From an uncultured Clostridium sp. (lineage in GTDB: Bacteria; Bacillota; Clostridia; TANB77; CAG-508): a DNA stretch of 64,000 bases. A model generated the notes under the pieces. That model saw only the letters and a list, made by a program, of their open reading frames with translations. It ran no database searches and was not told the origin of the DNA. The stretch lies in assembly GCA_945865665.1 (NCBI GenBank), contig CAMBEE010000002.1, positions 57,961 to 121,960 of the forward strand, written 5' to 3'. Positions 1-64,000 of this stretch are shown here, piece by piece. The position numbers and the translations under genes are program-made. Numbering within the stretch: the first letter of the stretch is position 1; each line of letters opens with the position of its first letter.

Positions 1-282
1 AATTATAAAGAGTTTTTAAATGTTTTTATAAAGAATGAAAGACTAAAAGAATTTGCAAATGCAGTTATAAACATTTTCATTTTAGTATCTTTTTATATAA
101 TGATAGCAGGATTTGGAGCATATTTAGAACAAGAAATAAATTTAAACAGCATACTAGGAAGTAGCATTTTAGCAATTTTATGCTTCATTTTATTCAAAAC
201 TAATATAAATGGAATTGTAAAAATAAATGAAATATTAATTCCAATATTAATAGTAGTGGTTTTAGGAATACGGGATAAGTAA
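1..282 (+). CDS. membrane protein fragment (open from window edge); probable 5' part of a frameshifted YkvI-like membrane-protein gene
   Basis: Frame 1 is open from base 1 to the TAA at 280-282. The translation is hydrophobic (…AGFGAYLEQEINLNSILGSSILAILCFILF…). Confidence 0.4.
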   Translation, partial: NYKEFLNVFIKNERLKEFANAVINIFILVSFYIMIAGFGAYLEQEINLNSILGSSILAILCFILFKTNINGIVKINEILIPILIVVVLGIRDK

Positions 283-307
283 CCTAAAAAATATTGATTT
301 TATAAAT

Positions 308-832
308 TTGAATAATTATTTGATAGTACAAAAAGGAGAAAAGATATTTGAAAATTGGTTTATAACAAGCATATTATATGCAAGCTATAATTGTGTATTA
401 CTTATACCAGTTTTAATATCAATAAAAGAACTTATAAAGAAGCCTAAAAACATAAAATATATTTCTATAATTGTAAGTGGTATAGTAATAATTTTGTTAA
501 TAACAGTATTTTTATTTTTAATAAATGTAGATATAGATATAAAACAACTGCAAATGCCTGCAGTATATGCAATAAGCCAAATTTGGCCGGGAATAAAGAA
601 AATATATGGTGGAATTATATTGATTTCAATTTTTACAACTGCAATTTCTCTAGGAATAGGATTTTTAAAAAATATTACTGATAATAAAAGAACTTTTAAT
701 GTTGTTTCTGGTCTGATGTGTATTACATCAGTCTTGTTTTCAGGAATAGGTTTTGCTAGCTTAGTAAATTTGATGTATCCAATTTTGGGAATTTTGGGGT
801 TAATTCAAATTATACAAATTTGTTTTAAGTAG
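308..832 (+). CDS. multi-pass membrane protein, probable 3' part of the same disrupted gene
   Basis: 174-aa ORF with several hydrophobic helices. Its frame is already open from 266 and overlaps the end of the upstream ORF. The start is TTG only, with no convincing RBS. Confidence 0.45.
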   Translation: MNNYLIVQKGEKIFENWFITSILYASYNCVLLIPVLISIKELIKKPKNIKYISIIVSGIVIILLITVFLFLINVDIDIKQLQMPAVYAISQIWPGIKKIYGGIILISIFTTAISLGIGFLKNITDNKRTFNVVSGLMCITSVLFSGIGFASLVNLMYPILGILGLIQIIQICFK

Positions 833-845
833 TTAAAAATATCAT

Positions 846-868
846 TCACAGGTATTTCTGTGATTTTT
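846..868 (+). terminator. rho-independent terminator
   Basis: Hairpin tcacag-N6-ctgtga followed by a T-run, directly after the membrane-protein ORF. Confidence 0.5.
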
Positions 869-1263
869 CCTACTGAACTGTAACGTAAATATTGAAATGT
901 CGAAATTTGACGAACGATTTTTCTTGATTTTTCAATAAAATTATGGTAACATATGACTATGCAATTTATTTGACAATTGCATAGTCAAAATTTTTAAAAA
1001 TAAAAATTAAATCTAGCAACTTTGGAAAGACAAAAACATTTTAATTAATTTAATCTAATTTATTATTTCTAAATTTTAAGATTAAAAAATTAAGTTCAAA
1101 ATTTAAATCGAAAATACCCAAAAGTATTGGAAAATAAGGCAAGAAAGGAGGTGCATTTTTTATAGTGCAAATTGTCAATAAAATTGTAAATACAATTAAT
1201 AAATATTTACTAAATAGTATTGCCAAAAACAAAAATATTTAGTATAATTAGAAAGGACAGTAT

Positions 1264-2055
1264 ATGGTAAAAGAAAAAACAAACAAAGTAGAAAGATTAC
1301 CAATTACAAATGATTATATATTTAAAAGAGTATTTGCATTTGAAGGAAATGAAAGTATATTAAAAGATTTTTTGGAAGCAATTTTAAAGAAGGACATTAA
1401 AGAAGTAGAAATAAAAAATCCAGAAATAATACCTTACGAAAAAGATGAAAAACGAGGACTATTAGATATAAAAGCTCAAATAGATGATGGAACAATTTTA
1501 GACATAGAGATGCAAATGGAAGATGAGAAAAATACAGAAGAAAGAGGAACGGAATATTTAGGCAAAATGATATCAGAACAGCTACAAGAAGGAGAAGAAT
1601 ATATAAAATTAAAAAAGAGTATAGTAATATTTATAACAAATTATAATTTCTTAAAAAGGAATAGTTACCATAGTGTGGGAAAAGTAAAATTTGATGAAAC
1701 ATTACCAGAAGAATATGTAAATATGGGATATAAAGAAGAAGACGAAATAGCATCAAAATACATAGAGTTTCATTATATAGAATTACCAAAATATAAGAAA
1801 AAAGAACCATCAAAATTTACAAAATTAGACCAATGGATGTGTATATTTACACAAAATGAGGAGGGGATTATTTTGGCAGAGAAAGAAAATAAAGAAATAA
1901 AAAAAGCAATAAGAGCTTTAGACTTTATAAGTGCAGACCCAAAGGAAAGAGAAAGGCACAATTCTATATTAATGGCAGAGATTAATAGGAGAACAAGTGA
2001 GCATAACTTTTTTGAAGCTGGGAAAGAAGAACGGAATTCAAAAGGGAAGATATGA
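1264..2055 (+). CDS. Rpn/YhgA-like PD-(D/E)XK recombination-promoting nuclease (putative transposase), C-terminus out of frame
   Basis: The N-terminus LPITNDYIFKRVF…LLDIKAQIDDGTILDIEMQ is typical of the Rpn/PD-(D/E)XK transposase family. The family's usual KKLLKMGM…IEEATGLTKEEIEKL tail is encoded in another frame at 2016-2171. Confidence 0.75.
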   Translation: MVKEKTNKVERLPITNDYIFKRVFAFEGNESILKDFLEAILKKDIKEVEIKNPEIIPYEKDEKRGLLDIKAQIDDGTILDIEMQMEDEKNTEERGTEYLGKMISEQLQEGEEYIKLKKSIVIFITNYNFLKRNSYHSVGKVKFDETLPEEYVNMGYKEEDEIASKYIEFHYIELPKYKKKEPSKFTKLDQWMCIFTQNEEGIILAEKENKEIKKAIRALDFISADPKERERHNSILMAEINRRTSEHNFFEAGKEERNSKGKI

Positions 2056-2334
2056 GCGGGAGAAAAGAAGGAAAAAAAGAAACAGCAAAAAAACTATTAA
2101 AAATGGGAATGAAAGTTGAACAAATTATAGAAGCAACAGGACTAACAAAAGAAGAAATAGAAAAATTATAAAAAAATCAAAAGTGAATTCAATATAGTAG
2201 AAATTAAAAAATATCTATTATATTGGATTCATTTTTTTAGCAACACAAAAATCAAAATAAATATTGCAAAAAAAACAAAAAACTGATATAACATATGTAA
2301 CAAAACAAAGGAAAATATAATGCCTTGAGAAAGG

Positions 2335-3525
2335 ATGCAAAATATGAAAGATTTTTGGAAAGAACCAGAAGAAAAAAAGATAAATAAAAAGAAAATAATA
2401 ATAGCAACAATAATAGCAATAATTATAACAATATTAGTAGCAATAATAGCAATATATGCTAATAACAAAAATGCGAGAAATTGGATAGATAAAAATATAT
2501 TACAAAAAGAAAAAACACAAAACAACTTGCCTAGTATAGAAATTGACGAAAGTAACAATGCAAGTATATATGCATTCAACAAGTATATAGGAATATTAAA
2601 CAAAAATAACTTTGAAATATATGACAACACAGGAAAAAAAGACAAAACATTAACTTTAGAAATTACAAAACCAATATATAATTCAAACAATAGATATCTG
2701 GCTGTAGCAGAAGAAAAAGGACAAAAGATATATTTAATAGAAGATAAAGAAATAAAATGGGAAACAGAAGTAGAAGGAAATATATCACAAATCACAGTAA
2801 ATAAAAACGGATATGTTGCTGTAACAATAGTAGATACAAGCTATAAAGCGGTAATACAGATGTATGACAGTCAAGGAAATGCACTATTTAAAACATTCCT
2901 ATCTTCAACAAGAGTAGCATCAACATCAATATCAGAAGATAATAAATATTTAGCAATTGCAGAAATAGATACATCTGGAACAATGATACAATCAAACATT
3001 AAGATATATTCAATTGATGATGCAAAAAACAATTCAGAAGAATCACTAAAAAAGACATACAATGGAGAAAATAATGATCTAATTACTGATATAAAATATC
3101 AAGAAAAAGACAAATTGCTATGTATGTACACAGACAAAATAAAGCTGATAAAAACAGATGAAACAACAGATACCATACAAGAATTTAATGATAAAAAAAT
3201 ATCATTTGCATCAATAGAATTAGCAAATTCAACAGTAACAGTAGAAGAAAAATCTTCAGGAATATTTACAGCAGATTCAGTATTAAATATAATAAACTCA
3301 GACAATAAAAGTACATCAATTTATACAACAGAAACTGTAACAAAAGAAATGTATACAAAAGGTGATTTAATTGCACTAAATTTGGGTTCAGAAGTTGAAT
3401 TTATAAATACAAACGGATGGCTAGTAAAAAAATATATTGCAGAACAAGAGATAACAAGTATTGTGCTATCAAACTCAATTGCAGGAATAATATATAGAGA
3501 TAAAATAGAAATTATAAATATGTAA
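2335..3525 (+). CDS. N-terminally membrane-anchored repeat protein (DUF5711-like, beta-propeller-like)
   Basis: 396-aa ORF with one TM helix (IIIATIIAIIITILVAIIAIY) followed by repetitive beta-rich segments. It sits next to cvpA, as in many Clostridia. The family assignment is from memory. Confidence 0.55.
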   Translation: MQNMKDFWKEPEEKKINKKKIIIATIIAIIITILVAIIAIYANNKNARNWIDKNILQKEKTQNNLPSIEIDESNNASIYAFNKYIGILNKNNFEIYDNTGKKDKTLTLEITKPIYNSNNRYLAVAEEKGQKIYLIEDKEIKWETEVEGNISQITVNKNGYVAVTIVDTSYKAVIQMYDSQGNALFKTFLSSTRVASTSISEDNKYLAIAEIDTSGTMIQSNIKIYSIDDAKNNSEESLKKTYNGENNDLITDIKYQEKDKLLCMYTDKIKLIKTDETTDTIQEFNDKKISFASIELANSTVTVEEKSSGIFTADSVLNIINSDNKSTSIYTTETVTKEMYTKGDLIALNLGSEVEFINTNGWLVKKYIAEQEITSIVLSNSIAGIIYRDKIEIINM

Positions 3526-3552
3526 TCAACATATATAAAAAATTTATAATCC

Positions 3553-4173
3553 ATGGAAAGGAAAATAAAAATGGGAATTTTGATAGATATAATTTTAATA
3601 GCGATTTTATTGATATCTGCATTTTCAGGATACAAAAGAGGGTTAGTAAAATTAGGAGCAAATCTATTTGCTGGAATAATTGCAATAGTGGTGACATTGA
3701 TTTTATTTAGACCAATAGCAGGTGCAATAATAAAGAACACAACATTAGATGAAAAAATTAAAAATATAATTATAGAAAATGCATCAAGTTTTGGAGCAAA
3801 TAGTAATGAAGATAATAACATAACCGAACAATTAACAAATGAAGTAAAAAATCAAATGATACCACAAGAAGCAGAGAAAATAGCAATAAGTGCTATATAT
3901 GCTATAACATCAGTAGTATTATTCGTAGTAGTAAAAATAATATTAAGTATAGTGATATCTTTAATTGATGGCGTAGCAAGATTACCAATACTAAAACAAT
4001 TTAATGAAATAGGTGGAATGGCATATGGAATTTTAAGGGGAATATTAATAGTATTTATTGTTATATTATTAATGGGAGTATACACAAAAATTAAGCCAGA
4101 AAGTACATTAAATTACAATATTCAGAAATCTTATATAACAAAAACAATAAATGAAAAAATTATCAAAATTTAA
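3553..4173 (+). CDS. cvpA: CvpA family membrane protein
   Basis: MGILIDIILIAILLISAFSGYKRGLVK… is the typical CvpA N-terminus, and there are 4 hydrophobic helices. The true start is probably the ATG at ~3571-3583. Confidence 0.8.
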   Translation: MERKIKMGILIDIILIAILLISAFSGYKRGLVKLGANLFAGIIAIVVTLILFRPIAGAIIKNTTLDEKIKNIIIENASSFGANSNEDNNITEQLTNEVKNQMIPQEAEKIAISAIYAITSVVLFVVVKIILSIVISLIDGVARLPILKQFNEIGGMAYGILRGILIVFIVILLMGVYTKIKPESTLNYNIQKSYITKTINEKIIKI

Positions 4174-4179
4174 ATAAAA

Positions 4180-4206
4180 AAGCGCAAATTTATTGCGTTT
4201 TTTTTT
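4180..4206 (+). terminator. rho-independent terminator after cvpA
   Basis: Stem aagcgcaa/ttgcgttt followed by a T-run of 9. Confidence 0.6.
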
Positions 4207-4258
4207 GATTTTTGTTATACTATTAACAAATTTGATACACAAATCAGGAGTGGTTATT

Positions 4259-5647
4259 TTGAAAAAGAAACAAATAGAAAAAGATAAAAATAGAGAAAAC
4301 AAAAGAAGAAAGAAAAAAACATGGAAAAAAGTACTATTAGTAATATTATTAATTTTAATAATAGCAATAGGATGGTTCACATATAGAACTTATAAAAATG
4401 GTGGGGGACTAAGCGGAATGCTTGCAACTGTAGTAGGACATGATGAAAATACAAAGAAAAATCTAAAGGAAATAAGGGTTTTGATTTTAGGAGTAAGCAC
4501 AGATTTGGATTCAGAATTAACAGATACAATAATGGTAGCATCATATAATCCAAATACACAAAAAGCAAATTTGCTTTCAATACCAAGAGATACATATACA
4601 GGAAAAAATAAAAGTAGAGCAACAGCATCACAAAAAATAAATTCACTTTATAATATAAATAAAAATCCAGAAAAAACACTTGAAGCAGTCAATGAATTAA
4701 CAGGTTTAGACATTCAATATTATGTAGTAGTAAAAACAGAAGCATTAATAGAAGTTGTAGATGCAATAGGTGGAGTAGAATTTGATGTTCCAATAGATAT
4801 GAAATATGACGACCCTACACAAGACTTACATATTGACTTAAAAGCCGGATTACAAAAGTTGGATGGAAATAAAGCTGAACAATTGCTAAGATGGAGACAC
4901 AGTAATACAAAAAATGGAGTAATGACAACATATCCATCAGAATACGGAAATGACGACTTCGGAAGGATGAGAACACAAAGAGACTTTATAGTTGCAACAA
5001 TGAAGCAAACTTTAAAACCAGGAAATATCTTTAAAATAGGACAATTATTAGAAATTGCAAATAAAAATGTAGAAACAAATATAGAACTTTCACTAGCAAA
5101 AGACTATGTGCCATATGCAGTAGAATTCAATACAGATGAAATAAAAACAGCAGTACTTCCAGGAACAACACCAGATGTAAAAGAAACAAACGGAGTAAGC
5201 ATATTTGTTGTTAATAAAACAGAAGCAAAAGAGTTAATAAACTCAATGTTTTACGAAGAAGAAAATAATGATTCAGAAAACAATACAACAAATAGTATAG
5301 AAGGTAACAGTACAAGCAATTCAAGTACAAATAGTACAACAAACAGCACATCTAATAAAACATCGACAAATACTAAAAGCTCACAAATAACAATAGAACT
5401 ATTAAATGGTAGTGGAGATAAAAATAAATTGTCAGAAGCAAAAAAACAACTAGAAGATGCTGGGTATAGAGTTAAGAAAACAGGAAGCACAACAGCAATA
5501 TCTAAAACAATAATAACAAACAAAAAAGGTATTTCAGATGATAATTTAAAACAAATAAAAGAAGCATTAGGAACTGGAAGTATTTCAACAAATAAATCTA
5601 GTACAAGTATTGTAGATGTTACAGTAGTAATAGGAAAAGATTTTTAA
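4259..5647 (+). CDS. LCP (LytR-CpsA-Psr) family cell-wall glycopolymer transferase with a C-terminal LytR_C-like domain
   Basis: TM anchor, then ILGVSTDL…DTIMVASYNPNTQKANLLSIPRDTY (LCP core). The C-terminus has an S/T/N-rich linker plus ITIELLNGSG…VVIGKDF. The start is set at TTG 4259 (RBS AGGAG at 4246-4250), because the ORF-track start at 4193 lies inside the cvpA terminator. Confidence 0.85.
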   Translation: MKKKQIEKDKNRENKRRKKKTWKKVLLVILLILIIAIGWFTYRTYKNGGGLSGMLATVVGHDENTKKNLKEIRVLILGVSTDLDSELTDTIMVASYNPNTQKANLLSIPRDTYTGKNKSRATASQKINSLYNINKNPEKTLEAVNELTGLDIQYYVVVKTEALIEVVDAIGGVEFDVPIDMKYDDPTQDLHIDLKAGLQKLDGNKAEQLLRWRHSNTKNGVMTTYPSEYGNDDFGRMRTQRDFIVATMKQTLKPGNIFKIGQLLEIANKNVETNIELSLAKDYVPYAVEFNTDEIKTAVLPGTTPDVKETNGVSIFVVNKTEAKELINSMFYEEENNDSENNTTNSIEGNSTSNSSTNSTTNSTSNKTSTNTKSSQITIELLNGSGDKNKLSEAKKQLEDAGYRVKKTGSTTAISKTIITNKKGISDDNLKQIKEALGTGSISTNKSSTSIVDVTVVIGKDF

Positions 5648-5656
5648 TCACCAAAT

Positions 5657-5694
5657 TATATATTAGGAAAGAAACACAACTTTCCTAATATATA
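5657..5694. terminator. hairpin between convergent genes
   Basis: ~14-bp stem tatatattaggaaa / tttcctaatatata with a 10-nt loop. Confidence 0.5.
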
Positions 5695-5731
5695 TAATTA
5701 AATTAAATGAAAATTTATTTCATGAAGTTAT

Positions 5732-5757
5732 AAAAAAAGACAGATTTTTATCTGTCC
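5732..5757 (-). terminator. rho-independent terminator of the carboxypeptidase gene
   Basis: On the minus strand, ggacaga-loop-tctgtc is followed by TTTTTTT. Confidence 0.6.
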
Positions 5758-5765
5758 TTAAATTA

Positions 5766-7043
5766 TTAAAATAATTTTTTTCGATGTGATTTTTTATTCG
5801 AATTAGAATCAAACAACAACTTATATAATAAGAAAAGTATTAAAATAACCAAAATGATTTGAACAACTATTGTTATAAAACCAGACTGTTCAACACTATG
5901 GGATGCAAGTAAATTAGAAGAGTATTGTATACCATCAATAGTATAAGTGATTTTTCCAACAACCTGACCTTGAGCGATAGGAGCAAATAAATTATCTTGC
6001 AATTCAATTTGAGGTTCAAATTCTGTATCAAATTCATCTTGAGTAACTAAAGCAGACAAATCGTCAGAAATTAATAAATCTAAATTTCTCGTTTCTTTAG
6101 TACCATTACCAATTTCTATTTGAGTTGCTATAGCATCTTTTTCTCTTAACTTTTTTATTGTGTAATTGTTGTATCCGTAATCAAAAATAGACTTTGTATC
6201 GACAAATTTTGCACTTACATTATTAGGATATATTCCTGCAGAAAGAACAACACATATAAGCTCTAAATTTTCTTTTTTAGCAACTGAAACCAAACAGTTT
6301 TTAGCTTGCGTTGTATATCCAGTTTTACCAGCAATCGCGTATTTATAGTAGTAATTGCTACTTACATCTCTGTTATCATAAATCAACAATTCATTAGTTG
6401 TATTAAATACTCTAACATCATATTTATTTGTTGCTGGTATAGTGCAGTATTTTAAAGAAGATAAACTTCTAAAAGTATCATTTTTCATACAATATTTCAT
6501 TATAATAGCTAAATCATGAGCTGTTGTATAATGATTTTCGTCATGCATGCCACTTGGATTAGTAAAATGAGTATTTGTCAAACCCAATTCAGATACTTTA
6601 TTATTCATTAACTCTGCAAAGTTTTCAATAGAACCAGACACATGAAAGGCTAATACATTTGCAGCATCATTTGCTGAATGAACCAACATTACCTGCAATA
6701 ATTGTTCTACCGTAAGTTGCTCTCCAGCTTGCAATGCTGCAACAGAGTAACCTGATGTAATAGAAGAAATAGCTTCATATGGTACTGTTACTACATCATT
6801 TAAGTTACAATTTTCTATTGTTAGAATTGCTGTAAGTATTTTTGTAGTACTTGCTGGATACATTTTTTGATTTTCATTTTTTGAATATAAAACTTTTTCA
6901 CTTGAACTATCTATTAATATTGCAGCATCTGTAGAAATTTCTGGTTGTTCTGTAAGTGCATAACACATTGATGTGTGCAATATAAAAATTAACATAAATA
7001 TTATTACTAAACTTTTTCTAAATTTCATTATATAACGCTCCAT
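5766..7043 (-). CDS. serine-type D-alanyl-D-alanine carboxypeptidase (PBP5/S11 family)
   Basis: Signal peptide; SxxK (ASTTK), SxN (SAND) and KTG (KTGYT) motifs in the canonical order; C-terminal membrane anchor. Confidence 0.9.
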   Translation of the reverse strand: MERYIMKFRKSLVIIFMLIFILHTSMCYALTEQPEISTDAAILIDSSSEKVLYSKNENQKMYPASTTKILTAILTIENCNLNDVVTVPYEAISSITSGYSVAALQAGEQLTVEQLLQVMLVHSANDAANVLAFHVSGSIENFAELMNNKVSELGLTNTHFTNPSGMHDENHYTTAHDLAIIMKYCMKNDTFRSLSSLKYCTIPATNKYDVRVFNTTNELLIYDNRDVSSNYYYKYAIAGKTGYTTQAKNCLVSVAKKENLELICVVLSAGIYPNNVSAKFVDTKSIFDYGYNNYTIKKLREKDAIATQIEIGNGTKETRNLDLLISDDLSALVTQDEFDTEFEPQIELQDNLFAPIAQGQVVGKITYTIDGIQYSSNLLASHSVEQSGFITIVVQIILVILILFLLYKLLFDSNSNKKSHRKKLF

Positions 7044-7169
7044 TAAAAAACATATAGAATAATATACAATATTTTGACAAAAAATTCAATTATTTATACA
7101 AAATTTTACAAAATATTATTACAAGATTTGGTTTTATAGTTGAAAATTTTATATTGATACTAAGTGGGC

Positions 7170-7522
7170 ATTAAGGATATATATTAAGGATTTTATATGT
7201 TTATTACGTTCAAAAAGAAAATCTAATATTAGAAATTGAGCCTCTTTCACTCAGGTATAAAATGTATATATGTATATGAGGTTAAATTTTTGAATTTGAT
7301 TGGAACAATATTAGAATTTCTTAAATAAATTAATGGAAAGAGTTCATATGGAAGGGTGCCATTAATTTATATAGAAATTCTTATATTGTGTATTGAAAAA
7401 TAAAAAATTTAACCTCATATACATATATACATTTTTCCGTGAACATCCCTCAATTTCTAATCTAAGATTATCTATTTTTCACTACACTCAAACATATAAA
7501 ATCCTTAATATATATCCTTAAT
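7170..7522. repeat. ~350-bp segmented imperfect palindrome (long hairpin / cruciform-capable element)
   Basis: Five perfectly complementary blocks: 7170-7202/7490-7522 (33 bp), 7229-7240/7449-7460 (12 bp), 7259-7291/7403-7435 (33 bp), 7313-7321/7373-7381 (9 bp), 7325-7336/7359-7370 (12 bp). They are separated by non-complementary bubbles. The apical loop is 7337-7358. Confidence 0.85.
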
Positions 7523-7586
7523 ACCCCACAATAATATCAGTATAAAATACAAAGCAATAAAAAAATAGAAAAACGAGGAGGAAAAC

Positions 7587-8261
7587 ATGAAAAAAATAAA
7601 CAAAAAAATAGTTGTCTACATAATTATAATAAGCGTGATAGCACTAATAATCCACGAAGTAGCAATAAAAAAGGAAAATTTTATAGAAAATATAACAGAC
7701 ATAAACACAATAGAAACATCAGAAGAAAATGAAACAAAAGAACAAAAAAAAGTAGACATAACGAATAAAATAATGGTTTATATAACAGGAGAAGTAAAAA
7801 ATCCAGGAATATATGAACTAGGAGAAAACTCAAGAATAAAAGATGTTATAGAAAAAGCAGGAGGACTAAAAGAAACAGCAGATATTACTGACATAAATTT
7901 AGCAACAATATTACAAGACGAAGACAAAATAACAATACCAACAAAAGATAAAACAATGGAAGAAAAACAAAACACGGAAAGAATACAAAGTAATAAGCAG
8001 AGCAAAACTACAGAAAAGTCACAAAATACAACTAGTATATCAACAAATACTACAGGAAAAAATCAAAATACAAAAGTTAATATAAATACAGCAACACAAA
8101 CTGAACTAGAAACATTACCAGGAATAGGTCCATCTACAGCAAGTAAGATAGTAAGTTATAGAAAAGAAAATGGAAAATTTAAAAGCATAGAAGAAATCAA
8201 AAAAGTAAATGGAATAGGAGAGAGTAAATACAAAAAAATAAAAGAATTAATAAAAGTATAA
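7587..8261 (+). CDS. comEA: ComEA family DNA-binding competence protein (TM anchor, SLBB-like domain, helix-hairpin-helix)
   Basis: The C-terminus VNINTATQTELETLPGIGPSTASKIVSYRKENGKFKSIEEIKKVNGIGESKYKKI is the tandem HhH of ComEA. RBS GAGGAGG lies upstream. Confidence 0.85.
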   Translation: MKKINKKIVVYIIIISVIALIIHEVAIKKENFIENITDINTIETSEENETKEQKKVDITNKIMVYITGEVKNPGIYELGENSRIKDVIEKAGGLKETADITDINLATILQDEDKITIPTKDKTMEEKQNTERIQSNKQSKTTEKSQNTTSISTNTTGKNQNTKVNINTATQTELETLPGIGPSTASKIVSYRKENGKFKSIEEIKKVNGIGESKYKKIKELIKV

Positions 8262-8475
8262 AAATGTTGAAATCCGTAGTATTTTGAAAAAATTTAACAC
8301 AAATGTTACAAAATCTTAATATAAATGTTTTATAAAATAAAAGAAACTCTCAAAATCAATATCCGTAGATATAGAAGTAATGCCGCTGACAAATGACTCC
8401 AAAAGTACTATTGAAAAGAAAAAAAGAATTTATTAAAATAAAATCAACTATAATTATGAAAAAGGAGAAACAATT

Positions 8476-11400
8476 ATGATTAGTAAAATCGTAAGAGGAA
8501 AAGACAAATTTATCGTAATTGCATTAATTATGACATCAATTATTGGTGCGTTAGTTGGAAAAATATATTCAACCAACAATAATCATTATGTAGTTGATGT
8601 TACAAATGCCGCTGGAGAAAGCAAAGACAATAATTTACAGGTTACAGAAAAAATTGTAAAAGGTGCAGGAGCACAATATTTTGATTCAAAAGAATTAAAT
8701 TATGAAGTTGAATTAAAAAATATTGGACAAGCTGAAAATGTTGAAACTCAAGTTGCAATAGTTACAGACTTTTCATATAGTATGGAAACAAATGATACTA
8801 ATAATGTAGTAAGAGGTAAAGCTATTGATTTAGCAAATGGAATAATAACAAACGTTAAGAATTCAAGAGTTTCTATATCTAATAATAATGCATTGAAACT
8901 ATCTATGACAACAAATACATCAGCAATAAGCAGCACAATAAATTCTTTAAACTATGGAGAAGGAAACGACAGTAATCAAGGATTAGACAATGCCAATAGT
9001 AGCTTTACAACGCCAGCAGTTGCCGGAAATACTATAAATAAATATATAGTAGTATTTACAGATGCTACAGATGATGTTTCAGAAAAAATGAAACAGTTAA
9101 CAACAGATGATCCGAATTTACATATAATTTCTATATTGGTAGATATGACTAGTACTTCTTATGTAGTAAATGATTTAGCTGTATGTGGAGAAGTATATTT
9201 ACTTTTAAGCGGAGTTTCTGCTGATGACGTAAATTCAAATATTGAAATGCTTGATTTACAAAAAATATATGATAACATGAACAAATCTACAAATAATATT
9301 GAAGTAACAAATGAATTCTCTGATGAAGTACAAAAATATTTTAGCATATCTGATTTAACAGTTGACAATGGAAATGTAACTCAAACTGCAAAAGGATATA
9401 TATGGAATATTGACAGAATTAGATATCAAGATACTGCAAAATTAAAATTCAAATTAACATTAAAAACAAATGTTGATATAGATGCAGGTATAATATTTAA
9501 AGATATCTTTACAAATAAAGAACAAAATATTTCATATACAGCAGAAGAAAACACATTAACATTAAATGGAACAGATGCAAGAGGGGGAACATCAGCAACT
9601 ACTCTTAAGATTTGCCAAGGCTATGATTTAAAAATAAAGGCAGTAAATGAATCTAATACAGATTTACCAGTAGACGGAATAGATGTTAAAGTAGTGGGTA
9701 TAAAAACTAATGATGATGGAAGTGAAGAAGAGGAAGTATGCAATATTACTAAAAAGACAGATAGCAATGGATATATAACAATCACACCAGATGATGCGAG
9801 AGCTTTAAGATTGGATGGAGAAATAACATTTACTGTTACACCAACCGTAGATAAAGTAGGATATTCATATACAAACCCTGTAACATTTACATATAATAAT
9901 AATGTTACAACGAAAAATATAGAATGGGTTGAAACAGGAAGTGGATTAAATCACGAAGAAAAAGAAACTGAAAGAGTTGCAGAAGTTGTTGTGCCAATTA
10001 ATAGTCAAAAATCTGATCTTGAGCTAAGAGTAGAAGAATTAAATAATAGTAATGCATTAGTTCCAGGATCAACATTTGAATTAATACAACCAAAATTAAA
10101 TAATAAATACGAAATGGATGTATTATCAGCTACAACAGATGACAAAGGCGCAATTCATTTTGCACCAACAGTTATGACAAAAGATGGAACATATAATTAC
10201 ATTCTAAGACAAGTGTCAGCACCAGATGGATATGAACTAACACCACTAACATTAATTACAATAGAATATAAAAATGGAAAAATAGTACGAAAACCAGCAA
10301 CACAATTTAACGAAAATATTGTAAGTACAGAATTATGTACAGATGTAGAAAATCATACATTAATAGTAGTTGGATTAAAGAACTTAAAACAAGATCCATT
10401 TGATTTAGAAATTAATTTATCAGATAGGGCAGATGGAACAAAGATAGATGGAGTTACATATTTAATAGAAACAATAGGAAGAGATGGAGTATCCAGTCCT
10501 GTATATGCTACAACAGATTCAAATGGACAAGTTAAGATAAAATGCTATGGTGATGGAGCATTGAAAATAAAAATAACAGAACAATCACCAAAAGTTGGAT
10601 ATGTTGCAGATACAAAAACAAAAGTATTAGACATTTCTAGAAATAATAAAAAAATTGAAGTTTGGGTAAATGAAGATAAATTAGATATAGATCAAGATGC
10701 AAACAAAGAAAACCTAATAATAAAGTTAAATAGCCAAAAGAAAGCAGAACGAAATGTAGTTAAAATTAATTTGGTAGATTCTAATGAAACTGATGTACCA
10801 GTTGGAGCTGGGGTTACATATGAATTAGTAAATACTGAAACAGGAGTAAGTTATGGTAAAGTTGTATCTAATAGGAACGGAGAATTATCATTTACAATTG
10901 ATAACAATACAATAGGGGACCATACTTATAAATTAGTTGTAGATAAAAATTCATTACCAGCCGAATATGAAAATGCAACAAATTCTCAAGATGTTGATTT
11001 TAATATACATTTTGACAAAGATGGATATATTGACGGTATAAACGCAACAAATGGAGATCAAATTACAATTGATGAACATTCATCATCAGTTAATAGTGAT
11101 GACAGTGTTGAATATACAGCATTTTTAAAATTAGCATATGAACTAAACATTGATAATACAGCAGATTTCAAAATTCAATTATTAGACCATGAAGATTTAA
11201 TGACACCAATCGATGGAGCATCATATAATGTTGATATTGAATGGACTGTAAACGGAATCACAAGAACAAAAACAATCAAAGGAAGAAAAACAAATGCATC
11301 AGGACAAATAACAACTAAAATAATAAAAGTAAATAGTGTAAAATTAACAGTTACACAAGTAGGTGCAAAAACTGGATATGGAATAGATAACACAACACAA

Positions 11401-14400
11401 GAAATAGAATTAACATATAATACTAGTGGAGCTTTAGTAGGAATTAGCCAATCACCATATGATAAAGGTGATACAAACACAGATGAACCAAATCAAGGAG
11501 CTTATAAAGATCCAGCTAATACAAACAATGTTATTTATCAACATTTAAATAGAAAGAGAACAACAGAAGACACATATTTAAACTTAACTATAACAAAACA
11601 AGACATGAATAATGCATATAAAGACGGAGTTATATTAAATATAAAATCAAGTTCATTATTAGACAAAGAAGGCAATGGATTAGATTTAATAGTAAGGACT
11701 GGGCAACAAGGTGATTCAGGGGTATACACATTTGATTATGGATCATATCTACAAAATAAAATAGATAATGATACAATTAGAGTACCTGGTATAGGAGAAG
11801 AAGGAAACGAAATAGTTTACGACTTAGAAATAACAGAAATGAATGTGGACAGCACTAGTGATACAGGATACTCACCTAAAAAAGGCACAACATTTAAAGC
11901 TAGACTAATATTTAAATATAGAGATGGAAGCGTAAAATTAACAAGTGTTGAACCATACTATGGTAATAGATTATTAGTACATGATCCAATATATTCAAGT
12001 TCTTCTGACACAGAACAAGGACAACAAGATGAAGATTCTATGGGAGTATATTTAGCAAACATAACACTTAATTTAAAAACAGATTATGATGATGTTGGTA
12101 ATTTATCATTAGACTTAAAAAAAGAAGATATAAATGAAGAACCACTTATTGGAGCAAAATATAATTTAAAAGTTACAAACCCTGATGGTACAGTTATTAG
12201 AAAAAATGATATTTTAGTAAAAAATGGAAGCTCAAACATCGAAATATCAGGATTAAATGTAAATGTAGGTAGTACAATTGAATTAAACGAAGTAGAAGCA
12301 CCAATAGGATATGGAATAAATAAAAACACAGAAGTACTAGAAGTAACAGCAATTGGTGATGATGGAGAAATAACATTAGAAAGAAAAGATGCAACAACAG
12401 ATAGATTAAAACTAGTTAAAATGGCAGCAACGACAACTACAGCCGGAACATTAAAAACAAATTATGAAATATCATTCGTAGATTATCAATTGGATACATT
12501 TGGATTTGGAATAAAAGCTATAGACTCAAATTCAAATAAAGGAGTTGATAGATATTCATTTAATGTTGACTCAAGTAAAGGAGCAACAGGAACATTGACA
12601 ACTGATTCAGACGGAAATGGAAGTACAAGAGTTGGAGGCAGTATTGAAAGCAACACTATTGAATATACAATTTCAACAAATCATGTTGCAGATTACTATA
12701 AACCATTAAATAGCAATATAAAAGTAAACGTTGTATTTAATGCGGCAGGAGCAATTGATATTGCAGCAACTCAAAATGCACAAACTGATCCAAACTATAA
12801 TACTTTATGGAAAATTAAAAATCTAGTTCAAAGCAATGATGAATTTAATTTTGGTAAAATTGATATTGAAATTTTAGTAGATCATCAGGAACCATTAAAT
12901 GTAAAAGTAGAAACTATTGACAAGATAACAAATACTAAAGTTTCAGATGTTCAATATAAAATAACACCATCAGAAGAATTACCAGCAACAGGTTCAGACT
13001 CAATAAATGTAGGATATGTATTAGAAAATGGAATGCTAACATATACGTTATCACAAACAAACATCAAAAATTCATATGCAAAATTAGAAGAAAAAGACTT
13101 TAAAGTAACATACAGTAATGAAAATATAATGAATGCTGAATTTACAAAAGATAATGTAAAAGATGATACAATAACTGTAACAGGAAACAAACAAGTAACA
13201 GTCAAAGTATATGTAGAGCCAAAAGTACCATTTGAAATAACAAATTTATATTATTTCAATAATAATACAAAATTACAAGGATCAAATTTTGAAGTTACAG
13301 AAGTAAAATCAGAAGATGTTGGAACAGGAACAACAGATGCAAATGGAATTTCTGGAATATACTCTGGAATATTAGGAGCAGATGAGGATGTAACATACAA
13401 AGTAAAACAAACATTAGGAGCATCAGGGTATGCAACAGTAGACGATTTCTACATTAAAGTACATTATAATGCAGATAGAGAAATAACATCAGCAAAATTA
13501 GTTGACAGTAATGGAGAAGATGTTTCAACAAATAAATTTGTAACAGTAGGATTTACAAAAACATCAACATTCTCAACATATAATTCTAATAATAAAGGAA
13601 TTGTAACAATACAAGTACTAAACTATCCTGAATTTAAAATAAATATTGACAATGTTGATAGAAGAGATGGAACAACAAAAATTGCAGGAACAGAATATAG
13701 CGTAACATCACAATATACAACAAGTGATAACAAACAAGTTGACTTTATGAGCACAAAAGGAGTTATAACAAACAGTAATGGATTAGGAGTTGCACACTTA
13801 GATAAAACAAAAGAAAACACAATTGTTACATATACAGTAAAAGAAGATATACCAGCAATTGGATATCAATCATTAGGTACAGAAATTAAAGTAAAAGTTA
13901 CATTTGATGGAGATGGGTATGTAAGCAATGTTGAAGTAGAAAATGATAGCAACTTAAATAAAATAGAGTCAGTAAGTAGAATACAACCAATTACAGACCC
14001 AGCTGATAACTTTGTTGTAAATTTACAACTTAAAAATAATCCTATATTAAAATTCAATTTAACAGCAGAAGACAGTGCAGACCATAGTGTGAAAATTAAA
14101 GACTTAGGATTTACGATTGTAAGTACATTTGAAGATACAGTATATTCAAACTCATCTGCGACAAATAAAGTAAATCAAACAGAAAATCCAGAAACATCAT
14201 ATACAGATATAAATGGATATACAGCATCATATTTAGATAGAACTTTAGACAATAAAGACATGTATTATACAATTAAAGAAGTACAAAAAGCACCAGGATA
14301 TGATTGGGCAGGTAAAGACATAATAATAAAAGTAACATATGATTCAGACGGAAAGATTGATTCAATAACACCAGTACAAGGTGGAGAATTAATAAATATT

Positions 14401-17400
14401 TCATCTTTTGATAAAGACAATTTCGAGATAAATATGGAAATATACAACGATGAAATAAAATCATTTGGAATCAATTTATCAGCAGTAGACACATATGATG
14501 CAAATAAGAAAATAAGCAACATGAAAGTAAATGCTTTCTTAACTGAAGAAGGAAACACAAATTATACTAAACCAGATGATGATTATAAATTGATGGATGA
14601 AAATTCACTATTAACAGGTGCCGACAGAAACAATGATGGAAAACCAGATATAGCACAAGGTGAAGACTATAAAACAATGGGACAATATAATAAAGGAGCT
14701 GGAACAAGAACATTAAGATTAGTTGTATTAAATGATACAAGTAAAGATAACGAAAAAGCAGCATATTATCTTGATAGTGCAGATGACACAAATTCTGGTA
14801 ATAATGTTGGATATTATAAAGGAGCAAAATATTACAAAGACGCTAAATATCAAAATGTAAGATATCAATACTTAATAAATGTAACATTTGATGATGAAGG
14901 AAAAATAACAGATGCAAAACTACAAACAGGATTAAATCCTTATGTAGGATGGCTAGTTGACAATAGATATATACAAACACAAGAAGATGGTGTAAGCTTA
15001 GATCATACAGACTACAGATTAAATATTACAATGAAGTTTTTCCCAATGTTAGACTTAAAATTAAATGCAATGGATAATTACACATATCAAAATGAAATTA
15101 GCAAAGATGGACAACCAATTGCTCTAGAAGGAAGTAAATATACAGTTACAACATTAAGACACAATGAATCCGCAAGAGAAGAAGATGAATTAGTAACAGC
15201 TGGATATATTGGATATGGTACATCATATGGATATTATGGAGCATTAGCACAAGCAGATTACTATGAAGCAACAGATGAATTATTTGTACCAATTGAAAAC
15301 AACCATACAAGATTGTTCTATGTATTTGAGGAGATGGAACCAACAAATTATCAAAAATATACAGATAGATATTTGACAATATATAGTCAAAAATTAGTTG
15401 CAATTATACAAGTAACATTTGATGAATATGGGGAAATCAATTATGACAAATCAATAGTAAGGAACGTTAATGATACAGAAATAAAACCATATGTTGCAGA
15501 AGATGGTAGCACATATCTATCAAGCAATAATATACAAGAATATAATTATTACTATGACAAAACAGAAGCAAATAGAAATATTAATTTCTATATAGGATAT
15601 GGATTAACGACAAAAATTAATGTAACAGCAGTAGATGATATATCAAGTTCACCAATATCAAATATAAGAATGACACCATTTATAAATGACACATATTGCA
15701 CAAACACATCATATGAATACAACACAAATGGTTATAGAGACACAAATAGTAGTGGACAATTCGATATTAAATATTGGGGAGCAGCAACACAAGATAACGT
15801 AAATAAATATATTATTGGTTCATCAAGATATGGAGACAACTATAACGGATATATGTTCCCATCAGATATGGCAAGTACAAGCCTAAATGGAAGTGGCAAT
15901 GAACAAGACTACTATGCTAATTTAGATATTTCTTATGATAGTAATGGTAAAATATCACAAGTAAAATCAGTCGGATCAGATTTATGGGGAGATGACAACG
16001 TTTCAAATATTACATGGGACAGTGAAACAGGCAATGTATATATTAACATGCTATATAGTAGAAAATTCCAAATGACATTAAATAAAACAGATTACTATGA
16101 CAGTACTATAAATAAATTAGTAGCCAAATTTGATGTAATATCAGATAAAGGACTAAAAACGAGTATAAATTCAAAACAAACAAGTGATGTTTCAAGAGAA
16201 TTAACACCAATTGGAAAAGTATATGCAAATAAAACAATAAAATATACATTATCTGAAACACAAGTACCTGAAGGATACTATCCATTACAAGACACAATAG
16301 ATTACTATGTAACATTTGATAAAAATGGAAATGTAGGAACAAATAGTGTCAAATCAACAAGCGATTATTTTGAAATTGTAAGTACAAGTGATAACACTGA
16401 AAAAGTAAATAAAACATCACCAGACTTAACAATAAATGTAAAGAATAAACCAGCATTTAATTTTGGTTTAAGGGTAATAGATCAATTCTATAAAAATGAT
16501 GGAATATCAGATGTTTATTTAAAAATAACAAATAGCAAAGGTGATGTAGCATTAGGAAATCCTCAAACAGATGCAAACGGATATGCAACTGTTGTAACAG
16601 GACCAGTATATCCAAAAGAAACTGTAAAATATTATATAAGTCAAACAAATACAGCAGATGGATATTATCAAAATTCAGCCACAATAGAATTAGAAGTTAA
16701 ATTTAATGATATTGGAAAAGTTGAAGCTTATAAGATATTAAACGGAAATGAAGTTATAAATAACTTTAATTCTACAGCGTATATGAACACAAGACAAATA
16801 AATATGCAAATAATGAATATGCCAAAAGACTTAAAGATTGGCTTATACAAATATGATAAAACAACAAATTCACCTATGGCAGGAGTAAAATTCACAATAA
16901 CAAAAGAAGATGTAAATTCCGGAGTAAAAACTTCAAAACAAATTACAACAGAAAATGATGGAAATGTAGTACAAGCAATAGATACTTTTGAAACATCAAT
17001 TTCTGGAAAAACTATAAAATATACAATACACGAAGATGAAACACCAGCATCATATAGAACAATGGAAGATATAGTATTTATAATTAGATATAATGCAGAT
17101 GGAAGTATTGCATCAGCTAACCAAGTACAAAATGACAACGGCGTACTATCAGAAATTAAACCAGAAATAGCAATTGGAACAATTAAAAAATTAGATGATA
17201 AAAGAGTACATTTTGCTATAAATGCTCCAAATGATAATGCATATGATTTAATAATTAAAAATGAGGATATAAATTATTCTGGATTTGGAATAAAAGATTC
17301 AGAATTTGATGTAAGCATTAATGGAACAAAATATATACCAGAATTAACAAATGAAGAAGGAGAAACAAGCTTAAAAGACTTAACACAATCTGGAGATATA

Positions 17401-20400
17401 ACAATAAAAATAGCTCAAAAAGAAGTTGGAGACGGTTATAAATCTGATATAGATAACAAAGTGGAAATCAATTTGGTAAAAGGTGTAGATGTATATAGTA
17501 TAGATCTAAAACCAACAACAAATGGTTATGTAGATGATAAAAATGCTACAACAACAAAAGCAGTTATCGTTGTTGATGAAACATATGGTACAATAACAGT
17601 AACATTTAAGAATGAAACTAAAACAGAAATAACGCTATTTAAACAAGATATAAATACAAATGCTGCATTAAAAAATGCTGAGTTTAAAGTAACAGCACAA
17701 CAAGTTGACGATAGCGGAAGTAATATAGGCAGTGGAATAACATTGACAACAAATGATAACAAAATAACAGACAGTAATGGACAAATACACTTTGATTTAG
17801 GTGTAGCGCCACAATCACAAATTTGGAAATACACATTTGAAGAAATTACACCACCAGAAGGCTATAATCCAATAGCTGATTTAGTAATGACAGTAAAATA
17901 TGACCAATATGGTAGAATTTCTGAACAAAAATCTAATAAAGAAAGTAGATTAAAACCTACAACAGAACATCCAGAAAATGAAAACTGTAGAAATATGTAT
18001 GCAATTATAAAAAATGGTGATGTATCACCAGCATATACAGTAAAAGTAGTTACAGAAGATGTTGACACAGGAAAGAGAATAAGTGGCTCAGAAATCCTCA
18101 TGAATATTACAAAAGAAGATGGAAGTTTAATAGAAGTTGAGCCAAAAACATCTGCTTCAGCTACAAATGGAAGTACATCTATAACTGGAAATTTAGGAAT
18201 AGATGGAACTATGTATACAGATGAAGAAGTTGAAAATCCAAAGGTAGACACACCATCAATTGTAGAAAAAGGTTTAACATATATAGACAATATTGATTAC
18301 GAAGGAACAATAAACATTGACATAAGTCAACAAAAAGCAGCAACTGGATATATATTTGGAAATCAAAAAACATCTACAGATGAAGGACAAGATATCAAAA
18401 TAAATACTAAATATGTCCCACACTTAGATGAAGACCCAACAGTAGAATTCACTATTATAGATAATGATGGATTTGAAGTAAGAACAGATGATGTAAATAG
18501 AATAATAACAATAGTTGTAAAAAATGAATCACAAGTTTCATTTGATATAGTAACTGAATTATTCCATTCAGACTTAGAAGAAGAAAAACATTATATTTCA
18601 GGGGTAAATTATAATATTACATCAGAAATTCTAACAGCAACAAACAGTATACCAACAGACTTAAATGCAACAACACCATTATCAGATGAAAAGGGTGAAA
18701 CAAAAGAAAATGTTGGAAAAGCTTATGCAGGAAAAACAGTATTGTACACATTACATCAAAATATACCATTAGGATATAGAACAATAGACGATATACAAAT
18801 AGAGGTACAATATGATTCTAGAGGATACATTAAATATTATGAAATGTTATCATCAGAAGATAATGCATATATAAATGAAGAAAACACAACAAAAAGAACT
18901 ATTGCATTAGTTGTTAGAAACAAGAAAGACATAGAAAATTACGTTATATATGTTGAAAAACACGCTAAAGACACAGATGAAGATGAAGACGCATATCAAA
19001 GAAAATTACCAAATGCAAAATATCAAATTACAGTAAATCAACAATATGGAGCACCAAAAACTGTAAGTTGGGTTGATGTTACAGACGAAAACGGAGAAAT
19101 AAGATCAGCACCATTTAATGGATATGGATATATATCAGCTCAAATAAAAGAATTAGAAGCTCCTGAAGGATATGAACTAGATGAAGGCGTAAAATATGTA
19201 AGTCTTTACAGAAATCAAGATACAGGAGAATTTAAAGAAGACGTTGCAAATGAAGCCTTTACAGGTGTAGACAACAACATAGAATACGATTCAGCAGGAA
19301 ACAGAATAATAAGAATTTTACCAAAGAACGAACAACAAAAAGATAAGTTTACAATGGTAATTAATAAAATATCAAAAGAAACAGGCAAATATATAACAGA
19401 CAACCAAGCAAACTTCAAAGTAGAATTAAAACAAACTAATGATGAAGGAGAAATCACTTATTATGACACATTAATAGAAAATGCATACACAGATAAGAAT
19501 GGTAAATTGGTAATGGATAATTTACAAATGCCAGGTGAAGCAGGAGAATATAAGTTAGTTATTACTGAACTTAATGCACCTGAAGGATATTTGAAATTAA
19601 GCGAACCAGTTGAAATTCCAGTAACATTTGGAACAGACTCAGCAGGAAATATTGTAATAATAAGTGCAAATACAATTGGAAATGGACTTGAAAATATTTC
19701 AGCATCAAAAGTTGACAAACAAATATTAGGTATAAATGTTGGAAATGAAGTAGACAATGGATTAAAAGATGATGAATATTCATTAGATATTACAAAAGTA
19801 GATGCCAAGACAGGTGAAGCAATTGAAAATATGGCAATATTCAAAGTTCAATTACCAGACGAAAATAATACGTCAGTATATACAGAAACAAAAGAAACAT
19901 TATTAGGACCTGGAAAATTAGACTACTGCTATATTGAACAAGACAAAGACTATACAGTAAGATTAACACATATGAAAAAACCAACAGAACCAGGAATATA
20001 TGTATACAAATTCAAAGAAATAGTTGCACCAGAAGGATATGCAAAGATTGATGATGAATTTGAATTAAGCATTGAGTTTGCAATAGATGAAGAAACAGGA
20101 AAAATGTATATAAAAGATGTTAATTCAAGTAATGAAGATTATTTAAGAATTAACACAGAAGCTCCATATGACATAGAAAAACCAATTAGTATAGATATAC
20201 TAAACAACGAAGACAAAGGAGAACAATATACAATTCACTATGATGCAAATGACAACGGCGAAGGAATAACTGCACCAGCAGATCAAATAAAAGACAAAGA
20301 CGTAGACTTACAATTAAGTGCAGAAGAACTAAGCAGAACAGGATATATATTTAAAGGATGGGCAACATTGCCAAATGCAACAACACCAGACTTTAAAGCG

Positions 20401-21000
20401 GGAGACACATATACTCTAAATCAAAGTATTACGTTATATGCAGTATGGGAAGAAAATCTATATTTGAAATCAACAGAATATGTAATTTCAGATGATACAA
20501 AATATGTAACAGATGCACAATTAAATGAAAACAAATATGAAAATGGAGATACATACATCTTGGGAATAAATCCAAAGTTAACAATAGAAGACGAAGCAAA
20601 CGCAAATGAATGGACAAAAGGAACAAAATTAGAAGACTTTATAAATAACATTCAAACAAATGCTGACAACGTAAAATTATATGATACAGAAAATAAAGAA
20701 ATTACAACAGAAGACAAGTATATAGGAACAGGAATGACAGTAGAATTTATAAAAGGAAATCAAACACCAATAAGACTTACAATTATAGCGAGAGGTGATC
20801 TAAATGGAGACGGTATATTGAACTTAAACGATATAACCAAAGCAAAAAGATATATTAAAAAAGACGAGACATCAATATTAGACACTGTAATTAAAAAACT
20901 AGCATTTGATACAAACTTAGATGGAAAACTAAATATGAGAGACTCTAATAATATGCAACGTGCACAAAGTAACGATGATATTAGAAAATTAGATAATTAG
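8476..21000 (+). CDS. giant (4174 aa) surface adhesin: signal/anchor, VWA domain, ~20 Cna-B/SpaA-like repeats, one InlB-B (Flg_new) repeat, conserved pre-dockerin module, type-I-like dockerin
   Basis: MIDAS-type DxSxS (DFSYSM, 8766-8783). About 20 recurring Y…(E/Q)xxAPxGY modules, e.g. VSAPDGYEL, LNAPEGYLKL, IVAPEGYAKI, ITPPEGYNPI. B-repeat YTIHYDAN…GYIFKGWAT…ITLYAVW. C-terminal duplicated Ca-binding loops GDLNGDGILNLND … DTNLDGKLNMRD. Strong RBS. Confidence 0.85.
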   Translation: MISKIVRGKDKFIVIALIMTSIIGALVGKIYSTNNNHYVVDVTNAAGESKDNNLQVTEKIVKGAGAQYFDSKELNYEVELKNIGQAENVETQVAIVTDFSYSMETNDTNNVVRGKAIDLANGIITNVKNSRVSISNNNALKLSMTTNTSAISSTINSLNYGEGNDSNQGLDNANSSFTTPAVAGNTINKYIVVFTDATDDVSEKMKQLTTDDPNLHIISILVDMTSTSYVVNDLAVCGEVYLLLSGVSADDVNSNIEMLDLQKIYDNMNKSTNNIEVTNEFSDEVQKYFSISDLTVDNGNVTQTAKGYIWNIDRIRYQDTAKLKFKLTLKTNVDIDAGIIFKDIFTNKEQNISYTAEENTLTLNGTDARGGTSATTLKICQGYDLKIKAVNESNTDLPVDGIDVKVVGIKTNDDGSEEEEVCNITKKTDSNGYITITPDDARALRLDGEITFTVTPTVDKVGYSYTNPVTFTYNNNVTTKNIEWVETGSGLNHEEKETERVAEVVVPINSQKSDLELRVEELNNSNALVPGSTFELIQPKLNNKYEMDVLSATTDDKGAIHFAPTVMTKDGTYNYILRQVSAPDGYELTPLTLITIEYKNGKIVRKPATQFNENIVSTELCTDVENHTLIVVGLKNLKQDPFDLEINLSDRADGTKIDGVTYLIETIGRDGVSSPVYATTDSNGQVKIKCYGDGALKIKITEQSPKVGYVADTKTKVLDISRNNKKIEVWVNEDKLDIDQDANKENLIIKLNSQKKAERNVVKINLVDSNETDVPVGAGVTYELVNTETGVSYGKVVSNRNGELSFTIDNNTIGDHTYKLVVDKNSLPAEYENATNSQDVDFNIHFDKDGYIDGINATNGDQITIDEHSSSVNSDDSVEYTAFLKLAYELNIDNTADFKIQLLDHEDLMTPIDGASYNVDIEWTVNGITRTKTIKGRKTNASGQITTKIIKVNSVKLTVTQVGAKTGYGIDNTTQEIELTYNTSGALVGISQSPYDKGDTNTDEPNQGAYKDPANTNNVIYQHLNRKRTTEDTYLNLTITKQDMNNAYKDGVILNIKSSSLLDKEGNGLDLIVRTGQQGDSGVYTFDYGSYLQNKIDNDTIRVPGIGEEGNEIVYDLEITEMNVDSTSDTGYSPKKGTTFKARLIFKYRDGSVKLTSVEPYYGNRLLVHDPIYSSSSDTEQGQQDEDSMGVYLANITLNLKTDYDDVGNLSLDLKKEDINEEPLIGAKYNLKVTNPDGTVIRKNDILVKNGSSNIEISGLNVNVGSTIELNEVEAPIGYGINKNTEVLEVTAIGDDGEITLERKDATTDRLKLVKMAATTTTAGTLKTNYEISFVDYQLDTFGFGIKAIDSNSNKGVDRYSFNVDSSKGATGTLTTDSDGNGSTRVGGSIESNTIEYTISTNHVADYYKPLNSNIKVNVVFNAAGAIDIAATQNAQTDPNYNTLWKIKNLVQSNDEFNFGKIDIEILVDHQEPLNVKVETIDKITNTKVSDVQYKITPSEELPATGSDSINVGYVLENGMLTYTLSQTNIKNSYAKLEEKDFKVTYSNENIMNAEFTKDNVKDDTITVTGNKQVTVKVYVEPKVPFEITNLYYFNNNTKLQGSNFEVTEVKSEDVGTGTTDANGISGIYSGILGADEDVTYKVKQTLGASGYATVDDFYIKVHYNADREITSAKLVDSNGEDVSTNKFVTVGFTKTSTFSTYNSNNKGIVTIQVLNYPEFKINIDNVDRRDGTTKIAGTEYSVTSQYTTSDNKQVDFMSTKGVITNSNGLGVAHLDKTKENTIVTYTVKEDIPAIGYQSLGTEIKVKVTFDGDGYVSNVEVENDSNLNKIESVSRIQPITDPADNFVVNLQLKNNPILKFNLTAEDSADHSVKIKDLGFTIVSTFEDTVYSNSSATNKVNQTENPETSYTDINGYTASYLDRTLDNKDMYYTIKEVQKAPGYDWAGKDIIIKVTYDSDGKIDSITPVQGGELINISSFDKDNFEINMEIYNDEIKSFGINLSAVDTYDANKKISNMKVNAFLTEEGNTNYTKPDDDYKLMDENSLLTGADRNNDGKPDIAQGEDYKTMGQYNKGAGTRTLRLVVLNDTSKDNEKAAYYLDSADDTNSGNNVGYYKGAKYYKDAKYQNVRYQYLINVTFDDEGKITDAKLQTGLNPYVGWLVDNRYIQTQEDGVSLDHTDYRLNITMKFFPMLDLKLNAMDNYTYQNEISKDGQPIALEGSKYTVTTLRHNESAREEDELVTAGYIGYGTSYGYYGALAQADYYEATDELFVPIENNHTRLFYVFEEMEPTNYQKYTDRYLTIYSQKLVAIIQVTFDEYGEINYDKSIVRNVNDTEIKPYVAEDGSTYLSSNNIQEYNYYYDKTEANRNINFYIGYGLTTKINVTAVDDISSSPISNIRMTPFINDTYCTNTSYEYNTNGYRDTNSSGQFDIKYWGAATQDNVNKYIIGSSRYGDNYNGYMFPSDMASTSLNGSGNEQDYYANLDISYDSNGKISQVKSVGSDLWGDDNVSNITWDSETGNVYINMLYSRKFQMTLNKTDYYDSTINKLVAKFDVISDKGLKTSINSKQTSDVSRELTPIGKVYANKTIKYTLSETQVPEGYYPLQDTIDYYVTFDKNGNVGTNSVKSTSDYFEIVSTSDNTEKVNKTSPDLTINVKNKPAFNFGLRVIDQFYKNDGISDVYLKITNSKGDVALGNPQTDANGYATVVTGPVYPKETVKYYISQTNTADGYYQNSATIELEVKFNDIGKVEAYKILNGNEVINNFNSTAYMNTRQINMQIMNMPKDLKIGLYKYDKTTNSPMAGVKFTITKEDVNSGVKTSKQITTENDGNVVQAIDTFETSISGKTIKYTIHEDETPASYRTMEDIVFIIRYNADGSIASANQVQNDNGVLSEIKPEIAIGTIKKLDDKRVHFAINAPNDNAYDLIIKNEDINYSGFGIKDSEFDVSINGTKYIPELTNEEGETSLKDLTQSGDITIKIAQKEVGDGYKSDIDNKVEINLVKGVDVYSIDLKPTTNGYVDDKNATTTKAVIVVDETYGTITVTFKNETKTEITLFKQDINTNAALKNAEFKVTAQQVDDSGSNIGSGITLTTNDNKITDSNGQIHFDLGVAPQSQIWKYTFEEITPPEGYNPIADLVMTVKYDQYGRISEQKSNKESRLKPTTEHPENENCRNMYAIIKNGDVSPAYTVKVVTEDVDTGKRISGSEILMNITKEDGSLIEVEPKTSASATNGSTSITGNLGIDGTMYTDEEVENPKVDTPSIVEKGLTYIDNIDYEGTINIDISQQKAATGYIFGNQKTSTDEGQDIKINTKYVPHLDEDPTVEFTIIDNDGFEVRTDDVNRIITIVVKNESQVSFDIVTELFHSDLEEEKHYISGVNYNITSEILTATNSIPTDLNATTPLSDEKGETKENVGKAYAGKTVLYTLHQNIPLGYRTIDDIQIEVQYDSRGYIKYYEMLSSEDNAYINEENTTKRTIALVVRNKKDIENYVIYVEKHAKDTDEDEDAYQRKLPNAKYQITVNQQYGAPKTVSWVDVTDENGEIRSAPFNGYGYISAQIKELEAPEGYELDEGVKYVSLYRNQDTGEFKEDVANEAFTGVDNNIEYDSAGNRIIRILPKNEQQKDKFTMVINKISKETGKYITDNQANFKVELKQTNDEGEITYYDTLIENAYTDKNGKLVMDNLQMPGEAGEYKLVITELNAPEGYLKLSEPVEIPVTFGTDSAGNIVIISANTIGNGLENISASKVDKQILGINVGNEVDNGLKDDEYSLDITKVDAKTGEAIENMAIFKVQLPDENNTSVYTETKETLLGPGKLDYCYIEQDKDYTVRLTHMKKPTEPGIYVYKFKEIVAPEGYAKIDDEFELSIEFAIDEETGKMYIKDVNSSNEDYLRINTEAPYDIEKPISIDILNNEDKGEQYTIHYDANDNGEGITAPADQIKDKDVDLQLSAEELSRTGYIFKGWATLPNATTPDFKAGDTYTLNQSITLYAVWEENLYLKSTEYVISDDTKYVTDAQLNENKYENGDTYILGINPKLTIEDEANANEWTKGTKLEDFINNIQTNADNVKLYDTENKEITTEDKYIGTGMTVEFIKGNQTPIRLTIIARGDLNGDGILNLNDITKAKRYIKKDETSILDTVIKKLAFDTNLDGKLNMRDSNNMQRAQSNDDIRKLDN

Positions 21001-21011
21001 GAGGAAAAAAG

Positions 21012-21968
21012 ATGAAAAAGGTTATAAAAAATATAATAATATTAATAACTATACTGCTTATAATATTGATTTTTATAATATCGAAGAATACAAGTGTACA
21101 AGCAGCAGATAATGGAACTATTAAATTAAATGTGAAAAATGAAAACTTTACACCAGGAGGAACTGTAGCAGTAGAAATACTGCTACAGGACCAAAAACAA
21201 GGAATTTCATCATTTACTGCATATTTCCATTATGATGAGAACATATTTGAAAAAATCAACAGTAGCAATATAGAAAGTGATGCATCAGAAGAAGAATTAG
21301 ACTCAATTGACTATGGTGATGAAACAGGAAAAATTTCTGTATATTATAATGATGATATATCTAATATAGGAAAAATATGTACTGTAAATTTGAAAATAAA
21401 AAGCGATATAGATATAAGTACTATAACATCATTTACAACATCAGTAGGTAAAGTTGAAGCATTCTCATATGAGCATGATAATTTAGCAGATTACGGAACA
21501 ATAACAGAAACTACAACTATTAAACAACAACCATCAGAAAAATTATATTTATCAAGTGAAACATACAAAATAGGGGATAATGACATTAAAAATTACGAAG
21601 ATGGAGATAAATATATTTCAAGAGTTGAACAAAAAACAATGTTAAAAGATTATATAAATAATTTGGAAACAAATGGAATAATAGTAGTAACTAAAGAAGA
21701 TGGAACTGTATTAACATCAGATGAGTATGTAGGAACAGGAATGACATTAACTGTAACAAAAGATGAAGAAAAAATAGAATTAAAGATAGCAGTAACAGGA
21801 GACTTAGATGGAAATGGAAAAATAACAGCAACAGATTTATCAACAATGAACCAAACAATTTTGAAATTGGTAACATTAGAAAATGAATACAAAATTGCTG
21901 CAGACCTAGACGAAAATGGAAAAGTAACAGCAACAGACTTCTCAGCACTAAATCAAATGTTATTGTAA
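21012..21968 (+). CDS. secreted cohesin-domain + dockerin-domain protein (318 aa)
   Basis: Signal peptide. Cohesin-like GTIKLNVKNENFTPGGTVAVEILLQDQKQGISSFTAYFHYDENIFEKI. The same pre-dockerin module (LYLSSETYKIGDNDIKNYEDGDKYI…VGTGMTL). Dockerin GDLDGNGKITATDLS…ADLDENGKVTATDFS. The RBS overlaps the stop of the giant gene. Confidence 0.8.
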   Translation: MKKVIKNIIILITILLIILIFIISKNTSVQAADNGTIKLNVKNENFTPGGTVAVEILLQDQKQGISSFTAYFHYDENIFEKINSSNIESDASEEELDSIDYGDETGKISVYYNDDISNIGKICTVNLKIKSDIDISTITSFTTSVGKVEAFSYEHDNLADYGTITETTTIKQQPSEKLYLSSETYKIGDNDIKNYEDGDKYISRVEQKTMLKDYINNLETNGIIVVTKEDGTVLTSDEYVGTGMTLTVTKDEEKIELKIAVTGDLDGNGKITATDLSTMNQTILKLVTLENEYKIAADLDENGKVTATDFSALNQMLL

Positions 21969-21980
21969 ATAAAAGTATAG

Positions 21981-22010
21981 CACTCGTAAACTCTTACGGG
22001 TGTTATATTT
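21981..22010 (+). terminator. rho-independent terminator
   Basis: Stem cactcgtaa-actc-ttacgggtg followed by a T-rich tract. Confidence 0.6.
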
Positions 22011-22323
22011 TGCCCATTTTTTTAATTTTAATGCTATATGCTTTTTCTGTGATTGTAATGTGGTCTTTTTAAAAATTATACCGTCTGATTGAAATGAAAA
22101 ATAGATAATCTTAAATAAAAAAACAATGTAACAAACTTGTAATATAAATATAATATTTAAGTAATAAAAAACGTATATTAAGCTTCCGCAAGAGGAAAAA
22201 AGACATAACAAGCAAAACAAAAAAACCACCACTTGAACAAATAAAATAAAAATGTTACAGTAAAACAAGGAAAAGAGAACAAAAAAATTATGTTGAAATA
22301 ACTATAATAAAAGGAGGATAAAA

Positions 22324-25300
22324 ATGAAAGAAAGGAATCAGTTAGCAACTAAAATATTATCAATGATATTAATAGTAGTATTTATTTTTCCAATAATAGT
22401 ACCACTAAAAAGTAATGCAACCGGACTAACAGTAACATTAGACACAAATGATACACAAATAAAAGCAGGACAAAAAATATGTGTAAATGTATACGTTACA
22501 GGAGATTCAATAGCAAGCTTTACATGTTATCCATCATTTGATAAAAATATATTTAATGATATAAGTTCTTCTAGTCTTGTAGTTCCAAGTGGATTAAAAG
22601 ACCAAGGAAATGGAAGTTGGAAAGCGTCATATTCTAGTTCAAACAACAAAATAACAGTAGAGGAAAATGACGGCAGTTATTTTACAATTCCAAATGGAGG
22701 ATTATTATTTTCAATTAATCTAGTAGCTAAAATTGATACATCTACAACAACAATAAAATTAAAAACAGTTGAATCAGATGGAGAAAACGATTATTACAGT
22801 ATTGCAGAAGTATCAGGGACAATACCAAAAGCTGCTCCAGCAACATATAGCATTACATATAATCAAAATACAGTAGATATAGTTAACAATATGCCATCAG
22901 CAGGACAAAAAACACATGGAACAAACTATACAATACCATCAACAGTGCCAACAAGAACAGGATACACATTTGCTGGATGGACTACAAATAGTAGTGGAAC
23001 AGGAACAAATTATTCAGCAGGAGGTTCATATACTACAGATGCAGATACAACATTTTATGCAAAATGGACAGCAAAACAAACAACGTTAACAGTAAATCCA
23101 AATGGAGGAACATGGGATGGTAGTTCATCTACACAAACATTTACACAAAATTATAATTCAACAAAAACAATAAATAATCCAACAAGAACACCAAATGGAC
23201 ATACAGTTAGATTCAATACTAATGGAGGAACAAGCACGGATTCATTACAACAAGTACAAACAACAGTATTTACTGGATGGAACAAAACTGGAGGAGGAAG
23301 CTTGAGTTCAACAACATATACATTTGGAGATAGCAATGGAACATTAACAGCACAATATGAAGGACAAGCAATAACATTACCAAATGCAACAAAAACAGGA
23401 GCGACATTAAAAGGATGGTTTACAGCTCAAACAGGAGGAACACCAGTTGGGGGAGCAGGAACAAGTTGGACACCTTCATCAGATACAACATTATTTGCAC
23501 AATGGAATGAAGTAGATTACACATTAACAGTAAATCCAAATGGAGGAACTTGGAAAGGTAGTACTGCAACACAAAATGTTACAGGAAATTATACTTCAAC
23601 AACCACAGTACCAAATCCAACAGCACCAAATGGGTATGAAGTAACTTTAAATAATGATGGAACAACATCAACGGTTACACAAACAAAAACATTTACAGCA
23701 TGGACATTATCTGGAAAAGGAAGAATAGATGGAACAACATATACATTTGGAGATGGTAATGGAACATTGACAGCACAATATACACCAAACAGTGTAACAT
23801 TATCAACACCAACAAAACCAGGATATACATTTGATGGATGGTATACAGCATCAACAGGTGGAAACAAAGTAACTTCACCATATACACCAACAAATAATGT
23901 AACATTATATGCAAGATGGACAGCTAATAAATACACAATAACATTTGATGGAAATGGTGTAGCAGTAACGCCATCAACAAAACAAGTTACATATGGACAA
24001 ACATATGGAACATTACCAGCACCAACAAAACCAGGTTATACATTTAATGGATGGTACAATGGTGGAAACAAAGTACAATCAACAGATACAGTAGACATTA
24101 CAGGAAATACAACATTAACAGCACAATGGATAGGAGCAGAATACACAGTTTACTTTAACCCAGACGGAGGAAATGTAAGCCCAACAAGTAAAAAAGTAAA
24201 CAATGAAGGACAATATGGAGCATTGCCAACACCAACAAAAACAGGATATACATTTGCAGGTTGGTATAAAGATGGAACAAAGATAGAAAGCACAACCAAA
24301 GTAGAAACAACAACAGATATTACATTAAAAGCAAAATGGACTGCTATAAAATCAACATTAACAGTAAATCCAAATGGAGGAATTTGGGATGGTAGTTCAT
24401 CTTCACAAACATTTACACAAGATTATAATACAACAAAAACAATAAATAATCCAAGTAAAAATGTAGATGGGTGTAGAGTGACATTTGATGGAAATGGAGG
24501 AACTGCACAAACAGTAGCTATAACGCAAACAACAACATTCACAGGATGGACACTATCTGGAAAAGGAAGTTTTGGAGGAACAACATATACATTTGGAGAT
24601 GGTAATGGAACATTGACAGCTAACTATTCAGGTGAAAATATAACATTACCAAACGCGACAAAAACAGGGGCAACATTAAAAGGTTGGTACACATCAACAA
24701 CAGGAGGAACACCAGTAGGTGGTGCTGGAGATATTTGGAAACCATCAACAGACATAACTTTATATGCACAATGGAATGAAACAAATTACACATTAACAGT
24801 AGATCCTAATGGAGGAACATGGAATGGAAGTTCTGCACAACAAACGGTAACAGGAACATACAATGAGCAAAAACAAATACCAAATCCAACAGCACCAAAT
24901 GGATATATAGTAACATTGAATAATGATGGAACAACAACACAGATTACACAAACAAAAACATTTACTGTATGGAAACAATCTGGAAAAGGAAGTATAAATG
25001 GAACAACATATACATTTGGAGATGGTAATGGAACAATAACAGCTCAATATACAGAAAATAATGTAACACTACCAACACCAGCAAAAACAGGATATACATT
25101 TGATGGATGGTATACAGCATCAACAGGGGGAAATAAAGTAACTTCACCATATACACCAACAAATGATATAACATTATATGCAAGATGGACAGCAAATCAA
25201 TACAGAATAACATTTGATGCAGATGGAGGAAATGTAACACCTTCAACAAAACAAGTAACATATGACCAAAAATATGGAGAATTACCAACACCAACAAAAA

Positions 25301-27177
25301 CAGGATATACATTTGAAGGGTGGTTTATGGATGATTCAACACAAATAACAAGTAATGACACAGTAAAAATAACAGAAGACAAAACATTAAAAGCACACTG
25401 GCAAGGAGCTACGTATACATTAACAGTAAATCCAAATGGTGGAACATGGAATGGAAGTTCTGCACAACAAACTGTTACAGGAACATACAATGCAACAAAA
25501 ACAATAGCAAATCCAACAGCACCAAGTGGATATACAGTAACCTTAAATAATGATGGAACAACAACACAGATTACACAAACAAAAACATTCACAGGTTGGA
25601 CATCATCTGGAAAAGGAAGCATAAGTGATACAACATATACATTTGGAGATGGTGATGGAACAATTACAGCACAATATAAAGACGATGATGTAACATTGCC
25701 AGAACCAACAAAAACAGGATATACATTTGATGGATGGTATACAGCAGCAACAGGAGGAGACAAAGTAAACACATCATATAAACCAACAAATAATATAACG
25801 TTATATGCAAGATGGACAGCTAATAAATATAAAGTAACATTTGATGGAAATGGAGCAACTGGAATACCTACATCAAAAGATGTAACATATGGAGAAAAAT
25901 ACGGAGAATTACCAACACCAACAAAAGATGGATATGAATTTGATGGATGGTATAAAGAAGACGGAACAAAAGTAACAGAAGATGACATAGTAGATATAAC
26001 AGAAGAAACAAAACTAACAGCAGGATGGCTAGGGGCAGAATATACAGTAAACTTTGATGCCGATGGCGGAAATACAAGTGTAACTAGCAAAAAAGTAAAA
26101 AATGGTGGAAAATATGGAGAGTTACCAACACCAACAAAAGAAGGATATACGTTTGTTGGATGGTATGATACAGAAAACAACAAAATAGAAAGTACAACAA
26201 CAGCAAATATCTCATCAGATGTGACATTAAAAGCAAAATACGAAAAAAATAAATATAACGTAACATTTAAAAATGATGATGGAAGTACATTATATACAAC
26301 AGTAGTACAATACGAAGATAAAGCAGAATTCTCTGGAAAAGAACCAACATCAACTAAAAATACACCAGGATATAAAGCTAAATTCAAAGGCTGGAGTAAT
26401 CAGCCAGCATTAGATAAAGTAACAGGAGATACAACAGTAACAGCAACTTATGAATTATCACCAATACAATACAAAATTTCATATAACAATACAAAAGATG
26501 GTGACAATTCACAAAACCCAACAAGTTACACTATCGAAGATAAAAACATAACCTTGAAAAATTTAGAAGACAAAGAAAATTCAAAATTCTTAGGATGGTA
26601 TGATAAAGCCGTTGGAGGAAATAAAATAACAAGTATAGATACATCAAAATTGGAAAATATAATATTATACGCACAATGGGAAAAAGATGAATTATATTTA
26701 AAATCAGAAAAATATAAAATTGGTGAAAATGATATTGACAACTATGAACAAGGTGATATATATTTAGATAAAATAGAACCAAATACAACACTAAAAGATT
26801 TTATTGCAAATTGTGACACAAACGGAGATATAACAGTAATTAATAGTGAAGGCAAAGAGTTATCAGATGACGACTTAGTTGGAACAGGTATGACAATGAA
26901 AGTCAAAAGATATGATGAAGAAATAACCCTAACATTGGTTGTAATGGGTGATTTAGACGGAGACGGAAAAGTAACAGCAGTAGACTTGTCAACATTAAAT
27001 CAAGTAATATTAAAAACAACAAAGTTAGAAAATGCTGAATTTAAAGCCGCTGACTTAGACGACAGTAAAAAAATAACAGCAACAGACTTATCAACAATAA
27101 ATGATACTATTTTAGGAAATATTACATTAACATATAATAAAAATCAGCAAAATAATACTGGTATTACTAGTTTATAA
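22324..27177 (+). CDS. secreted cohesin / ~18x InlB-B (Listeria-Bacteroides, Flg_new) repeat / dockerin protein (1617 aa)
   Basis: Signal peptide. Cohesin-like LTVTLDTNDTQIKAGQKICVNVYVTGDSIASFTCYPSFDKNIFNDI. Repeated …P(T/A)PTK(T/P)GYTF(D/A/N)GWY…(L/F)YA(R/K/Q)W units. C-terminal LYLKSEKYKIGENDIDNYEQGDIYL… module plus GDLDGDGKVTAVDLS…ADLDDSKKITATDLS. Confidence 0.85.
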   Translation: MKERNQLATKILSMILIVVFIFPIIVPLKSNATGLTVTLDTNDTQIKAGQKICVNVYVTGDSIASFTCYPSFDKNIFNDISSSSLVVPSGLKDQGNGSWKASYSSSNNKITVEENDGSYFTIPNGGLLFSINLVAKIDTSTTTIKLKTVESDGENDYYSIAEVSGTIPKAAPATYSITYNQNTVDIVNNMPSAGQKTHGTNYTIPSTVPTRTGYTFAGWTTNSSGTGTNYSAGGSYTTDADTTFYAKWTAKQTTLTVNPNGGTWDGSSSTQTFTQNYNSTKTINNPTRTPNGHTVRFNTNGGTSTDSLQQVQTTVFTGWNKTGGGSLSSTTYTFGDSNGTLTAQYEGQAITLPNATKTGATLKGWFTAQTGGTPVGGAGTSWTPSSDTTLFAQWNEVDYTLTVNPNGGTWKGSTATQNVTGNYTSTTTVPNPTAPNGYEVTLNNDGTTSTVTQTKTFTAWTLSGKGRIDGTTYTFGDGNGTLTAQYTPNSVTLSTPTKPGYTFDGWYTASTGGNKVTSPYTPTNNVTLYARWTANKYTITFDGNGVAVTPSTKQVTYGQTYGTLPAPTKPGYTFNGWYNGGNKVQSTDTVDITGNTTLTAQWIGAEYTVYFNPDGGNVSPTSKKVNNEGQYGALPTPTKTGYTFAGWYKDGTKIESTTKVETTTDITLKAKWTAIKSTLTVNPNGGIWDGSSSSQTFTQDYNTTKTINNPSKNVDGCRVTFDGNGGTAQTVAITQTTTFTGWTLSGKGSFGGTTYTFGDGNGTLTANYSGENITLPNATKTGATLKGWYTSTTGGTPVGGAGDIWKPSTDITLYAQWNETNYTLTVDPNGGTWNGSSAQQTVTGTYNEQKQIPNPTAPNGYIVTLNNDGTTTQITQTKTFTVWKQSGKGSINGTTYTFGDGNGTITAQYTENNVTLPTPAKTGYTFDGWYTASTGGNKVTSPYTPTNDITLYARWTANQYRITFDADGGNVTPSTKQVTYDQKYGELPTPTKTGYTFEGWFMDDSTQITSNDTVKITEDKTLKAHWQGATYTLTVNPNGGTWNGSSAQQTVTGTYNATKTIANPTAPSGYTVTLNNDGTTTQITQTKTFTGWTSSGKGSISDTTYTFGDGDGTITAQYKDDDVTLPEPTKTGYTFDGWYTAATGGDKVNTSYKPTNNITLYARWTANKYKVTFDGNGATGIPTSKDVTYGEKYGELPTPTKDGYEFDGWYKEDGTKVTEDDIVDITEETKLTAGWLGAEYTVNFDADGGNTSVTSKKVKNGGKYGELPTPTKEGYTFVGWYDTENNKIESTTTANISSDVTLKAKYEKNKYNVTFKNDDGSTLYTTVVQYEDKAEFSGKEPTSTKNTPGYKAKFKGWSNQPALDKVTGDTTVTATYELSPIQYKISYNNTKDGDNSQNPTSYTIEDKNITLKNLEDKENSKFLGWYDKAVGGNKITSIDTSKLENIILYAQWEKDELYLKSEKYKIGENDIDNYEQGDIYLDKIEPNTTLKDFIANCDTNGDITVINSEGKELSDDDLVGTGMTMKVKRYDEEITLTLVVMGDLDGDGKVTAVDLSTLNQVILKTTKLENAEFKAADLDDSKKITATDLSTINDTILGNITLTYNKNQQNNTGITSL

Positions 27178-27197
27178 TAAAAGAAAGGAGTTTTAAA

Positions 27198-27926
27198 ATG
27201 AAAAACAATACAAAATTAAAATCAATTATTGCAATTGCTTTAATTATGATGATAATAGCATTATGTACAGGAGTAAATGCAGCAACAGGGGAGGCATATT
27301 CAGTAGGAATGTCATTAACAAGTAATTCAAAACTAAATGCAGGAGACACAGTAACAGTTAGTGTTAACTTAACAAGTGTAAATGCAGGAAATGGTATTGA
27401 TACAATTACAGCAGAATTAGATTATGATACTAATGTATTTGAAGCAATATCATCATCAGATTTTACAGCAAGTAGCGGTTGGAAAGCACCATCATATGCA
27501 GCATCATCAAAAATGTTGACATTACAAAAAGATTCTAAAGTAAAAGCTGCAGAAACAGTTTTCACAATAAGCTTAAAAGTTAAGAATCCAGTTAATGTTG
27601 ATTCAACAAAAATAAGCTTAAAAGACATAACAGCATCAGGTGGTAGAGTATCAGATGGTGGAACAGGTGATATAACAGTAAATAATGCATCTGTAACAAT
27701 TAGCAAAACTAAAGATGCATCAAGCAACACAGAAACACCAACACCAACTCCAACACCATCAACAACTACAAACAATACTACTGTAAAAGATACAACAACT
27801 ACAAAAAAGACAACATTACCAAAAACAGGGTTAGGACAAGCTGGAGTTATAGCAATAGTAGTTGTAGCAATAATAGGAATATTTAGCTATGCTTTATATA
27901 AAAAAATTGCAAAAGATGTAAAATAA
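27198..27926 (+). CDS. LPXTG cell-wall-anchored cohesin-domain protein (candidate anchoring scaffoldin)
   Basis: Signal peptide (…CTGVNA/A). Cohesin-like YSVGMSLTSNSKLNAGDTVTVSVNLTSVNAGNGIDTITAELDYDTNVFEAI. TPTPTPTPSTTT linker. LPKTG (27816-27830) followed by a hydrophobic helix and a KKIAKDVK tail. Confidence 0.85.
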   Translation: MKNNTKLKSIIAIALIMMIIALCTGVNAATGEAYSVGMSLTSNSKLNAGDTVTVSVNLTSVNAGNGIDTITAELDYDTNVFEAISSSDFTASSGWKAPSYAASSKMLTLQKDSKVKAAETVFTISLKVKNPVNVDSTKISLKDITASGGRVSDGGTGDITVNNASVTISKTKDASSNTETPTPTPTPSTTTNNTTVKDTTTTKKTTLPKTGLGQAGVIAIVVVAIIGIFSYALYKKIAKDVK

Positions 27927-27938
27927 AACATATAGATA

Positions 27939-27966
27939 AAAACTGAGAGCAAAATCTCAGTTTTTT
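27939..27966 (+). terminator. rho-independent terminator
   Basis: aaaactgaga-gcaaaa-tctcagtttttt. Confidence 0.7.
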
Positions 27967-28113
27967 ATGTTAGAAATTCTTTTTAAACGCAATGAACAAA
28001 TATAATGTCAAATATATAGCCATTAAATGAGCACATTGCACATCAATTATTTTGCATAAACCATAAATTATAACATGAAAAATCGACCGAGGAGTTCAAA
28101 TAAAAATTAGGTA

Positions 28114-28142
28114 TTGAAAAAACAAAAAATTTCCTATATAAT
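28114..28142 (+). promoter_or_regulatory. sigma-A type promoter
   Basis: TTGAAA (28114-28119), 17-nt spacer, TATAAT (28137-28142), ~30 nt before the acyl-CoA ligase start. Confidence 0.5.
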
Positions 28143-28172
28143 ATAAAAGTAAAAAATTAAATAAAAGAGGTA

Positions 28173-30029
28173 ATGAAAATGGGATTACGAGACATAAAAG
28201 TTCCAAAGATGAAATTTAAAAAAATGAAAATGGACGTAATGGAAGAATTAGAAGAAATTGATTATGAAAAATTAGAAAAGAAGAATTTAAAGAAAAAAAG
28301 AGAAACACCATATGAAGATATGACACACTACAAAACAGTAAAAGAATTCTTTTTAAATTCAGCAGAAAAATATCCAGATGAAGACTGTATATTAGAAAAA
28401 CCAGATCACAAAACTCCATATAAAATAACAACATACAAAGAATTTAAAGAAGACGTATTTGGTTTAGGAACAGCATTAACAAATGTCTTAAACCTAAGAA
28501 ATAAAAGAGTAATCATAATTGGAGAAACACAATACGGATGGTATGTATCATATATGGCAATGCTATGTGGTGTAGGAATTGCAGTACCAACAGACAGAGA
28601 ATTACCATTAAATGAATTAGAAAATATAGTAAGAAGATCAAGAGCATCAGCAATAATATATTCACCTAGAAAAGCAGAAGACATCAAAAAAATAAAAGAA
28701 GACATTCCAGAAGTAGAATATTTTATTGAAATGAAATCAGAAAACAAACTAGAAGACAAACATGTTGGATTACAATATTTGATTGATTTAGGAAAATCAA
28801 TAATAAAATCAGGAGATAGTAGCTTTGAAAAAATAGAAATAGATCCAGAAGAATTCAAAATACTATTCTTCACATCAGGAACAACATCAAATGCAAAAGG
28901 AGTAATGCTAAACAACAGAAACCTAGCAGAAAACATCAATGCAGTAACAGCATATGTAAAACTATATCCAATAGACATGCTATTTTCAGTATTGCCATTA
29001 CATCACTGCTATGAATCAACAATAGGATTTTTACTACCAATGGCAACAGGAGCATCAGTAGCAGTATGTGAAGGTTTAAGATACATAGTACCAAACTTAC
29101 AAGAAGCACACCCAACAGCAATTTTAACAGTACCATTATTAGTAGAAAGTCTATACAAAAAAATAAATGAAAAAATAGTAAAAAGCAAAAAAGACAAAAT
29201 GGTAAACACAATGATATCAGTAACAAACGCACTAAAAGGAGCAGGAATAGACATCAAGAAAAAAGTATTCAAAGAAATATATGACAACTTAGGAGGAAGA
29301 CTAAGAATCATAGTATCTGCAGCAGCACCAATAGATAAAAAAGTTGGTAGCTGGCTTGAAGATATTGGAATCACATTCTTACAAGGATATGGACTAACAG
29401 AAACTGCACCAATAGCAGCATTAACACCAGAATATAAGCCATGTGTAGGTTCAGCTGGTAAAGCAATAGTTCAAGCGGATATTAAAATAAAAGACCCAAA
29501 CGAAAACGGAGAAGGAGAAATCTTGATAAAATCACCAACTTTAATGTTAGGATATTATGAAGATGAAGAAGAAACTAAAAAGGTAATAGACGAAGACGGA
29601 TACTTCAATGCTGGTGATATCGGATATATAGATGAAGATGGATACATTTTTATAACAGGAAGAAGCAAAAACGTTATAGTAACACAAAATGGAAAAAATA
29701 TATATCCAGAAGAAATCGAAATGCTATTAGACAAAGTAGATGAAATAAAAGAATCTATGGTTTATGGAAAAAAACCAGAAGCAAATAGCAGAAGAGAAGA
29801 AAAAGAATTGATTATTACTGCAAGGGTTATTCCAGATTATGACAAAATCAAAGAACTACATGGAGAACTTTCTGATAAAGAAATTTATGATGTGATTTGG
29901 AAAAATATTAAAGAAGTAAATAAAAAATTGACTTCGTACAAAGCAGTTAAGGCTCTTGAGATTAAAGAGGGCGAGTTTGAAAAAACTTCTACTATGAAAA
30001 TTAAGAGATATAAGGAATTGAATAAATAG
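28173..30029 (+). CDS. AMP-binding long-chain fatty-acid--CoA ligase family protein
   Basis: FFTSGTTSNAKGVML (AMP-binding motif I), GYGLTETAP, GDIGYIDEDGYIFITGRSKN, C-terminal …MKIKR. The start could be the ATG at 28179. Confidence 0.85.
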   Translation: MKMGLRDIKVPKMKFKKMKMDVMEELEEIDYEKLEKKNLKKKRETPYEDMTHYKTVKEFFLNSAEKYPDEDCILEKPDHKTPYKITTYKEFKEDVFGLGTALTNVLNLRNKRVIIIGETQYGWYVSYMAMLCGVGIAVPTDRELPLNELENIVRRSRASAIIYSPRKAEDIKKIKEDIPEVEYFIEMKSENKLEDKHVGLQYLIDLGKSIIKSGDSSFEKIEIDPEEFKILFFTSGTTSNAKGVMLNNRNLAENINAVTAYVKLYPIDMLFSVLPLHHCYESTIGFLLPMATGASVAVCEGLRYIVPNLQEAHPTAILTVPLLVESLYKKINEKIVKSKKDKMVNTMISVTNALKGAGIDIKKKVFKEIYDNLGGRLRIIVSAAAPIDKKVGSWLEDIGITFLQGYGLTETAPIAALTPEYKPCVGSAGKAIVQADIKIKDPNENGEGEILIKSPTLMLGYYEDEEETKKVIDEDGYFNAGDIGYIDEDGYIFITGRSKNVIVTQNGKNIYPEEIEMLLDKVDEIKESMVYGKKPEANSRREEKELIITARVIPDYDKIKELHGELSDKEIYDVIWKNIKEVNKKLTSYKAVKALEIKEGEFEKTSTMKIKRYKELNK

Positions 30030-30072
30030 TAATTTTAATTAAATTATAAAATAATATAAAGGGGAATGTATA

Positions 30073-30723
30073 ATGAAAAAGAAGATATTAATATCAATTA
30101 TAGTATTAGTATGTGTATGCATATTAGTAGGAATTACGTTTTTTGTATTTAGAAAAAAAGCAGAAAATAATTCTGCTCAAAATGCGACAAGTAATACAGT
30201 AAGCAAAAATGAAAGTAAATCAACAAATAATTCAGAAAAATCAAACAAAAATACAGGAGACGAAAAATATAAATTAAGATCATATACATCAAGTAAAACA
30301 TTTTATATAACAGGACCAGAAGGATATACATATAATGACAAAAGAACAGGCACAATGGATTCAAGAGCAGAATTTAGAAAAGATAATTCAAGTTTTGTAT
30401 ATAGCTTTGAAGAAGAAGAAATAAACGAATATGTAGAAACTAAGAAAAAATCAACATATGGAAGACGTGAAGGATCAAATTATTATAAAGATTTAACATG
30501 GCAAGATGCAAAAACAATAACTGTTAATAATAATGAAGTTACATATGTAAAAGTAACTTATAATGACGGTTCAAAATATCATAATGAAATTTATTCAATT
30601 TCAAAATCAAGTGGATGGTTAATTAGTTGTGAAATAACTCAATCATCTGATTCAGATAACTTTGAAGAAGATGGCCAAATCTTAAAAGAAGCATGGGAAA
30701 TTTCATTCACAACGGAAAAATAA
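30073..30723 (+). CDS. hypothetical membrane-anchored/secreted protein
   Basis: 216-aa ORF with RBS GGGG, an N-terminal hydrophobic helix and an S/N-rich linker. No recognisable motif. Confidence 0.6.
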   Translation: MKKKILISIIVLVCVCILVGITFFVFRKKAENNSAQNATSNTVSKNESKSTNNSEKSNKNTGDEKYKLRSYTSSKTFYITGPEGYTYNDKRTGTMDSRAEFRKDNSSFVYSFEEEEINEYVETKKKSTYGRREGSNYYKDLTWQDAKTITVNNNEVTYVKVTYNDGSKYHNEIYSISKSSGWLISCEITQSSDSDNFEEDGQILKEAWEISFTTEK

Positions 30724-30914
30724 TATAAAAAGTTATGAAAGTATATAAAAAACTTTTATAACTTTTTTATATTATAAGAAAGTTATCCGAACTTCTTATA
30801 ATATAAATACTTTGCACAGAAATTTGCATAAAGCAAATTTCGCGCGCGAACAAAGAAGCGGACTTAAAAAAATCTTAATAAGTGATAATGTTATTAATGT
30901 CCGCTTTTGTTCTA

Positions 30915-30942
30915 ATAAAAAAACATCTACAAAATGTAGATG
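30915..30942 (-). terminator. rho-independent terminator of the tRNA
   Basis: On the minus strand, catctac-loop-gtagatg is followed by TTTTTTT. Confidence 0.65.
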
Positions 30943-30952
30943 CTAAAATTTT

Positions 30953-31028
30953 TGGTTGCGGGGGATGGACTCGAACCACCGACCTCAGGGTTATGAGCCC
31001 TGCGAGCTGCCAACTGCTCCACCCCGCG
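30953..31028 (-). tRNA. tRNA-Met (CAU), initiator type, CCA encoded
   Basis: The reverse complement reads CGCGGGGTGGAGCAGTTGGCAGCTCGCAGGGCTCATAACCCTGAGGTCGGTGGTTCGAGTCCATCCCCCGCAACCA. It is 76 nt and shows the cloverleaf, the three G-C pairs closing the anticodon stem, and the CGCGGGG…CCCCGCA acceptor typical of tRNA-fMet. Confidence 0.9.
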
Positions 31029-31044
31029 ATGTGTTGACTAGTAT

Positions 31045-31074
31045 ATTATACATCCTAAAGAACGAATTTGTCAA
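31045..31074 (-). promoter_or_regulatory. sigma-A promoter of the tRNA
   Basis: Minus strand TTGACA (31069-31074), 18-nt spacer, TATAAT (31045-31050). An A/T-rich UP-like tract lies upstream. Confidence 0.6.
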
Positions 31075-31257
31075 TAGTTTTGAAAAAATTTCCAAAAATT
31101 TCCGTTAATAATTGTAAAACAATAATATATATGATAATATTTAACTATAAGAAATGGCTCATTTGGAAGTTATACATCAAACGAAGTAAGCCAAAGTCTA
31201 AGTTATCTGTAACTCATTTCCAAAAGAGCAGTAATAAAAGAGTGAAATGGAGAAAAA

Positions 31258-32163
31258 ATGAAATTTTTAGAAGAAAAATTAGAAAAACAATATGGAAAAA
31301 AAATCACAAAAGAAATAATAGAAGGATATCAAGAAAAAAGAAAAACAACACTAAGAATAAACACAATAAAAAGCAACATAGAAGAAATAAAAAATGAACT
31401 AGAAAAAGAAAAAATAGAATATGAAACAGTAAAATGGAGCAAAGAAGCACTAATAATAAAAAATGCAGACGAAAAAACAATACAAGAAATGGAAATATAC
31501 AAAAACGGAAAAATCTATTTGCAAAGTCTATCATCAATGTTACCACCAATAATACTAGAACCACAAGAAGGAACAGACATATTAGACATGGCGGCTGCAC
31601 CAGGAGGAAAAACAACACAAATAGCTGCAATTACAAATAACAAAGCACACATAACTGCATGTGAAAAAAACAAAATAAGAGCAGAAAGATTAAAATACAA
31701 TGTAGACAAACAAGGAGCAACATGTGTGTTCATAATGCCAAAAGACTCAAGATTTATAGACGACTTTTTCTCATTTGACCAAATTTTGTTAGATGCACCA
31801 TGTAGCGGAAGCGGAACATTAGACTACAATGATGCAAACATAGAAAAATATTTTACAGAACAGTTAATAGAAAGGTCATCAAAGACACAAAAAACATTAT
31901 TAAGCAAAGCAATAAAATTACTAAAACCAGGGCACGAAATGATATATTCAACATGCTCAATATTAGATTGCGAAAACGAAGATGTTGTGGCATCAGTTAT
32001 AAAAAACGGAAACATAGAAATTGTTCCTATAAACTTTGATGGAATGGAAAAATTACCAATACTTCCAACAAAAATTCTGGGAACTTTATGTGTGAAACCA
32101 ACGGATTTATATGAGGGATTCTTTGTTGCAAAAATAAGAAAAAAAGGTAAGAATTTTTTATAG
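31258..32163 (+). CDS. RsmB/NOP-family class I SAM-dependent RNA m5C methyltransferase
   Basis: DMAAAPGGKTTQIA (SAM motif I), LLDAPCSGSGT (motif IV, catalytic Cys), YSTCS (motif VI Cys). Confidence 0.85.
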   Translation: MKFLEEKLEKQYGKKITKEIIEGYQEKRKTTLRINTIKSNIEEIKNELEKEKIEYETVKWSKEALIIKNADEKTIQEMEIYKNGKIYLQSLSSMLPPIILEPQEGTDILDMAAAPGGKTTQIAAITNNKAHITACEKNKIRAERLKYNVDKQGATCVFIMPKDSRFIDDFFSFDQILLDAPCSGSGTLDYNDANIEKYFTEQLIERSSKTQKTLLSKAIKLLKPGHEMIYSTCSILDCENEDVVASVIKNGNIEIVPINFDGMEKLPILPTKILGTLCVKPTDLYEGFFVAKIRKKGKNFL

Positions 32164-32242
32164 ACAATACAATATATATTAAAAATTATTAAAATTATCC
32201 ACAAAAAGAGATATAATTGTGGAAAAGAAATGGGAGATTTTA

Positions 32243-32716
32243 ATGGATTTAACAATTGATGTAGAAAACTACAAATTAAATGTAAGAGCAGCAGGAATAA
32301 TAACTCATAATGGAAAAATGTTAGTACACAGAAATATAAACTCTGACCACTACGCTTTAATAGGAGGCAGAGTTGAGATAGGAGAAGACTCAGCCACAAC
32401 AGTAAAAAGAGAAATAAAAGAAGAACTAGGAAAAGAAATTGAAATAACAGGATATATTGCAACAATTGAAAACTTTTTCGAAATGAAAGAGTCAAAATAT
32501 CATGAAATAATGTTTATACATAAAGTAGAATTTACAGATGAGGATGACAAAAAAATAGAATGCACAATGAAAAATATTGAAGGAAAAGACTATTTACAAT
32601 ATGAATGGCTTGATTTGAAACAAATAGACGAGTACCCATTGCTACCAACAGCTGTAAAAGATATTTTGAAGGAAAATAAATTTCCAGTCCACAAAATAAA
32701 CAATGATTTAAAATAA
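32243..32716 (+). CDS. NUDIX hydrolase
   Basis: Nudix box GGRVEIGEDSATTVKREIKEELG. The start is moved to ATG 32243 (RBS GGGAG at 32232-32236). It is a paralogue of the first domain of 53957-54871. Confidence 0.85.
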   Translation: MDLTIDVENYKLNVRAAGIITHNGKMLVHRNINSDHYALIGGRVEIGEDSATTVKREIKEELGKEIEITGYIATIENFFEMKESKYHEIMFIHKVEFTDEDDKKIECTMKNIEGKDYLQYEWLDLKQIDEYPLLPTAVKDILKENKFPVHKINNDLK

Positions 32717-32736
32717 ATATAAAGAGAGTGTGAACA

Positions 32737-33120
32737 ATGAAAGTTTTAACGATAAAACAACCTTGGGCAACATTGATAATGCAAGGAGATAAAAGATTTG
32801 AATTTAGAAGTTGGCAAACAAAATATAGAGGAGAACTGCTAATTCATGCAGGAAAAGGAATAGACAAAGAAGCAATGAAAAGATTATCAAAATATATTCC
32901 AAAAAATTTACCTGCAGGAAAAATATTAGGAAAAGTAACATTAGTCGACTGTATAAAATGTGATGAGAACTTTAAAGAAAAGTGCTTAAAAGAAAATAAA
33001 GATGTTTATGCTAAAAGTACATTTGTTGAAAAATTTGCATGGCAGCTGGAGAATGTAGAAGTATTTGATGAACCAATTGATGCAAAAGGAAAATTGAGCT
33101 TGTGGGAGTATGAAATATGA
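32737..33120 (+). CDS. ASCH (PUA-like) domain protein
   Basis: MKVLTIKQPWATLIMQGDKRFEFRSWQTKYRGELLIHAGK is the characteristic ASCH N-terminal signature. Confidence 0.75.
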   Translation: MKVLTIKQPWATLIMQGDKRFEFRSWQTKYRGELLIHAGKGIDKEAMKRLSKYIPKNLPAGKILGKVTLVDCIKCDENFKEKCLKENKDVYAKSTFVEKFAWQLENVEVFDEPIDAKGKLSLWEYEI

Positions 33121-33129
33121 GGGTGAAAA

Positions 33130-34128
33130 ATGGAGGAATATAAAGGAAGAATAAATGTATCAAAAGATACAATGTTATTTGTAACTAATTATGTATTAGA
33201 AAATGAAATAAAAGAAAGTACAACAAAAGAGAATATATTAAAACTAATGCCAGAAATATATGAAAAAGCAGACTCAAAAGAAATAATAAAAATGCTACCA
33301 TACGAGACATATAAAGCATTAGAAGATTTAATAAAATATATAAAAACAAGTAATGATATAACAAAATTTTATTATAAAACAGAACATACAGATGTAAGAT
33401 ATTTAGAAAAAGCATTGATAATAGTCATGAGAGCAAAGAAAAATAAACATGAGTACCAACTAAATCCAGGGGTTATAGAGAAAATAGAAAAGATTTTCTC
33501 AAAGGAGAATAAAGAAATAGCAAAAAGATATGGAAAGATTGAAAAACTAACAAAAGGAATGCTTTATTCATATGGAGTAGTAGAATTTGAATTTTTTAGA
33601 AAACAAATTTGCAAATATATGAATGAAATTATTACAGAGGATGAACTATACGACTTATATTTTAAAAGACTTAATCTAAATCTTGATGTGAATTATTACA
33701 ATGTGAGATGGATGAATGATAATGAAAAACAGGATTTTATAACATATTTGGACAAGGAAGAAGATTCACAAGTGATAGGCTTTATTGCTAATCAACAAAA
33801 ATCCAGAAGGTTAAATTATAAAGTTTTTACAAAAGAAGAAATACTAAGTAGAGCTGAATACTTGTGGGATAAATCAACACAAGAATTATTTCAATATTTA
33901 AAATCACTAAATGAAGACATTTTGGAATATCCATTTCAAAGAATTATTAAAAGAAATGAATTTGGAGAAAAAATATTAAAGAAATTGCTGGATTATTGTA
34001 ATTTTAAAAATGAAAATGATGTTGCAGATTTTATGAAAATTTTCTTGACATGGTATAATAATAGCCCGCAGTATGTTTTAGGGGGATATTCTCCGGTTGA
34101 ATTTATGATTCAACAGAATGATATTTAG
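33130..34128 (+). CDS. hypothetical helical protein (332 aa)
   Basis: Starts 9 nt after the ASCH gene. No family recognised. The last ~25 aa (WYNNSPQYVLGGYSPVEFM) resemble the YN..RPH..LGY.(S/T)P.EF tail of DDE integrase-fold proteins, but the rest does not. Confidence 0.6.
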   Translation: MEEYKGRINVSKDTMLFVTNYVLENEIKESTTKENILKLMPEIYEKADSKEIIKMLPYETYKALEDLIKYIKTSNDITKFYYKTEHTDVRYLEKALIIVMRAKKNKHEYQLNPGVIEKIEKIFSKENKEIAKRYGKIEKLTKGMLYSYGVVEFEFFRKQICKYMNEIITEDELYDLYFKRLNLNLDVNYYNVRWMNDNEKQDFITYLDKEEDSQVIGFIANQQKSRRLNYKVFTKEEILSRAEYLWDKSTQELFQYLKSLNEDILEYPFQRIIKRNEFGEKILKKLLDYCNFKNENDVADFMKIFLTWYNNSPQYVLGGYSPVEFMIQQNDI

Positions 34129-34171
34129 AGATTAAAAGAATTAAGGACAGTGTGAGGAAGAGATAGATATT

Positions 34172-34218
34172 GGCTCATAACCCGAAGGTCGTAAGTTTGA
34201 GTCTTACCCCCGCAACCA
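34172..34218 (+). other. tRNA-Met 3' fragment (anticodon loop to CCA): attL of the integrative element
   Basis: GGCTCATAACCCGAAGGTCGTAAGTTTGAGTCTTACCCCCGCAACCA. It has no matching 5' half or D-arm upstream, and the T-loop reads TTTGAGT (the near-invariant C56 is replaced). Confidence 0.75.
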
Positions 34219-34312
34219 AAGAATTAATACTTACAGTTTCAACGACTGTGGGTATTTTTTTATGCCTTTAAAATGGTTGCAATAATGGTTAAAAATGATA
34301 ATATTATGTCGA

Positions 34313-34335
34313 ATTGGGTAAAAATTGGGTAAAAT
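34313..34335 (+). repeat. tandem 11-mer (ATTGGGTAAAA x2), candidate integrase arm-type site, left end
   Basis: The identical 23-mer recurs at 53638-53660. A single copy is at 50131-50142. AAATACC-N2-AAATACC follows at both ends. Confidence 0.6.
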
Positions 34336-34506
34336 AAATACCTCAAATACCCGAAATTCTAATAAAAATTCAATAAAAAATTTACTATAAATTTATTAAA
34401 ATCTTCAAGTAAAAAACTTTTGGGAAAGAGATATACAATCTCAAAGTTTTTTACTTTTTAATATCGTGAAAATTTGTAATTTGTGAAAATTAGAAAAAAG
34501 TACAAA

Positions 34507-35700
34507 TTAAGACCTTGTTGGTAATAATAAGTTTTCTAGTGCATAGCCAGCTTTTCTATTATGAGAAAGTAGTGGATGCACATAAAAGTCAAGTGTAGTA
34601 CTTATTTGTGCATGACCTAGTCTCGCAGAAATTACTGCTATATCAATGTTTTGTGCAACTAGTAAACTTGCATTTGTATGTCTTAATCCGTGAAAATTAA
34701 TTACAGGTAATCCTATTTGACCAACATATTTAACAAACCATTTGCTAATTGTAGAAGGATGCATTGGTTTGCCATCTGCTTGTACAAATAACCTATCAGA
34801 ATCCGTCCATAATTCGCCGTAAATCGATTTTTGTTCTTCATACCATAACTTATATTCCTCAAGTAAAGAAATGATAAATTCAGGTATTGCAATTTCTCTA
34901 ATGGAACTTTCTGTTTTTGGAACTTTTGTGAAAACTCCCATATCTGCTAGATACTGACTAGAGCGATTAATACTGATTATTCCATTTTTAAAATCAACAT
35001 CTGTCCATTCTAATCCCATTAATTCACCTAAACGAACACCAGTAAATACTGTAAGAATGATTGCAACTTTGTACTTAGTATCTTCATTAGGTAATAGTTC
35101 TAAATTTTCTAGTAATATTTTAGTTTGCTCATCATCATAAGATCTTCTTTTTGGTTTCCTAGCTTTAGGTGGTTGAACACGTTCAGCAGGATTTGCCACT
35201 ATTAATTGCCAATAAACAGCTTTATGAAGCATTGCTCTTAATAATCTGTGATGTTCTAAGATTGTTTTACCAGATAAGGGTTTTTTAGTTTTTGCACCAT
35301 TGTTGCCTTGTTTTCTAACTAATTGAGTATCTTTTTCAAGTAAGTCATAGAATTTCATAATGTCTGTTGGTTTAATTTTGTTGATATAGAAATGCCCAAA
35401 GTATGGTAAAAGTCTTGTTTCTAGCATTCTGCAATATCTTTTATATGTTGATGGAGCAAGTTCTTTTGAACCATAATCTCTTTTCCATATTTCGGTAAAT
35501 TCAGAGAATTTAAGAGATTTACCATCAATTACTAAACCATTCTGTACTTCAGTAACAAATTTTGCTAGTTCAACTTCTGCATCTTTTTTAGTTCCGTGTA
35601 CCGTTTTTCTGTGTATCATAGGTTTTCCGTTTAGGTCAAATCCTTCAGATACTGTTAGCCTGTAACTATTTTTTCCTCTTTTTTCTATACTCCCAGCCAT
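34507..35700 (-). CDS. int: tyrosine-type site-specific integrase
   Basis: N-terminal MAGSIEKRGKNSYRLTV (AP2/SAM-like arm-binding domain). Catalytic region …GVRLGEL…HGLRHTNASLL…LGHAQISTTLDFYVH (R…HxxR…H…Y). Confidence 0.9.
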   Translation of the reverse strand: MAGSIEKRGKNSYRLTVSEGFDLNGKPMIHRKTVHGTKKDAEVELAKFVTEVQNGLVIDGKSLKFSEFTEIWKRDYGSKELAPSTYKRYCRMLETRLLPYFGHFYINKIKPTDIMKFYDLLEKDTQLVRKQGNNGAKTKKPLSGKTILEHHRLLRAMLHKAVYWQLIVANPAERVQPPKARKPKRRSYDDEQTKILLENLELLPNEDTKYKVAIILTVFTGVRLGELMGLEWTDVDFKNGIISINRSSQYLADMGVFTKVPKTESSIREIAIPEFIISLLEEYKLWYEEQKSIYGELWTDSDRLFVQADGKPMHPSTISKWFVKYVGQIGLPVINFHGLRHTNASLLVAQNIDIAVISARLGHAQISTTLDFYVHPLLSHNRKAGYALENLLLPTRS

Positions 35701-36011
35701 TACTTATTTCACCTCCTTTCAAGTATGCCTATGGGTGGGAGGAGTATTTATATACTTGTTAACAAAAATATTATATAACAATAGTTAACAAATTGCAATA
35801 GATTTCAAAAATAAACTTAAAAAATTTATAAATGTAATAAAATGTAAAAAAATGTCGAAAATTTGAAGGCTAAAATCCTTTGAAAATACTGGATTATTTA
35901 CAGAAAATATGATATAATACGACAAAATTAGTAAAGTGAATAAAAAAATAGTATAATACTTGATTTATACGTATTAAAATGAGATTTTATGATGAATTGT
36001 AAAAAGTTAAG

Positions 36012-36749
36012 GTGATAATATTGGGAAAAAGAATTGATGTAAGTGTAATAGTTAAAAGGAAATTATCATGGATGAAAAGCGATGGAAATTGCTGTATGTG
36101 TAAGCAAAAAATAGGATATTATGAAGAAGAGGGATTTATTGGAGAATTTGCACATATTGAAGATCTCCAAAAAGCAACTAAAAGATATAATCCTAATAAA
36201 TCTATATATGAATTAAATGATGAATCTAATATTTTAATACTATGTCCAACTTGCCATACTAAAATAGATAAATATAGTGAAAAATACCCAACTGAAATGT
36301 TACAGGAAATAAAAAAAGAATATGAGAATAATATTAAAATTGCCAGAGAATATGCAAATCCAGATTTATATGACAAATTCTCAAAAATTTGTAAAGATTT
36401 AAGCGAAAAATGCAATCATACAAGCATAATAGAAAAATATTATAGTATAAAAGTGGAAGAAAAAATAAATAAGAATACTTTAATCGAAATAAAAGATCAA
36501 ATTGACATGTATATGAGATATATACCAATTTTTAAAGAATTTTTAGAAACATTGTCTCAAAGTGAAAGAACAGATTTAAGGCATAATATTATAAGTTTAT
36601 ATAGACTAGAGCAATGCAAAGATATCAGTAATGTACAAAAGTTTACCAATTTAATTAGAAGAGTTGTAGGAAATGATTTTTCTAATGTTTTCCCAGCAGG
36701 GATTATTATATGTAATTATTTTGAAGAATGTGATGTGTTTGAAGTATGA
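36012..36749 (+). CDS. HNH-nuclease-domain protein with helical C-terminal domain (candidate ABC-3C effector)
   Basis: CCMCKQKI…FAHIEDL…NILILCPTCHTKID (CxxC…H…N…CxxCH treble-clef HNH). The start is uncertain (GTG 36012 or ATG 36071). The stop overlaps the next start (ATGA). Confidence 0.7.
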   Translation: MIILGKRIDVSVIVKRKLSWMKSDGNCCMCKQKIGYYEEEGFIGEFAHIEDLQKATKRYNPNKSIYELNDESNILILCPTCHTKIDKYSEKYPTEMLQEIKKEYENNIKIAREYANPDLYDKFSKICKDLSEKCNHTSIIEKYYSIKVEEKINKNTLIEIKDQIDMYMRYIPIFKEFLETLSQSERTDLRHNIISLYRLEQCKDISNVQKFTNLIRRVVGNDFSNVFPAGIIICNYFEECDVFEV

Positions 36750-36955
36750 TATTACCAAATAAAGATGTTCCTTTTGAAAAATCATTATTGAAATATAGTA
36801 TTGATGTGCTAAATTCAATAAATGGAAAAATAAAAGTAGAAGATTTGTATAAAAATACTAATATAAAAACTAAAGATATTGATGCTATTTTAGCGTTCCT
36901 ATATGCAATAAATAAAGTTGAAATAAATGATGAGTGGGTGATAAGGATTGATTAA
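36746..36955 (+). CDS. small (69 aa) protein, candidate ABC-3C middle component
   Basis: Translationally coupled on both sides: a 4-nt overlap upstream and an 8-nt overlap downstream. Confidence 0.6.
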   Translation: MILPNKDVPFEKSLLKYSIDVLNSINGKIKVEDLYKNTNIKTKDIDAILAFLYAINKVEINDEWVIRID

Positions 36956-38651
36956 AAAGATATATAGTCGAACATTAAAAACGTTTAAAACAATTGAGTT
37001 TAGCGAAGGATTTAATTTTCTTGTATCAGAGTCGGTTAACGGAAAAAGCAATAATGGAACTGGTAAAACTAGTTTAATTCAAATAATAAATTTTTGTTTT
37101 GGATCAAGTACGGAAAAAATATCTACATACGAAGACTTAAATAAAGAAGAATTTAGTGTTGACTTAGTAATTGATAATAAGACTATTACTTTATCAAGGA
37201 CCCCTCAAAATGTTACTAAAATCAAAATTATAGATAAAGAAAATCTATTAGGTGATGGTGTCTTAGAAGATGAACCTAAAACCATTGATTGGGTAAAAAA
37301 TAAATTAAACAAATTAATCTTTGGAATTGAAAATGAAGAGGTATCATTTAGAAATTTAATTTCACCATTTATGAAGAGAGGGGCGTTTGCATTTAATAAT
37401 ATATATAAAACACATGCTATGGAAACTAATATAGTAACCCAATTAAAAAACTCTTTTCTTATGAATATACCAATAGAACCTATCATAGAATTAAAAGCTC
37501 TAGTTGAAGAAAGAGAGTCATTCTTAAAGTTAAAAGAAATAAAAGAGACTGATATTATATGGAAAAAAGAAAAACAAAATACATTAAAAAGTAAAATTAG
37601 AAACTTAGATAAAGAGATAAAAGAAAATGAAGAAAAGCTTAAAAAATTTGAACTGACATTAAACGAAAAAGAGAATATAAATGATATTCATAAAATAAAT
37701 GCAGAATTATCAAATCTAATTAAAGAAAAATATATTTATCAAAACTACATAGAGTCTAATAAAAAGATTATAAACAATGATAGTCTTTTAGGTATTGAAC
37801 AAATAAGAGAGATTTTGGAAGAATCTAAATTTTTTGTTACAAATGGTGAAATGAAAACATTAGAAGAAATTCAGAAATATCATATTAAATTAAACAAAGA
37901 TAGAAATGAAAGAGTAAAAAGTTTAATAGAAAGTGATCAAAATAAAGTAAAAGAAATAGAATCAAAAATTGATGATATAAATTTAAAGAAAATAAATATT
38001 TTAAAAGAATTTGATAAAAAAGGATATTTAGATGACTATTATAGTACAAATGAGATCATAACTAATTTAAAAATTGAGAAAAGTGATTTAGAAAAACAAT
38101 TAGATGTATACATAGCATTAAATCAAATAGACACTAGTTGTAAAGAGAAAGTAAAATCAATAATAAAAAAGTTAGAAAAAAATGATAATTGCAATAATTT
38201 TAAGATTATAAATAATAAGTTTAAAGAATATATAAGAAAAATCTTTGATGAAGATGCTAAACTTATTATGGAATGTAAAAATACAGGAAATTATGCTACA
38301 AGAGGATATAATTATGATTGGGAAATACCTAGAAAATTAAGCAGTGGATATTTAAAAGGTTGTATTGCAGTATATGACTTAGTATTAGCAGACTCTAATA
38401 GTGATAGATTTCCAATATTTTTAATACATGATAGTGTAGTATTTGAATCTACAGATAAACAATATGTAGCGAAATTTCTAAATTTAACAAATGAAATCAT
38501 AGGAAATAATAGATTTCAATATATATGCTGTGTTAATGATGATCAAATAGTTAAAAATGAATTAAATAAAGCTGTATTAAAAAAATATGAAGAAGCACAA
38601 AGAATTTCACAAGAAGACACTTTATTTGGAATTAATTTTGGTAATAGATAA
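36948..38651 (+). CDS. SMC/Rad50-like ABC ATPase with coiled-coil insert (DUF2326-like; candidate ABC-3C ATPase)
   Basis: Walker A SNNGTGKTS at the N-terminus. ~250 aa of K/E-rich coiled coil. LSSGYLKG (signature-like) and FPIFLIHDS (Walker B) near the C-terminus. Confidence 0.75.
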   Translation: MIKKIYSRTLKTFKTIEFSEGFNFLVSESVNGKSNNGTGKTSLIQIINFCFGSSTEKISTYEDLNKEEFSVDLVIDNKTITLSRTPQNVTKIKIIDKENLLGDGVLEDEPKTIDWVKNKLNKLIFGIENEEVSFRNLISPFMKRGAFAFNNIYKTHAMETNIVTQLKNSFLMNIPIEPIIELKALVEERESFLKLKEIKETDIIWKKEKQNTLKSKIRNLDKEIKENEEKLKKFELTLNEKENINDIHKINAELSNLIKEKYIYQNYIESNKKIINNDSLLGIEQIREILEESKFFVTNGEMKTLEEIQKYHIKLNKDRNERVKSLIESDQNKVKEIESKIDDINLKKINILKEFDKKGYLDDYYSTNEIITNLKIEKSDLEKQLDVYIALNQIDTSCKEKVKSIIKKLEKNDNCNNFKIINNKFKEYIRKIFDEDAKLIMECKNTGNYATRGYNYDWEIPRKLSSGYLKGCIAVYDLVLADSNSDRFPIFLIHDSVVFESTDKQYVAKFLNLTNEIIGNNRFQYICCVNDDQIVKNELNKAVLKKYEEAQRISQEDTLFGINFGNR

Positions 38652-38674
38652 ATAGTAATGATTCAACATCATTA

Positions 38675-39718
38675 CTATTTATCTAACCACTTATCAAATT
38701 CTTTATAAGTTTTCTCATTAGATCTAATGGCATCCATAAATTCTTTAGCTTCTTTTTTCCAATTTTCATAATCAATCTTATAAACTTCTATATCAGGATT
38801 ACGCTTTACTAGCATTGCTTTTTTTGCATAAATCTTACGATATTTACCATAAACAATTTCATTTTCTTGCTTAATTCTTTGAGCAATTTGGTTTCCGATA
38901 TCTCTACAAGTTTGTTTTCCTTTGAATAAATTATTACAGTAATTAATGCGTGGATTATCTGTTATAAAGTATTTACCACAATTTTTACATTTCTTAATAA
39001 GATATTTATTATTAAGTACGAATTGAAACAATGTAACATATAAAATTCCATAAATGTTTTCGTTATTAGTGCTATAATTTGGTTCAATTTCATAACAGAA
39101 TTTAGACTTAAAGAATTTTATTAAATCTTTTTCTGTATTTCCTTTAATATCAGAAATAGTTCTAAAAGAAAAGCCTTGTGGCATAGAAAAATGATTATTT
39201 ATAAATCTATCAAGTTCCTTAAAATGAGAATTATAATAAATATAAAATCTTATTTTTGTACTAAAATCATTTATTTCTTTAATGTTATTAAGGTTAAAAA
39301 TATAATCAACAAATTTTGATAATATTTCTTGACCATGTTTTGAGTCTTTTTTTATTTCTTCATAATATTTTTTAAATAAATTTTTTACTTTACTAAAAGA
39401 ATAAAATTTATTAATTTCAAATTTATTTATATCTTCTTCTCCAATATATATTATGTACGAAGTGAGAAACTTAGTAAACCACATAAAACATTCATTAAAA
39501 TTATCAAAATCACAATTTAAGAAAGAGATGAGTTCACTACAAAGTGGTTGTATGTTAGTTATAGTATCAATAGTAAAATAGCCAGTATCTCCATCTTTTA
39601 AATCATAATATCCTGGTTTTGATGATTTTGTTTTTCCATATAAAAATGCCTTATGGGTGAATTCTTCATTTGTTGAAACAAAGATATTTATAGGTTCATC
39701 ATATTCTAATTTATTCAT
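38675..39718 (-). CDS. hypothetical protein with C-terminal zinc-ribbon (CKNCGKYF…NYCNN…CRD)
   Basis: 347-aa ORF with RBS GGAGG, transcribed divergently from the xis-rep operon. Candidate element regulator, from position only. Confidence 0.6.
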   Translation of the reverse strand: MNKLEYDEPINIFVSTNEEFTHKAFLYGKTKSSKPGYYDLKDGDTGYFTIDTITNIQPLCSELISFLNCDFDNFNECFMWFTKFLTSYIIYIGEEDINKFEINKFYSFSKVKNLFKKYYEEIKKDSKHGQEILSKFVDYIFNLNNIKEINDFSTKIRFYIYYNSHFKELDRFINNHFSMPQGFSFRTISDIKGNTEKDLIKFFKSKFCYEIEPNYSTNNENIYGILYVTLFQFVLNNKYLIKKCKNCGKYFITDNPRINYCNNLFKGKQTCRDIGNQIAQRIKQENEIVYGKYRKIYAKKAMLVKRNPDIEVYKIDYENWKKEAKEFMDAIRSNEKTYKEFDKWLDK

Positions 39719-39785
39719 AATTCCTCCGTTAACAGTTTATAAATTTATTTAAAGTTAACCTGCTATCAAAATAAACCAAAAAGTA

Positions 39786-39814
39786 TTTACAAAGTTAACT
39801 ATTGACAATATAAT
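39786..39814 (+). promoter_or_regulatory. consensus sigma-A promoter of the xis-replication operon, with GTTAAC palindromes
   Basis: TTTACA (39786-39791), 17-nt spacer, TATAAT (39809-39814). GTTAAC occurs at 39728, 39754, 39794 (inside the spacer) and 39821. Confidence 0.65.
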
Positions 39815-39867
39815 ACAAATGTTAACAAAAGTCAATACTAATTTTCAAAAAGACAGGAGGTGATATT

Positions 39868-40065
39868 ATGGAATTACCAAAGATTCAAAGGACAACACTA
39901 ACAATGAAAGAAGCAGCAGAGTATTTAGGTGTATCTTATTGGTTAATAAATCAATTAGTAAGAAGAAAGCAAATACCATGCTCTAAAGTTGGTGGAAAGT
40001 ATTTATTTAGAGTACAAGCGCTAGATGAATATTTAAAAAATATGGAACAAAAATCTATAAGTTAG
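39868..40065 (+). CDS. xis: excisionase-family (MerR-like HTH) DNA-binding protein
   Basis: LTMKEAAEYLGVSYWLINQLVRRKQIPCSKVGGKYLFRVQALDEYL is the classic excisionase/DNA_binding_excisionase pattern. Confidence 0.85.
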   Translation: MELPKIQRTTLTMKEAAEYLGVSYWLINQLVRRKQIPCSKVGGKYLFRVQALDEYLKNMEQKSIS

Positions 40066-40111
40066 ATTACAAAGAAAGCGAGGAAAGGAGGATATTTATA
40101 GTTTACAATGG

Positions 40112-40603
40112 TTGAAAATAGAATTAAAAATATTTTCAAATAGGAAAATTCAAATACTGTTAAGAGAGCCAGATGGAGATACATATTTTAGAGTATGGAT
40201 TCAATTATTAATTATTGCTGTAGAATGCAATAGAAATGGAAAATTAGTAATAGGCAATAATAAACAAATGACAATAGAAAATTTTTCAAAGATTATGGGA
40301 AAATCTAAGAAAAAAATTGAAAAAATTATTCAAAAATTTCTAGAATTAAATATGCTAATTGTCGAAGATGGAGCATATAAAATTAAAAATTGGGACAAGT
40401 ATCAAAGCATTGAACCGTATGAAAAATATAAAGAACAAAATAGAATTAGACAACAAAAATATCGTGAAAAGTTGAAAAGTGAAAAAGAAGAAAGTAACGT
40501 TACAATAACGTTGGATAACACACAAGAAGAAAATAAGATTAAAAATATATTAGATAAAGAAGGAGATGAGAATAGAAGTGGATTTAGAAAATGTGAATTT
40601 TAA
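40112..40603 (+). CDS. phage replisome organizer N-terminal-domain protein
   Basis: LKIELKIFSNRKIQILLREPDGDTYFRVWIQLLIIA matches the WIKL..DFF.d.Ki family signature. The start codon is unclear (TTG 40112; the frame is open from 40061). Confidence 0.65.
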   Translation: MKIELKIFSNRKIQILLREPDGDTYFRVWIQLLIIAVECNRNGKLVIGNNKQMTIENFSKIMGKSKKKIEKIIQKFLELNMLIVEDGAYKIKNWDKYQSIEPYEKYKEQNRIRQQKYREKLKSEKEESNVTITLDNTQEENKIKNILDKEGDENRSGFRKCEF

Positions 40604-41420
40604 AGTTATCACCAATGAAGGTGCAAAATGTGGATTTTGCAATAAAAAATTAAAGCCAGTAGGATTAAGTTATCTTTATGCAAATGTTAATCACGATATG
40701 GTAGAATATGAAAGGTGTGATTGTAGTGAAGCAATTGCATTTTGGAGACAATATGATTCAAAGCAAAATGAAAAAGAAAAACAAAGAAAGTATAGAGAAA
40801 TTATAAATAAAATATATAAGGATGGCAGTATAAAAAAGAAATTAAAATATTGTAATTTTTTAAATTTTGATAGATTTAAAGATAACCAAGAAGTATTAAC
40901 AACATTAATAAAATATACACATTTATGCATAGAAAACAAAGTTAAAGACGGAATTATTATACATGGAAGTATAGGATATGAAAACACTCATTTAGCAGCA
41001 AGTATCGCTAATGAGATTATTAGAAATAAAAAAATTGCATTATTGGAAAGGACTAGTTCTATAATAGATAGAATAAAAGAATCTTTTAATAAAACTGTTA
41101 CGACAGAGTCAGAAATTATGGAACTTTATTCTAATGTTGATATGTTAATTATCGATGATTTTGGGAGTGAAACAATAAGTAAATGGGCTTTAGAAAAGTT
41201 GTATAGAATTATTAATAATAGATATGAAAACGAGTTACCAATAGTAATTACAACTAGATATACAAGAGAAGAATTGATGGAGAAAATTGCTATTGAAAAT
41301 AGGAAATTAGCAGAAGAATTTATACAAATTTTATACAAAATGTGTTATGGAATTTCACTCATAAAAAATGATAGAAATGCAAAAGAAAAAGCTAGCAAAA
41401 GCGACCAAACTAAATGCTAA
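40566..41420 (+). CDS. DnaC/IstB-like AAA+ helicase-loader homologue with degenerate Walker A
   Basis: N-terminal Cys cluster (CGFC…CDC). HGSIGYENTHLAASIANE occupies the place of GxxGxGKTHLAxAIANE (40965-40988). Walker B MLIIDDFGSE is intact, as is sensor IVITTRY. Confidence 0.75.
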   Translation: MRIEVDLENVNFKVITNEGAKCGFCNKKLKPVGLSYLYANVNHDMVEYERCDCSEAIAFWRQYDSKQNEKEKQRKYREIINKIYKDGSIKKKLKYCNFLNFDRFKDNQEVLTTLIKYTHLCIENKVKDGIIIHGSIGYENTHLAASIANEIIRNKKIALLERTSSIIDRIKESFNKTVTTESEIMELYSNVDMLIIDDFGSETISKWALEKLYRIINNRYENELPIVITTRYTREELMEKIAIENRKLAEEFIQILYKMCYGISLIKNDRNAKEKASKSDQTKC

Positions 41421-41474
41421 CTTAATCCAAAATCTAAAAATATTATAATATGTTTTTAAACAAAAGTAAAGCAA

Positions 41475-41513
41475 AAAAGTTCAAGTTTTTATTTTAGAAA
41501 TTTGAACTTTTTT
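41475..41513 (+). terminator. hairpin terminator after the replication genes
   Basis: aaaaagttcaa-N17-ttgaacttttttt. Confidence 0.5.
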
Positions 41514-41734
41514 GAAAATATTTTGAAAAAATTTATATCAAAAATATCCCTCGGAGAGCCAAAAAGGGTATTAGGGCATTTTGCCCTAAACAGCCAAAAG
41601 GGTGTCAAAACACCACGCTGGCGAATATTAGGTACTAAAAAATACTACCTATATTCAAGCAAAATAAATTTTGCTAACTATCAATGCTATGTAGACTAGC
41701 ATTAATAAAATTAAAAAAGTAGGAGTGATGAAAA

Positions 41735-42358
41735 ATGAAAATGGATTCAGAGCAAGTTTTAGATAGTATTTTCTTATCATATAATAAAATCTTAAAGAGA
41801 TTTCAATTACTAGGTGTTACTACTAAATATGGAAAAGAAATAACACATAAAGATTTAAGAAAAGCTATAGAAGTTATGCTAAAAAAACATCCAACTTGCA
41901 GATGGAGGAGTGAGAAAGTAAAAAGTAGGAAATATTTTATTTTAGCAGAAGGATATGCATGGTTAAATCAAGTATATTTTCAAAAGGAAAAATCACTAAC
42001 AGATGCTGATGTGGATTTTTTTGAAGATAGAATTGGACAGTATGAAGAATTGTTAAAAGTAGAACATCATGAAAATTGGTGGAATGAAGACATGGATATA
42101 AAACAGTTATGCAATTACTTCAATAGGAAAGAAAATACTGTTAGAAAAGCAATTAAGAAAATGTGTGATAATGGATTTGAGCAATATAAATTTTTAGTTG
42201 ATGGAAAAGTTGTTATTTCCAGTAAAGGTGTTGAGTGGATTTGCAAAAATGTTTTTAAACAAAAATATTTGGAATTCTTAGAAAAGTATAAGATGGAGTT
42301 AACTGAAAAATATATTAAAGCTGGTTATCCTTATGATATTTTCTTTGGAAGAAATTAA
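41735..42358 (+). CDS. hypothetical protein (207 aa)
   Basis: Good RBS (AGGAG). No motif recognised. Confidence 0.6.
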   Translation: MKMDSEQVLDSIFLSYNKILKRFQLLGVTTKYGKEITHKDLRKAIEVMLKKHPTCRWRSEKVKSRKYFILAEGYAWLNQVYFQKEKSLTDADVDFFEDRIGQYEELLKVEHHENWWNEDMDIKQLCNYFNRKENTVRKAIKKMCDNGFEQYKFLVDGKVVISSKGVEWICKNVFKQKYLEFLEKYKMELTEKYIKAGYPYDIFFGRN

Positions 42359-42451
42359 AAATAATATAAATATAGGAAAATTTGTTGTGAAAAAAGTCGT
42401 TTTGTGATATAAAATATACTAGAGAAATTGTAAATCAAAGGAAATGATAAT

Positions 42452-42769
42452 ATGGAAGAATTAATGAGAGAAATTAAACAATTTAATGCAGAAAGAGATT
42501 GGGATAAATTCCACTCGCCAGAAAATTTAGCTAAATCAATAGCAATTGAGTCTGGAGAATTATTAGAATGTTTTCAATGGGATAGTGAAAATTATGATAA
42601 AGAAGAGGTTTGCGAAGAATTGGCGGATGTTTTTAATTATTGCATTCAAATGGCTATGAAATTAAATGTGAATCCAGAAGAAATTATATTAAAAAAATTA
42701 GAAAAGACAAAGAAAAAATATCCGGTTGAAAAAGTTAAAGGAGTAAGTACAAAATATAGTAAATTATAA
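42452..42769 (+). CDS. MazG-like nucleotide pyrophosphohydrolase (small all-alpha NTP-PPase)
   Basis: FNAERDWDKFHSPENLAKSIAIESGELLECFQW…EELADVFNYCIQMA is the typical MazG/dCTPase-like EExxE/D pattern. Confidence 0.8.
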   Translation: MEELMREIKQFNAERDWDKFHSPENLAKSIAIESGELLECFQWDSENYDKEEVCEELADVFNYCIQMAMKLNVNPEEIILKKLEKTKKKYPVEKVKGVSTKYSKL

Positions 42770-42796
42770 AAGTAATAATTAGTGGGGGCAATTATT

Positions 42797-44743
42797 ATGA
42801 TAGTATATGAAGCAACAAAACAATCTTTTTTGGAAGATGTTTATAATGATCAAGTAGCAAAAAAAATTAAAGAAAAAATAGGATTTAATGTTGGAAGTAG
42901 TGAAAATGAATCTTGGATAGATACAGCAAATCATATGGAAAAAATATTAAGAGATAATAGATTTCCAAATGATATTTCTGTAGCAATGGAATTTAAATTA
43001 TACAATTCAAAGCTAAGAGTGGATTTTATAATATGTGGATTAAATGAAGAAATGAAACACACAATTATAGTAATAGAATTTAAAAGATGGAATAGTGTCA
43101 AAGTAGTTACAGACAGAGATGATATGGTAGAAGTAAAAGCTTATGGGATAGTACAGCATCCATCATATCAAGCACTTTCATATGCAAAAGTCATAAAGAA
43201 CTTTTATGCAGCTGCAGAAGAGGACAAAATGACTATATATCCATGTTCGTGTTTACATAGATATGAAAAAAAAGAAAACGATGCTATAACGGATAATCAA
43301 TATAAAGAACTTTTAGAGGAATCACCAATTTTTTTAAATGGGGAAAATGATAAATTAAAAGAGTTTATTAGTAAACATATAAAATACGGAGACAATAAGG
43401 AAACCTTATATATATTAGAAGAAGGTGGTATTAAGCCTTCAAAACAGTTACAAGATAATATACTAAATATGTTGAATGGAAAAGAAGAATTTTCTATGGT
43501 AGATTTACAAAAAGACGTATTTGAAGAAGCAAAAAGATTAGCAAAATTATCAAAAAAAGATGGTAAGAAAAGAGTCTATATAGTAGAAGGTGGACCTGGT
43601 ACAGGTAAGTCTGTAATTGCAATAAATTTACTAGGACAACTTTTAGGAAAGTATGGAATGAACTGTCAGTATATAACAAAAAATCAAACACCAAGAGATG
43701 TATATTCTGTTCAATTAAAAGGAACTTATAAAAAGACTGAAATTGATAATTTGTTTTGTGGGTCAGGATCATATATAAAAGAGAAAAGTAATGACTTTGA
43801 TGTATTAATTGTTGATGAGGCACATAGACTCACCGAAAAGACAGGATTTTTAAAAAGGGGAGAAAATCAAATAAAAGAGATTATCAATGCTACTAGATTT
43901 GCAATATTTTTTATTGATTCAAAACAACGTATACATATAGATGATTATGGAACAAAAGAAAGGATAGAGTTTTTTGCTAAAGAATTAAATGCTGAAATAT
44001 CATATGGAAAATTAAATGCACAATTTAGATGTGGAGGAGCTGAAAAATTTATAGATTGGGTAGAAAGTTCTCTACAGTATAATGACGTGAGTGATGAAGA
44101 AATAGATATGACATTTCTTAAAGATTATAAAGTTAAAATTTTTGATAATCCAAATGAGCTAAAAGAACAAATTATTAGATGTAACAATATTAAGAATAAA
44201 TCAAGAATATTGGCAGGATACTGTTGGGATTGGATTTCAAAAGAAAATCCTAAAGGCAATAAATATGATATAGAGATACCAGAATATGATTTTAAAATGA
44301 AATGGAATTTTAATAAAACAATTTGGGCAATAGATAAAGATTCTGTTGAACAAGCTGGTTGCATACATACATCACAAGGACTAGAGTTTGATTATGTTGG
44401 AGTAATAATAGGAAAAGATTTACGTTACGAAAATGGAAAAGTTATAACAGATTTTAAAGAAAGAGCATCAACAGATAAGTCATTATCTGGAATTAAGAAG
44501 ATGTATAAAGAAAACCCAGAAGGAGCTTTAAAATTAGCAGATGAAATTATAAAAAATACATATAGAACATTATTAACAAGAGGACAAAATGGATGTTATA
44601 TATACTGTGAGGACAAAGCTTTAGCAGAATACCTAAAAAGAAGTTTAGAACAAGTTAGTAAAATTATTTATAAAATTGATGAAGATGATGAATTTGGAAA
44701 ACTGATGGTAGCTGAAGAAGGAGAAGAATATAAATATAAATAA
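42797..44743 (+). CDS. DUF2075-type (Schlafen-helicase-like) ATPase with N-terminal PD-(D/E)xK-like nuclease region
   Basis: N-terminal …RVDFIICG…IIVIEFKRW (restriction-endonuclease-like D…E.K). Walker A GGPGTGKS (43589-43612). Walker B DVLIVDEAHRL. C-terminal TSQGLEFDYVGVIIG (SF1 motif VI-like). The start is moved to ATG 42797. Confidence 0.75.
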   Translation: MIVYEATKQSFLEDVYNDQVAKKIKEKIGFNVGSSENESWIDTANHMEKILRDNRFPNDISVAMEFKLYNSKLRVDFIICGLNEEMKHTIIVIEFKRWNSVKVVTDRDDMVEVKAYGIVQHPSYQALSYAKVIKNFYAAAEEDKMTIYPCSCLHRYEKKENDAITDNQYKELLEESPIFLNGENDKLKEFISKHIKYGDNKETLYILEEGGIKPSKQLQDNILNMLNGKEEFSMVDLQKDVFEEAKRLAKLSKKDGKKRVYIVEGGPGTGKSVIAINLLGQLLGKYGMNCQYITKNQTPRDVYSVQLKGTYKKTEIDNLFCGSGSYIKEKSNDFDVLIVDEAHRLTEKTGFLKRGENQIKEIINATRFAIFFIDSKQRIHIDDYGTKERIEFFAKELNAEISYGKLNAQFRCGGAEKFIDWVESSLQYNDVSDEEIDMTFLKDYKVKIFDNPNELKEQIIRCNNIKNKSRILAGYCWDWISKENPKGNKYDIEIPEYDFKMKWNFNKTIWAIDKDSVEQAGCIHTSQGLEFDYVGVIIGKDLRYENGKVITDFKERASTDKSLSGIKKMYKENPEGALKLADEIIKNTYRTLLTRGQNGCYIYCEDKALAEYLKRSLEQVSKIIYKIDEDDEFGKLMVAEEGEEYKYK

Positions 44744-44865
44744 GAATTAATAATTATTGAAAAAAAGGTAATAATATAATATACTTATAATGATGATAAA
44801 CATATTTTATAAAATTTAATATAATTAATAATAGAAGATTTTAAGAATTATGGGGAGATATTATT

Positions 44866-45297
44866 ATGAAAGTGATAGAGGTTGCTGAATTTTTTTTGAC
44901 AAAGCAAAGCATGACAAATAAAAAAATACAGAAACTATGTTATTATGCACAAGCATGGTTTTATGCTTTATATAATAGAAAATTATTTGATGAAAAAATT
45001 GAAGCATGGGTGCATGGACCAGTTTGCCCTATATTATATAGAGAATATGCTGAGTTTGGATACAAAGAGGTACCTAAAATAAATAAAGAAATAAAGATGC
45101 AGGAAACGGAAAAAGATATTTTAAATCAAGTGTGGGAAATATATGGAAAACTGGATGGAGATGAATTAGAAGTTTTGACACACAGAGAACAGCCATGGAT
45201 AGAAGCTAGAAATGGAATTGATTATAGAAAACCATCTAATAATGAAATATTGCCACAAAATATGGGAAAATATTATAAAGAAAAATATGGTGTATAA
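44866..45297 (+). CDS. Panacea-domain (DUF4065, SocA/GepA-like) antitoxin
   Basis: KKIQKLCYYAQAWFYALYNRKLFDEKIEAWVHGPVCPILY is the hallmark Panacea motif. RBS GGGGAG. Confidence 0.8.
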   Translation: MKVIEVAEFFLTKQSMTNKKIQKLCYYAQAWFYALYNRKLFDEKIEAWVHGPVCPILYREYAEFGYKEVPKINKEIKMQETEKDILNQVWEIYGKLDGDELEVLTHREQPWIEARNGIDYRKPSNNEILPQNMGKYYKEKYGV

Positions 45298-45881
45298 TGC
45301 CTAAGAAGAATAGAAAAAAGAATATTCCTGCAGATGTAATTTCAAAAGAATTAGAAAAAATTAATTCGAAAGATAATGAAAAAGTAATATTTAGTTTTGA
45401 TTTTTTGGATAGATATCATGAATTATTTAATATGGGAGATAATAAAGATAATCCATTAAGTACAGAAGTAGGTTGGTTTTTGGATCTTTTAGATTGCTTA
45501 AATAATGTATCTAAGATGACAAGAGTCGAATTTAAATCTAATACAACATATGACCTTCATCCTGTGAACTGGGCAGGGGCAAATATTAATTGCCCTGCAG
45601 ATATGGAACAATATGAGTGGTGGCAGTTTAGAATAAGTAAAAGTAAAGGAAGAATTGTTGGAATTTTTATAGAAAATTGTTTTCATATTGTTTGGTTAGA
45701 TAGATATCATAACTTGACCAACAGTGAAGGATATGGAAAAGAGAATCGTTATAAAGTACCATTAAGTTTGTATGAAATGAAAGAGATAGAATTAAGTAAA
45801 GCATATGATAGAATAAAAGAATTGGAAGAAGAAAATTCTATATATGAAGACTTATTTGGTTATAAGGAGGGATTAACATGA
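45297..45881 (+). CDS. candidate toxin (194 aa); the C-terminal half resembles RelE/YoeB-fold toxins
   Basis: The start overlaps the PanA stop by 1 nt (TAATG). WWQFRISKSKGRIVGIFIENCFHIVWLDRYHNL parallels the YoeB/RelE pattern W.RRI…HRLVY…I…RYHY. Inference only. Confidence 0.5.
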   Translation: MPKKNRKKNIPADVISKELEKINSKDNEKVIFSFDFLDRYHELFNMGDNKDNPLSTEVGWFLDLLDCLNNVSKMTRVEFKSNTTYDLHPVNWAGANINCPADMEQYEWWQFRISKSKGRIVGIFIENCFHIVWLDRYHNLTNSEGYGKENRYKVPLSLYEMKEIELSKAYDRIKELEEENSIYEDLFGYKEGLT

Positions 45882-46699
45882 TATTACAATTTGAAGAAAA
45901 AAAGATTGAAGTGAAAGAAGAGTACGTAAAAACTGTGACTTCTAAATCTACAGGAAATGAATTAAATACATATAGATTTAAAATCAGAGTGGCTGGAAAA
46001 GAAAAATTTGAAGATTTTAAGAATAAAATGAATATGTATAAAGAAAAATTTATTTCTCAAATTGATGATAACGGAAATATATTGGCTAAATATAATGTAG
46101 GAACATGGAGTTATAGATACTATAATGAATTTGATTCAGAAGATACGAATTATTTGTGTGATGTAGAAATTATACAAGGTGAAGAATTAAAAACTGATAT
46201 TATAATTATTGAAGGAATAGAAAATGAAGTACTGAAATACAAAGAAGAATTTGACAATTATAATAAAGCTATTGTTATTAGAGCTATAATAAAAAATACA
46301 GAAGAACAAAGAGAAAAAATAAATAATGCTATTGGAGATAATAAATATTTTAAAGTAAAAAGACCAGGAATAAATAACGAAATATTAGAAATGCGATTTG
46401 GAAAAACAATATGGTCTAAACATGAAGGCTATATAAAAAGAAGTATTGTTCTAGTCGAAAAAAAATATGATGAAAATGACAAATTAAAAAAACCGTTTTT
46501 TTGGCCAGAATTAACCAATATGATGGATATTATGGCTAAAAATACTGTTTATATAGAAAAGTTAGAGGAAACATTGAAAAAAAATAATATGATAACTGAT
46601 GAAAATATAAAAGAAATAAAGATACAAGTGGAAAAAGAATATAAGAATGTATATAGACAATACTATCTAGTAGAAGATGTAGAAGAAGACTTTGAATAA
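45878..46699 (+). CDS. hypothetical protein (273 aa), third gene of the PanA operon
   Basis: 4-nt ATGA overlap with the upstream gene. Strong RBS AAGGAGGG 7 nt upstream. No recognisable motif. Confidence 0.65.
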   Translation: MILQFEEKKIEVKEEYVKTVTSKSTGNELNTYRFKIRVAGKEKFEDFKNKMNMYKEKFISQIDDNGNILAKYNVGTWSYRYYNEFDSEDTNYLCDVEIIQGEELKTDIIIIEGIENEVLKYKEEFDNYNKAIVIRAIIKNTEEQREKINNAIGDNKYFKVKRPGINNEILEMRFGKTIWSKHEGYIKRSIVLVEKKYDENDKLKKPFFWPELTNMMDIMAKNTVYIEKLEETLKKNNMITDENIKEIKIQVEKEYKNVYRQYYLVEDVEEDFE

Positions 46700-46834
46700 T
46701 ATTACAGTTAGATAGAAACAATTATACAACTTGTTTCTAATATGGAACAACAATAAATATTATAAATAAAAACTTTCTTTTTTTGGAAATAACATGATAT
46801 AATATTATTAGATTAAAAAAGGAGAGTTTTTATT

Positions 46835-47770
46835 ATGTTAGGAGAGAAAATAAAATTATGTAGAGAAAGTAAAAATATGACTCAGGTTGAAATTGCAGAA
46901 ATATTGGGGGTAAAAGCAGCCACTGTTTCTAAATATGAGTCTGGAACTTTAGAACCTAATATTGAATCATTGAAAAAGTTAGCTGAATTATTTGATATTT
47001 CAATTGATGAGTTATTAAAAGAAGATGATTTTGATATATCTAAAATAAATATTTTAGAAGTATTAAGAGAGCAAAAAAATATGAAATTAAAAGGAAATTT
47101 GTATCACAATACTCAAATTACATTTGCATATAATACAAATCATATTGAAGGAAGTAAGCTCACAGAAGATCAGACTAGATATATTTATGAAACTAACACC
47201 TTATTGGCAGAAAAAGATTCTATTACAGATTTAGATGATGTATTAGAAACGGCTAATCATTTTAAATTAGTTGATTATATGTTAGATATAGCAGGTAAAA
47301 AGTTAGCTGAAAAGATGATAAAAGAGTTTCACAAAATATTAAAAGAAGGAACATCAGACAGTAGAAAAGATTGGTTTGCTGTTGGAGATTATAAGAAATT
47401 ATCAAATGAAGTAGGGGGACTAAAAACTACAGATCCTAAAAATGTTGAGCGAGATATGAAAAAATTATTAGAATGGTATGAGTCTTTGAAACAAGTTACA
47501 ATAAATGAAATAATAGAATTTCATGCTAAATTTGAAAAGATACATCCGTTTCAAGATGGAAATGGGAGAATCGGTAGATTAATTGCATTTAAAGAATGCT
47601 TAAAGAATAATATAGTACCGTTTATTATTCTAGACAAAGATAAATTGTTTTATTATAGAGGGTTAAACCAATATCAAACTAATAAAGAAAAAGGATATTT
47701 AATAGATACTTGTTTAAATGCACAGGATCAATATACAGAAATGATTAAATATTATGTTGGAAATAAATAA
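46835..47770 (+). CDS. XRE-family HTH + Fic (AMPylase/Fido) domain protein
   Basis: N-terminal LGEKIKLCRESKNMTQVEIAEILGVKAATVSKYESG (HTH_XRE). Fic motif HPFQDGNGRIGR at 47543-47578. Confidence 0.9.
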   Translation: MLGEKIKLCRESKNMTQVEIAEILGVKAATVSKYESGTLEPNIESLKKLAELFDISIDELLKEDDFDISKINILEVLREQKNMKLKGNLYHNTQITFAYNTNHIEGSKLTEDQTRYIYETNTLLAEKDSITDLDDVLETANHFKLVDYMLDIAGKKLAEKMIKEFHKILKEGTSDSRKDWFAVGDYKKLSNEVGGLKTTDPKNVERDMKKLLEWYESLKQVTINEIIEFHAKFEKIHPFQDGNGRIGRLIAFKECLKNNIVPFIILDKDKLFYYRGLNQYQTNKEKGYLIDTCLNAQDQYTEMIKYYVGNK

Positions 47771-47777
47771 ACTAAAG

Positions 47778-47826
47778 AAAAGCAAAATAATAGTAATTAG
47801 ATATTACAGAATTATTTTGCTTTTTT
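47778..47826 (+). terminator. rho-independent terminator after fic
   Basis: 10-bp stem gcaaaataat/attattttgc with a structured loop, followed by TTTTTT. It is duplicated at ~50333-50382. Confidence 0.65.
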
Positions 47827-47921
47827 GATAATAAGAGACAAGTTACGACAAAATTTTCAAATAGTAAGTGCTATATTAGATGTTAAATTATCGATAAAGA
47901 TATGTAATAGGAAGGAAGTAT

Positions 47922-48713
47922 ATGTTTACAAATAGGGAATTAGCTATAATGATATGGGTCAATGTGTTTATATTGTATTGTTTATTAAAGCCAGATGTAA
48001 GGCAATCGTTTAAGAATGTAATAAAAGCAACATTTAACAAAAAATTAGTAATGTTATATATTATTATATATACATATATGGCATTTTGTATATATATTCT
48101 TTATAAGGTAAGATTTTGGAATATAAATTTATTGAAGGATACTCTTATATGGCTTATAACTATACCTATATTCTCGATAATAAAAGCAGAAGAAGATAGT
48201 AAAAAATACTTTAGAGAGACATTAAAGAGTTGTTTTGAAGTTTATATCTTAATAGAATTTATAGGAGTTAATTATCCTTTTAGCTTATGGATCGAATTAA
48301 TTATCATTCCAATTGTATTATTATTTTCATTAGTAGGAGAATTTGGAGAAAGATTCGGAGGAACGAAGGAAGTTTCTACTTTTGCATATTCTATAGTTAT
48401 AATAATATCTTTTGCTGCATTTGTACATTCAATAAGGCTAATGATTAATGATATACAAAATATTTTTACTGAAGACACTCTAAAAAGTATAATTTACATA
48501 CCAATATTGACTATAATATATATGCCAATGACATATTTAATATTAGTTTTTATGAAATATGAAACATTTTGGGTTAGAGTAAAGTGTAAAAACTATTTAT
48601 CAAAAAAAGATAAAAGAATGGTAATGTGTAAAGCAATAAAAAATTGCAAACTAAATCTTAATAAGATAAAAAATATAAAGTTAGAAGAATATATAAATAT
48701 TATGGAGAGATAG
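47922..48713 (+). CDS. hypothetical multi-pass membrane protein (263 aa, ~6 TM)
   Basis: RBS AGGAAGGA. Strongly hydrophobic segments throughout. No family recognised. Confidence 0.7.
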   Translation: MFTNRELAIMIWVNVFILYCLLKPDVRQSFKNVIKATFNKKLVMLYIIIYTYMAFCIYILYKVRFWNINLLKDTLIWLITIPIFSIIKAEEDSKKYFRETLKSCFEVYILIEFIGVNYPFSLWIELIIIPIVLLFSLVGEFGERFGGTKEVSTFAYSIVIIISFAAFVHSIRLMINDIQNIFTEDTLKSIIYIPILTIIYMPMTYLILVFMKYETFWVRVKCKNYLSKKDKRMVMCKAIKNCKLNLNKIKNIKLEEYINIMER

Positions 48714-48715
48714 AT

Positions 48716-49651
48716 ATGAAAAATTATGGAAAATGTCATATATGTGGAAAAAACACACAATTAACATTCGAGCATATTCCACCTGAAAAAGCAAACAATT
48801 CTGACGATGCACATGCAATATTAGGTGATACATTGATGAATCATATAGGAAGTACAAGGCAACCATGGGATTTAACGGGATTAAGATATAAAAATTTGCA
48901 ACGAGGAATGGGAGGATATACATTATGCGAAGCTTGCAACAATAATACTGGAGCATGGTATGCAGATGATTATATTAATTTCGTTAATACTATAGGATAT
49001 GTACTAACAAATAAAGTAGATTTAGAAAAAGTTAAAGCAGTAAAAATTGAATTAAAAGAGATGCATCCTTTAAGAATTTTTAAGCAGATAATTTGTATGT
49101 TTGCGTCTACAATGCATGCAGAATTTTTTGATGCACATCCAGCACTAAGAGATTTTATTCTCAATAGAGAATCTACGAATTTTGATCCAAAAAAATATAG
49201 AATTAGCATGTATATCTTAAAAGAACCCCGTTGTGGTTGGTCTGGGTTAAATGTTATGATGTATGGTAATGGAAAGATTAAAACAGTAGCATATATGGAT
49301 TTATATCCAGTAGGATTTATATTAGAAATAGATCCAACAGAAGATACATTTGAATATGTATCTGATATTACAAATATGGGTACTGATTTTACATATAATG
49401 ATAAAGGAATATTAGGAGTTACATTAAACATCCTAGAAAGAAATACTTTGTGGGTAGGAGATTTTAGAAGTAAAGAGGATATTTTAAAGCAAAGTAAAAA
49501 AAGTAGAATTGATACAATAGAAATAATTAAAGATGAAATGAATAGATTAAATATAAAAGAAGAAAAATACAAAAGTGTTATTGATGAATATATCAATAAT
49601 CAAATAAGTTCAAGTGAATTTTTAAATAGGATTGAACAGATAAAAGGCTAG
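48716..49651 (+). CDS. hypothetical protein with N-terminal HNH-like treble-clef motif (311 aa)
   Basis: CHICGKNTQLTFEHIPPEKANN…YTLCEACNNNTG (CxxC…EH…N…CxxCN). It starts 3 nt after the membrane-protein stop, with RBS GGAGAG. Confidence 0.65.
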   Translation: MKNYGKCHICGKNTQLTFEHIPPEKANNSDDAHAILGDTLMNHIGSTRQPWDLTGLRYKNLQRGMGGYTLCEACNNNTGAWYADDYINFVNTIGYVLTNKVDLEKVKAVKIELKEMHPLRIFKQIICMFASTMHAEFFDAHPALRDFILNRESTNFDPKKYRISMYILKEPRCGWSGLNVMMYGNGKIKTVAYMDLYPVGFILEIDPTEDTFEYVSDITNMGTDFTYNDKGILGVTLNILERNTLWVGDFRSKEDILKQSKKSRIDTIEIIKDEMNRLNIKEEKYKSVIDEYINNQISSSEFLNRIEQIKG

Positions 49652-49723
49652 AATTGACTCGTCTTTTATTGTATTTATTGTTTTAAGATATTTTTTCACA
49701 AATTTGAAAAAATGCATAAAAAT

Positions 49724-49757
49724 CCAAAGTTTTTTCAAAATTTTGAAAAAACTTTGG
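49724..49757. repeat. perfect 34-bp palindrome (17+17), probable bidirectional terminator
   Basis: ccaaagttttttcaaaa|ttttgaaaaaactttgg, located between convergent coding regions. Confidence 0.6.
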
Positions 49758-49770
49758 AAAAGATATTTAA

Positions 49771-50064
49771 TTAATTATCAAAACTACCACCAATTAGCAG
49801 CAGCCCATCGAAAAAAACATTCCTATAATATTTCTCATTCCAATAATCAAGATATTTCATAAAATCATCATACAATTTATCAAGTTGAGACTGAACAAAC
49901 TGCTTATTATCCTTAGAAACATTACGAAAAATTTTCTCGCAAAACTTATCAAAATTCAAACTATCTTTATAATCCTTATCAGAAAGTTGACAAAGTAAAG
50001 ACTCCTATCTAAACATTAACCAATCTTCCAAAATATCATCATTAACTTCTCTTAAATTATTAAT
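49771..50064 (-). pseudogene. decayed copy of the small gene at 53256-53549
   Basis: The DNA aligns with 53256-53549. The start codon is changed (CAT->AAT at 50062) and there is an in-frame stop (…EDWLMFR* versus …KDWLEFREET). Only the C-terminal 62 codons remain open. Confidence 0.75.
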
Positions 50065-50233
50065 AATCTAAAATTTCCTAAAAATATCTCTTATAAGAGC
50101 TAATTTTGTAAGAACAAACGTATCATACCCATTGGGTAAAATCTTCTCCAAAAATACCTAAAAAGATACAAATGTTCTACAAATCAAAAATCTTGTAAAT
50201 ACCTAAATACCAACAAAAACACGTCAAACCTTG

Positions 50234-50437
50234 CTAATAAAGAAAAAGGTTATTTAATTGATACTTGTCTAAATGCTCAAGATCAATATATATAAATTAT
50301 TAAATACTATATAGGTAATAAATAAACAAAAGAAAAGCAAAATAATATTAATTATATATTACAAAATTATTTTGCTTTTTTGATAGAAAATGACAAGATT
50401 CGACAAAAAAATACTAGTAAAAGTTGTAGAATAAAAA
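50234..50437 (+). repeat. duplicated fic 3' end + terminator + downstream leader (copy of 47679-47880)
   Basis: ctaataaagaaaaagg(t/a)tatttaat(t/a)gatacttgt… through the gcaaaataat…attattttgctttttt terminator and …gacaag(a)ttcgacaaaa aligns with the end of the intact fic gene. Confidence 0.8.
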
Positions 50438-50449
50438 AGGGGAATAAAA

Positions 50450-52570
50450 ATGAAAATTGATTTGCATTGTCACACAAAAAGAACGAAGATAGGGGATCCT
50501 GAAACTAGAAATGTTACTTTAGAATTATTTAAAGAAAAGATTATTAATAGTAATGTTAGAATTGTAGGAATAACAAACCATAATCTATTTGATGTGCATC
50601 AATATAATGAATTAAAGGAAAGTGTTACTGGATTTGCACAAGTCTGGCCAGGAATTGAACTAGATGTAAAATACAAAGGTAATATAGGACATTTAATTGT
50701 TATATATAATCCAGAAAAAATAAGTGAATTTGAAATTCTGCTGAACAAATTAATAAATGAGCAAACTCCTGATGAAGTAGAAATAGATTTAAATGAATTT
50801 GTAAAGGATTTCTCAACTAAAGATGCTATATTTATTGCACATGACTACAGAAAAGCACAAAGTTTTAGCAGAGAAATGATTGAGATATTAAAGAGCGGAA
50901 TTACCGAAAAATATAGAATATTTTCAGAACCTAGTAGTTTTAAGAGTTTGAGTATTATGTTAGATAATGGAATACAAGCAATCTTGGGAAGCGATATTAA
51001 AGATTGGACCAATTATCCAAATTGTGAATTGCCTGAATTAAAGTTAGATGTAGATAGTTTTGAAAAATTAATTTTATTAGCCAAAAAGGATAGAGCTACC
51101 ATAAACACATTATTAAATAAAAAAGAACAAAAAATAAAAGAAATTCAAATAAAGATTAATGATTCTAAAAAAGAAAAAACAAAGATACCAATATATAATG
51201 ATATAAATGTGATTTTTGGAACAAAGGGAACAGGTAAAACAGCGGTTTTAGAAGGATTAAAGAACAAATACTTACAAGATGGAAACAGATATTCTTTCTA
51301 TAGAGCTTCAGATGTAGATGAGGTAATGGACCAAAAATTAAAATTTAGCGATACAGAAAGAACCAATACCAATTTAGATATCAGTTTTGTCAAAGAAATG
51401 ATAGAATTTATAAAAAATTGGGAAGAAATTTTACCAACATCCTTAAATGACTATATTGAATATTCAAAGACAAAAAAGAACAACAAAAATAAAGGAAGAT
51501 TAAAGATTACAGCCTTAAAGACAACTTTTAAAAATAATAGTAAGTTAAATAAACTAAAAAATGAATATCAAATAGTAAAAGATATTATTAGTCAAATAGA
51601 AGAATATAATTTAGAAAAATATTTAATACCAGAAGATGCAAAAGTATATAAAGAAATTAATAATAAAATAAAAGAAAATTGTTTTTCTTTATTAAAATTA
51701 GAACATATTGATTATTATTCAAATAAATTAAGTAATGCTAGTATAAAAATAATTAAACAAAAAGCTGATTTATGTACAACGTCAAAGTCTTTACCGGATA
51801 GTACAGGTTTTTTGGAATTTTCACAGAATTATTTAAATTTGAAAAATCATATTCAAAACTTTAAAAAGTGTATGGATGGTAAAACGGAAAAAAGCAGAGA
51901 AAAAATAGGAAATCTTGATGAAGGTAAAGAGGTATATTTATCTGTTGAACATAGGATATTCAAAAGTAAAGTTAAAGAATTTAAATATGGGCAAAATATC
52001 AGTGATTTAAATAAAATATGTAATTTAATTTTGGGATTAGATAAAAATTTTAAGGTAGAACTCAGTGAGAAAATAGATAATATAAGGGAAGAATTTGAAA
52101 AAGTTAATTTAAAAGCAAAAGATTTCATTGGAATAAAAAAACAGTATGAAAATAAACTAGGTGAATACTACAAGCCTTCAGATGGAGAAAAAATAATGTT
52201 AATATTGCATAAAAAAATATTCGAAGATGCAGATGTATATTTATTAGATGAGCCAGAAAGAAGCTTAGGAAATACTTTTATAAATTCTGTAATTGTACCT
52301 AGGATTGTAGAATTAGGAAAAATGGGAAAAACAGTGATTGTGGCAACACATAATGCTAATATAGCAGTTAGAACATTACCTTTTACCTCAATATTGAAAT
52401 CTTATGAGAATGGAAAATATAAAACATATATTGGTAATCCTTTTACAAATGAGCTGATAAATATAGAAGATAGTAATGATACTAAGAATTGGAAGGATGA
52501 AAGTATTAAGGTATTAGAAGGTGGAAAAGAAGCTTTTGATGATAGGAGAATAGTGTATGAATCAAGATAG
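50450..52570 (+). CDS. PHP-phosphoesterase domain fused to an ABC/OLD-like ATPase (706 aa)
   Basis: N-terminal IDLHCHTKRT…GITNHN (PHP metal-binding His motif, 50459-50476). Walker A GTKGTGKT. C-terminal PSDGEK (signature-like), VYLLDEPERSLG (Walker B/D-loop), VATHNANI (H-loop). Confidence 0.8.
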   Translation: MKIDLHCHTKRTKIGDPETRNVTLELFKEKIINSNVRIVGITNHNLFDVHQYNELKESVTGFAQVWPGIELDVKYKGNIGHLIVIYNPEKISEFEILLNKLINEQTPDEVEIDLNEFVKDFSTKDAIFIAHDYRKAQSFSREMIEILKSGITEKYRIFSEPSSFKSLSIMLDNGIQAILGSDIKDWTNYPNCELPELKLDVDSFEKLILLAKKDRATINTLLNKKEQKIKEIQIKINDSKKEKTKIPIYNDINVIFGTKGTGKTAVLEGLKNKYLQDGNRYSFYRASDVDEVMDQKLKFSDTERTNTNLDISFVKEMIEFIKNWEEILPTSLNDYIEYSKTKKNNKNKGRLKITALKTTFKNNSKLNKLKNEYQIVKDIISQIEEYNLEKYLIPEDAKVYKEINNKIKENCFSLLKLEHIDYYSNKLSNASIKIIKQKADLCTTSKSLPDSTGFLEFSQNYLNLKNHIQNFKKCMDGKTEKSREKIGNLDEGKEVYLSVEHRIFKSKVKEFKYGQNISDLNKICNLILGLDKNFKVELSEKIDNIREEFEKVNLKAKDFIGIKKQYENKLGEYYKPSDGEKIMLILHKKIFEDADVYLLDEPERSLGNTFINSVIVPRIVELGKMGKTVIVATHNANIAVRTLPFTSILKSYENGKYKTYIGNPFTNELINIEDSNDTKNWKDESIKVLEGGKEAFDDRRIVYESR

Positions 52571-52862
52571 TAATAAAATAATAGTGGAATTAAAAAAAGA
52601 AAATAATGATGATGTTTTGGAATTTCAATTCAAAAATAAAATACTAATTAATTTTAATAAATCAGATAATAACGACATAAAAGAAGTTTTTAAAATTGTT
52701 TTAGAAGAATTAACAAAATCTATTTTTAATTTTGAATTAAAAATTGCTGATGGATATGATGTGGACTTATATAAGGAAGTGGTAACTACATATATTGAAG
52801 AATTAAATGAAGAGATAGAGCAACTCGTAAATTCTGAAGAATGGAAAGAAATATATGATTAA
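52557..52862 (+). CDS. small acidic protein (101 aa) coupled to the PHP-ATPase
   Basis: RBS AGGAGA 7 nt upstream. 14-nt overlap with the end of the ATPase gene. E/D-rich, with no recognised motif. Confidence 0.6.
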   Translation: MNQDSNKIIVELKKENNDDVLEFQFKNKILINFNKSDNNDIKEVFKIVLEELTKSIFNFELKIADGYDVDLYKEVVTTYIEELNEEIEQLVNSEEWKEIYD

Positions 52863-52923
52863 AAGAATATATTAACTATAAAAGGACAAAATGATTATTT
52901 TGTCCTTTTATAAGTTATATTAA

Positions 52924-53229
52924 TTATTGACGTATTCCACTTCCACCAAGACTCATGATAACTAAATTCAAACAATCTGCAAATCCTGCTTGATAATATT
53001 TTTCATTATAAAAAGATGAAAATTCCAAAATCTGTTTATAAAACTTTTTAAATTCATTAGAAACATACTTATAGTCTTGTCCAGAAATATAACTTAAAAT
53101 CTGATTCTCAAATGAATCAAAGTCTAATTTCTGATTGCTTTTCATATTTTTAAATCTATCAAATTCATTATCTCTAAAATTAATCCATTGTTTTATTAAA
53201 TTTTCAACAAATTCTTTATTTATTTTCAT
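52924..53229 (-). CDS. small helical protein, paralogue of 53256-53549
   Basis: The start is set at MKINKEF (RBS GGAGG). It shares …NEKYYxxGFxD(C/G)xxL(V/I)… with its neighbour. Confidence 0.6.
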   Translation of the reverse strand: MKINKEFVENLIKQWINFRDNEFDRFKNMKSNQKLDFDSFENQILSYISGQDYKYVSNEFKKFYKQILEFSSFYNEKYYQAGFADCLNLVIMSLGGSGIRQ

Positions 53230-53255
53230 ATCTAAAACCTCCAATACTAATACAA

Positions 53256-53549
53256 TTATTCTCCAAAGCATCCTCCAATCAATTCAACCCCATCGCAGAA
53301 ACCATTCCTATAATATTTCTCATTCCAATAATCAAGATACATCATAAAATCATCATACAATTTATCAAGTTGAGACTGAACAAACTGCTTATTATCCTTA
53401 GAAACATTACGCAAAATCTTCTCGCAAAACTTATCAAAATTCAAACTATACTTATAATCCCTATCAGAAAGTTGACAAAGTAAAGTCTCCTCTCTAAATT
53501 CTAACCAATCTTTCAAAATATCATCATTAACTTCTCTTAAATTATTCAT
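53256..53549 (-). CDS. small helical protein (element right-end module)
   Basis: The start is set at MNNLREV (RBS AGGAGG). The ORF-track N-terminal extension has no RBS and runs into the att region. Confidence 0.6.
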   Translation of the reverse strand: MNNLREVNDDILKDWLEFREETLLCQLSDRDYKYSLNFDKFCEKILRNVSKDNKQFVQSQLDKLYDDFMMYLDYWNEKYYRNGFCDGVELIGGCFGE

Positions 53550-53637
53550 AATATAAATCCTCCTAAAAATTAAAATTTTTCTTAATAAAAATATCTCTAA
53601 CAAGAGCCAATTTTGTAAGAACAAACGTACCATACTC

Positions 53638-53660
53638 ATTGGGTAAAAATTGGGTAAAAT
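53638..53660 (+). repeat. tandem 11-mer (ATTGGGTAAAA x2), candidate integrase arm-type site, right end
   Basis: Identical to 34313-34335. Confidence 0.6.
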
Positions 53661-53777
53661 CATCTCCAAAAATGCCCTAAAAATGCACGAATGTTCTATA
53701 AACCAAAACTCTTGTAAATACCGAAATACCAACAAAAATTCTAATTTTCACAAAACTACAAAAACCGGTCAAACCTC

Positions 53778-53792
53778 GCTCATAACCCGAAG
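53778..53792 (+). repeat. attR core (GCTCATAACCCGAAG)
   Basis: Exact 15-bp repeat of 34173-34187. The flanking sequence is not tRNA-like. Confidence 0.7.
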
Positions 53793-53956
53793 CCCACCCA
53801 TAAAAAATATAATATAGATATACAAGAAAAAAAGCACGCATCAATACTAACTCATATAAAAAAATAGTGAAAAAAGTAAATACTTTTTTCATTCTACACT
53901 ATAAAATTCCCTATAATTATGATATAATTCCCATAAAAATAAAAAGGAGGAAAACC

Positions 53957-54871
53957 ATGGATTTAACAATAGAAGTAGAAAACTACAAACTAAACATAAG
54001 AGCAGCAGGGATAATAGAACACAACGGAAAAATATTAGTACACAAAGAAATAAGCAAAGACCACTATGCACTAATAGGAGGAAGAGTAAAAATAGGAGAA
54101 AATTCAGAAACAACAATCAAAAGAGAAATTAAAGAAGAACTTGGAAAAGAAATAAAAACAACAGGATATATAGCAACAATAGAAAATTTCTTTGAAGAAA
54201 AAGGACAAAAATATCACGAAATACTATTTGTACACAAAGCAGAATTCATAAACGAAGAAGACAAAAAAATAGAACATACACTAAAGAATGTAGAGGGCAA
54301 AGAAAACTTACACTATGAATGGATAGAAATAAGCAAAATAGATGAATATAAAATCCTACCAGAAGCAATAAAAGAAATACTAAAAGAAAATAAAATACCA
54401 GTACATAAAATAAACAATGATTTGAAAAATGAATTTGAATCAAATGAAGTAAACAATATATTAAGCAAAAACACCAACAACAAAAGAGAAAAATGCTGTG
54501 GATGTATTTTAATAAATGATAATAAAGTATTACTAATCAAACAAACGCAAGGACATTGGGGATTTCCAAAAGGGCATGTAGAAAAGAATGAAACAGAACT
54601 TGAAACTGCAACAAGAGAGGTGAAAGAAGAAACCAATTTAGAAGTAGAAATTGATGCTAATAAAAGATATACAATGGAATATGAAACAGATAAAGGAACA
54701 TTAAAACAAGTGGTTCTATTTGTTGCAAAATGCACAGGTGGAGAGATTAAAGCACAGGAATGTGAAGTTAAAGAGATAAAATGGTTAGATTTCGATGAAG
54801 CAGTTAAAACAATTACATATGAAAATACTAGAGAATTATTTAAGAAAATACTTAAAGATATAAAAGAGTAA
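53957..54871 (+). CDS. tandem double-NUDIX hydrolase
   Basis: Two Nudix boxes: GGRVKIGENSETTIKREIKEELG and GHVEKNETELETATREVKEETN. The start is moved to ATG 53957 (RBS AAGGAGG at 53944-53950). Confidence 0.85.
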   Translation: MDLTIEVENYKLNIRAAGIIEHNGKILVHKEISKDHYALIGGRVKIGENSETTIKREIKEELGKEIKTTGYIATIENFFEEKGQKYHEILFVHKAEFINEEDKKIEHTLKNVEGKENLHYEWIEISKIDEYKILPEAIKEILKENKIPVHKINNDLKNEFESNEVNNILSKNTNNKREKCCGCILINDNKVLLIKQTQGHWGFPKGHVEKNETELETATREVKEETNLEVEIDANKRYTMEYETDKGTLKQVVLFVAKCTGGEIKAQECEVKEIKWLDFDEAVKTITYENTRELFKKILKDIKE

Positions 54872-54962
54872 AAAATAATTATACTACTAGAGAATTTTAA
54901 AATTTAATATTGATCCACAAAAAGTGATATAATTGTGGAAAATAATAACAAGGAAACAAAAA

Positions 54963-55538
54963 ATGAAAGAAAACAAAACACTATACAAAATAGCAAAAGC
55001 AATATACAGCAAATTGCTAAAAATAATATATAGACCAACAGTAAAAGGAACAGAAAACATACCAGAAAAAGGAGCAATTATCTTTGTCGGAAACCACAAG
55101 CACGCATTTGACCCAATAATGGTAATGTCAAACACAAACAGAATAGTACATTATATGGCAAAAGAAAGTCTGTTCAAGGGAATCCACGGAAAAATTTTTG
55201 AAAGCATTGGAACTATAAAAGTGCACAGAAACAAAAGCAACCCTGTAGCCATATTAAAAGCAGAAAGAGTGCTTAAACAAGGTGGCGCAGTTGGAATATT
55301 TCCAGAAGGAACAAGAAATAGGACAAACCAAGAACTTTTGAAATTCAGATACGGAGCAGTTAAAATAGCTCAAAAAACAAACACACCAATTATTTCATTT
55401 GCAATAAAAGGTGACTATAAACCATTTAGAAAAGGCTTATCAATTGAATTTGGAAAACCAATAGATGTTAGTAAAATGGAAATAGAAGAAGCAAATAATT
55501 ATATTAAGAATGAAGTATTAAACATACTTAGAAAGTAG
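54963..55538 (+). CDS. plsC: 1-acyl-sn-glycerol-3-phosphate acyltransferase
   Basis: HxxxxD block (GNHKHAFDP) and FPEGTRN block. Confidence 0.85.
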   Translation: MKENKTLYKIAKAIYSKLLKIIYRPTVKGTENIPEKGAIIFVGNHKHAFDPIMVMSNTNRIVHYMAKESLFKGIHGKIFESIGTIKVHRNKSNPVAILKAERVLKQGGAVGIFPEGTRNRTNQELLKFRYGAVKIAQKTNTPIISFAIKGDYKPFRKGLSIEFGKPIDVSKMEIEEANNYIKNEVLNILRK

Positions 55539-55592
55539 GAAAGGTTGGAAAATTGAAAATTTTTCCAACAGGGTTTCTACCTTGAGGAAGGA

Positions 55593-56471
55593 TTGAAATT
55601 AAATATGAAATGGATTTTTATAGTAAACGAAAGTGCTGGAAGGGGAAAAAGTAAAAAAATAATACCGAATATAGAAAACGAATGTAAAAATCAAAATATT
55701 GAATTTGAAATTAGATATATAACAAAAGAAAAAAGTGGATATGACATTGCTTTAGAATACAGAGATAAAGAATATGTAATATATGTTGTAGGAGGAGATG
55801 GAACTCTAACACTTGTGTTGCCTGCGTTAGTTGGCACTAAAAATAAACTGGGTATTATTCCGTCAGGCTCAGGAAATGATACATATAGAACAATAAAAAA
55901 TCTGCCTAATAAAGAGACATTGATAGATATAGGAAAAATTAATGACAAATATTTTATAAATGTAGCATGTACAGGAATCGATGCTGAAGTAGCAAACAAT
56001 ATTGATAAATTAAGGAACACAATAATACCAACAAGTCAACTATACAATGCAAGTATTGTATATACTTTTATAAAATTTAAACATAAAAAAATGAAATTGA
56101 AAACTAGTGTAAAAAACATTGAAACCAAATATACAATTTTAAGCATTTGCAACGGAGCATATTATGGCGGTGGCTTTAATATTGCACCAAAATCAACATT
56201 AACGGATGGTCTTTTAGATGTTTATTATGCAGAAGAAATGCCAAAAATAAAAATGATTCCATTAATTTTAAGACTGAAAAAAGGAAAACATGAAGGAAAA
56301 AGGAGAATTCATAAATTTAGAACAAATCATGTAGAATTACAGATTGATGAAGAAATTACTTTTAATGTTGATGGGGAAAAACTAACAGGAAATAAATTTA
56401 TTATTGATGTTTTACCAAAATCAATTACATTATTTAATGATAATGACTTTGTAGAAAAAATTTTGAAATAA
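55593..56471 (+). CDS. YegS/BmrU-type diacylglycerol/lipid kinase
   Basis: VVGGDGTL and IIPSGSGNDT motifs. The start may be ATG 55605. Confidence 0.8.
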   Translation: MKLNMKWIFIVNESAGRGKSKKIIPNIENECKNQNIEFEIRYITKEKSGYDIALEYRDKEYVIYVVGGDGTLTLVLPALVGTKNKLGIIPSGSGNDTYRTIKNLPNKETLIDIGKINDKYFINVACTGIDAEVANNIDKLRNTIIPTSQLYNASIVYTFIKFKHKKMKLKTSVKNIETKYTILSICNGAYYGGGFNIAPKSTLTDGLLDVYYAEEMPKIKMIPLILRLKKGKHEGKRRIHKFRTNHVELQIDEEITFNVDGEKLTGNKFIIDVLPKSITLFNDNDFVEKILK

Positions 56472-56489
56472 AAGATGGGAGATAAAATT

Positions 56490-57041
56490 ATGAGTGAAAA
56501 TTTAAAGAAACCAATAGTAACAATAGAAATGGAAGATGGGGGAATAATAAAACTAGAACTATATCCAAGCAAAGCACCAGAAACAGTAAACAACTTTGTA
56601 AATTTGGTACAAAAAGGATTTTATGATGGACTAATATTCCACAGAACAATTCCAGGATTCATGGCACAAGGAGGAGACCCAGAAGGAACAGGAATGGGAG
56701 GCCCAGGATACGGAATAAAAGGAGAATTCAAAGAAAATGGAGTAGAAAACAACATATCACATGTAAGAGGGATCGTATCAATGGCAAGAAGCATGATGCC
56801 TAATAGTGCAGGTTCTCAATTCTTTATAGTAACAGATGACTCAGAATTTTTAGATGGAAAATATGCTGCATTTGGAAGTGTTATTGAAGGGATGGATGTA
56901 GTAGATAAAATTGTAAAATCAAGAGTAATTACCAGAAGTCCATTTGGTGGTGGGAAAGATAGACCAGTAGAACCACCTGTTATGAAAAAAGTAACAGTAG
57001 AGACATTTGGAGTAGAATATCCAGAACCACAAAAAATGTAA
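56490..57041 (+). CDS. ppiB: cyclophilin-type peptidyl-prolyl cis-trans isomerase
   Basis: FHRTIPGFMAQGGDP…SMARS…NSAGSQFFIV. Confidence 0.9.
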   Translation: MSENLKKPIVTIEMEDGGIIKLELYPSKAPETVNNFVNLVQKGFYDGLIFHRTIPGFMAQGGDPEGTGMGGPGYGIKGEFKENGVENNISHVRGIVSMARSMMPNSAGSQFFIVTDDSEFLDGKYAAFGSVIEGMDVVDKIVKSRVITRSPFGGGKDRPVEPPVMKKVTVETFGVEYPEPQKM

Positions 57042-57366
57042 AAAATTAATAAAATGACAAATTTCGACACAAAAATAGAAAAATAAATAGTATAATTTCA
57101 ATATACCAAAATATTCATATAAATTAATTAGAATTCAAGAATTTTTTATGGGGTAGAACACTAAAAAACATTCTACCCCAGTATTTTATATCATTAAAAT
57201 TTTAATTTTTAAAATTAGCCGAATAATCAAATTTTAAACTTATTTTCAAAATAAAAATCCAAAATAAAATCAAAAAATCACACAACAATCCACATATTGT
57301 GATATAATAGTGGAAAAATAACAGAAAAGTTCAAATGACAATGAAAAAATAAGGAGGAGAAAAATT

Positions 57367-58341
57367 ATGTGTACAGCAGCAACATATAAAACAAAAGACT
57401 TCTATTTTGGGAGGACACTAGACTATGAATTCTCATATGGAGATGAAATAACAATAACACCAAGAAATTACGAATTCAAATTCAAAGAAACAGAACAAAT
57501 AAAAAATCACTATGCAATAATAGGAATGGCATATGTAGCAGAAAACTACCCACTATACTATGACGCAATAAACGAAAAAGGATTAGGAATAGCAGGACTG
57601 AACTTTGTAGGAAACACGCACTACAACTCAAAAGAAGAAGAAAAAGATAATATAACACAATACGAATTTATACCATGGATTTTAAGTCAATGCACAACCG
57701 TAAAAGAAGCACGACAACTAATAGAAAAAATGAACTTTTTAAATGAACCATTTAATGAACAATTACCACTAGCACAATTACATTGGATTATAGCAGACAA
57801 AGAAGAAGCCATAACAGTTGAAGCAATGAAAGATGGAATAAAAATATATGAAAACCCTGTAGGAATTTTAACTAATAACCCGCCATTTGATAAGCAAATG
57901 TTTGCATTAAATAACTATATGAACTTATCACCTAAATCTCCTGAGAATAAATTTGCAAAAAATATAAATTTAGATAGATACAGCAGAGGAATGGGAGCAA
58001 TAGGACTTCCTGGTGATTTATCTTCACAATCTAGGTTTATAAGAGCAAGTTTTGTAAAAATGAACTCAGTTTCAAAAGATACAGAAAATGAAAGTGTTAG
58101 CCAATTCTTCCATATTCTTAATTCAGTAGATCAACAAAGGGGATGTTGTGAGGTAGATGACGGAAAGTATGAGATAACAATTTATACATCTTGCTGTAAT
58201 GCAAGTAAAGGAATTTATTATTACACAACATATGATAACCATCAAATTACAGCAGTTGATATGCATAAGGAAAATCTAGATAGTAAAGAACTTATAAGAT
58301 ATCAATTAATAAAAGAAGAACAAATCAAAATTCAAAATTAA
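57367..58341 (+). CDS. choloylglycine (bile-salt) hydrolase family Ntn-hydrolase
   Basis: MCTAATYKTKDFYFGRTLD has the nucleophile Cys2. The length is ~324 aa and the N-terminal block is typical of BSH/PVA. Confidence 0.85.
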   Translation: MCTAATYKTKDFYFGRTLDYEFSYGDEITITPRNYEFKFKETEQIKNHYAIIGMAYVAENYPLYYDAINEKGLGIAGLNFVGNTHYNSKEEEKDNITQYEFIPWILSQCTTVKEARQLIEKMNFLNEPFNEQLPLAQLHWIIADKEEAITVEAMKDGIKIYENPVGILTNNPPFDKQMFALNNYMNLSPKSPENKFAKNINLDRYSRGMGAIGLPGDLSSQSRFIRASFVKMNSVSKDTENESVSQFFHILNSVDQQRGCCEVDDGKYEITIYTSCCNASKGIYYYTTYDNHQITAVDMHKENLDSKELIRYQLIKEEQIKIQN

Positions 58342-58350
58342 TAAAAGACA

Positions 58351-58517
58351 CAAGATTTGGCAGACAAAATTTTGAAAAAAATTTTGGATGACGATGAGCG
58401 AAACGCCCAAGATTTGGCAGACAAAATTTTGAAAAAATTTTGGATGACGATGAGCGAAACGCCCAAGATTTGGCAGACAAAATTTTGAAAAAATTTTGGA
58501 TGACGATGAGCGAAACG
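58351..58517 (+). repeat. tandem direct repeat, 3 units of 57/56/~54 bp
   Basis: caagatttggcagacaaaattttgaaaaaa(a)ttttggatgacgatgagcgaaacgcc at 58351-58407, 58408-58463 and 58464-~58517. Confidence 0.9.
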
Positions 58518-58542
58518 AAGTGAAGCGAAAGGAAAAACAAAA

Positions 58543-59349
58543 GTGAAAAAGAGTACACGAGCAAAGAAAACAAAAAACAAACAAACAGAAAAAATAATAT
58601 CAACATTAATAATATTAATATTAATAATAGCAAGTTGGGTAATAAACAAACAAGAAAACAACAACACAGAAAATCAGATAAATGAAACAAATATAACCAG
58701 AGAACAAGCACAAGCAGCGGAAAATACGGTATCAAACACCACATACAATTTAAGTAACATACCTGAATACACAGACAAAATATACATCGAAATAAATAAT
58801 AACATACCATATTTTGAAGAAAAAGAGCACACAACAAAAGCATTTGAAAACTACAGTCAATTAGATAATTTGAAAAGATGCGGAGTAGCATATGCAAACA
58901 TATGCAAAGAAATAATGCCAACAGAAAAAAGAGGAGACATCAGTAATGTAAAGCCAACTGGTTGGAAACAAGCAAAATACGATGGAAAATTTTTATACAA
59001 CAGATGCCATTTAATCGGATATCAATTAGCAGGAGAGAATGCAAACGAGTTAAATTTAATAACCGGCACAAATTATTTCAATGTTGAAGGAATGTTACCA
59101 TTTGAAAACAAAGTAGCAGAATATATAGATAAAAACAATAATAATCACGTGCTTTATAGAGTAACACCAGACTTTAAAGGAGACAATAAAGTTGCAAGTG
59201 GAGTAGAAATGGAAGCATATTCAGTAGAAGATAATGGACGAGGAATTAGCTTTAATGTATATGTGTATAATGTCCAACCCGGAATAACAATTAATTATCA
59301 AACAGGTGAAAGCTCTCAAAATAGCAAATATCTATTAAATGCTGTATAA
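58543..59349 (+). CDS. membrane-anchored/secreted DNA/RNA non-specific endonuclease (Endonuclease_NS_2-type)
   Basis: TM helix, then …YNRCHLIGYQLAGENANELNLITGTNYFN…MLPFEN. GTG start. Confidence 0.8.
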   Translation: MKKSTRAKKTKNKQTEKIISTLIILILIIASWVINKQENNNTENQINETNITREQAQAAENTVSNTTYNLSNIPEYTDKIYIEINNNIPYFEEKEHTTKAFENYSQLDNLKRCGVAYANICKEIMPTEKRGDISNVKPTGWKQAKYDGKFLYNRCHLIGYQLAGENANELNLITGTNYFNVEGMLPFENKVAEYIDKNNNNHVLYRVTPDFKGDNKVASGVEMEAYSVEDNGRGISFNVYVYNVQPGITINYQTGESSQNSKYLLNAV

Positions 59350-59413
59350 AAAATTCAACACAATTATAAAACATAATTAAAAAAATTTAATCAAAAAAAG
59401 GAGAGATGATTTA

Positions 59414-59839
59414 TTGAAATTAGATATTTTTAACAAACTAGCAAATGATATAAAAGAAAATAATTTAGTAGAAAATTTTATACAAGAATTATCAAAATAC
59501 ATTGAAAATTCAAAGGAAAAAGAACAGATGAATACAATAAACAACGACGAAAACAACAATAATAATGAGGTTGAAAAAGAAAGTTCACTAGAACAACAAG
59601 AAAATTTAGAACAAAATAGAGAAGAAAACTGCCTATATCAGGTAGTAGACTTCAGTGCAAAAGGTGTTTTTTTACTAAACAAAAACAGCAATAAAATATT
59701 TGAAGAAACAGAAATATCAGAAGAACTAAAAAATCAAATACAAAATGATAGTATATTGAGATATAAAAATGGTGAATATGTATATGAAGAAGAATTAACA
59801 GAAGAATTCTTCAATAATTTAGAAGATATAGACCAATAA
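59414..59839 (+). CDS. hypothetical acidic protein (141 aa)
   Basis: TTG start 9 nt after AGGAGA. N/E-rich. No motif recognised. Confidence 0.5.
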   Translation: MKLDIFNKLANDIKENNLVENFIQELSKYIENSKEKEQMNTINNDENNNNNEVEKESSLEQQENLEQNREENCLYQVVDFSAKGVFLLNKNSNKIFEETEISEELKNQIQNDSILRYKNGEYVYEEELTEEFFNNLEDIDQ

Positions 59840-59925
59840 AAAATAAAATTATGGCTAAAAACAGCAAAGAATCAAATGAAATTTTAAACAAAATTGTATT
59901 ACAATAAAAAAGAAAGGTGATAAAA

Positions 59926-60462
59926 ATGAAAGCATTAGTAATATCAGACATCCATGGTTCAGCATACTATGGAGAAAAAATAAAAGAAATAAATGAAAAA
60001 GAAAAACCAGACAAAATAATATTATTAGGAGATTTATATTACCATGGACCAAGAAATAATTTAAGTCAAGAATACAACCCAATGAAAGTAGCACAAACAC
60101 TTAATTCATTAAAAGACAAGCTTTTAGTAGTAAGAGGAAACTGTGACGCAGAAGTAGACGAAACAATATCAGAATTTGAATTTCACGATCACATTTTAAT
60201 GGAAATTAACGGCAAGAAATTTTATTTTACACATGGACACAAATACAATATAGAAAAAATACCATATGACGACTTTGATATAATGATATATGGTCACATC
60301 CACCAAGGATTTATTCAAGAAAAAGAAGGGTTTATCTTTGCAAACCCAGGATCTATCTCACTTCCAAAGTGCAATACAGAGCATAGCTATATTGTAATTG
60401 AAGACAACAAAATAATATTAAAAAATGTTGATGGAAAAGTTATACAAGAATACGAATTTTAA
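59926..60462 (+). CDS. yfcE: YfcE/MJ0936-family metallophosphoesterase
   Basis: ISDIHGS…GDLYYHGPRN…RGNCD…THGH…GHIH motif series. Confidence 0.85.
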   Translation: MKALVISDIHGSAYYGEKIKEINEKEKPDKIILLGDLYYHGPRNNLSQEYNPMKVAQTLNSLKDKLLVVRGNCDAEVDETISEFEFHDHILMEINGKKFYFTHGHKYNIEKIPYDDFDIMIYGHIHQGFIQEKEGFIFANPGSISLPKCNTEHSYIVIEDNKIILKNVDGKVIQEYEF

Positions 60463-60517
60463 TTGACAACAAACCCTAAAAGTGATTTAATAAGCACAAG
60501 AAAGGGGGATATAGAAT

Positions 60518-61132
60518 ATGAAAAAAATACTAAAAATTGCATTAATAGTAATATTAATAATTGTACTAGTAGTTGGAGGGTACTTTATAGCCCTAAACAT
60601 GACAAAAAAACAAGCATTAGAAACAGTTGATAAAATGTTCACAGCATTGAAAACAGGAGACGAAGAGCAAATAAAACAATACATCAATATAGAAGATGTA
60701 ATTGAAGAAAATACAACATCAGAAGATAACATAGCAGATAATCAAGATATGGAAAAAGCAATGTTAAAAAATCTAAACTATGAGGTAGTATCAACAGACA
60801 TAAAAATAAATGAATGCACAATGAAATTAAATATAAGTAACAAAAATTTAAAAACAGTATTTGGAAATTATATATCAAAAGCCTTTTCTGTAGCCTTTTC
60901 TCAAGCGTTTGGTGCAATGACAGAAGAAGAGATGGATGAACAATTAAAACAATATTTTATAGAACAATATAATTCTGAAGACATTGAAACTGTAACAACA
61001 GAAGTTACTATTAATATGAAAAAAGAAGATGGGAAATGGAATATAGATTGCGACGAAGATGCTTTTGTCGATGCAGTATTACCAGGATATAGAGAAGTTG
61101 AAGAATCTTTAAATAATATGAATCAAGAATAA
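60518..61132 (+). CDS. hypothetical membrane-anchored protein (204 aa)
   Basis: RBS GGGGG. N-terminal TM helix. No motif recognised. Confidence 0.6.
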   Translation: MKKILKIALIVILIIVLVVGGYFIALNMTKKQALETVDKMFTALKTGDEEQIKQYINIEDVIEENTTSEDNIADNQDMEKAMLKNLNYEVVSTDIKINECTMKLNISNKNLKTVFGNYISKAFSVAFSQAFGAMTEEEMDEQLKQYFIEQYNSEDIETVTTEVTINMKKEDGKWNIDCDEDAFVDAVLPGYREVEESLNNMNQE

Positions 61133-61254
61133 TATAAAAAGGACATAAATTTAAATAAAAAATTATGTCCTTCATTTTATACATAAATAGGCTTTCTAAA
61201 ATTCCTATAATATAAATAATTTCAACCAATAATACAAATAATTTTAACAAAATA

Positions 61255-62193
61255 TTAAATTGAAGTCTTGTAATATTTTCCTTGCCATAAATCTTGTTCT
61301 TTCAAAATTTTATCAAACCCATTCAAAACCCACTTCTTATGCAAATTCCACTCAGGAGCAACCAACAAATCCTTAGGAGCGTCACCAGAAATTCTATGAA
61401 TAACAACATCTGGTGAAATATGAGTTACAACATAAGCAAGAGCATCCAAATAATACTCTAAAGTAATAGGCTCATATTGACCTGCAAAAAACATATCAGC
61501 AAGAACAGTATTTTTAACAACATAAGTAGAATGAATTTTCAAACCTTGAATATTATGCTTGTTAATAAAATCAACAGTATTTTTCAAATCATCAAAATTT
61601 TCACCTGGTAAACCAATCATAATGTGAGCTACAACATCAATACCAGCATTATTCAATAACTTAACAGCAGTTGTAAATTGAAGGCTAGAATAACCACGGT
61701 TAATTAAATTGCCAGTCTCATCATTAGAAGTTTGCAAACCAAGTTCAACACAAACATAATAGTTATCTTTGTAAGATTTCAACAAATTTACAATGTCTTC
61801 ATTTATACAATCAGGTCTTGTAGCAACTTCTAAACTAACAATTCTATCATCAATTAAAGCAGCATCATATTTGGCTTTTAGCATATCCAAAGTATCATAT
61901 GTGTTTGTAAAATTTTGAAAATAAGCAATAAACTTATTAGCACGTTCACTTCGATAACTATCAAAATAATTTTTTACTTGATTACTAATTTTTTCAGTTA
62001 TAGTGTCACCAAAGCCACAACGTATTAATTCACCAGAACCTTTTTCACTACAAAAAATACATCCCTTTGTAGATATAGTTCCATCTCTATTTGGACAGGT
62101 AAAGCCACCATCAATACATATTTTTAATGTTCTTTCTCCGAACTTTTCTTTTAAATATTTGTTTAAGTGTTTATATCTTTCTTTCTCTTCCAT
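61255..62193 (-). CDS. TIGR01212-family radical SAM protein
   Basis: MEEKERYKHLNKYLKEKFGERTLKICIDGGFTCPNRDGTISTKGCIFCSEKGSG. The ORF-track extension to 62745 is a hydrophobic read-through of the mgtA region on the opposite strand. Confidence 0.85.
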   Translation of the reverse strand: MEEKERYKHLNKYLKEKFGERTLKICIDGGFTCPNRDGTISTKGCIFCSEKGSGELIRCGFGDTITEKISNQVKNYFDSYRSERANKFIAYFQNFTNTYDTLDMLKAKYDAALIDDRIVSLEVATRPDCINEDIVNLLKSYKDNYYVCVELGLQTSNDETGNLINRGYSSLQFTTAVKLLNNAGIDVVAHIMIGLPGENFDDLKNTVDFINKHNIQGLKIHSTYVVKNTVLADMFFAGQYEPITLEYYLDALAYVVTHISPDVVIHRISGDAPKDLLVAPEWNLHKKWVLNGFDKILKEQDLWQGKYYKTSI

Positions 62194-62395
62194 AATGGTT
62201 ACAGTATAGCAGAAAAAGGCAAATGAGACAAGTGGGACAGACAAAATTTGTCTCATATATTTGTCAAATCTTGTCGATGTGATAAAAAAATAATAGAAAA
62301 ACTTTAAAAATTTCAAAAAAGTGATATAATACAACCGTAAAACAAAACTTACAAAAAATAATAAAAAACACAACCAAAAAAGGAAAGTGATACAA

Positions 62396-64000
62396 ATGAT
62401 ACAATTATTTGAAATCAAGAAAAAAGTAAAACAAATGAAAAACACAGACAAAGAGTTGCTAGAAAAATACACAGAAACATCAAAGAAAAACAAAGAAGAA
62501 ATTTTAAAACAATACAACACAAAAGAAGAAGGACTAACGCAAAAAGAATACGAAAAAAGATATGAACAAAACGGTCCCAACATAGTAGTAAAAAACGAAA
62601 AAAAGAGTTGGATAGAATTCTTCATAAAATCATTTAATGATAAATTCATATACATATTACTGTTATTAGCAATAATAGACTTTGCACTATCAGACAAATT
62701 AGGAGCAGGAATAATAGTAGGAATAGCAGTGGTAAGCGCATTCATAAAATTCTGTCAAAACTACTCGACATACAAATTCAATCAAAAACTAAAAGCACAA
62801 ATATATTCAAGCACAAATGTAGTAAGAAACGGAAAAGAAAAAGAAGTAAGAGTAGAAAATGTAGCAATAGGAGACATCATAAAACTAAATGCAGGTTCAA
62901 TAATACCAGCAGATGTAATACTAATAGAAAGCAAAGACTTATTCTTGAACCAATCAGTATTCACAGGAGAAAGTGTATTAGTTGAAAAAACAACAAGACC
63001 AAATGAACCAAAAGGAATATTTGATATAAACAACATATGTTTAATGGGCTCAAGTGTAGTCAGTGGAAGCGGAACAGCAGTTGTAATACAAACAGGTTTT
63101 GACACATATTTAGGAAGAATGAGTAAAGAAATAGACAACAAAAAAGAGATAACAAACTTTGAAAAAGGAATGAATAACATCACAAAATTACTAATAAAAT
63201 ATATGGTAGTAGTATCAATAGCAGTATTTGTAATATATGCATTCATAAGACACGACCTAATGGAAGCATTGCTATTTGCACTATCAGTAGCAGTTGGAAT
63301 AACGCCAAGTATGTTACCAATGATAGTAAATGTGAACCTAACAAAAGGAAGCAAAACACTAGCAAAGAAGAAGACGTTAGTAAAAAATATACAGTCAATT
63401 CAAAACTTAGGAGCAATTGACATCTTATGTACAGACAAAACAGGAACATTAACACAAGATAAAATAACATTGCAAAAATACATAAATGTAATGGGAGAAG
63501 AAGACTTAGACATATTAAAATATGCATATCTAAACAGTTACTATGGAACAGGAATAAAAAATTTAGTTGACAAAGCAGTAATAGCATATGGAAATCAACA
63601 CAAAATCAAGCAAGTTCTAAAAGAATACGAAAAAGTAGACGAAATACCATTTGACTATACAAGAAAAAGAATGAGTGTTGTTGTAAAAAGTGAAGACGGC
63701 TACAGAATGCTTACAAATGGCGCAATAGAAGAAATTTTAAAATGTTGCAAACAAGTAAAGTATAAAGACGAGATAATTCCAATAACAGATGATTTAATAA
63801 AGCAAATAGAAGTAAATGCAAACAATTTATCAAATCTAGGAATGCAAGTAATAGCATTAGCAACGAAAAAAGAATATCCAGGTGTAAATGTATTTAACAG
63901 TAGTGATGAAAGTGAAATGACATTTGTAGGATATGTTGCATTTTTGGATCCACCAAAAAAAGATGTAAAAAAGACAATAAATGATTTAAGAAAAATTCGC
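62396..64000 (+). CDS. mgtA: P-type ATPase, MgtA-like magnesium transporter (partial; continues beyond the window)
   Basis: Own translation: MIQLFEIKKK…EEGLTQKEYEKRYEQNGPN…PADVILIESKDLFLNQSVFTGES…ILCTDKTGTLTQDKI (DKTGT at ~63431). The frame stays open to the window end, which is why the gene is absent from the ORF track. Confidence 0.8.
   Translation, partial: MIQLFEIKKKVKQMKNTDKELLEKYTETSKKNKEEILKQYNTKEEGLTQKEYEKRYEQNGPNIVVKNEKKSWIEFFIKSFNDKFIYILLLLAIIDFALSDKLGAGIIVGIAVVSAFIKFCQNYSTYKFNQKLKAQIYSSTNVVRNGKEKEVRVENVAIGDIIKLNAGSIIPADVILIESKDLFLNQSVFTGESVLVEKTTRPNEPKGIFDINNICLMGSSVVSGSGTAVVIQTGFDTYLGRMSKEIDNKKEITNFEKGMNNITKLLIKYMVVVSIAVFVIYAFIRHDLMEALLFALSVAVGITPSMLPMIVNVNLTKGSKTLAKKKTLVKNIQSIQNLGAIDILCTDKTGTLTQDKITLQKYINVMGEEDLDILKYAYLNSYYGTGIKNLVDKAVIAYGNQHKIKQVLKEYEKVDEIPFDYTRKRMSVVVKSEDGYRMLTNGAIEEILKCCKQVKYKDEIIPITDDLIKQIEVNANNLSNLGMQVIALATKKEYPGVNVFNSSDESEMTFVGYVAFLDPPKKDVKKTINDLRKIR

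Follow-up and report, generated by a model that had tools for sequence, protein, structure and literature searches.

Four consecutive genes from an uncultured Clostridium sp. probably encode a closed, non-enzymatic, three-link cohesin-dockerin tether that displays a giant adhesin, P1. We base this reading on the domain order of the predicted proteins and on the way their connecting modules co-vary among related genomes.

Gene order and domain content

The window, by which we mean the whole 64,000-nt stretch analysed (GCA_945865665.1, contig CAMBEE010000002.1, positions 57,961-121,960, forward strand), carries the cluster on its + strand at 8476-27926. All four ORFs match exactly the places assigned to four consecutive genes in a preliminary description of this DNA. 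Together P1-P4 contain three dockerins, three cohesins and one LPKTG sorting signal; every cohesin is N-terminal, every dockerin is C-terminal, and the sorting signal occurs in P4 alone.

8411..8439, + strand: promoter-like site TTGAAA-17-TAAAAT upstream of P1 (consensus match only)
8476..21000, + strand: P1, 4174-aa secreted giant adhesin with hydrophobic N-terminal leader, VWA head, SpaA-like rod, Flg_new, X module and dockerin
8752..9066, + strand: P1 VWA domain, residues 93-197, DxSxS MIDAS-like motif (Pfam VWA_2)
9700..20079, + strand: P1 rod, 19 SpaA/Cna-B-like modules, residues 409-3868, period about 130 aa (Pfam SpaA, iterated profile)
20227..20442, + strand: lone Flg_new (InlB B-type) repeat of P1, ahead of the X-dockerin (X-Doc; Pfam E=1e-11 on fragment)
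20458..20787, + strand: P1 X module, 110 aa, two insertions relative to P2/P3 (own profile E=1.7e-35, alignment)
20788..20970, + strand: P1 dockerin, two Ca-loop repeats, DLNGDGILNLND and DTNLDGKLNMRD, variable cargo-type (Pfam, motif scan)
21012..21968, + strand: P2, 318-aa short adaptor with signal peptide, cohesin 33-172, X 178-261 and dockerin 262-318 (Pfam)
21972..22011, + strand: intrinsic terminator-like hairpin between P2 and P3, 18-pair stem and T-run (sequence)
22324..27177, + strand: P3, 1617-aa long adaptor with signal peptide, divergent cohesin about 34-170, Flg_new repeats 175-1450, X 1457-1540 and dockerin 1541-1600
27198..27926, + strand: P4, 242-aa anchor with signal peptide, cohesin 38-167, Thr/Pro-rich linker, LPKTG (residues 207-211, nt 27816-27830), TM helix and basic tail
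27943..27966, + strand: hairpin CTGAGA-GCAAAA-TCTCAG followed by TTTTTT, 3' of the P4 stop codon (read directly from the sequence)

The division into two operons suggested earlier is plausible from the promoter-like site, the terminator, the narrow spacing upstream of P2 (11 nt) and P4 (20 nt), where a purine-rich RBS-like sequence is present in both cases, and the hairpin and T-run beyond P4, which likely mark the end of the second transcription unit. A terminator had been placed at 21981-22010; the hairpin is there, with different limits, its 18-pair stem occupying 21972-22011.

Domain identities were established by computation. The Pfam HMM searches that had been proposed as a check matched dockerins in P1, P2 and P3 and cohesins in P2 and P4, so that five of the six connectors originally counted were recognized directly; the sixth, the P3 cohesin, lacked a Pfam match even at E<=10 and is supported only indirectly, via its orthologues. 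An NCBIfam search matched no specific family.

The head of P1 had been described as a VWA domain with a MIDAS. Fragments of P1 orthologues matched PF13519 and PF00092, and D98, S100 and S102 (D98xS100xS102) are invariant among them, with the distal D conserved too; P1 itself fell just below the Pfam threshold (VWA_2, 26.4 bits; cutoff, 27), and the usual MIDAS Thr is not evident, its position reading GEGND. A VWA profile gave weak matches in the PDB (E about 0.14), all of them to VWA or I-domains, and phmmer of the P1 N-terminus against the PDB gave nothing useful. Behind the head lies a rod (Pfam SpaA, E=5e-42) in which our own iterated profile counted 19 SpaA-like modules at E<1e-8, in keeping with the ~20 Cna-B-like modules reported before; it is broken at about residues 1961-2557 by a non-repeat stretch that has no Pfam match. 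P1, P2 and P3 all lack a C-terminal LPXTG. P1 also lacks a pilin motif, and its sole internal LPATG, around residue 1502, has no TM segment after it.

P2 matched Pfam over the whole protein (Cohesin, 26.9 bits against a cutoff of 24.1; Dockerin, 49.6 bits). When its full-length AF2 model (pLDDT 85.5, pTM 0.48) was submitted to Foldseek, cohesins ranked first, the best single-domain match being 2vo8 (TM 0.78, rmsd 2.8); the matches included the ScaE/CohE structures 4iu3, 9gvb and 8ajy and, more weakly, the pilin structures 4hss, 8kb2 and 5mkc. P3 gave 454 bits for Flg_new and 35 bits for Dockerin (Pfam). Of the ~18 InlB-B repeats previously attributed to it, 13 are clear by our own iterated profile, and about five divergent ones are inferred from the spacing between them. 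Its cohesin matched that of P4 by BLASTP (E=4e-9). Although phmmer of the P3 N-terminus against the PDB gave nothing useful, a profile from five orthologues later recovered the PDB cohesins 5lxv (E=0.001) and 5g5d (E=0.011), and two of the five orthologues matched Pfam Cohesin (best, 9e-8). P2 and P3, which differ in length, seem to serve as alternative adaptors and not as links in series. P4 carries a Pfam Cohesin (36.5 bits; cutoff, 24.1) and ends in LPKTG-LGQAGVIAIVVVAIIGIFSYALY-KKIAKDVK, that is, an LPXTG motif, a hydrophobic helix and a KK-rich tail, as in a sorting signal; LPKTG, IPKTG or LPKAG occurred in all six P4 orthologues in which this region was read.

The dockerins of P1, P2 and P3, each preceded by a conserved X module of ~84 aa, all contain two D-x-[DN]-x-[DNS]-G Ca-loops (motif scan). 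As fragments they scored 30.2, 51.8 and 39.9 bits, respectively, against PF00404; within whole P1, Dockerin_1 (residues 4107-4161) scored 22.9 bits. Folded alone, the P2 X-Doc (AF2; pLDDT 97.2, pTM 0.91) is predicted to form a rigid dyad of X module and type-I-like dockerin, the dockerin superposing on 1ohz_B with a TM of 0.93, an rmsd of 0.9 A and 39% identity. The X module has no Pfam model and no PDB fold match by Foldseek, which matched only the dockerin half of the P2 X-Doc. Homology to the type II/III X-dockerin dyads (2B59- or 4IU3-type X) was thus not found, Foldseek returning no solved X module. The module is previously undescribed, and is analogous to the solved X modules rather than a member of their group.

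Conservation of the cluster and distribution of the X module

Comparative genomics, advised earlier as a check on co-occurrence, showed that about 12 related species, represented by gut MAGs of human, rabbit, mouse and goat, keep the cluster and, for the most part, its synteny. All four genes were found in loci L003, L010/L011, L012 and L021, and the P1-P2 pair also in L002, L004 and L022-L026; one P2 orthologue is present in 202 blocks of the contig collection. In 11 of 12 distinct related loci, a P1 orthologue of 4125-4349 aa adjoins the P2 orthologue on its upstream side. The twelfth, L001, is the same locus with P1 cleanly deleted and both adaptor cohesins kept (flanking gene, 98.6% identical); it retains the intergenic region of the promoter-like site at 8411..8439, which there would drive P2. 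P1 is therefore dispensable, or the adaptor cohesins have other clients. A mouse MAG locus, L037, has P2-, P3- and P4-type ORFs together and ends short of any visible P1.

Among 1.84 billion representatives, 418 clusters contain the X module, which in every case lies close to the C-terminus, in the position expected ahead of a dockerin; a Pfam dockerin followed it directly in 10 of 10 sampled members. An X-Doc alignment search with a generic dockerin pattern reached at least seven distant loci; a homologue search with the P1 X-Doc returned two fragments.

These distributions bear on whether P1 is the intended cargo or one client among several. The cluster might instead supply the core scaffoldins of a system akin to a cellulosome, amylosome or mucinolysome, and serve mainly dockerin-tagged enzymes encoded elsewhere. 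Its gene order does resemble that of the clustered sca genes of Ruminococcus flavefaciens and R. champanellensis (adaptor, scaffoldin, X-Doc adhesin, LPXTG ScaE; PMC13463774), and L001 retains both cohesins without P1. In other lineages, moreover, proteins bearing the same X-Doc include a GH73 glucosaminidase, a papain-like protease, a BNR protein and one with a mucin-binding module, and in L021 an M26-peptidase giant starts with a cohesin and a dockerin. We nevertheless judge such a general scaffold unlikely: each scaffold protein has one cohesin and so permits no multiplexing, P2/P3-type X-Docs number at most two per genome (exact degenerate DNA pattern, 185k-species collection), and P1 and P2 stay adjacent in 11 of the 12 loci. 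The four genes contain no glycoside hydrolase, CBM or other cellulosome cargo, as had been claimed, and neither GH nor CBM was found within the 64-kb window; a scan of all its ORFs revealed no further cohesin, dockerin or LPXTG signal outside the cluster. Plant-fibre GHs were found in 0 of 10 sampled X-Doc cargoes of related genomes.

Two rate classes among the connectors and the proposed tether

Compared with the window, the X modules and dockerins of P2 and P3 and the P4 cohesin are 60-83% identical in related loci; the X module and dockerin of P1 are 25-46% identical, the P2 cohesin 17-27% and the P3 cohesin 16-38%, these last three ranges leaving out the closest loci, L002 and L001. The first set forms an anchoring tier (P4 cohesin and P2/P3 X-Docs) that is conserved and changes in concert. 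The second forms a cargo tier (P2/P3 cohesins and P1 X-Doc), of which close relatives carry five or more matched types that diverge from one another. Identity of the cargo-tier modules is 14-48% between genomes that share 86-97% identity in the flanking AMP-binding protein. Between the window and L003, the P1 body is 88% identical and the connectors 42%. Horizontal transfer of the P1 body was considered for this pair and not adopted, since identity in the flanking housekeeping protein reaches 96.8%, which makes the connectors, not the body, the outliers.

Within the cargo tier, the P1 dockerin has at least five sequence types across relatives, and the P1 X-Doc and the P2 and P3 cohesins sort into the same types. 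The P1 X-Doc types coincide with those of the P2 cohesin (Mantel r=0.92, n=12, p=2e-4) and of the P3 cohesin (r=0.83, n=8, p=2e-4), and they show no relation to either the P1 body (r about 0) or the P2 X-Doc (r<0.2). Variation in the P4 cohesin follows the P2 dockerin (r=0.88, p=0.005) and the P3 dockerin (r=0.68, p=0.04) but not the cohesins of P2 and P3; these correlations among conserved modules might reflect nothing more than common ancestry, and n is only 8. The P2 and P3 dockerins of one genome usually share residues at helix positions 10/11 (TATD, TITD, TPTD or TISD). Charges of -8 to -19 make the P2 cohesin strongly acidic; the P1 dockerin is close to neutral, as is the P4 cohesin in most cases.

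This pattern favours the wiring first put forward, from an LPXTG cohesin through an intermediate cohesin-dockerin protein to the giant adhesin. P4 would be secreted and linked covalently to peptidoglycan by sortase via LPKTG, leaving its single cohesin exposed. That cohesin would bind the C-terminal X-dockerin of either P2 (short) or P3 (long, with its Flg_new rod), whose own N-terminal cohesin would in turn bind the C-terminal X-dockerin of P1. Given the polarity of N-terminal cohesins and C-terminal dockerins, and a sorting signal on P4 alone, head-to-tail docking would put the N-terminal VWA of P1 outermost. The rod of P1, about 19 SpaA-like modules long, would then extend outward from the cell and carry the VWA/MIDAS-like head as a putative ligand-binding tip.

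The same polarity would also suit a linear chain (P4 to P3, P3 cohesin to P2 dockerin, P2 cohesin to P1) or a non-covalent pilus of P2 and P3 joined head to tail and tipped by P1, and the P2 and P3 dockerins are alike enough that either could in principle enter any cohesin accepting that type. A cohesin that binds a conserved dockerin should, however, itself be conserved, as that of P4 is, whereas the P3 and P2 cohesins are hypervariable: against the P3 X-Doc they gave r of -0.19 and -0.42, against the P2 X-Doc 0.05-0.09, and they co-vary with the P1 X-Doc instead. We down-weighted both homopolymer and serial-chain models for this lack of co-variation between the cohesins and the dockerins of the adaptors, and the low pTM of full-length P2 (0.48), with no confident self-docked arrangement, adds to our view that they are improbable.

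The three variable modules all lie inside one stretch of about 2.5 kb, at 20.4-22.9 kb. Since they adjoin so closely, physical linkage and recombination could give co-variation without interaction. Linkage of this kind can mimic co-evolution, and cohesins and dockerins with no assigned function are common outside cellulosomes ('single-cohesin proteins of unknown function', PMC11557425); the modules might thus be structural or Ca-binding domains of independent neighbouring surface proteins that no longer interact, their divergence driven by immune or phage pressure on exposed loops. We regard this as very improbable. Such pressure sits poorly with a more exposed P1 body that is far more conserved than the connectors; the Ca-loop residues and X-Doc core are invariant, within a genome the P2 dockerin usually changes together with that of P3, and P1-P3 would have no means of retention unless docked, the wall anchor being in P4 alone.

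Returning to the three-link tether, we advance only tentatively, and with more doubt than belief, the idea that its cargo-tier connectors act as a hypervariable lock and key, with at least five mutually incompatible, co-switching types circulating among near-identical gut strains and species. As assembly would take place outside the cell, such diversity would stop neighbouring relatives from capturing the secreted giant adhesin. If true, a lineage could exchange adhesin bodies yet retain its matched plug, and the system would be an alternative to sortase pili that is modular and joined non-covalently, with an extracellular assembly step 'privatised' at the level of the strain.

Relation to known systems

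To our knowledge, cohesin-dockerin pairs have been studied almost entirely as enzyme organisers. ScaE is an LPXTG protein with a monovalent cohesin that binds the X-Docs of ScaB and of the adhesin CttA (PDB 4iu3), and the cluster appears to be ScaE/X-Doc-style surface anchoring in a new form. Both systems have clustered genes, a single-cohesin base anchored by sortase (by prediction in the cluster), monovalent cohesin-dockerin adaptors (ScaC-like) and clients with an X module fused to a dockerin, one of them a non-enzymatic adhesin. Unlike the ScaE system, the cluster has no multi-cohesin scaffoldin, CBM or enzymes. Its X module lacks a structural match to solved X modules; its dockerin resembles type I (1ohz_B, TM 0.93), where that of the ScaE system is type III; instead of a cellulose binder, the adhesin is a VWA/SpaA rod of 4174 aa; and its cargo tier is hypervariable. 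With one cohesin per protein and no CBM, it also lacks the multi-cohesin, CBM-bearing scaffoldin of a cellulosome.

The best structural matches to the P2 cohesin come from the NanJ, NagH and NagJ complexes of Clostridium perfringens (PDB 2vo8, 2w1n), which are likewise non-cellulosomal and belong to a gut-associated Clostridium-type organism. In that organism, by contrast, secreted glycoside hydrolases bind one another as partners, and there is no LPXTG cohesin anchor, adaptor tier or adhesin cargo. The amylosome of R. bromii (PMC4611034) and the mucinolysome of Limousia (PMC12997984) are multi-enzyme cohesin-dockerin complexes that resemble the cluster as gut Firmicutes assemblies put to non-cellulose use; here, however, the sole cargo identified is an adhesin, and all scaffold proteins are monovalent.

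Sortase pili with VWA tip adhesins (RrgA, GBS104, SpaC) share with the cluster a Cna-B/SpaA shaft topped by a VWA head, whose MIDAS is here only MIDAS-like, and wall attachment via an LPXTG protein, predicted in our case. They differ in that their links are sortase-made isopeptide bonds, whereas the joints here are predicted to be non-covalent cohesin-dockerin pairs; P1 has neither a C-terminal LPXTG nor a pilin motif, and its shaft is a single giant polypeptide. The locus does not combine LPXTG/pilin-motif subunits with a class C sortase, as a sortase-assembled pilus does: no sortase gene lies near the cluster, and the sortase TLxTC motif was absent from the ORFs of the 64-kb window. The combination with a VWA/Cna-B mega-adhesin had earlier been called unfamiliar, and our literature search likewise found no description of this architecture.

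If confirmed, the tether would represent a conserved, enzyme-free use of cohesins and dockerins in prevalent uncultured gut Clostridia, its apparent purpose being to mount an adhesin of roughly 4000 residues, and it suggests a route by which these organisms attach in the gut. It would also add an uncharacterised X-like module family to the toolbox, and the matched and mismatched cohesin/dockerin types from near-identical genomes would form a panel for specificity determinants and for the design of orthogonal protein connectors. A related X-Doc protein, with GH73 as its partner domain, occurs in the cultured Amedibacillus dolichus DSM 3991, which offers an experimental entry point.

Organization and module content of the four-gene cluster

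The cohesin-dockerin cluster is real and conserved. Our reading of the ORFs confirmed exactly the positions of the four genes in the preliminary description, all on the + strand of a window with a G+C content of ~28%, and each product begins with a hydrophobic leader (4/4).

8476-21000, +, P1, giant adhesin, 4174 aa
21012-21968, +, P2, putative short adaptor, 318 aa
21972-22011, hairpin with 18-pair stem and T-run, between P2 and P3
22324-27177, +, P3, putative long adaptor, 1617 aa
27198-27926, +, P4, LPKTG anchor protein, 242 aa
27943-27966, second hairpin with T-run, 3' of P4, intrinsic-terminator-like, read from sequence

The second hairpin was absent from the output of the consensus terminator scan. 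A 396-aa antisense ORF (25197-26387, - strand), wholly inside the P3 Flg_new repeat region, is most likely a by-product of repeat composition rather than a gene. Upstream genes (1264-2055, 2335-3525 and 4193-5647) include a PD-(D/E)XK family transposase, a DUF5711 beta-propeller-like protein and a LytR-CpsA-Psr wall-polymer ligase, and carry no cohesin or dockerin. An all-ORF scan of the 64-kb window turned up no cohesins, dockerins or sorting signals beyond those of P1-P4, and the TLxTC motif of sortases was not found in any ORF.

All three dockerins were matched by Pfam Dockerin_1 (30.2 bits at the C terminus of P1, searched as a fragment; 49.6 bits in P2; 35 bits in P3). Among the three proposed cohesins, those of P2 (26.9 bits) and P4 (36.5 bits) were recovered by Pfam, whereas the N-terminal module of P3 gave no Cohesin match even at E≤10. 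From orthologues and alignments, we accept the latter as a probable divergent cohesin: it resembles the cohesins of P4 (28% identity, E=4e-9) and P2 (E=1e-6), a profile of five orthologues matches the solved cohesins 5lxv (E=0.001) and 5g5d (E=0.011), and two of these five pass Pfam Cohesin (best 9e-8). The sorting signal of P4 was borne out as a C-terminal LPKTG followed by a hydrophobic helix and KKIAKDVK.

Pfam matched P1 to SpaA (E=5e-42) and one Flg_new repeat, and our iterated profile counted 19 SpaA-like modules at E<1e-8, where ~20 Cna-B-like modules had been proposed. P3 matched Flg_new (454 bits); of its ~18 proposed InlB-B repeats, 13 are clear Flg_new units by our own profiles, and ~5 divergent units are placed by spacing only. 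The VWA domain with MIDAS proposed for P1 is best taken as a candidate. VWA_2 scored 26.4 bits at the N terminus, slightly below the cutoff of 27, PDB profile matches were weak (E ~0.14) and no canonical MIDAS threonine is evident; however, those matches are all VWA or integrin I-domains, PF13519 and PF00092 are present on fragments of P1 orthologues, and D98xS100xS102 is invariant among orthologues. The SpaA-like array is broken by ~600 aromatic- and Asn-rich residues (~1961-2557; window 14359-16146) in which neither Pfam matches nor repeats were detected; this stretch may serve as a second binding domain.

The X module and its dockerin

Directly ahead of each dockerin (3/3) lies a conserved module, X, which was missing from the preliminary description and has no Pfam model. 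Its length is 84 aa in both P2 and P3; insertions bring it to 110 aa in P1. The predicted structure of the P2 X-Doc (50-sequence alignment; pLDDT 97.2, pTM 0.91) suggests, on the strength of these scores, that X and dockerin form a rigid dyad. In Foldseek searches, the dockerin part of the model overlays 1ohz_B, a type I dockerin of C. thermocellum (TM 0.93, rmsd 0.9 Å, 39% identity); the X part matched no solved structure, known X modules of types II and III included.

Searching 1.84 billion representatives with an X-module profile recovered just 418 clusters. The module ends ~55-160 residues short of the C terminus in nearly all matches, and a Pfam dockerin follows straight after it in 10/10 sampled members. 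Cargo domains in this sample comprise Flg_new rods, a mucin-binding module, LRRs of the BspA type and of DUF285, a SHIRT domain and a papain-like protease; outside the sample, X-Doc is also attached to a BNR protein and to a glucosaminidase of family GH73. No plant-fibre glycoside hydrolase occurred among the X-Doc cargoes surveyed. The 630-aa glucosaminidase (L036:2337-4229, NZ_DS483477.1), which is followed by a Cadherin-like-domain protein, belongs to Amedibacillus dolichus DSM 3991, a cultured human-gut Erysipelotrichaceae isolate and thus a possible experimental handle on the family. In goat colon MAG RGIG2116 (L043:217-6696), a gene for a 980-aa BspA-type LRR and X-Doc protein, preceded by one for a BNR/Asp-box protein with a dockerin, lies directly upstream of a P2-like Coh-X-Doc gene, which suggests that other adhesin-like cargo also uses a P2-like adaptor.

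Conservation of the cluster and divergence of its connectors

The P2 family forms 174 clusters at 90% identity, none of them named. Related loci come from gut MAGs of uncultured Clostridia whose hosts are human (Clostridium sp. CAG:575, UMGS1516, HGM13651, Hadza), rabbit, mouse and goat, and the conserved cluster usually sits ahead of the same AMP-binding and RsmF genes. Loci L003, L010/L011, L012 and L021 hold the complete four-gene set; in a mouse MAG (L037), P2-, P3- and P4-type ORFs adjoin and the locus sequence stops before the P1 position. We examined 12 distinct related loci, and in 11 of them the gene immediately upstream of P2 encodes a giant of 4125-4349 aa. The remaining locus, L001, is the window's closest relative (flanking protein 98.6% identical) and has lost P1 by a clean deletion: L001:9657-9931 joins the P1 start and a few codons to the last ~15 P1 codons (cf. 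window 8262-8490 and 20940-21011), with the promoter region retained and P2, P3 and P4 intact. This locus leaves two readings: P1 is dispensable, or further clients exist for the adaptor cohesins. At L024:11185-13593, the genes after P2 encode an ISL3-family transposase and an HTH protein, and the locus lacks P3 and P4; this gene order indicates that IS insertion or rearrangement can break the cluster. In L021 (GCA_947628845.1, CANRBK010000001.1; 19549-20999 and beyond), a 4163-aa Peptidase_M26_C protein of the IgA-protease family, without counterpart in the window, lies directly downstream of the orthologous cluster and starts with a cohesin (residues 30-153, own profile), then a dockerin (246-295).

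Module identities between the window and its orthologues, with the closest loci L002 and L001 omitted from the ranges, fall into two rate classes. The X modules and dockerins of P2 and P3 and the P4 cohesin are conserved (60-83%); the P1 X and dockerin (25-46%), P2 cohesin (17-27%) and P3 cohesin (16-38%) are variable. Across the same genomes, identity of the flanking AMP-binding protein is 86-97%. The P1 X-Doc has at least five sequence types, and P2 and P3 cohesins sort into the same groups. Nucleotide identity of the window to L003 by region:

up to ~20370, P1 body, mostly 80-99%
20520-21420, P1 X-Doc and P2 cohesin, 50-65%
21560-21860, P2 X-Doc, 76-83%
22012-22860, intergenic region and P3 cohesin, 56-70%

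In Mantel tests, P1 X-Doc co-varied with the P2 cohesin (r=0.92, p=2e-4, n=12) and P3 cohesin (r=0.83, p=2e-4, n=8), and not with the P1 body (r=0.01, n.s., n=12); nor did the variable modules co-vary with P2 X-Doc (r=0.05-0.19, n.s., n=8-12). Because the three variable modules sit within ~2.5 kb, linkage could imitate co-evolution. The P4 cohesin correlated with the dockerins of P2 (r=0.88, p=0.005, n=8) and P3 (r=0.68, p=0.04, n=8), and not with the P2 or P3 cohesin (r negative, n.s., n=6-8); correlations among conserved modules may reflect shared descent. At helix positions 10/11, the P2 and P3 dockerins of one genome are usually alike (TATD, TITD, TPTD or TISD). By charge, the P1 dockerin is close to neutral, as are most P4 cohesins; P2 cohesins are strongly acidic (-8 to -19).

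In loci L004 and L022, the P1 orthologues have a recognisable X module and then ~70 final residues (GDLLSTGRTVGDGKV...) in which our profile detected no dockerin, and which may represent another type of connector. The P2 cohesins of these two loci diverge furthest, with 15-21% identity to the others and 36% between the two.

Proposed tether and related systems

Rate classes and co-variation support the wiring of the preliminary description, from LPXTG cohesin through an intermediate cohesin-dockerin protein to the giant adhesin, with binding steps predicted from comparative sequence. P4, joined to the wall by sortase, would hold the X-Doc of P2 or P3 (the anchoring tier), and the cohesin of either, as short or long alternative adaptor, would hold the P1 X-Doc (the cargo tier). 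Since the dockerin is C-terminal and the cohesin N-terminal in each proposed joint, the VWA head should lie distally on its SpaA-like rod, and since every scaffold protein is monovalent, the assembly would form a linear tether rather than a scaffold for multiplexing. P2/P3-type X-Docs number at most two per genome (exact degenerate pattern, 185,579 species), so the anchoring tier appears to serve P2 and P3 only.

The closest known system is ruminococcal ScaE anchoring, in which an LPXTG monovalent cohesin binds X-Doc clients, the adhesin CttA included; monovalent adaptors like ScaC belong to it too, and its genes form a sca cluster (PMC13463774). By analogy P1-P4 would work alike, but the window X module lacks a structural match and its dockerin is type-I-like. 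Unlike a cellulosome, the cluster has no multi-cohesin scaffoldin, CBM or enzyme. VWA-tipped sortase pili offer a functional parallel, although the P1-P4 joints would be non-covalent. We found no description of this architecture in the literature searched; its interest is raised by an X module not described before and by cargo-tier connectors that are both hypervariable and matched. The nearest structure to the P2 cohesin model (Foldseek) was 2vo8, a non-cellulosomal cohesin of C. perfringens.

Follow-up and report, generated by a model that had tools for sequence, protein, structure and literature searches.

What occupies positions 34173–53792 of the window, the 64,000-nucleotide stretch of uncultured Clostridium sp. 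DNA analysed here, and does it move? A preliminary description, made from the letters alone, had called this 19.6-kb segment a satellite-like integrative element that is essentially a defence island. Comparison with related loci and metagenome contigs suggests that it very probably belongs to a large island family of uncultured gut Clostridia, integrase-borne and site-specifically integrating, whose members are probably self-replicating, exchangeable anti-phage carriers. The family is very common in these bacteria and apparently undescribed; the concept of a defence-carrying mobile island is known, and the family itself appears to be new.

The ends are marked by an exact 15-bp direct repeat, GCTCATAACCCGAAG. 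Its two copies, the attL core (34173–34187, forward strand) and the attR core (53778–53792, forward strand), are the only ones in the window, with zero expected from 100 shuffles, which confirms the repeat as first described. Homology to related loci breaks off at the same points: L014, L019, L021 and L057 match the window down to 34172–34174 and then diverge, and L013, L142, L097 and L162 track it to exactly 53792 before diverging. L013 carries the same right part at 99.66% identity, which ends at 53792 in another context. The unoccupied attB that the preliminary description had named as a search target was found in a gut-metagenome contig of run X9, where 33701–34187 is directly joined to CCCACCCATAAAAAAT (window 53793–53808), i.e. 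left flank, a single repeat copy and right flank. The segment is a discrete, site-specifically integrating, mobile element, as both the unoccupied site and insertions of this element elsewhere show. Contig alignments confirm its boundaries as recombination junctions. Excision is indicated by comparison of different samples only; no attP junction or circular form appeared among the assembled contigs, which break at the repeated core.

Inside the cores, the left arm (P', 34313–34415, forward strand) contains ATTGGGTAAAA twice, AAATACC twice and AAATTCTAATAA-type repeats, which are putative arm-type integrase sites. These motifs recur in the right arm (P, 53586–53777, forward strand), with two copies of ATTGGGTAAAA (53638–53660) and AAATACCGAAATACC (53716–53730). 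Both ends do share ATTGGGTAAAAATTGGGTAAAAT (34313–34335 and 53638–53660) and an AAATACC pair, as previously stated, but the 2-nt spacer given for both pairs holds for the left one (AAATACCTCAAATACC, 34336), the right one having 1 nt.

Across the family, the minimal core is 14 nt, CTCATAACCCGAAG, and the same 14-mer stands at attL of all related loci. It corresponds to the anticodon loop, 3' anticodon stem and variable loop of initiator tRNA-Met. The window carries an element-borne initiator tRNA-Met 3' half (34172–34220, forward strand) with one mismatch to the family consensus, no 5' half upstream, and a hairpin and T-run 3' of it at about 34235–34262. Its T-loop sequence is TTTGAGT, with a T where the relatives have C, and neither ARAGORN nor Rfam called a tRNA at 34172–34220. 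Neither this tRNA half nor the tRNA origin of the repeat had been recognised in the first reading. The initiator tRNA 5' half lies directly upstream at 14 of the 66 sites with core and 3' half; these 14 relatives have a full tRNA gene at attL, built from the element-borne 3' half. These alignments identify the initiator tRNA gene as the usual target; they indicate that the integrase recombines at its 14-nt core and that the element supplies a replacement 3' half and terminator, by which the tRNA is rebuilt at the canonical site.

The window copy and most relatives are inserted at non-tRNA "orphan core" sites. That of the window is flanked by a 332-aa gene and a double-NUDIX gene, and a related strain has it unoccupied. 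Three different right arms, those of the window, L001 and L178, occur at this one chromosomal site, indicating its use by at least three element lineages. Flanks resembling a decayed tRNA half (10 of 51 non-tRNA flanks, the window's own not among them) may explain only in part the perfect 14-mer at such sites.

The window copy is evidently a composite of one element and the right-hand part of a second. A relic of the first element's right end occupies 49769–50233 and is 84–92% identical to 53254–53738. It contains a pseudogene of the 97-aa gene (49771–50076), whose translation has lost its start and has an in-frame stop, and a decayed arm with ATTGGGTAAAA at 50131 and AAATACCTAAATACC at 50197. 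At 50234–50408 (forward strand) follow a pseudo-core, CTAATAA, and a duplicated Fic 3' end with terminator, 87% identical to 47679–47853. The internal junction joins GTCAAACCTTG to CTAATAAAGAAAAAGG, compared with GTCAAACCTCG and CTCATAACCCGAAG at the true right end. At this joint, the first element's right arm evidently meets the core-like CTAATAA in the second element's Fic gene, and the composite now moves as one unit. The internal duplication of the right-end module (49769–50233) had been missed in the first reading.

Tblastn across loci shows a common backbone in more than 60 relatives: int, the DUF6076 gene, xis, replisome organiser and DnaC-like loader, often with a 207-aa gene and, at the right end, a 97-aa gene. 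Pfam bears out the gene list first given (int, divergent Zn-ribbon protein, xis, replisome organizer, DnaC-like gene). The integrase gene adjoins attL as described, 320 nt from the left repeat; it encodes a 397-aa tyrosine integrase (34507–35700, reverse strand; Phage_integrase 2.6e-24, Phage_int_SAM_3 1.6e-14, phrog_1 2e-77), found at 80–99% identity in 91 fetched loci. The excisionase gene xis (39868–40065, forward strand; HTH_17/Tn916-Xis-like) occurs in 65 loci at 76–100% identity. The replication module (40112–41420, forward strand; Pfam, phrog_4880 and phrog_50; 61 loci) consists of a phage replisome organiser (Phage_rep_org_N, 40112–40603) and a DnaC/IstB-like helicase loader (40566–41420); a search of the element for an origin of replication identified none. 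Two backbone genes without assigned function follow (41502–42358, forward strand), encoding a 65-aa protein (41502–41699) conserved in 36 loci and a 207-aa protein (41735–42358). The latter, initially taken as the lone hypothetical, proves to be a backbone protein present in 39 related loci; its AF2 model (pLDDT 67) has a C-terminal winged helix of generic type and gave no significant fold match. Backbone homology with L021, L023 and L057 stops at 42409–42423. At the right end (52924–53549, reverse strand) lie the paralogous 115-aa (52924–53271) and 97-aa (53256–53549) genes, neither with a family match; of 83 metagenome loci, 76 have a 97-aa homologue beside the right arm.

The putative master regulator is the DUF6076 protein (38675–39718, reverse strand; Pfam 1e-11), a CxxC...C...C zinc ribbon encoded divergently from xis. 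Its AF2 model (pLDDT 84.6) has no PDB fold match. Its alleles are 26–93% identical among elements whose integrases are 80–99% identical to that of the window. The divergent control region (39719–39867) holds four GTTAAC palindromes (39728, 39754, 39794 and 39821), i.e. four of the window's 13 GTTAAC sites within 99 bp, and two more lie upstream of int as putative operators (35758–35789). The cluster is kept in all 34 relatives with DUF6076 at least 52% identical, and the clusters change together with the DUF6076 allele, as do the sites in front of int, beyond slot 1; no replacement motif was found in elements without GTTAAC. The regulator–operator link is a correlation, and linkage could also account for the co-variation.

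The relatives differ in three cargo slots bracketed by conserved backbone. Slot 1 has 43 different contents among 65 elements. Of 20 proteins sampled from it, 14 gave matches to PADLOC families, including a CBASS cyclase (3e-163), DolB (1e-116), Drt2 (5e-124) and RmrA (8e-146), as well as PycC, AbiLi, Ppl and a ThsA-like protein. Restriction-modification systems of types I, II and III occupy slot 2 of relatives (called genes of L003–L012). Metagenome depth of the backbone is 5–30 times that of the cargo.

In the window, slot 1 (36012–38651, forward strand) is a Lamassu/ABC-3C-type three-gene system by Pfam (HNH_2, MC7, DUF2326), with an HNH effector (36012–36749), middle component MC7 (36746–36955) and a DUF2326 ABC/SMC-like ATPase (36948–38651); PADLOC matches are PDC-M68A (1e-26), PDC-M68B (9e-72) and LmuB (6e-13). 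Elsewhere it is complete only in L023, while the 2.4-kb contig L002 covers its first gene only. Slot 2 (42452–46699, forward strand; Pfam, PADLOC PDC-S41 2e-19 and Nhi 4e-12, NCBIfam SocA) encodes a MazG-like protein (42452–42769), a NERD plus Schlafen-group-3 helicase (42782–44743), a SocA/Panacea antitoxin-domain protein (44866–45297) and two proteins of 194 and 273 aa without assigned function. An HTH-Fic protein (46835–47770, forward strand; Pfam Fic and HTH_3, PADLOC PDC-S04 3e-107) forms the left edge of slot 3 and recurs across the family; 14 metagenome loci have it at a distance of 1.1–3.5 kb upstream of the 97-aa gene. Slot 3a (47922–49651, forward strand), found only in the window and L013, encodes 263-aa and 311-aa proteins with no significant match in Pfam, PADLOC or NCBIfam. 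Slot 3b (50450–52862, forward strand), also in L013 and L142, encodes a 706-aa ABC/AAA ATPase and a 101-aa partner (PADLOC PDC-M49A 3e-30; NCBIfam TrlF-family ATPase N-terminus 1e-30).

The cargo is mostly of defence type by Pfam and PADLOC, as proposed at the outset, and relatives swap it. The PADLOC run suggested there does return matches, but these are mostly to candidate (PDC) families rather than to validated systems. The claim that all but one hypothetical fall into six nuclease/ATPase/toxin cassettes was overstated, because eight ORFs (65, 194, 273, 263, 311, 101, 115 and 97 aa) have no significant domain. The cargo count is also corrected by the 97-aa and 115-aa genes, which belong to the backbone, and by HTH-Fic, which is family-recurrent.

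A life cycle can be proposed from this layout. The DUF6076 protein would repress int and the divergent xis-replication operon through the GTTAAC operators; once repression is lifted, Xis and Int would excise the island, and the replisome organiser and DnaC-like loader would bring in the host helicase for replication of the circle. The cargo might guard the host against phages, the proposed protective systems being Lamassu/ABC-3C, the MazG-like protein with the NERD-Schlafen helicase, a Panacea-type toxin-antitoxin-like module, HTH-Fic and the PDC-M49-like ATPase pair. Cell-to-cell transfer in helper-phage capsids is favoured as a further step, though as an unproven one of less than even probability.

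Whether the element is a true phage satellite depends on that step. A helper would lift repression, and the island would excise, replicate and be packaged in helper capsids, its cargo targeting competing phages; this is possible, if rather doubtful. The order of int, divergent regulator, xis and phage-type replication fits such a role, as does the occurrence of the DUF6076 C-terminal domain in a Ruminococcus phage and a gut Siphoviridae protein. The regulator's hypervariable alleles are reminiscent of SaPI Stl, whose alleles are likewise hypervariable. At 19.6 kb the element is of a size reported for satellites (7–20 kb; PMC13376191), Pfam and PHROGs detect no structural genes in it, and its defence hotspots are like those that P4 and PICIs carry (PMC9122126). 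However, neither terS, capsid, capsid-size-redirection and head-tail adaptor genes nor cos/pac features were detected in the element, and the 207-aa protein yields a generic winged-helix model only. Also against it, the 2.9 million contigs of IMG/VR gave a single match, within a contig of 55 kb, no run with a viral library label has the backbone, and no candidate helper phage was identified. The absence of virion and conjugation genes first reported is borne out; Pfam and PHROGs reveal no virion, packaging or conjugation gene in the element, and "satellite" therefore stays an analogy. With no terS, capsid, redirection or other hijack gene, the satellite reading of the preliminary description is not established.

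An integrative, replicative island might instead spread without phage particles, by natural transformation after excision, conjugative mobilisation via an unrecognised oriT, or vesicles, a prospect somewhat short of even. The lack of packaging genes agrees with this, and both S. thermophilus islands of similar make-up, which move by natural competence (PMC13376191), and Tycheposons, a comparable tRNA-targeting, array-forming, cargo-bearing class (10.1101/2020.12.28.424599), offer parallels; the phage-type replication module and the absence of relaxase, coupling protein and T4SS genes from the element speak against it. A decayed prophage that kept integrase and att sites by chance is very unlikely: its integrase, excisionase, replisome organiser, DnaC-like and MazG-like genes do have phage homologues, but more than 60 loci in many species share this compact backbone without structural genes, a uniformity that decay would not produce, and the ends are precise, with an empty site and insertions at several sites. 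Practically negligible is a fixed chromosomal defence island with coincidental or artefactual repeats, for which only AT-rich, repeat-prone sequence speaks. The zero expectation for the 15-mer speaks against it, and it is refuted by the other context of L013, the X9 empty site and the three lineages at the window's one site; the last two also contradict the presence of the same 19.6 kb at this locus in all strains of the host species.

The mobile-island reading can be set against several known systems. Like PICIs/SaPIs and P4-like satellites, the element has int adjoining one att site, a divergent regulator facing a xis-replication operon, its own replication module, no virion genes, a size of about 15–20 kb and variable hotspots with anti-phage systems (PMC9122126). 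Unlike them, it lacks terS, cpm, ppi, sid, psu, delta and capsid genes, has a replisome organiser and DnaC-like loader rather than a primase-helicase, and its regulator is a DUF6076 zinc-ribbon protein without known relatives. The StCI phage satellites (Streptococcus thermophilus chromosomal islands) share a Firmicutes host and a set of integrase, regulatory and replication genes without structural genes, span 7–20 kb and confer phage resistance (PMC13376191); the likeness is one of overall make-up. StCI excision, phage-protein induction and competence transfer are experimental (PMC13376191), whereas the present family is known from sequence alone.

Tycheposons of Prochlorococcus are likewise tyrosine-recombinase elements targeting tRNA genes. 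Successive insertions stack in tandem, "pushing" earlier copies inward and leaving partial tRNAs and degenerate remnants in islands; some are PICI-like, others cargo-bearing (10.1101/2020.12.28.424599). They differ in host phylum, target tRNA and cargo (nutrient genes there, defence here), and the present family sits very often at orphan cores that have lost any other tRNA sequence. In streptococcal ICE accretion, a second element recombines site-specifically into the resident's att site and one recombination module is then lost, giving a composite (CIME) bounded by outer att sites with a relic att inside. The window copy is such a composite with outer att sites and an internal relic, yet it has no conjugation module and its internal joint lies at the core-like CTAATAA in the Fic gene, not at a true att site. 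At the level of cargo, the slot 1 effector differs from canonical Lamassu in being an HNH_2 nuclease, as predicted from sequence, and the ATPase is of DUF2326 type, closer to a PADLOC candidate model than to canonical LmuB. The slot nevertheless has the Lamassu/ABC-3C composition and gene order of effector, small middle component and SMC/ABC-like ATPase (PMC10586767).

Several lines of comparison show that the element at window 34173-53792 is discrete and mobile and that its insertion site is re-used repeatedly. The 15-bp direct repeat of the preliminary description held up: the 64-kb window has exactly two copies of GCTCATAACCCGAAG, one at attL (34173-34187) and one at attR (53778-53792), with none expected by chance. 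The motif ATTGGGTAAAAATTGGGTAAAAT was found just within the left and right ends alike, as had been described, together with an AAATACC pair on both sides; the two-nucleotide spacer reported for both pairs is correct for the left, the right one being 1 nt. A 397-aa tyrosine integrase (Pfam Phage_integrase plus a SAM-like domain; phrog_1) does lie beside attL, 320 nt from the left repeat, and the other backbone genes listed earlier, encoding a DUF6076 zinc-ribbon protein (38675-39718, minus strand), Xis, a replisome organiser and a DnaC-like loader, were all recovered.

The breakpoints fall at the cores, the core being the 14-nt att sequence shared across the family. L013, a locus from a different sample, matches window 43255-53792 at 99.66% identity up to exactly 53792, after which its DNA is different, and the matches of L142, L097 and L162 also end there. 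On the other side, left homology with L014, L019, L021 and L057 is lost at 34172-34174, and the flank differs in each. The proposed search for an empty site succeeded: a 1,287-nt contig of gut-metagenome run X9 follows the left flank through 34187 and continues with CCCACCCATAAAAAAT, identical to window 53793-53808, so that it joins left flank, one repeat and right flank and represents the empty site. This chromosomal site, with the double-NUDIX gene downstream of it, is also occupied in L001 and L178 by two further element lineages, whose right arms differ. A circular or attP junction, sought by mapping Logan contigs on the whole element, yielded only noisy short-unitig joints, because contigs break at the highly repeated core. 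L107, which contains right arm, core, tRNA half and integrase gene, was rejected as a circular form since it has no backbone genes upstream; it represents a tandem junction. The arm motif ATTGGGTAAAA is also found, as a further exact copy that may be due to chance, at 37288-37298 within the ABC ATPase gene of cargo slot 1.

The 15-nt repeat corresponds to the anticodon loop, 3' anticodon stem and variable loop of an initiator-type tRNA-Met, the terminal direct repeats thus being a segment of the target tRNA gene, as in tRNA-targeting genomic islands of the tyrosine-integrase type. Window 34172-34220 is the tRNA 3' half without its 5' half; no intact tRNA was called at 34100-34260 on the integrase-proximal side, and the upstream flank is not tRNA. 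As a rebuilt tRNA is present in 14 relatives, the window copy sits at a secondary site. In all DNA compared, the 5' half (reading CGCGGGGTGGAGCAGTTGGCAGCTCGTCGGG in the canonical target) lies directly upstream in 14 of the 66 sites having core and 3' half, which shows that the canonical attB is the initiator tRNA gene, for which the element brings a replacement 3' half and terminator. Of the remaining sites, some are tandem junctions adjoined by a homologue of the 97-aa right-end backbone gene (8 loci), and the others are non-tRNA sites.

Use of such non-tRNA sites, here called orphan cores, is widespread. A metagenome scan for right arm plus core returned 83 junctions, with the tRNA 3' half next in 22 and not in 61, the latter representing about 25 distinct sites; CCCGAAG is present in 81 of the 83. 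At metagenome right-end junctions, tRNA identity stops cleanly after AAG, AAGG, AAGGTC or farther. Unoccupied orphan cores also occur in the chromosomal flanks of L005, L006 and L058. Significant similarity to the tRNA half was found in 10 of 51 non-canonical flanks, in a series of increasing decay; for the window's own flank it is not significant (p=0.9), and for the flank version of L178, CCCACGCA vs CCCCCGCA, it is suggestive only (p=0.08). Tycheposon islands leave partial-tRNA relics of earlier integrations (10.1101/2020.12.28.424599). By analogy, orphan cores are probably such relics, and the window's site may be one. C-poor, purine-rich left flanks were considered as a site signature and dropped, as strand composition largely accounts for them.

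The window has a single tRNA gene (30953-31028, minus strand), again for an initiator-type tRNA-Met. In the 5' half it differs from the target tRNA by 2 mismatches; with an anticodon stem of CAGGG/CCCTG it reads CTCATAACCCTGAG and therefore lacks the integrase core. A CCCAAAG tRNA variant is found near elements in relatives, and both variants may escape integration. Among element-borne tRNA halves (L003-L093), the T-stem varies (GTAAG/CTTAC, GATAG/CTATC, GTAGG/CCTAC, GATGG/CCATC, GCAAG/CTTGC, GAAGG/CCTTC); the changes are mostly compensating, which suggests that from time to time the half belongs to a functional tRNA. In the window copy, the T-loop is TTTGAGT in place of TTCGAGT. L005 carries two minus-strand cores 4.3 kb apart, at 15872 and 11527, one unoccupied and the other the attL of an element. 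Both are preceded by the same ~45-nt sequence, gggggtaaacataatagaaaaaac..aaaatga.tttatt, a flank type shared by L021, L027 and L058, and the seven genes between them may be an integrase-less cassette using the same core.

The chromosomal surroundings have features of their own. The left flank is not an IS3-type transposase splitting a tRNA: Pfam gives ASCH, NUDIX and an uncharacterised 332-aa gene, with no transposase, and exact-protein look-ups of the 332-aa and ASCH products returned no match. The NUDIX genes on either side of the insertion site (32243-32542 and 53957-54256) are 80% identical over 300 nt, and the same neighbourhood in L003, L005 and L006 contains arrays of NUDIX, ASCH, TehB and Lactamase_B paralogues, some beside orphan cores. 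Three chromosomal genes flanking the element on both sides (NUDIX, acyltransferase and the 57367 ORF) are each preceded by a promoter-like repeat of 52 nt (32178-32229, 54894-54945 and 57269-57320), which contains the palindrome ATCCACAA...TATAAT..TTGTGGA and may be a shared operator. In L178, an insertion of ~240 bp at 7175-7410, between att site and NUDIX gene, has long inverted repeats at its termini (ggttacagttcattaggaaaaatccctgaaatacctgtgaatgata...); it looks like a MITE and is not in the window. Farther away, 8476-21000 and 22324-27177 hold very long ORFs (4,174 and 1,617 aa), and in the region of the latter G+C is raised to 0.32-0.35, compared with ~0.27 elsewhere.

The backbone defines an abundant family. 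Searching species-representative genomes with the integrase gave at least 80 loci, every one in a gut MAG of uncultured Clostridia, Erysipelotrichaceae or Bacilli, with humans, mice, rabbits, goats and a water deer as hosts; the family is also present in gut metagenomes of pigs and sheep. More than 4,800 integrase homologues at E<=1e-20 were counted among 8,000 candidates scored, hundreds of them 98-99% identical. One integrase variant, P0056, which shares 98% identity with that of the window, is encoded without any change by ten contigs, and these have in common the order int, slot 1, DUF6076 on the minus strand, xis, replisome organiser, DnaC-like gene, 207-aa protein and slot 2. Homologues of int occur in 91 loci, of xis in 65, of DUF6076 in 63, of the replisome organiser and the DnaC-like gene in 61 each, of the 207-aa protein in 39 and of a 65-aa protein in 36. 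The 97-aa gene adjoins the right arm in 76 of the 83 metagenome junctions; in 14 of these junctions it is preceded, at a distance of 1.1-3.5 kb, by an HTH-Fic gene, which defines slot 3. Backbone depth is 5-30 times that of the cargo in four gut metagenomes. Fold search with the 207-aa protein (model pLDDT 67) gave only generic winged-helix matches at E>0.2, PDB sequence searches gave no match, and a search of the element for a replication origin found no convincing iteron array.

Control of the element might reside in DUF6076. Of 13 GTTAAC palindromes in the window, 4 lie within 99 bp of sequence in the interval between DUF6076 and xis and 2 more upstream of int. The cluster is kept in 34/34 relatives whose DUF6076 is at least 52% identical and missing in 12/15 in which identity is 32% or less, the alleles spanning 26-93%. 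The sites upstream of int co-vary with the DUF6076-xis cluster across an intervening variable slot, and int itself is 92-94% identical in most relatives where the sites change (83-97% overall). On this correlation, DUF6076 is proposed to be the master repressor. A replacement operator motif, sought in elements without GTTAAC, was not found. The DUF6076 model is confident (pLDDT 84.6); its fold search returned no PDB match and one weak BFVD match, and the literature searched contained no mention of the protein. A Ruminococcus phage and a gut Siphoviridae protein likewise contain its C-terminal domain; MT836066.1, a 13-kb 'Bacteriophage sp.' record, shares that domain only and was rejected as a relative. 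In C. difficile BI1 (NC_017177.1, a 300,869-bp plasmid record in PLSDB), 31761-32048 is annotated 'DUF6076 domain-containing protein', its C-terminal part 31% identical to the window's protein, so the domain reaches cultured Clostridioides.

Three slots hold exchangeable cargo: 36012-38651, 42452-46699 and a third made up of 47922-49651 and 50450-52862. Slot 1 has 43 distinct contents in 65 elements, of 0.5-5.3 kb. When the largest protein of each of 20 slot-1 types was scanned against PADLOC, 14 matched its families: CBASS cyclase, DolB, Drt2, PycC, RmrA, HEC-01A/AbiL, AbiLi, DitA, PDC-S56, PDC-S58 (twice), PDC-S65/caspase, Ppl and a ThsA-like protein. Roughly one in three of the proteins scanned resembles nothing known. 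In relatives, slot 2 contains restriction-modification systems of types I, II and III as well as a MutH/Dcm pair, and different defence systems thus occupy the same position across relatives in slots 1 and 2, as in hotspots. In the window, slot 1 is one operon with overlapping stop and start codons, encoding an HNH_2 effector, an MC7 middle component and a DUF2326/AAA_23/SMC_N ATPase (Pfam), with PADLOC LmuB at 6e-13; with effector, middle component and SMC/ABC-like ATPase all present, it is a candidate of Lamassu/ABC-3C type. Slot 2 carries a MazG-like gene, a NERD and Schlafen-group-3 helicase (PDC-S41/Nhi-like), a SocA/Panacea antitoxin-domain protein and two uncharacterised proteins. The HTH-Fic gene (46835-47770) that follows matches PDC-S04 at 3e-107 and also SoFic, and slot 3 encodes uncharacterised 263-aa and 311-aa proteins and a PDC-M49A-like ATPase with a 101-aa partner. 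Adjacent matches to PDC-M68A/B with LmuB, PDC-S41/Nhi, PDC-S04/SoFic and PDC-M49A (PADLOC) and the Panacea antitoxin domain characterise the element as a putative defence island and hotspot carrier, at the level of candidate families. Eight of its ORFs have no significant domain. Among all loci compared, the cargo at 42782-52862 is mostly found otherwise in L013 only, the exceptions being the ABC-3C cassette (also in L023), MazG-like genes (11 loci) and the NERD-Schlafen helicase (7 loci).

The cargo region also has a composite structure, which the preliminary description overlooked. A second copy of the right-end module of 53254-53738, 84-92% identical to it, lies at 49769-50219; its 97-aa gene has lost the start and is interrupted by an in-frame stop codon. 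The end of the relic arm, GTCAAACCTTG, abuts CTAATAAAGAAAAAGG, after which 175 nt duplicate the 3' end of the Fic gene with its terminator and match 47679-47853 at 87%; the true right end reads GTCAAACCTCG|CTCATAACCCGAAG. In the simplest history, two related elements would have stood in tandem, and the junction core would then have recombined with a core-like CTAATAA in the Fic gene of the second, deleting the integrase and backbone of the latter. Since L013 shows this internal arrangement too, but at another site, the composite is now mobile as a single unit.

Defence hotspots are a well-known feature of satellites and of integrative islands. What appears undescribed is the backbone, the initiator-tRNA target with widespread orphan-core use, the abundance in uncultured gut Clostridia and the DUF6076/GTTAAC control module. 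The three slots offer a clearly delimited catalogue in which to look for new anti-phage systems of bacteria that cannot yet be cultured, and the element is a concrete case of defence-island growth by accretion at relic att cores. The regulator (DUF6076 with GTTAAC) and the minimal 14-nt attB are the parts pointed to as testable.

As to its class, the element combines integrase, att sites, regulatory module and its own replication module without a full virion gene set, as satellites do. Transfer by helper-phage packaging is possible, and we hold it only tentatively: no ORF has a recognisable Pfam or PHROGs match to helper-packaging hijack functions (terS, capsid-size redirection, capsid/adaptor, cos/pac), fold searches with the 207-aa and DUF6076 proteins gave no informative match, IMG/VR contains a single relative, within a 55-kb contig, and none of the runs with a viral library label contains the backbone. 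Conjugative functions (relaxase, coupling protein, T4SS) likewise have no Pfam or PHROGs match in any ORF. An integron is contradicted by the phage-type recombinase with arm-type sites and by multi-gene operon cargo, and repeat scans found no attC-like repeats. A more far-reaching reading, which we consider unlikely, is a new phage-satellite class in uncultured gut Clostridia that would hijack helpers without a recognisable packaging gene, use the hitherto uncharacterised DUF6076 zinc-ribbon protein as repressor at GTTAAC operators, and seed and re-use orphan 14-nt initiator-tRNA cores, giving integron-like accretion arrays of defence cargo. With a satellite-like layout and no packaging, capsid, relaxase or T4SS genes, the element is provisionally filed as a satellite-like integrative replicative island. 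Whereas it differs from phage satellites (PICI, P4-like, cfPICI, PLE, PICMI) in that no packaging or capsid gene was detected, the element is like them in layout, size and cargo logic.

Follow-up and report, generated by a model that had tools for sequence, protein, structure and literature searches.

A Panacea toxin-antitoxin pair with a predicted HigB-like toxin and a coupled accessory gene from a large unannotated family

Three coupled genes from an uncultured Clostridium sp. probably constitute a type II Panacea toxin-antitoxin core, in which a PanA antitoxin (g1) is paired with a candidate toxin (g2), together with a separable accessory gene (g3) that was captured once and whose product is probably directed at phage tails. 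The probability of this reading is estimated to be about 0.6. The genes are located in a window of 64,000 nucleotides, which is the whole stretch of DNA analyzed, and the cassette that they form sits in a defence-rich integrative element.

Organization of the locus

The initial annotation described three open reading frames joined by overlapping stop and start codons, and both their coordinates and their junctions are borne out by direct reading of the sequence (Table 1). The g1/g2 junction is TAATG, a 1-nt overlap, and the g2/g3 junction is ATGA, a 4-nt overlap. The Shine-Dalgarno sequence reported for g3, AAGGAGGG, is present 6 nt ahead of the g3 ATG. The existence of at least 121 g2 homologues and 605 representative g3 homologues indicates that g2 and g3 are real genes and not chance open reading frames.

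Both promoter-like sites are found within a 122-nt AT-rich gap 5' of g1. As such sites are rarer in the region than in its shuffled versions (11 vs 18.4 +/- 4.5), their reading as promoters is no more than suggestive. Between positions 44600 and 47000, no intrinsic terminator was detected.

Table 1. Features of the three-gene cassette (positions in the window)
Feature	Position	Strand	Basis or remark
Promoter-like site TTGAAA-17-TATACT	44757-44785	+	10/12 positions matched
Promoter-like site TAAACA-17-TATAAT	44797-44825	+	10/12 positions matched
g1, PanA antitoxin, 143 aa	44866-45297	+	Pfam PF13274
g2, candidate toxin (PanT), 194 aa	45297-45881	+	RelE/ParE-superfamily (HigB-like) fold, predicted
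RelE/HigB-like core of g2, residues 30-145	45384-45731	+	AF2 model, hhalign, conservation
Long C-terminal helix of g2, residues 158-192	45768-45872	+	AF2 model; outside the RelE fold
Shine-Dalgarno sequence for g3	45864-45871	+	Within the 3' end of g2
g3, accessory protein, 273 aa	45878-46699	+	Large unannotated family
g3 residues 1-200, two tandem beta-rich domains (about 1-104 and 105-200)	45878-46477	+	AF2 model
g3 residues 201-273, C-terminal helical region (helices 213-235 and 241-261)	46478-46696	+	AF2 model

The antitoxin

The domain content of g1 identifies it clearly as a PanA antitoxin, as had been recognized at first. Its residues 21-111 form the Panacea/DUF4065 domain, with a match to Pfam SocA_Panacea at E = 1.4e-21 (78 bits vs a cutoff of 25.7), and the protein matches phrog_1281 at E = 1.8e-43. 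With 143 residues, g1 is shorter than the PanA proteins of relatives that lack g3 (148-166 aa), and a C-terminal chaperone-addiction extension is absent from it. The defence-protein models of PADLOC-DB v2 match none of the three proteins.

The predicted fold of the candidate toxin

At the level of sequence, g2 has no obvious family, in agreement with the initial annotation. None of 49 members of the g2 family matches any Pfam family, and the 13 Pfam families of RelE/ParE-type toxins (e.g. the HigB-like family PF05015, the ParE family PF05016 and the YoeB family PF06769) give no match to these 49 members at E <= 1. A profile search of PDB sequences with g2 was empty. Neither g2 nor g3 has an above-threshold match in Pfam, NCBIfam, PHROGs, PADLOC or the PDB sequence set, and a tblastn search with both against isolated phages found nothing. 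Sub-threshold matches of g2 and g3 to Peptidase_M14_N, Pox_TAP and MAG6450_fam (E = 4e-4, below the cutoff of that family) were dismissed as noise; the literature on MAG6450 was uninformative.

The predicted structure is more telling. The AF2 model of g2 (pLDDT 82) has the beta-alpha-alpha-beta-beta-beta topology expected for the RelE/ParE (BECR-fold) RNase fold, and 16 of its 18 top Foldseek matches in the PDB are HigB, RelE, RelK, YoeB, YafQ or related toxins. The best of them is HigB from Proteus vulgaris plasmid Rts1 (PF05015; 4px8; probability 0.99, TM(target) 0.55), although the Foldseek E-values are marginal, 0.015 at best. The same protein is the best sequence-profile match: aligned to verified HigB by hhalign, the profile of the g2 family reaches E = 0.01 and a score of 20.2, compared with 12.3 +/- 2.5 for shuffled controls, of which 1 in 200 reaches the real score. 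These results uphold the earlier proposal of RelE likeness, and g2 is predicted to have a RelE/ParE-superfamily, HigB-like fold. The extension of about 100 residues thought to precede the RelE-like segment is mostly the N-terminal half of the fold itself (beta1, alpha1 and alpha2). The fold begins near residue 30, and its core elements are beta1 (31-33), helices 60-72 and 76-81, and strands 108-112, 119-125 and 128-135.

Several motifs are shared by g2 and HigB in register: LF.-G, (K/D)LHP(L/V), (Y/W)W, and (G/W)RI followed by two beta strands. The invariant residues of the g2 core are H88, Q110, R112, K115, R119, D135, H138, N139, S143 and Y146, and H88, R112, K115, R119, D135 and H138 are unchanged in 49 of 49 sequences. 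The catalytic residues of HigB-type toxins are His54, Asp90, Tyr91 and His92 (PMC5027501). In the hhalign alignment, g2 DLHPV is matched with HigB KLHPL, placing H88 on His54, whose equivalent is thus invariant; R119 is aligned with HigB Arg73, and K115 is at a one-residue gap beside Arg68. The alignment ends at HigB residue 87. If it is extended without gaps, Y/H137 and H138 would fall on Tyr91 and His92, and D135 is one position off Asp90, so that g2 would have D-x-(H/Y)-H where HigB ends in E-D-Y-H.

In other respects g2 differs from HigB. It is twice as long, with a basic N-terminal tail of about 29 residues, two loop insertions, one of them comprising 11 residues after LHPV, and a C-terminal coiled coil of about 50 residues. 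The C-terminal helix is coiled-coil or leucine-zipper-like, with weak bZIP/DivIC/HALZ matches in several members, and is missing in some homologues (P0071, P0081 and P0091). The core is also acidic, with a pI of 5.0 in the window and a family median of 5.7, compared with 8.0 for HigB; toxins docking in the ribosomal A site do not usually have such a core. The antitoxin is PanA and not HigA, and the gene order is reversed, with the antitoxin first.

The acidic core and the absence of a RelE-type Pfam match are features that could be expected if g2 had the RelE/ParE fold and were not a ribosome-dependent mRNase, being instead a ParE-like gyrase poison or a ribosome-independent RNase; the fold includes both RNases and gyrase inhibitors (PMC10440598, PMC11980606). 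This is doubtful, however, for the best structural and sequence match is HigB and not ParE, and the placement of H88, R119, K115 and, under the ungapped extension, H138 relative to the HigB residues argues for the mRNase.

Distribution of the pair and of the cassette

PanA is found immediately 5' of g2 in all 15 genome loci that retain upstream DNA (17 genome loci in total), and directly 5' of g2 also in about 27 viral (phage) loci and in metagenome loci. Judged by this gene order, the conserved core consists of two genes, PanA and g2. Kurata et al. 2022 (PNAS, PMC8832971) recognize a PanAT pair by a conserved partner gene less than 100 nt away across species, and g2 is such a partner, its gene overlapping that of PanA or lying a few nucleotides from it.

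The third gene follows g2 in seven loci only: the window element, L005, L092, L165, L168, L170 and L172. All seven belong to a single clade of the g2 tree (7/7). The g2-g3 junctions in this clade are -4, -1 or +2 nt, and the flanking contexts of the cassette are of at least six kinds, while identity falls to 50% for g2 and to 43% for g3. By this pattern the three genes are inherited together, as a unit, within one g2 clade. That the junction stays tight while g2 and g3 diverge together, over at least six contexts, speaks for selection on co-expression, and this fits a functional link as well as hitch-hiking. Outside the clade, about 20 distinct loci, phages included, have PanA-g2 but lack g3. 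The three-gene arrangement is therefore fixed in one g2 clade but is not general for the pair. A CxxC/HNH-like protein of about 311 aa encoded 3' of g3 in the window and in L005 was considered as a further component and rejected, as it is not generally tied to g3 in jackhmmer searches.

The pair itself resembles known PanAT systems in that PanA is directly 5' of, and coupled to, an unrelated toxin, in antitoxin-then-toxin order with a -1 nt gap, and in that it occurs in both bacteria and phages. PanA had already been paired with RelE/HigB/YoeB-like PanT clusters in Dataset S1 of Kurata et al. (PMC8832971). The g2 family is probably outside their catalogue, since it is known almost wholly from MAGs and metagenomes, with a single RefSeq accession of 2025.

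The initial annotation could match a three-gene Panacea operon to nothing described. This view has to be abandoned, because the same paper reports 25 clusters of accessory third genes, each present in only a subset of a given PanAT pair. The occurrence of g3 in seven loci of one g2 clade and its absence from about 20 others conform to that account. The accessory classes named in its main text, however, are DNA/nucleotide- and protein-modifying enzymes, helicases, proteases and nucleases; the g3 family is outside these classes, and g3, compared with the accessory genes as they are presented there, is fixed and tightly coupled within its clade and not sporadic.

The g3 family

The g3 family is large. 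It numbers 605 representatives at E <= 1e-3, of which 119 remain at E <= 1e-30, where each stands for a cluster at 50% identity from bacteria or archaea. Nearly all of them are 260-275 aa long. Two longer relatives (P0263 and P0292) that could have been domain fusions look like gene-call artefacts. As had been noted at first, g3 carries no recognizable domain: Pfam, NCBIfam, PHROG and PADLOC provide no family for it, and 68 relatives have only stray single PADLOC matches. The PHROG search with these 68 members gave no match, and neither did tblastn of g3 against 50,697 phage records or against plasmids.

A degenerate DNA pattern written by hand to cover RxGI...MRFG...WS was used to retrieve g3-family loci. 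Among the roughly 94 distinct loci, PanA-g2 is present in L092 alone, and more than 99% of the family occurs without the pair. The relatives are solitary or have varied neighbours, such as OLD/GajA-like ATPases, kinases, SAVED, restriction-modification genes and integrases, and they are found in defence islands, prophage accessory (moron) regions, conjugative elements and satellites. Neighbour clustering over the 94 loci reveals no conserved partner; the largest cluster, an upstream protein of 226 aa, is present at nine loci and has no Pfam match. In L093 a divergent homologue is flanked by an Hsp70 gene and dnaJ, and in L064 a related homologue lies directly 5' of dnaJ. The g3 of the cassette keeps all motifs of its solitary relatives and has no special features of its own.

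The AF2 model of g3 (pLDDT 85, built from 16 sequences) contains two tandem beta-rich domains and a C-terminal helical region. Each beta-domain is composed of four strands, a helix and then three or four strands, and the internal repeat is detected by hhalign at E = 5e-4. The conserved PYxYxE, RxGI and MRFGxxxWS motifs belong to the second domain. The C-terminal region has a conserved LLxxLxxKxIL motif and an acidic VxDxD/E end. Weak Pfam CARD matches in 12 of 68 family members (best E = 8.9e-5) presumably fall on this helical region.

The best Foldseek matches of the g3 model in the PDB and BFVD are phage tail-tube, Dit and baseplate-hub proteins and Hcp, with probabilities up to 1.00 and seven BFVD matches at E < 1e-3. 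They include Dit of SPP1 (gp19.1), the Mu baseplate, diffocin and phiCD508 initiator/hub proteins, and siphovirus tail proteins of about 265 aa aligned over their full length. The global TM-scores against tail-like proteins are about 0.25, reaching 0.45-0.54 only against single-domain targets. At these low scores, the predicted shape of g3, with its tandem beta-sandwich-plus-helix domains, resembles that of phage tail-tube/Dit-like proteins. In contrast to tube proteins, g3 has no PHROG sequence similarity, carries an extra C-terminal helical domain and has conserved polar motifs atypical of them. Three viral contigs carry g3-family genes, none of which is in a recognizable tail module. The neighbours of these genes, as judged by eye from the sequence, include a candidate DNA methyltransferase, an HTH-like protein and a candidate integrase.

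A model of the cassette and its alternatives

By combining these data, it is possible to propose how the cassette may work and how it may have arisen. The g1 and g2 proteins would be produced from a single transcript through translational coupling, and g1 would bind and neutralize g2. When free, g2 most likely stops translation by mRNA cleavage, using His88, Arg112, Lys115, Arg119, Asp135 and His138. The pair would function without g3 in most relatives, the phage-borne copies included. In the ancestor of one g2 subclade, g3 would have been captured once from the large autonomous family of about 265-aa proteins and become translationally coupled to g2, so that the three genes would subsequently move as one cassette. 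As g3 has kept all the motifs of its solitary relatives, it most likely performs the same job as they do, and the predicted tandem tail-tube/Dit-like fold suggests that this job is probably aimed at phage tails. The g3 protein would be co-expressed with the toxin-antitoxin pair and probably stabilized by it, while being unnecessary for toxicity or neutralization.

The tripartite system that was proposed at first is in accord with the co-inheritance of the three genes in one clade, but members of the g3 family are not confined to Panacea systems; the three genes may form a dedicated tripartite mechanism. In its integrated form, g3 would be a tail-tube/Dit-like decoy that senses the phage: when tail proteins or tail-assembly factors of an infecting phage engage g3, PanA would be freed or destabilized, and the HigB-like toxin would be unleashed, resulting in abortive infection. 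We consider this rather unlikely. The coupled cassette is mobile as a unit over deep divergence and lies in a defence-rich element, the top structural matches of g3 are tail-tube, Dit and hub proteins, and there is a precedent in the HigB-HigA-SecB-like TAC system, whose trigger is the major tail protein of lambda (PMC11980606; bioRxiv 10.1101/2024.02.24.581848). However, the overwhelming majority of g3 proteins have no PanA-g2, many PanA-g2 loci have no g3, and the g3 of the cassette is in no way distinguished from the solitary ones. Because each mostly occurs alone, neither g3 nor PanA-g2 is generally dependent on the other. The TAC systems (Bordes et al.; Mets et al. 2024) share with the cassette the three coupled genes and the HigB-type toxin, and are documented anti-phage systems with a phage tail-tube protein as the trigger. 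A closer relationship, in which g3 would be a dedicated chaperone or stabilizer for PanA or the toxin, like the SecB-like gene of the HigBA-chaperone modules, is very improbable, even though two g3 homologues are found beside dnaJ, one of them also beside Hsp70. The Pfam SecB family matches neither g3 nor any of 68 relatives, the best 50 of 621 Foldseek PDB matches of g3 include no SecB-like protein, and a SecB/TAC identity of g3 is rejected on these grounds. Moreover, PanA is short and has no chaperone-addiction (ChAD) extension, the g3 family is mostly autonomous, most PanA-g2 pairs need no such partner, and all the dnaK/dnaJ neighbours belong to a single pair of related loci.

With its solitary copies in defence islands and prophage moron regions, g3 also fits a self-sufficient single-gene system. 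On this view it would be a second effector or toxin controlled by PanA, or else an independent defence made up of one gene, such as a Tai/Tab-like blocker, that simply shares the promoter. Single-gene tail-assembly blockers are known in PICIs and prophages (PMC11364771, PMC10884400), and many unrelated toxins are neutralized by PanA domains according to Kurata et al. (PMC8832971). Yet nothing points to toxicity of g3, and its conserved polar motifs suggest a binding or active site over a simple assembly poison; we regard this proposal as improbable. It overlaps with the capture of a separable accessory gene, the reading favoured here, as both treat g3 as separable. The likeness to Tai/Tab is conceptual, both being small cargo genes of satellites, PICIs and prophages, and by analogy g3 may share the concept of tail-directed defence without a separate effector. 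Tai, however, is a protein of proteobacteria that attaches to the central tail fibre or needle.

Implications

The association of PanA with a RelE/HigB-fold toxin is a routine, known type of toxin-antitoxin pair. It adds one toxin family of this fold to the long list of Panacea partners, a useful addition, if an expected one. Of greater value is g3, which exposes a large, entirely unannotated family with a tail-like predicted fold.

A bolder idea, which at present is a speculation with the odds well against it, is that the g3 family represents a new class of phage-tail-directed immune proteins, tail-tube/Dit mimics, one of which triggers the PanA/HigB-like toxin here. Such a mimic could poison tail assembly alone or act as a decoy sensor. 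If tail components that engage g3 do trigger the toxin, the cassette would be a "guarded decoy" tripartite toxin-antitoxin system, distinct from the SecB-type TAC.

The cassette represents one lineage in which the g3 family has been locked to a toxin-antitoxin module for a long evolutionary time. It is thus a tractable system for asking what the accessory third genes of toxin-antitoxin systems do, and it also bears on the question of whether tail-mimicking proteins serve immunity.

Operon organization and surroundings

The positions and strand of the three ORFs are exactly as originally annotated (see the table). The stop codon of g1 and the start codon of g2 have one base in common (TAATG), the stop and start codons at the g2-g3 junction overlap by four bases (ATGA), and AAGGAGGG is found 6 nt upstream of the g3 ATG. 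Upstream of g1 is an AT-rich gap of 122 nt in which two sites resemble promoters (each matching at 10 of 12 positions), and no terminator-like hairpin is present within the operon or just downstream of it. The G+C content of the operon region is 26%, compared with 27.5% for the whole window. Judged by its sequence, g1 is the Panacea antitoxin PanA, as had been recognized at the outset: it matches SocA_Panacea of Pfam with 78 bits (cutoff 25.7) and phrog_1281 with E = 1.8e-43.

Features of the operon and of the element around it
Feature	Position in window	Strand	Remarks
g1 (PanA antitoxin)	44866-45297	+	143 aa
g2 (candidate toxin, PanT)	45297-45881	+	194 aa
g3 (accessory protein)	45878-46699	+	273 aa
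Integrative element around the operon	34507-44743 and 46835-52570		
Integrase	34507-35700	-	
HNH_2	36012-36749		
AAA_23/DUF2326 ATPase	36948-38651		
DUF6076 gene			in the element around the operon
Replisome organiser with DnaA/IstB-like loader	40112-41420		
MazG-like	42452-42769		
NERD+DUF2075/Schlafen helicase	42782-44743		PADLOC PDC-S41
HTH-Fic	46835-47770		PDC-S04/SoFic-like

The surrounding element is full of defence candidates and resembles a satellite or PICI island. The sister contig L001 (71.8 kb) encodes the same g3 protein (P0121) but has, in place of the window HNH_2 and DUF2326 ATPase genes (36012-38651), two ThsB-TIR genes and a gene for 158 aa (1045-2704); this site beside the integrase is apparently a hotspot of variable cargo. 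Downstream of the HTH-Fic gene, a 263-aa multi-pass membrane protein is encoded (47922-48713). Its homologues at two metagenomic loci, L088 (7641-8522) and L119 (2635-3516), are convergent to a solitary g3-family gene at a distance of 44 nt; the g3-family and neighbour proteins of these loci score identically and are probably the same sequence. The adjacency could mean a real link or a shared hotspot. Downstream of g3, both the window (48716-49651, 2 kb away) and L005 (7662-8588, 273 nt away) encode a 311-aa protein that has a CxxC...CxxC/HNH-like motif near its N terminus, the two copies being 41% identical; jackhmmer found it at none of the other g3 or g2 loci.

The candidate toxin

None of the sequence libraries searched recognizes g2 or any of the 48 relatives examined with it. 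The family is well conserved, and its invariant residues include H88, Q110, R112, K115, R119, D135, H138, N139, S143 and Y146. The AlphaFold2 model of g2 (pLDDT 82) contains a strand (31-33), two helices (60-72 and 76-81), three further strands (108-112, 119-125 and 128-135) and a long terminal helix (158-192). When this model was compared with the PDB using Foldseek, 16 of the first 18 matches were toxins of the RelE/ParE superfamily, which bears out the RelE-like fold first proposed for g2. The list is headed by Proteus HigB (4px8; probability 0.99, E = 0.015, TM-score 0.55 on the target), which is followed by P. horikoshii RelE, M. tuberculosis RelK, YoeB and YafQ.

The g2 family profile was aligned to a HigB reference sequence that is 100% identical to annotated plasmid genes. 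The alignment spans 74 columns (g2 43-133, HigB 13-87; E = 0.01), with LFNMGD/LFEKGV, DLHPV/KLHPL, EWWQF/GYWSI and GRIVGIFIENCFHIVW/WRITFQFINGDAYILN in register. Its score of 20.2 compares with 12.3 +/- 2.5 for shuffled HigB and was reached by one of 200 shuffles. Because the motifs align in register and the score is rarely matched by shuffles, His88 of g2 is placed on HigB His54; if the alignment is continued ungapped, Y/H137 and H138 fall on Tyr91 and His92. These HigB residues are three of the four that are critical in that toxin (PMC5027501). Based on the model, g2 is predicted to be a HigB-like protein of the RelE/ParE fold, and the model and the alignment together delimit this fold to roughly residues 30-140.

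An N-terminal extension of about 100 residues, as initially described, is therefore not present: the fold begins near residue 30. What g2 does have beyond this fold is a basic tail at the N terminus (residues 1-29, pI 9.8), insertions in two loops and, at the C terminus, a coiled coil that is absent from some homologues. With a pI of 5.0 (median of the family 5.7), the g2 core is acidic, unlike HigB (pI 8.0), so that docking to the ribosomal A site should not be assumed.

When a single genome of each species was scanned, 17 g2 loci were found (Clostridia, Selenomonadales, Peptococcus, Lentisphaeria and others), and IMG/VR gave 27 more, many on phage contigs of 110-140 kb. Wherever upstream DNA is retained, g2 is directly preceded by a PanA gene; PanA-g2 is a conserved unit with the standard architecture of a Panacea antitoxin/toxin (PanAT) pair. 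Kurata et al. (PMC8832971) have already catalogued PanT clusters that match HigB-2, YoeB and RelE in HHpred. As the g2 family is almost wholly metagenomic, with a single RefSeq accession dating from 2025, it probably constitutes a new family of PanT. About 20 large phage contigs (L030-L053; IMG/VR, 110-140 kb), almost all of them from a single metagenome, share near-identical PanA-g2 pairs without g3, so that this TA pair is carried by a phage lineage. The Peptococcus simiae locus (L012) has four PanA-domain genes inside 7.5 kb (3424-10861); a distant g2 paralogue (8730-9266; E = 2e-6 against the g2 profile) follows one of them (8348-8830). This arrangement suggests an 'island' of Panacea genes whose toxins have diversified.

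The three-gene cassette

The co-conservation of the three genes is restricted to one g2 clade, where it is fixed. Downstream of g2, g3 is found in the window element (L001-L004), L092, L005, L165/166, L168, L170/171 and L172, but is missing at all other g2 loci, about 20 distinct. The seven g3-linked sequences form a single clade without intruders in the neighbour-joining tree of g2. Identity within this clade falls to 50% for g2 and to 43% for g3, and the g2-g3 junction is always -4, -1 or +2 nt. The flanks are unrelated from locus to locus: a defence-rich integrative element in the window, a candidate DNA methyltransferase in L005 (assigned by eye from its N-terminal motif), polysaccharide and superoxide dismutase genes in L165, a Ymh-family gene and a TAC-like module in L168, and radical-SAM and MBOAT genes in L170. 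The single clade, the constant tight junction and the unrelated flanks indicate that the genes were joined once and have since moved as a cassette.

Directly downstream of the L168 cassette (3720-5048), genes for a 142-aa protein, an HTH_3 protein and a weakly SecB-like protein look like a separate module of the toxin-antitoxin-chaperone (TAC) type. An 80-aa ORF overlapping the g3 stop by 4 nt (L170 6412-6654, L171 2828-3070) is a possible fourth cassette gene; it has no Pfam match and no counterpart in the window.

The g3 family

A word-indexed search found 16 relatives of g3. A HMMER scan with the profile of these 16 gave 605 representatives (50% clustering) at E <= 1e-3, 424 at <= 1e-10 and 119 at <= 1e-30, nearly all of 260-275 aa and aligned end to end. 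A degenerate DNA pattern for RxGI...MRFG...WS retrieved 104 loci from metagenomes and 3 from viruses, of which practically every one is a genuine member of the family. The initial remark that g3 lacks a recognizable domain holds for the 68 family members sampled, which have no Pfam, PHROGs or PADLOC match except for weak Pfam CARD matches in 12 (best E = 8.9e-5). These probably fall on the C-terminal LLxxLxxKGxLxxxE helices (window 46478-46696 in g3), a region shorter than a full six-helix CARD needs.

The family is mostly independent of Panacea, which argues against g3 as a dedicated component of such systems: PanA-g2 is present at just one (L092) of 94 distinct g3-family loci, and no conserved partner gene was found among them. 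An upstream gene is coupled to the g3-family gene at 13 of 53 judgeable loci, in nine cases encoding one 226-aa protein, and a heterogeneous downstream gene at 16 of 71. Genes within two positions encode, among others, OLD/GajA/AriA-like ATPases, Ser/Thr kinases, SAVED, DUF4238, type I R-M, GmrSD, integrases and a transposase; SIR2-STAND, a relaxase, T4SS and AbiTii are neighbours at single loci. One copy is archaeal (Methanobacteriaceae), and in three viral contigs the genes around it, as judged by eye, are candidate methyltransferase, integrase and HTH genes rather than tail genes. Given these varied neighbours and the lack of a fixed partner, the family behaves as accessory or defence cargo able to stand alone. 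A divergent member lies between an Hsp70 gene and dnaJ (L093 7459-11744) and another directly upstream of dnaJ (L064 16-2791), with gaps to dnaJ of 8-12 nt, which hints that some members are tied to the DnaK system.

The AlphaFold2 model of g3, built from 16 sequences (pLDDT 85, pTM 0.66), has two beta-rich domains (about 1-100 and 108-194) and a helical C-terminal part. Each beta-domain consists of four strands, a helix and three or four strands, and the two are homologous to each other (hhalign E = 5e-4). The first Foldseek match in the PDB is the phiCD508 neck protein (E = 3.5e-3); other leading matches are Mu and diffocin baseplate proteins, Hcp, lambda/T1 tail-tip proteins and SPP1 Dit. 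Seven BFVD matches fall below 1e-3, mostly siphovirus tail proteins of about 265 aa aligned over their full length, and entries named 'DNA circulation N-terminal', 'distal tail protein' and 'minor tail protein' come next. At about 0.25, the global TM-scores are low, as expected if domain orientation differs between the models, and they rise to 0.45-0.54 with single-domain targets. The predicted structure probably represents a tail-tube/Dit-like fold. The conserved polar motifs SKHTG, PYxYxE, RxGI, MRFGxxxWS and LVExxYD point to a possible specific binding or catalytic site, which would be unusual in tube proteins.

Possible function and relation to known systems

The core of the operon would be a type II TA pair, PanA:HigB-like, in which the toxicity of g2 and its neutralization by PanA are inferred from the fold, the conserved residues and the behaviour of the family. 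The accessory g3 would have been captured once, its translation being coupled to that of the toxin and its inheritance to that of the pair. The main rival explanation, that g3 is a phage-sensing arm of the TA system, is attractive because the g2-g3 coupling has been maintained long-term and the predicted fold of g3 is tail-like; as a precedent, the lambda major tail protein is the trigger of the HigBA-SecB TAC system (PMC11980606; bioRxiv 10.1101/2024.02.24.581848). Each partner is, however, widespread in the absence of the other, and the motifs of the solitary g3 relatives are all present in g3. We therefore think that g3 retains its usual role, possibly tail-directed, beside the TA pair, and that it is dispensable for toxicity or neutralization. 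Thus PanA, the RelE-like g2 and the coupled g3 of the initial annotation stand, but its tripartite system is weaker than stated.

Nor is a three-gene Panacea arrangement undescribed, since such architectures were already allowed by Kurata et al. 2022 (PMC8832971). The window locus fits their class of PanAT with an accessory third gene, and differs in that g3 is fixed within its clade and comes from a large unannotated family with a predicted phage-tail-like fold. A TAC system was rejected because no SecB-like protein matched g3 by sequence or among the best 50 of 621 structural matches, and because PanA carries no chaperone-addiction (ChAD) extension. No PADLOC family matches the window locus. 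Tai and Tab are single-gene tail-directed defences on satellites and prophages (PMC11364771, PMC10884400), whose likeness to g3 is conceptual. The TA pair is routine; it is the g3 family that represents a worthwhile lead.
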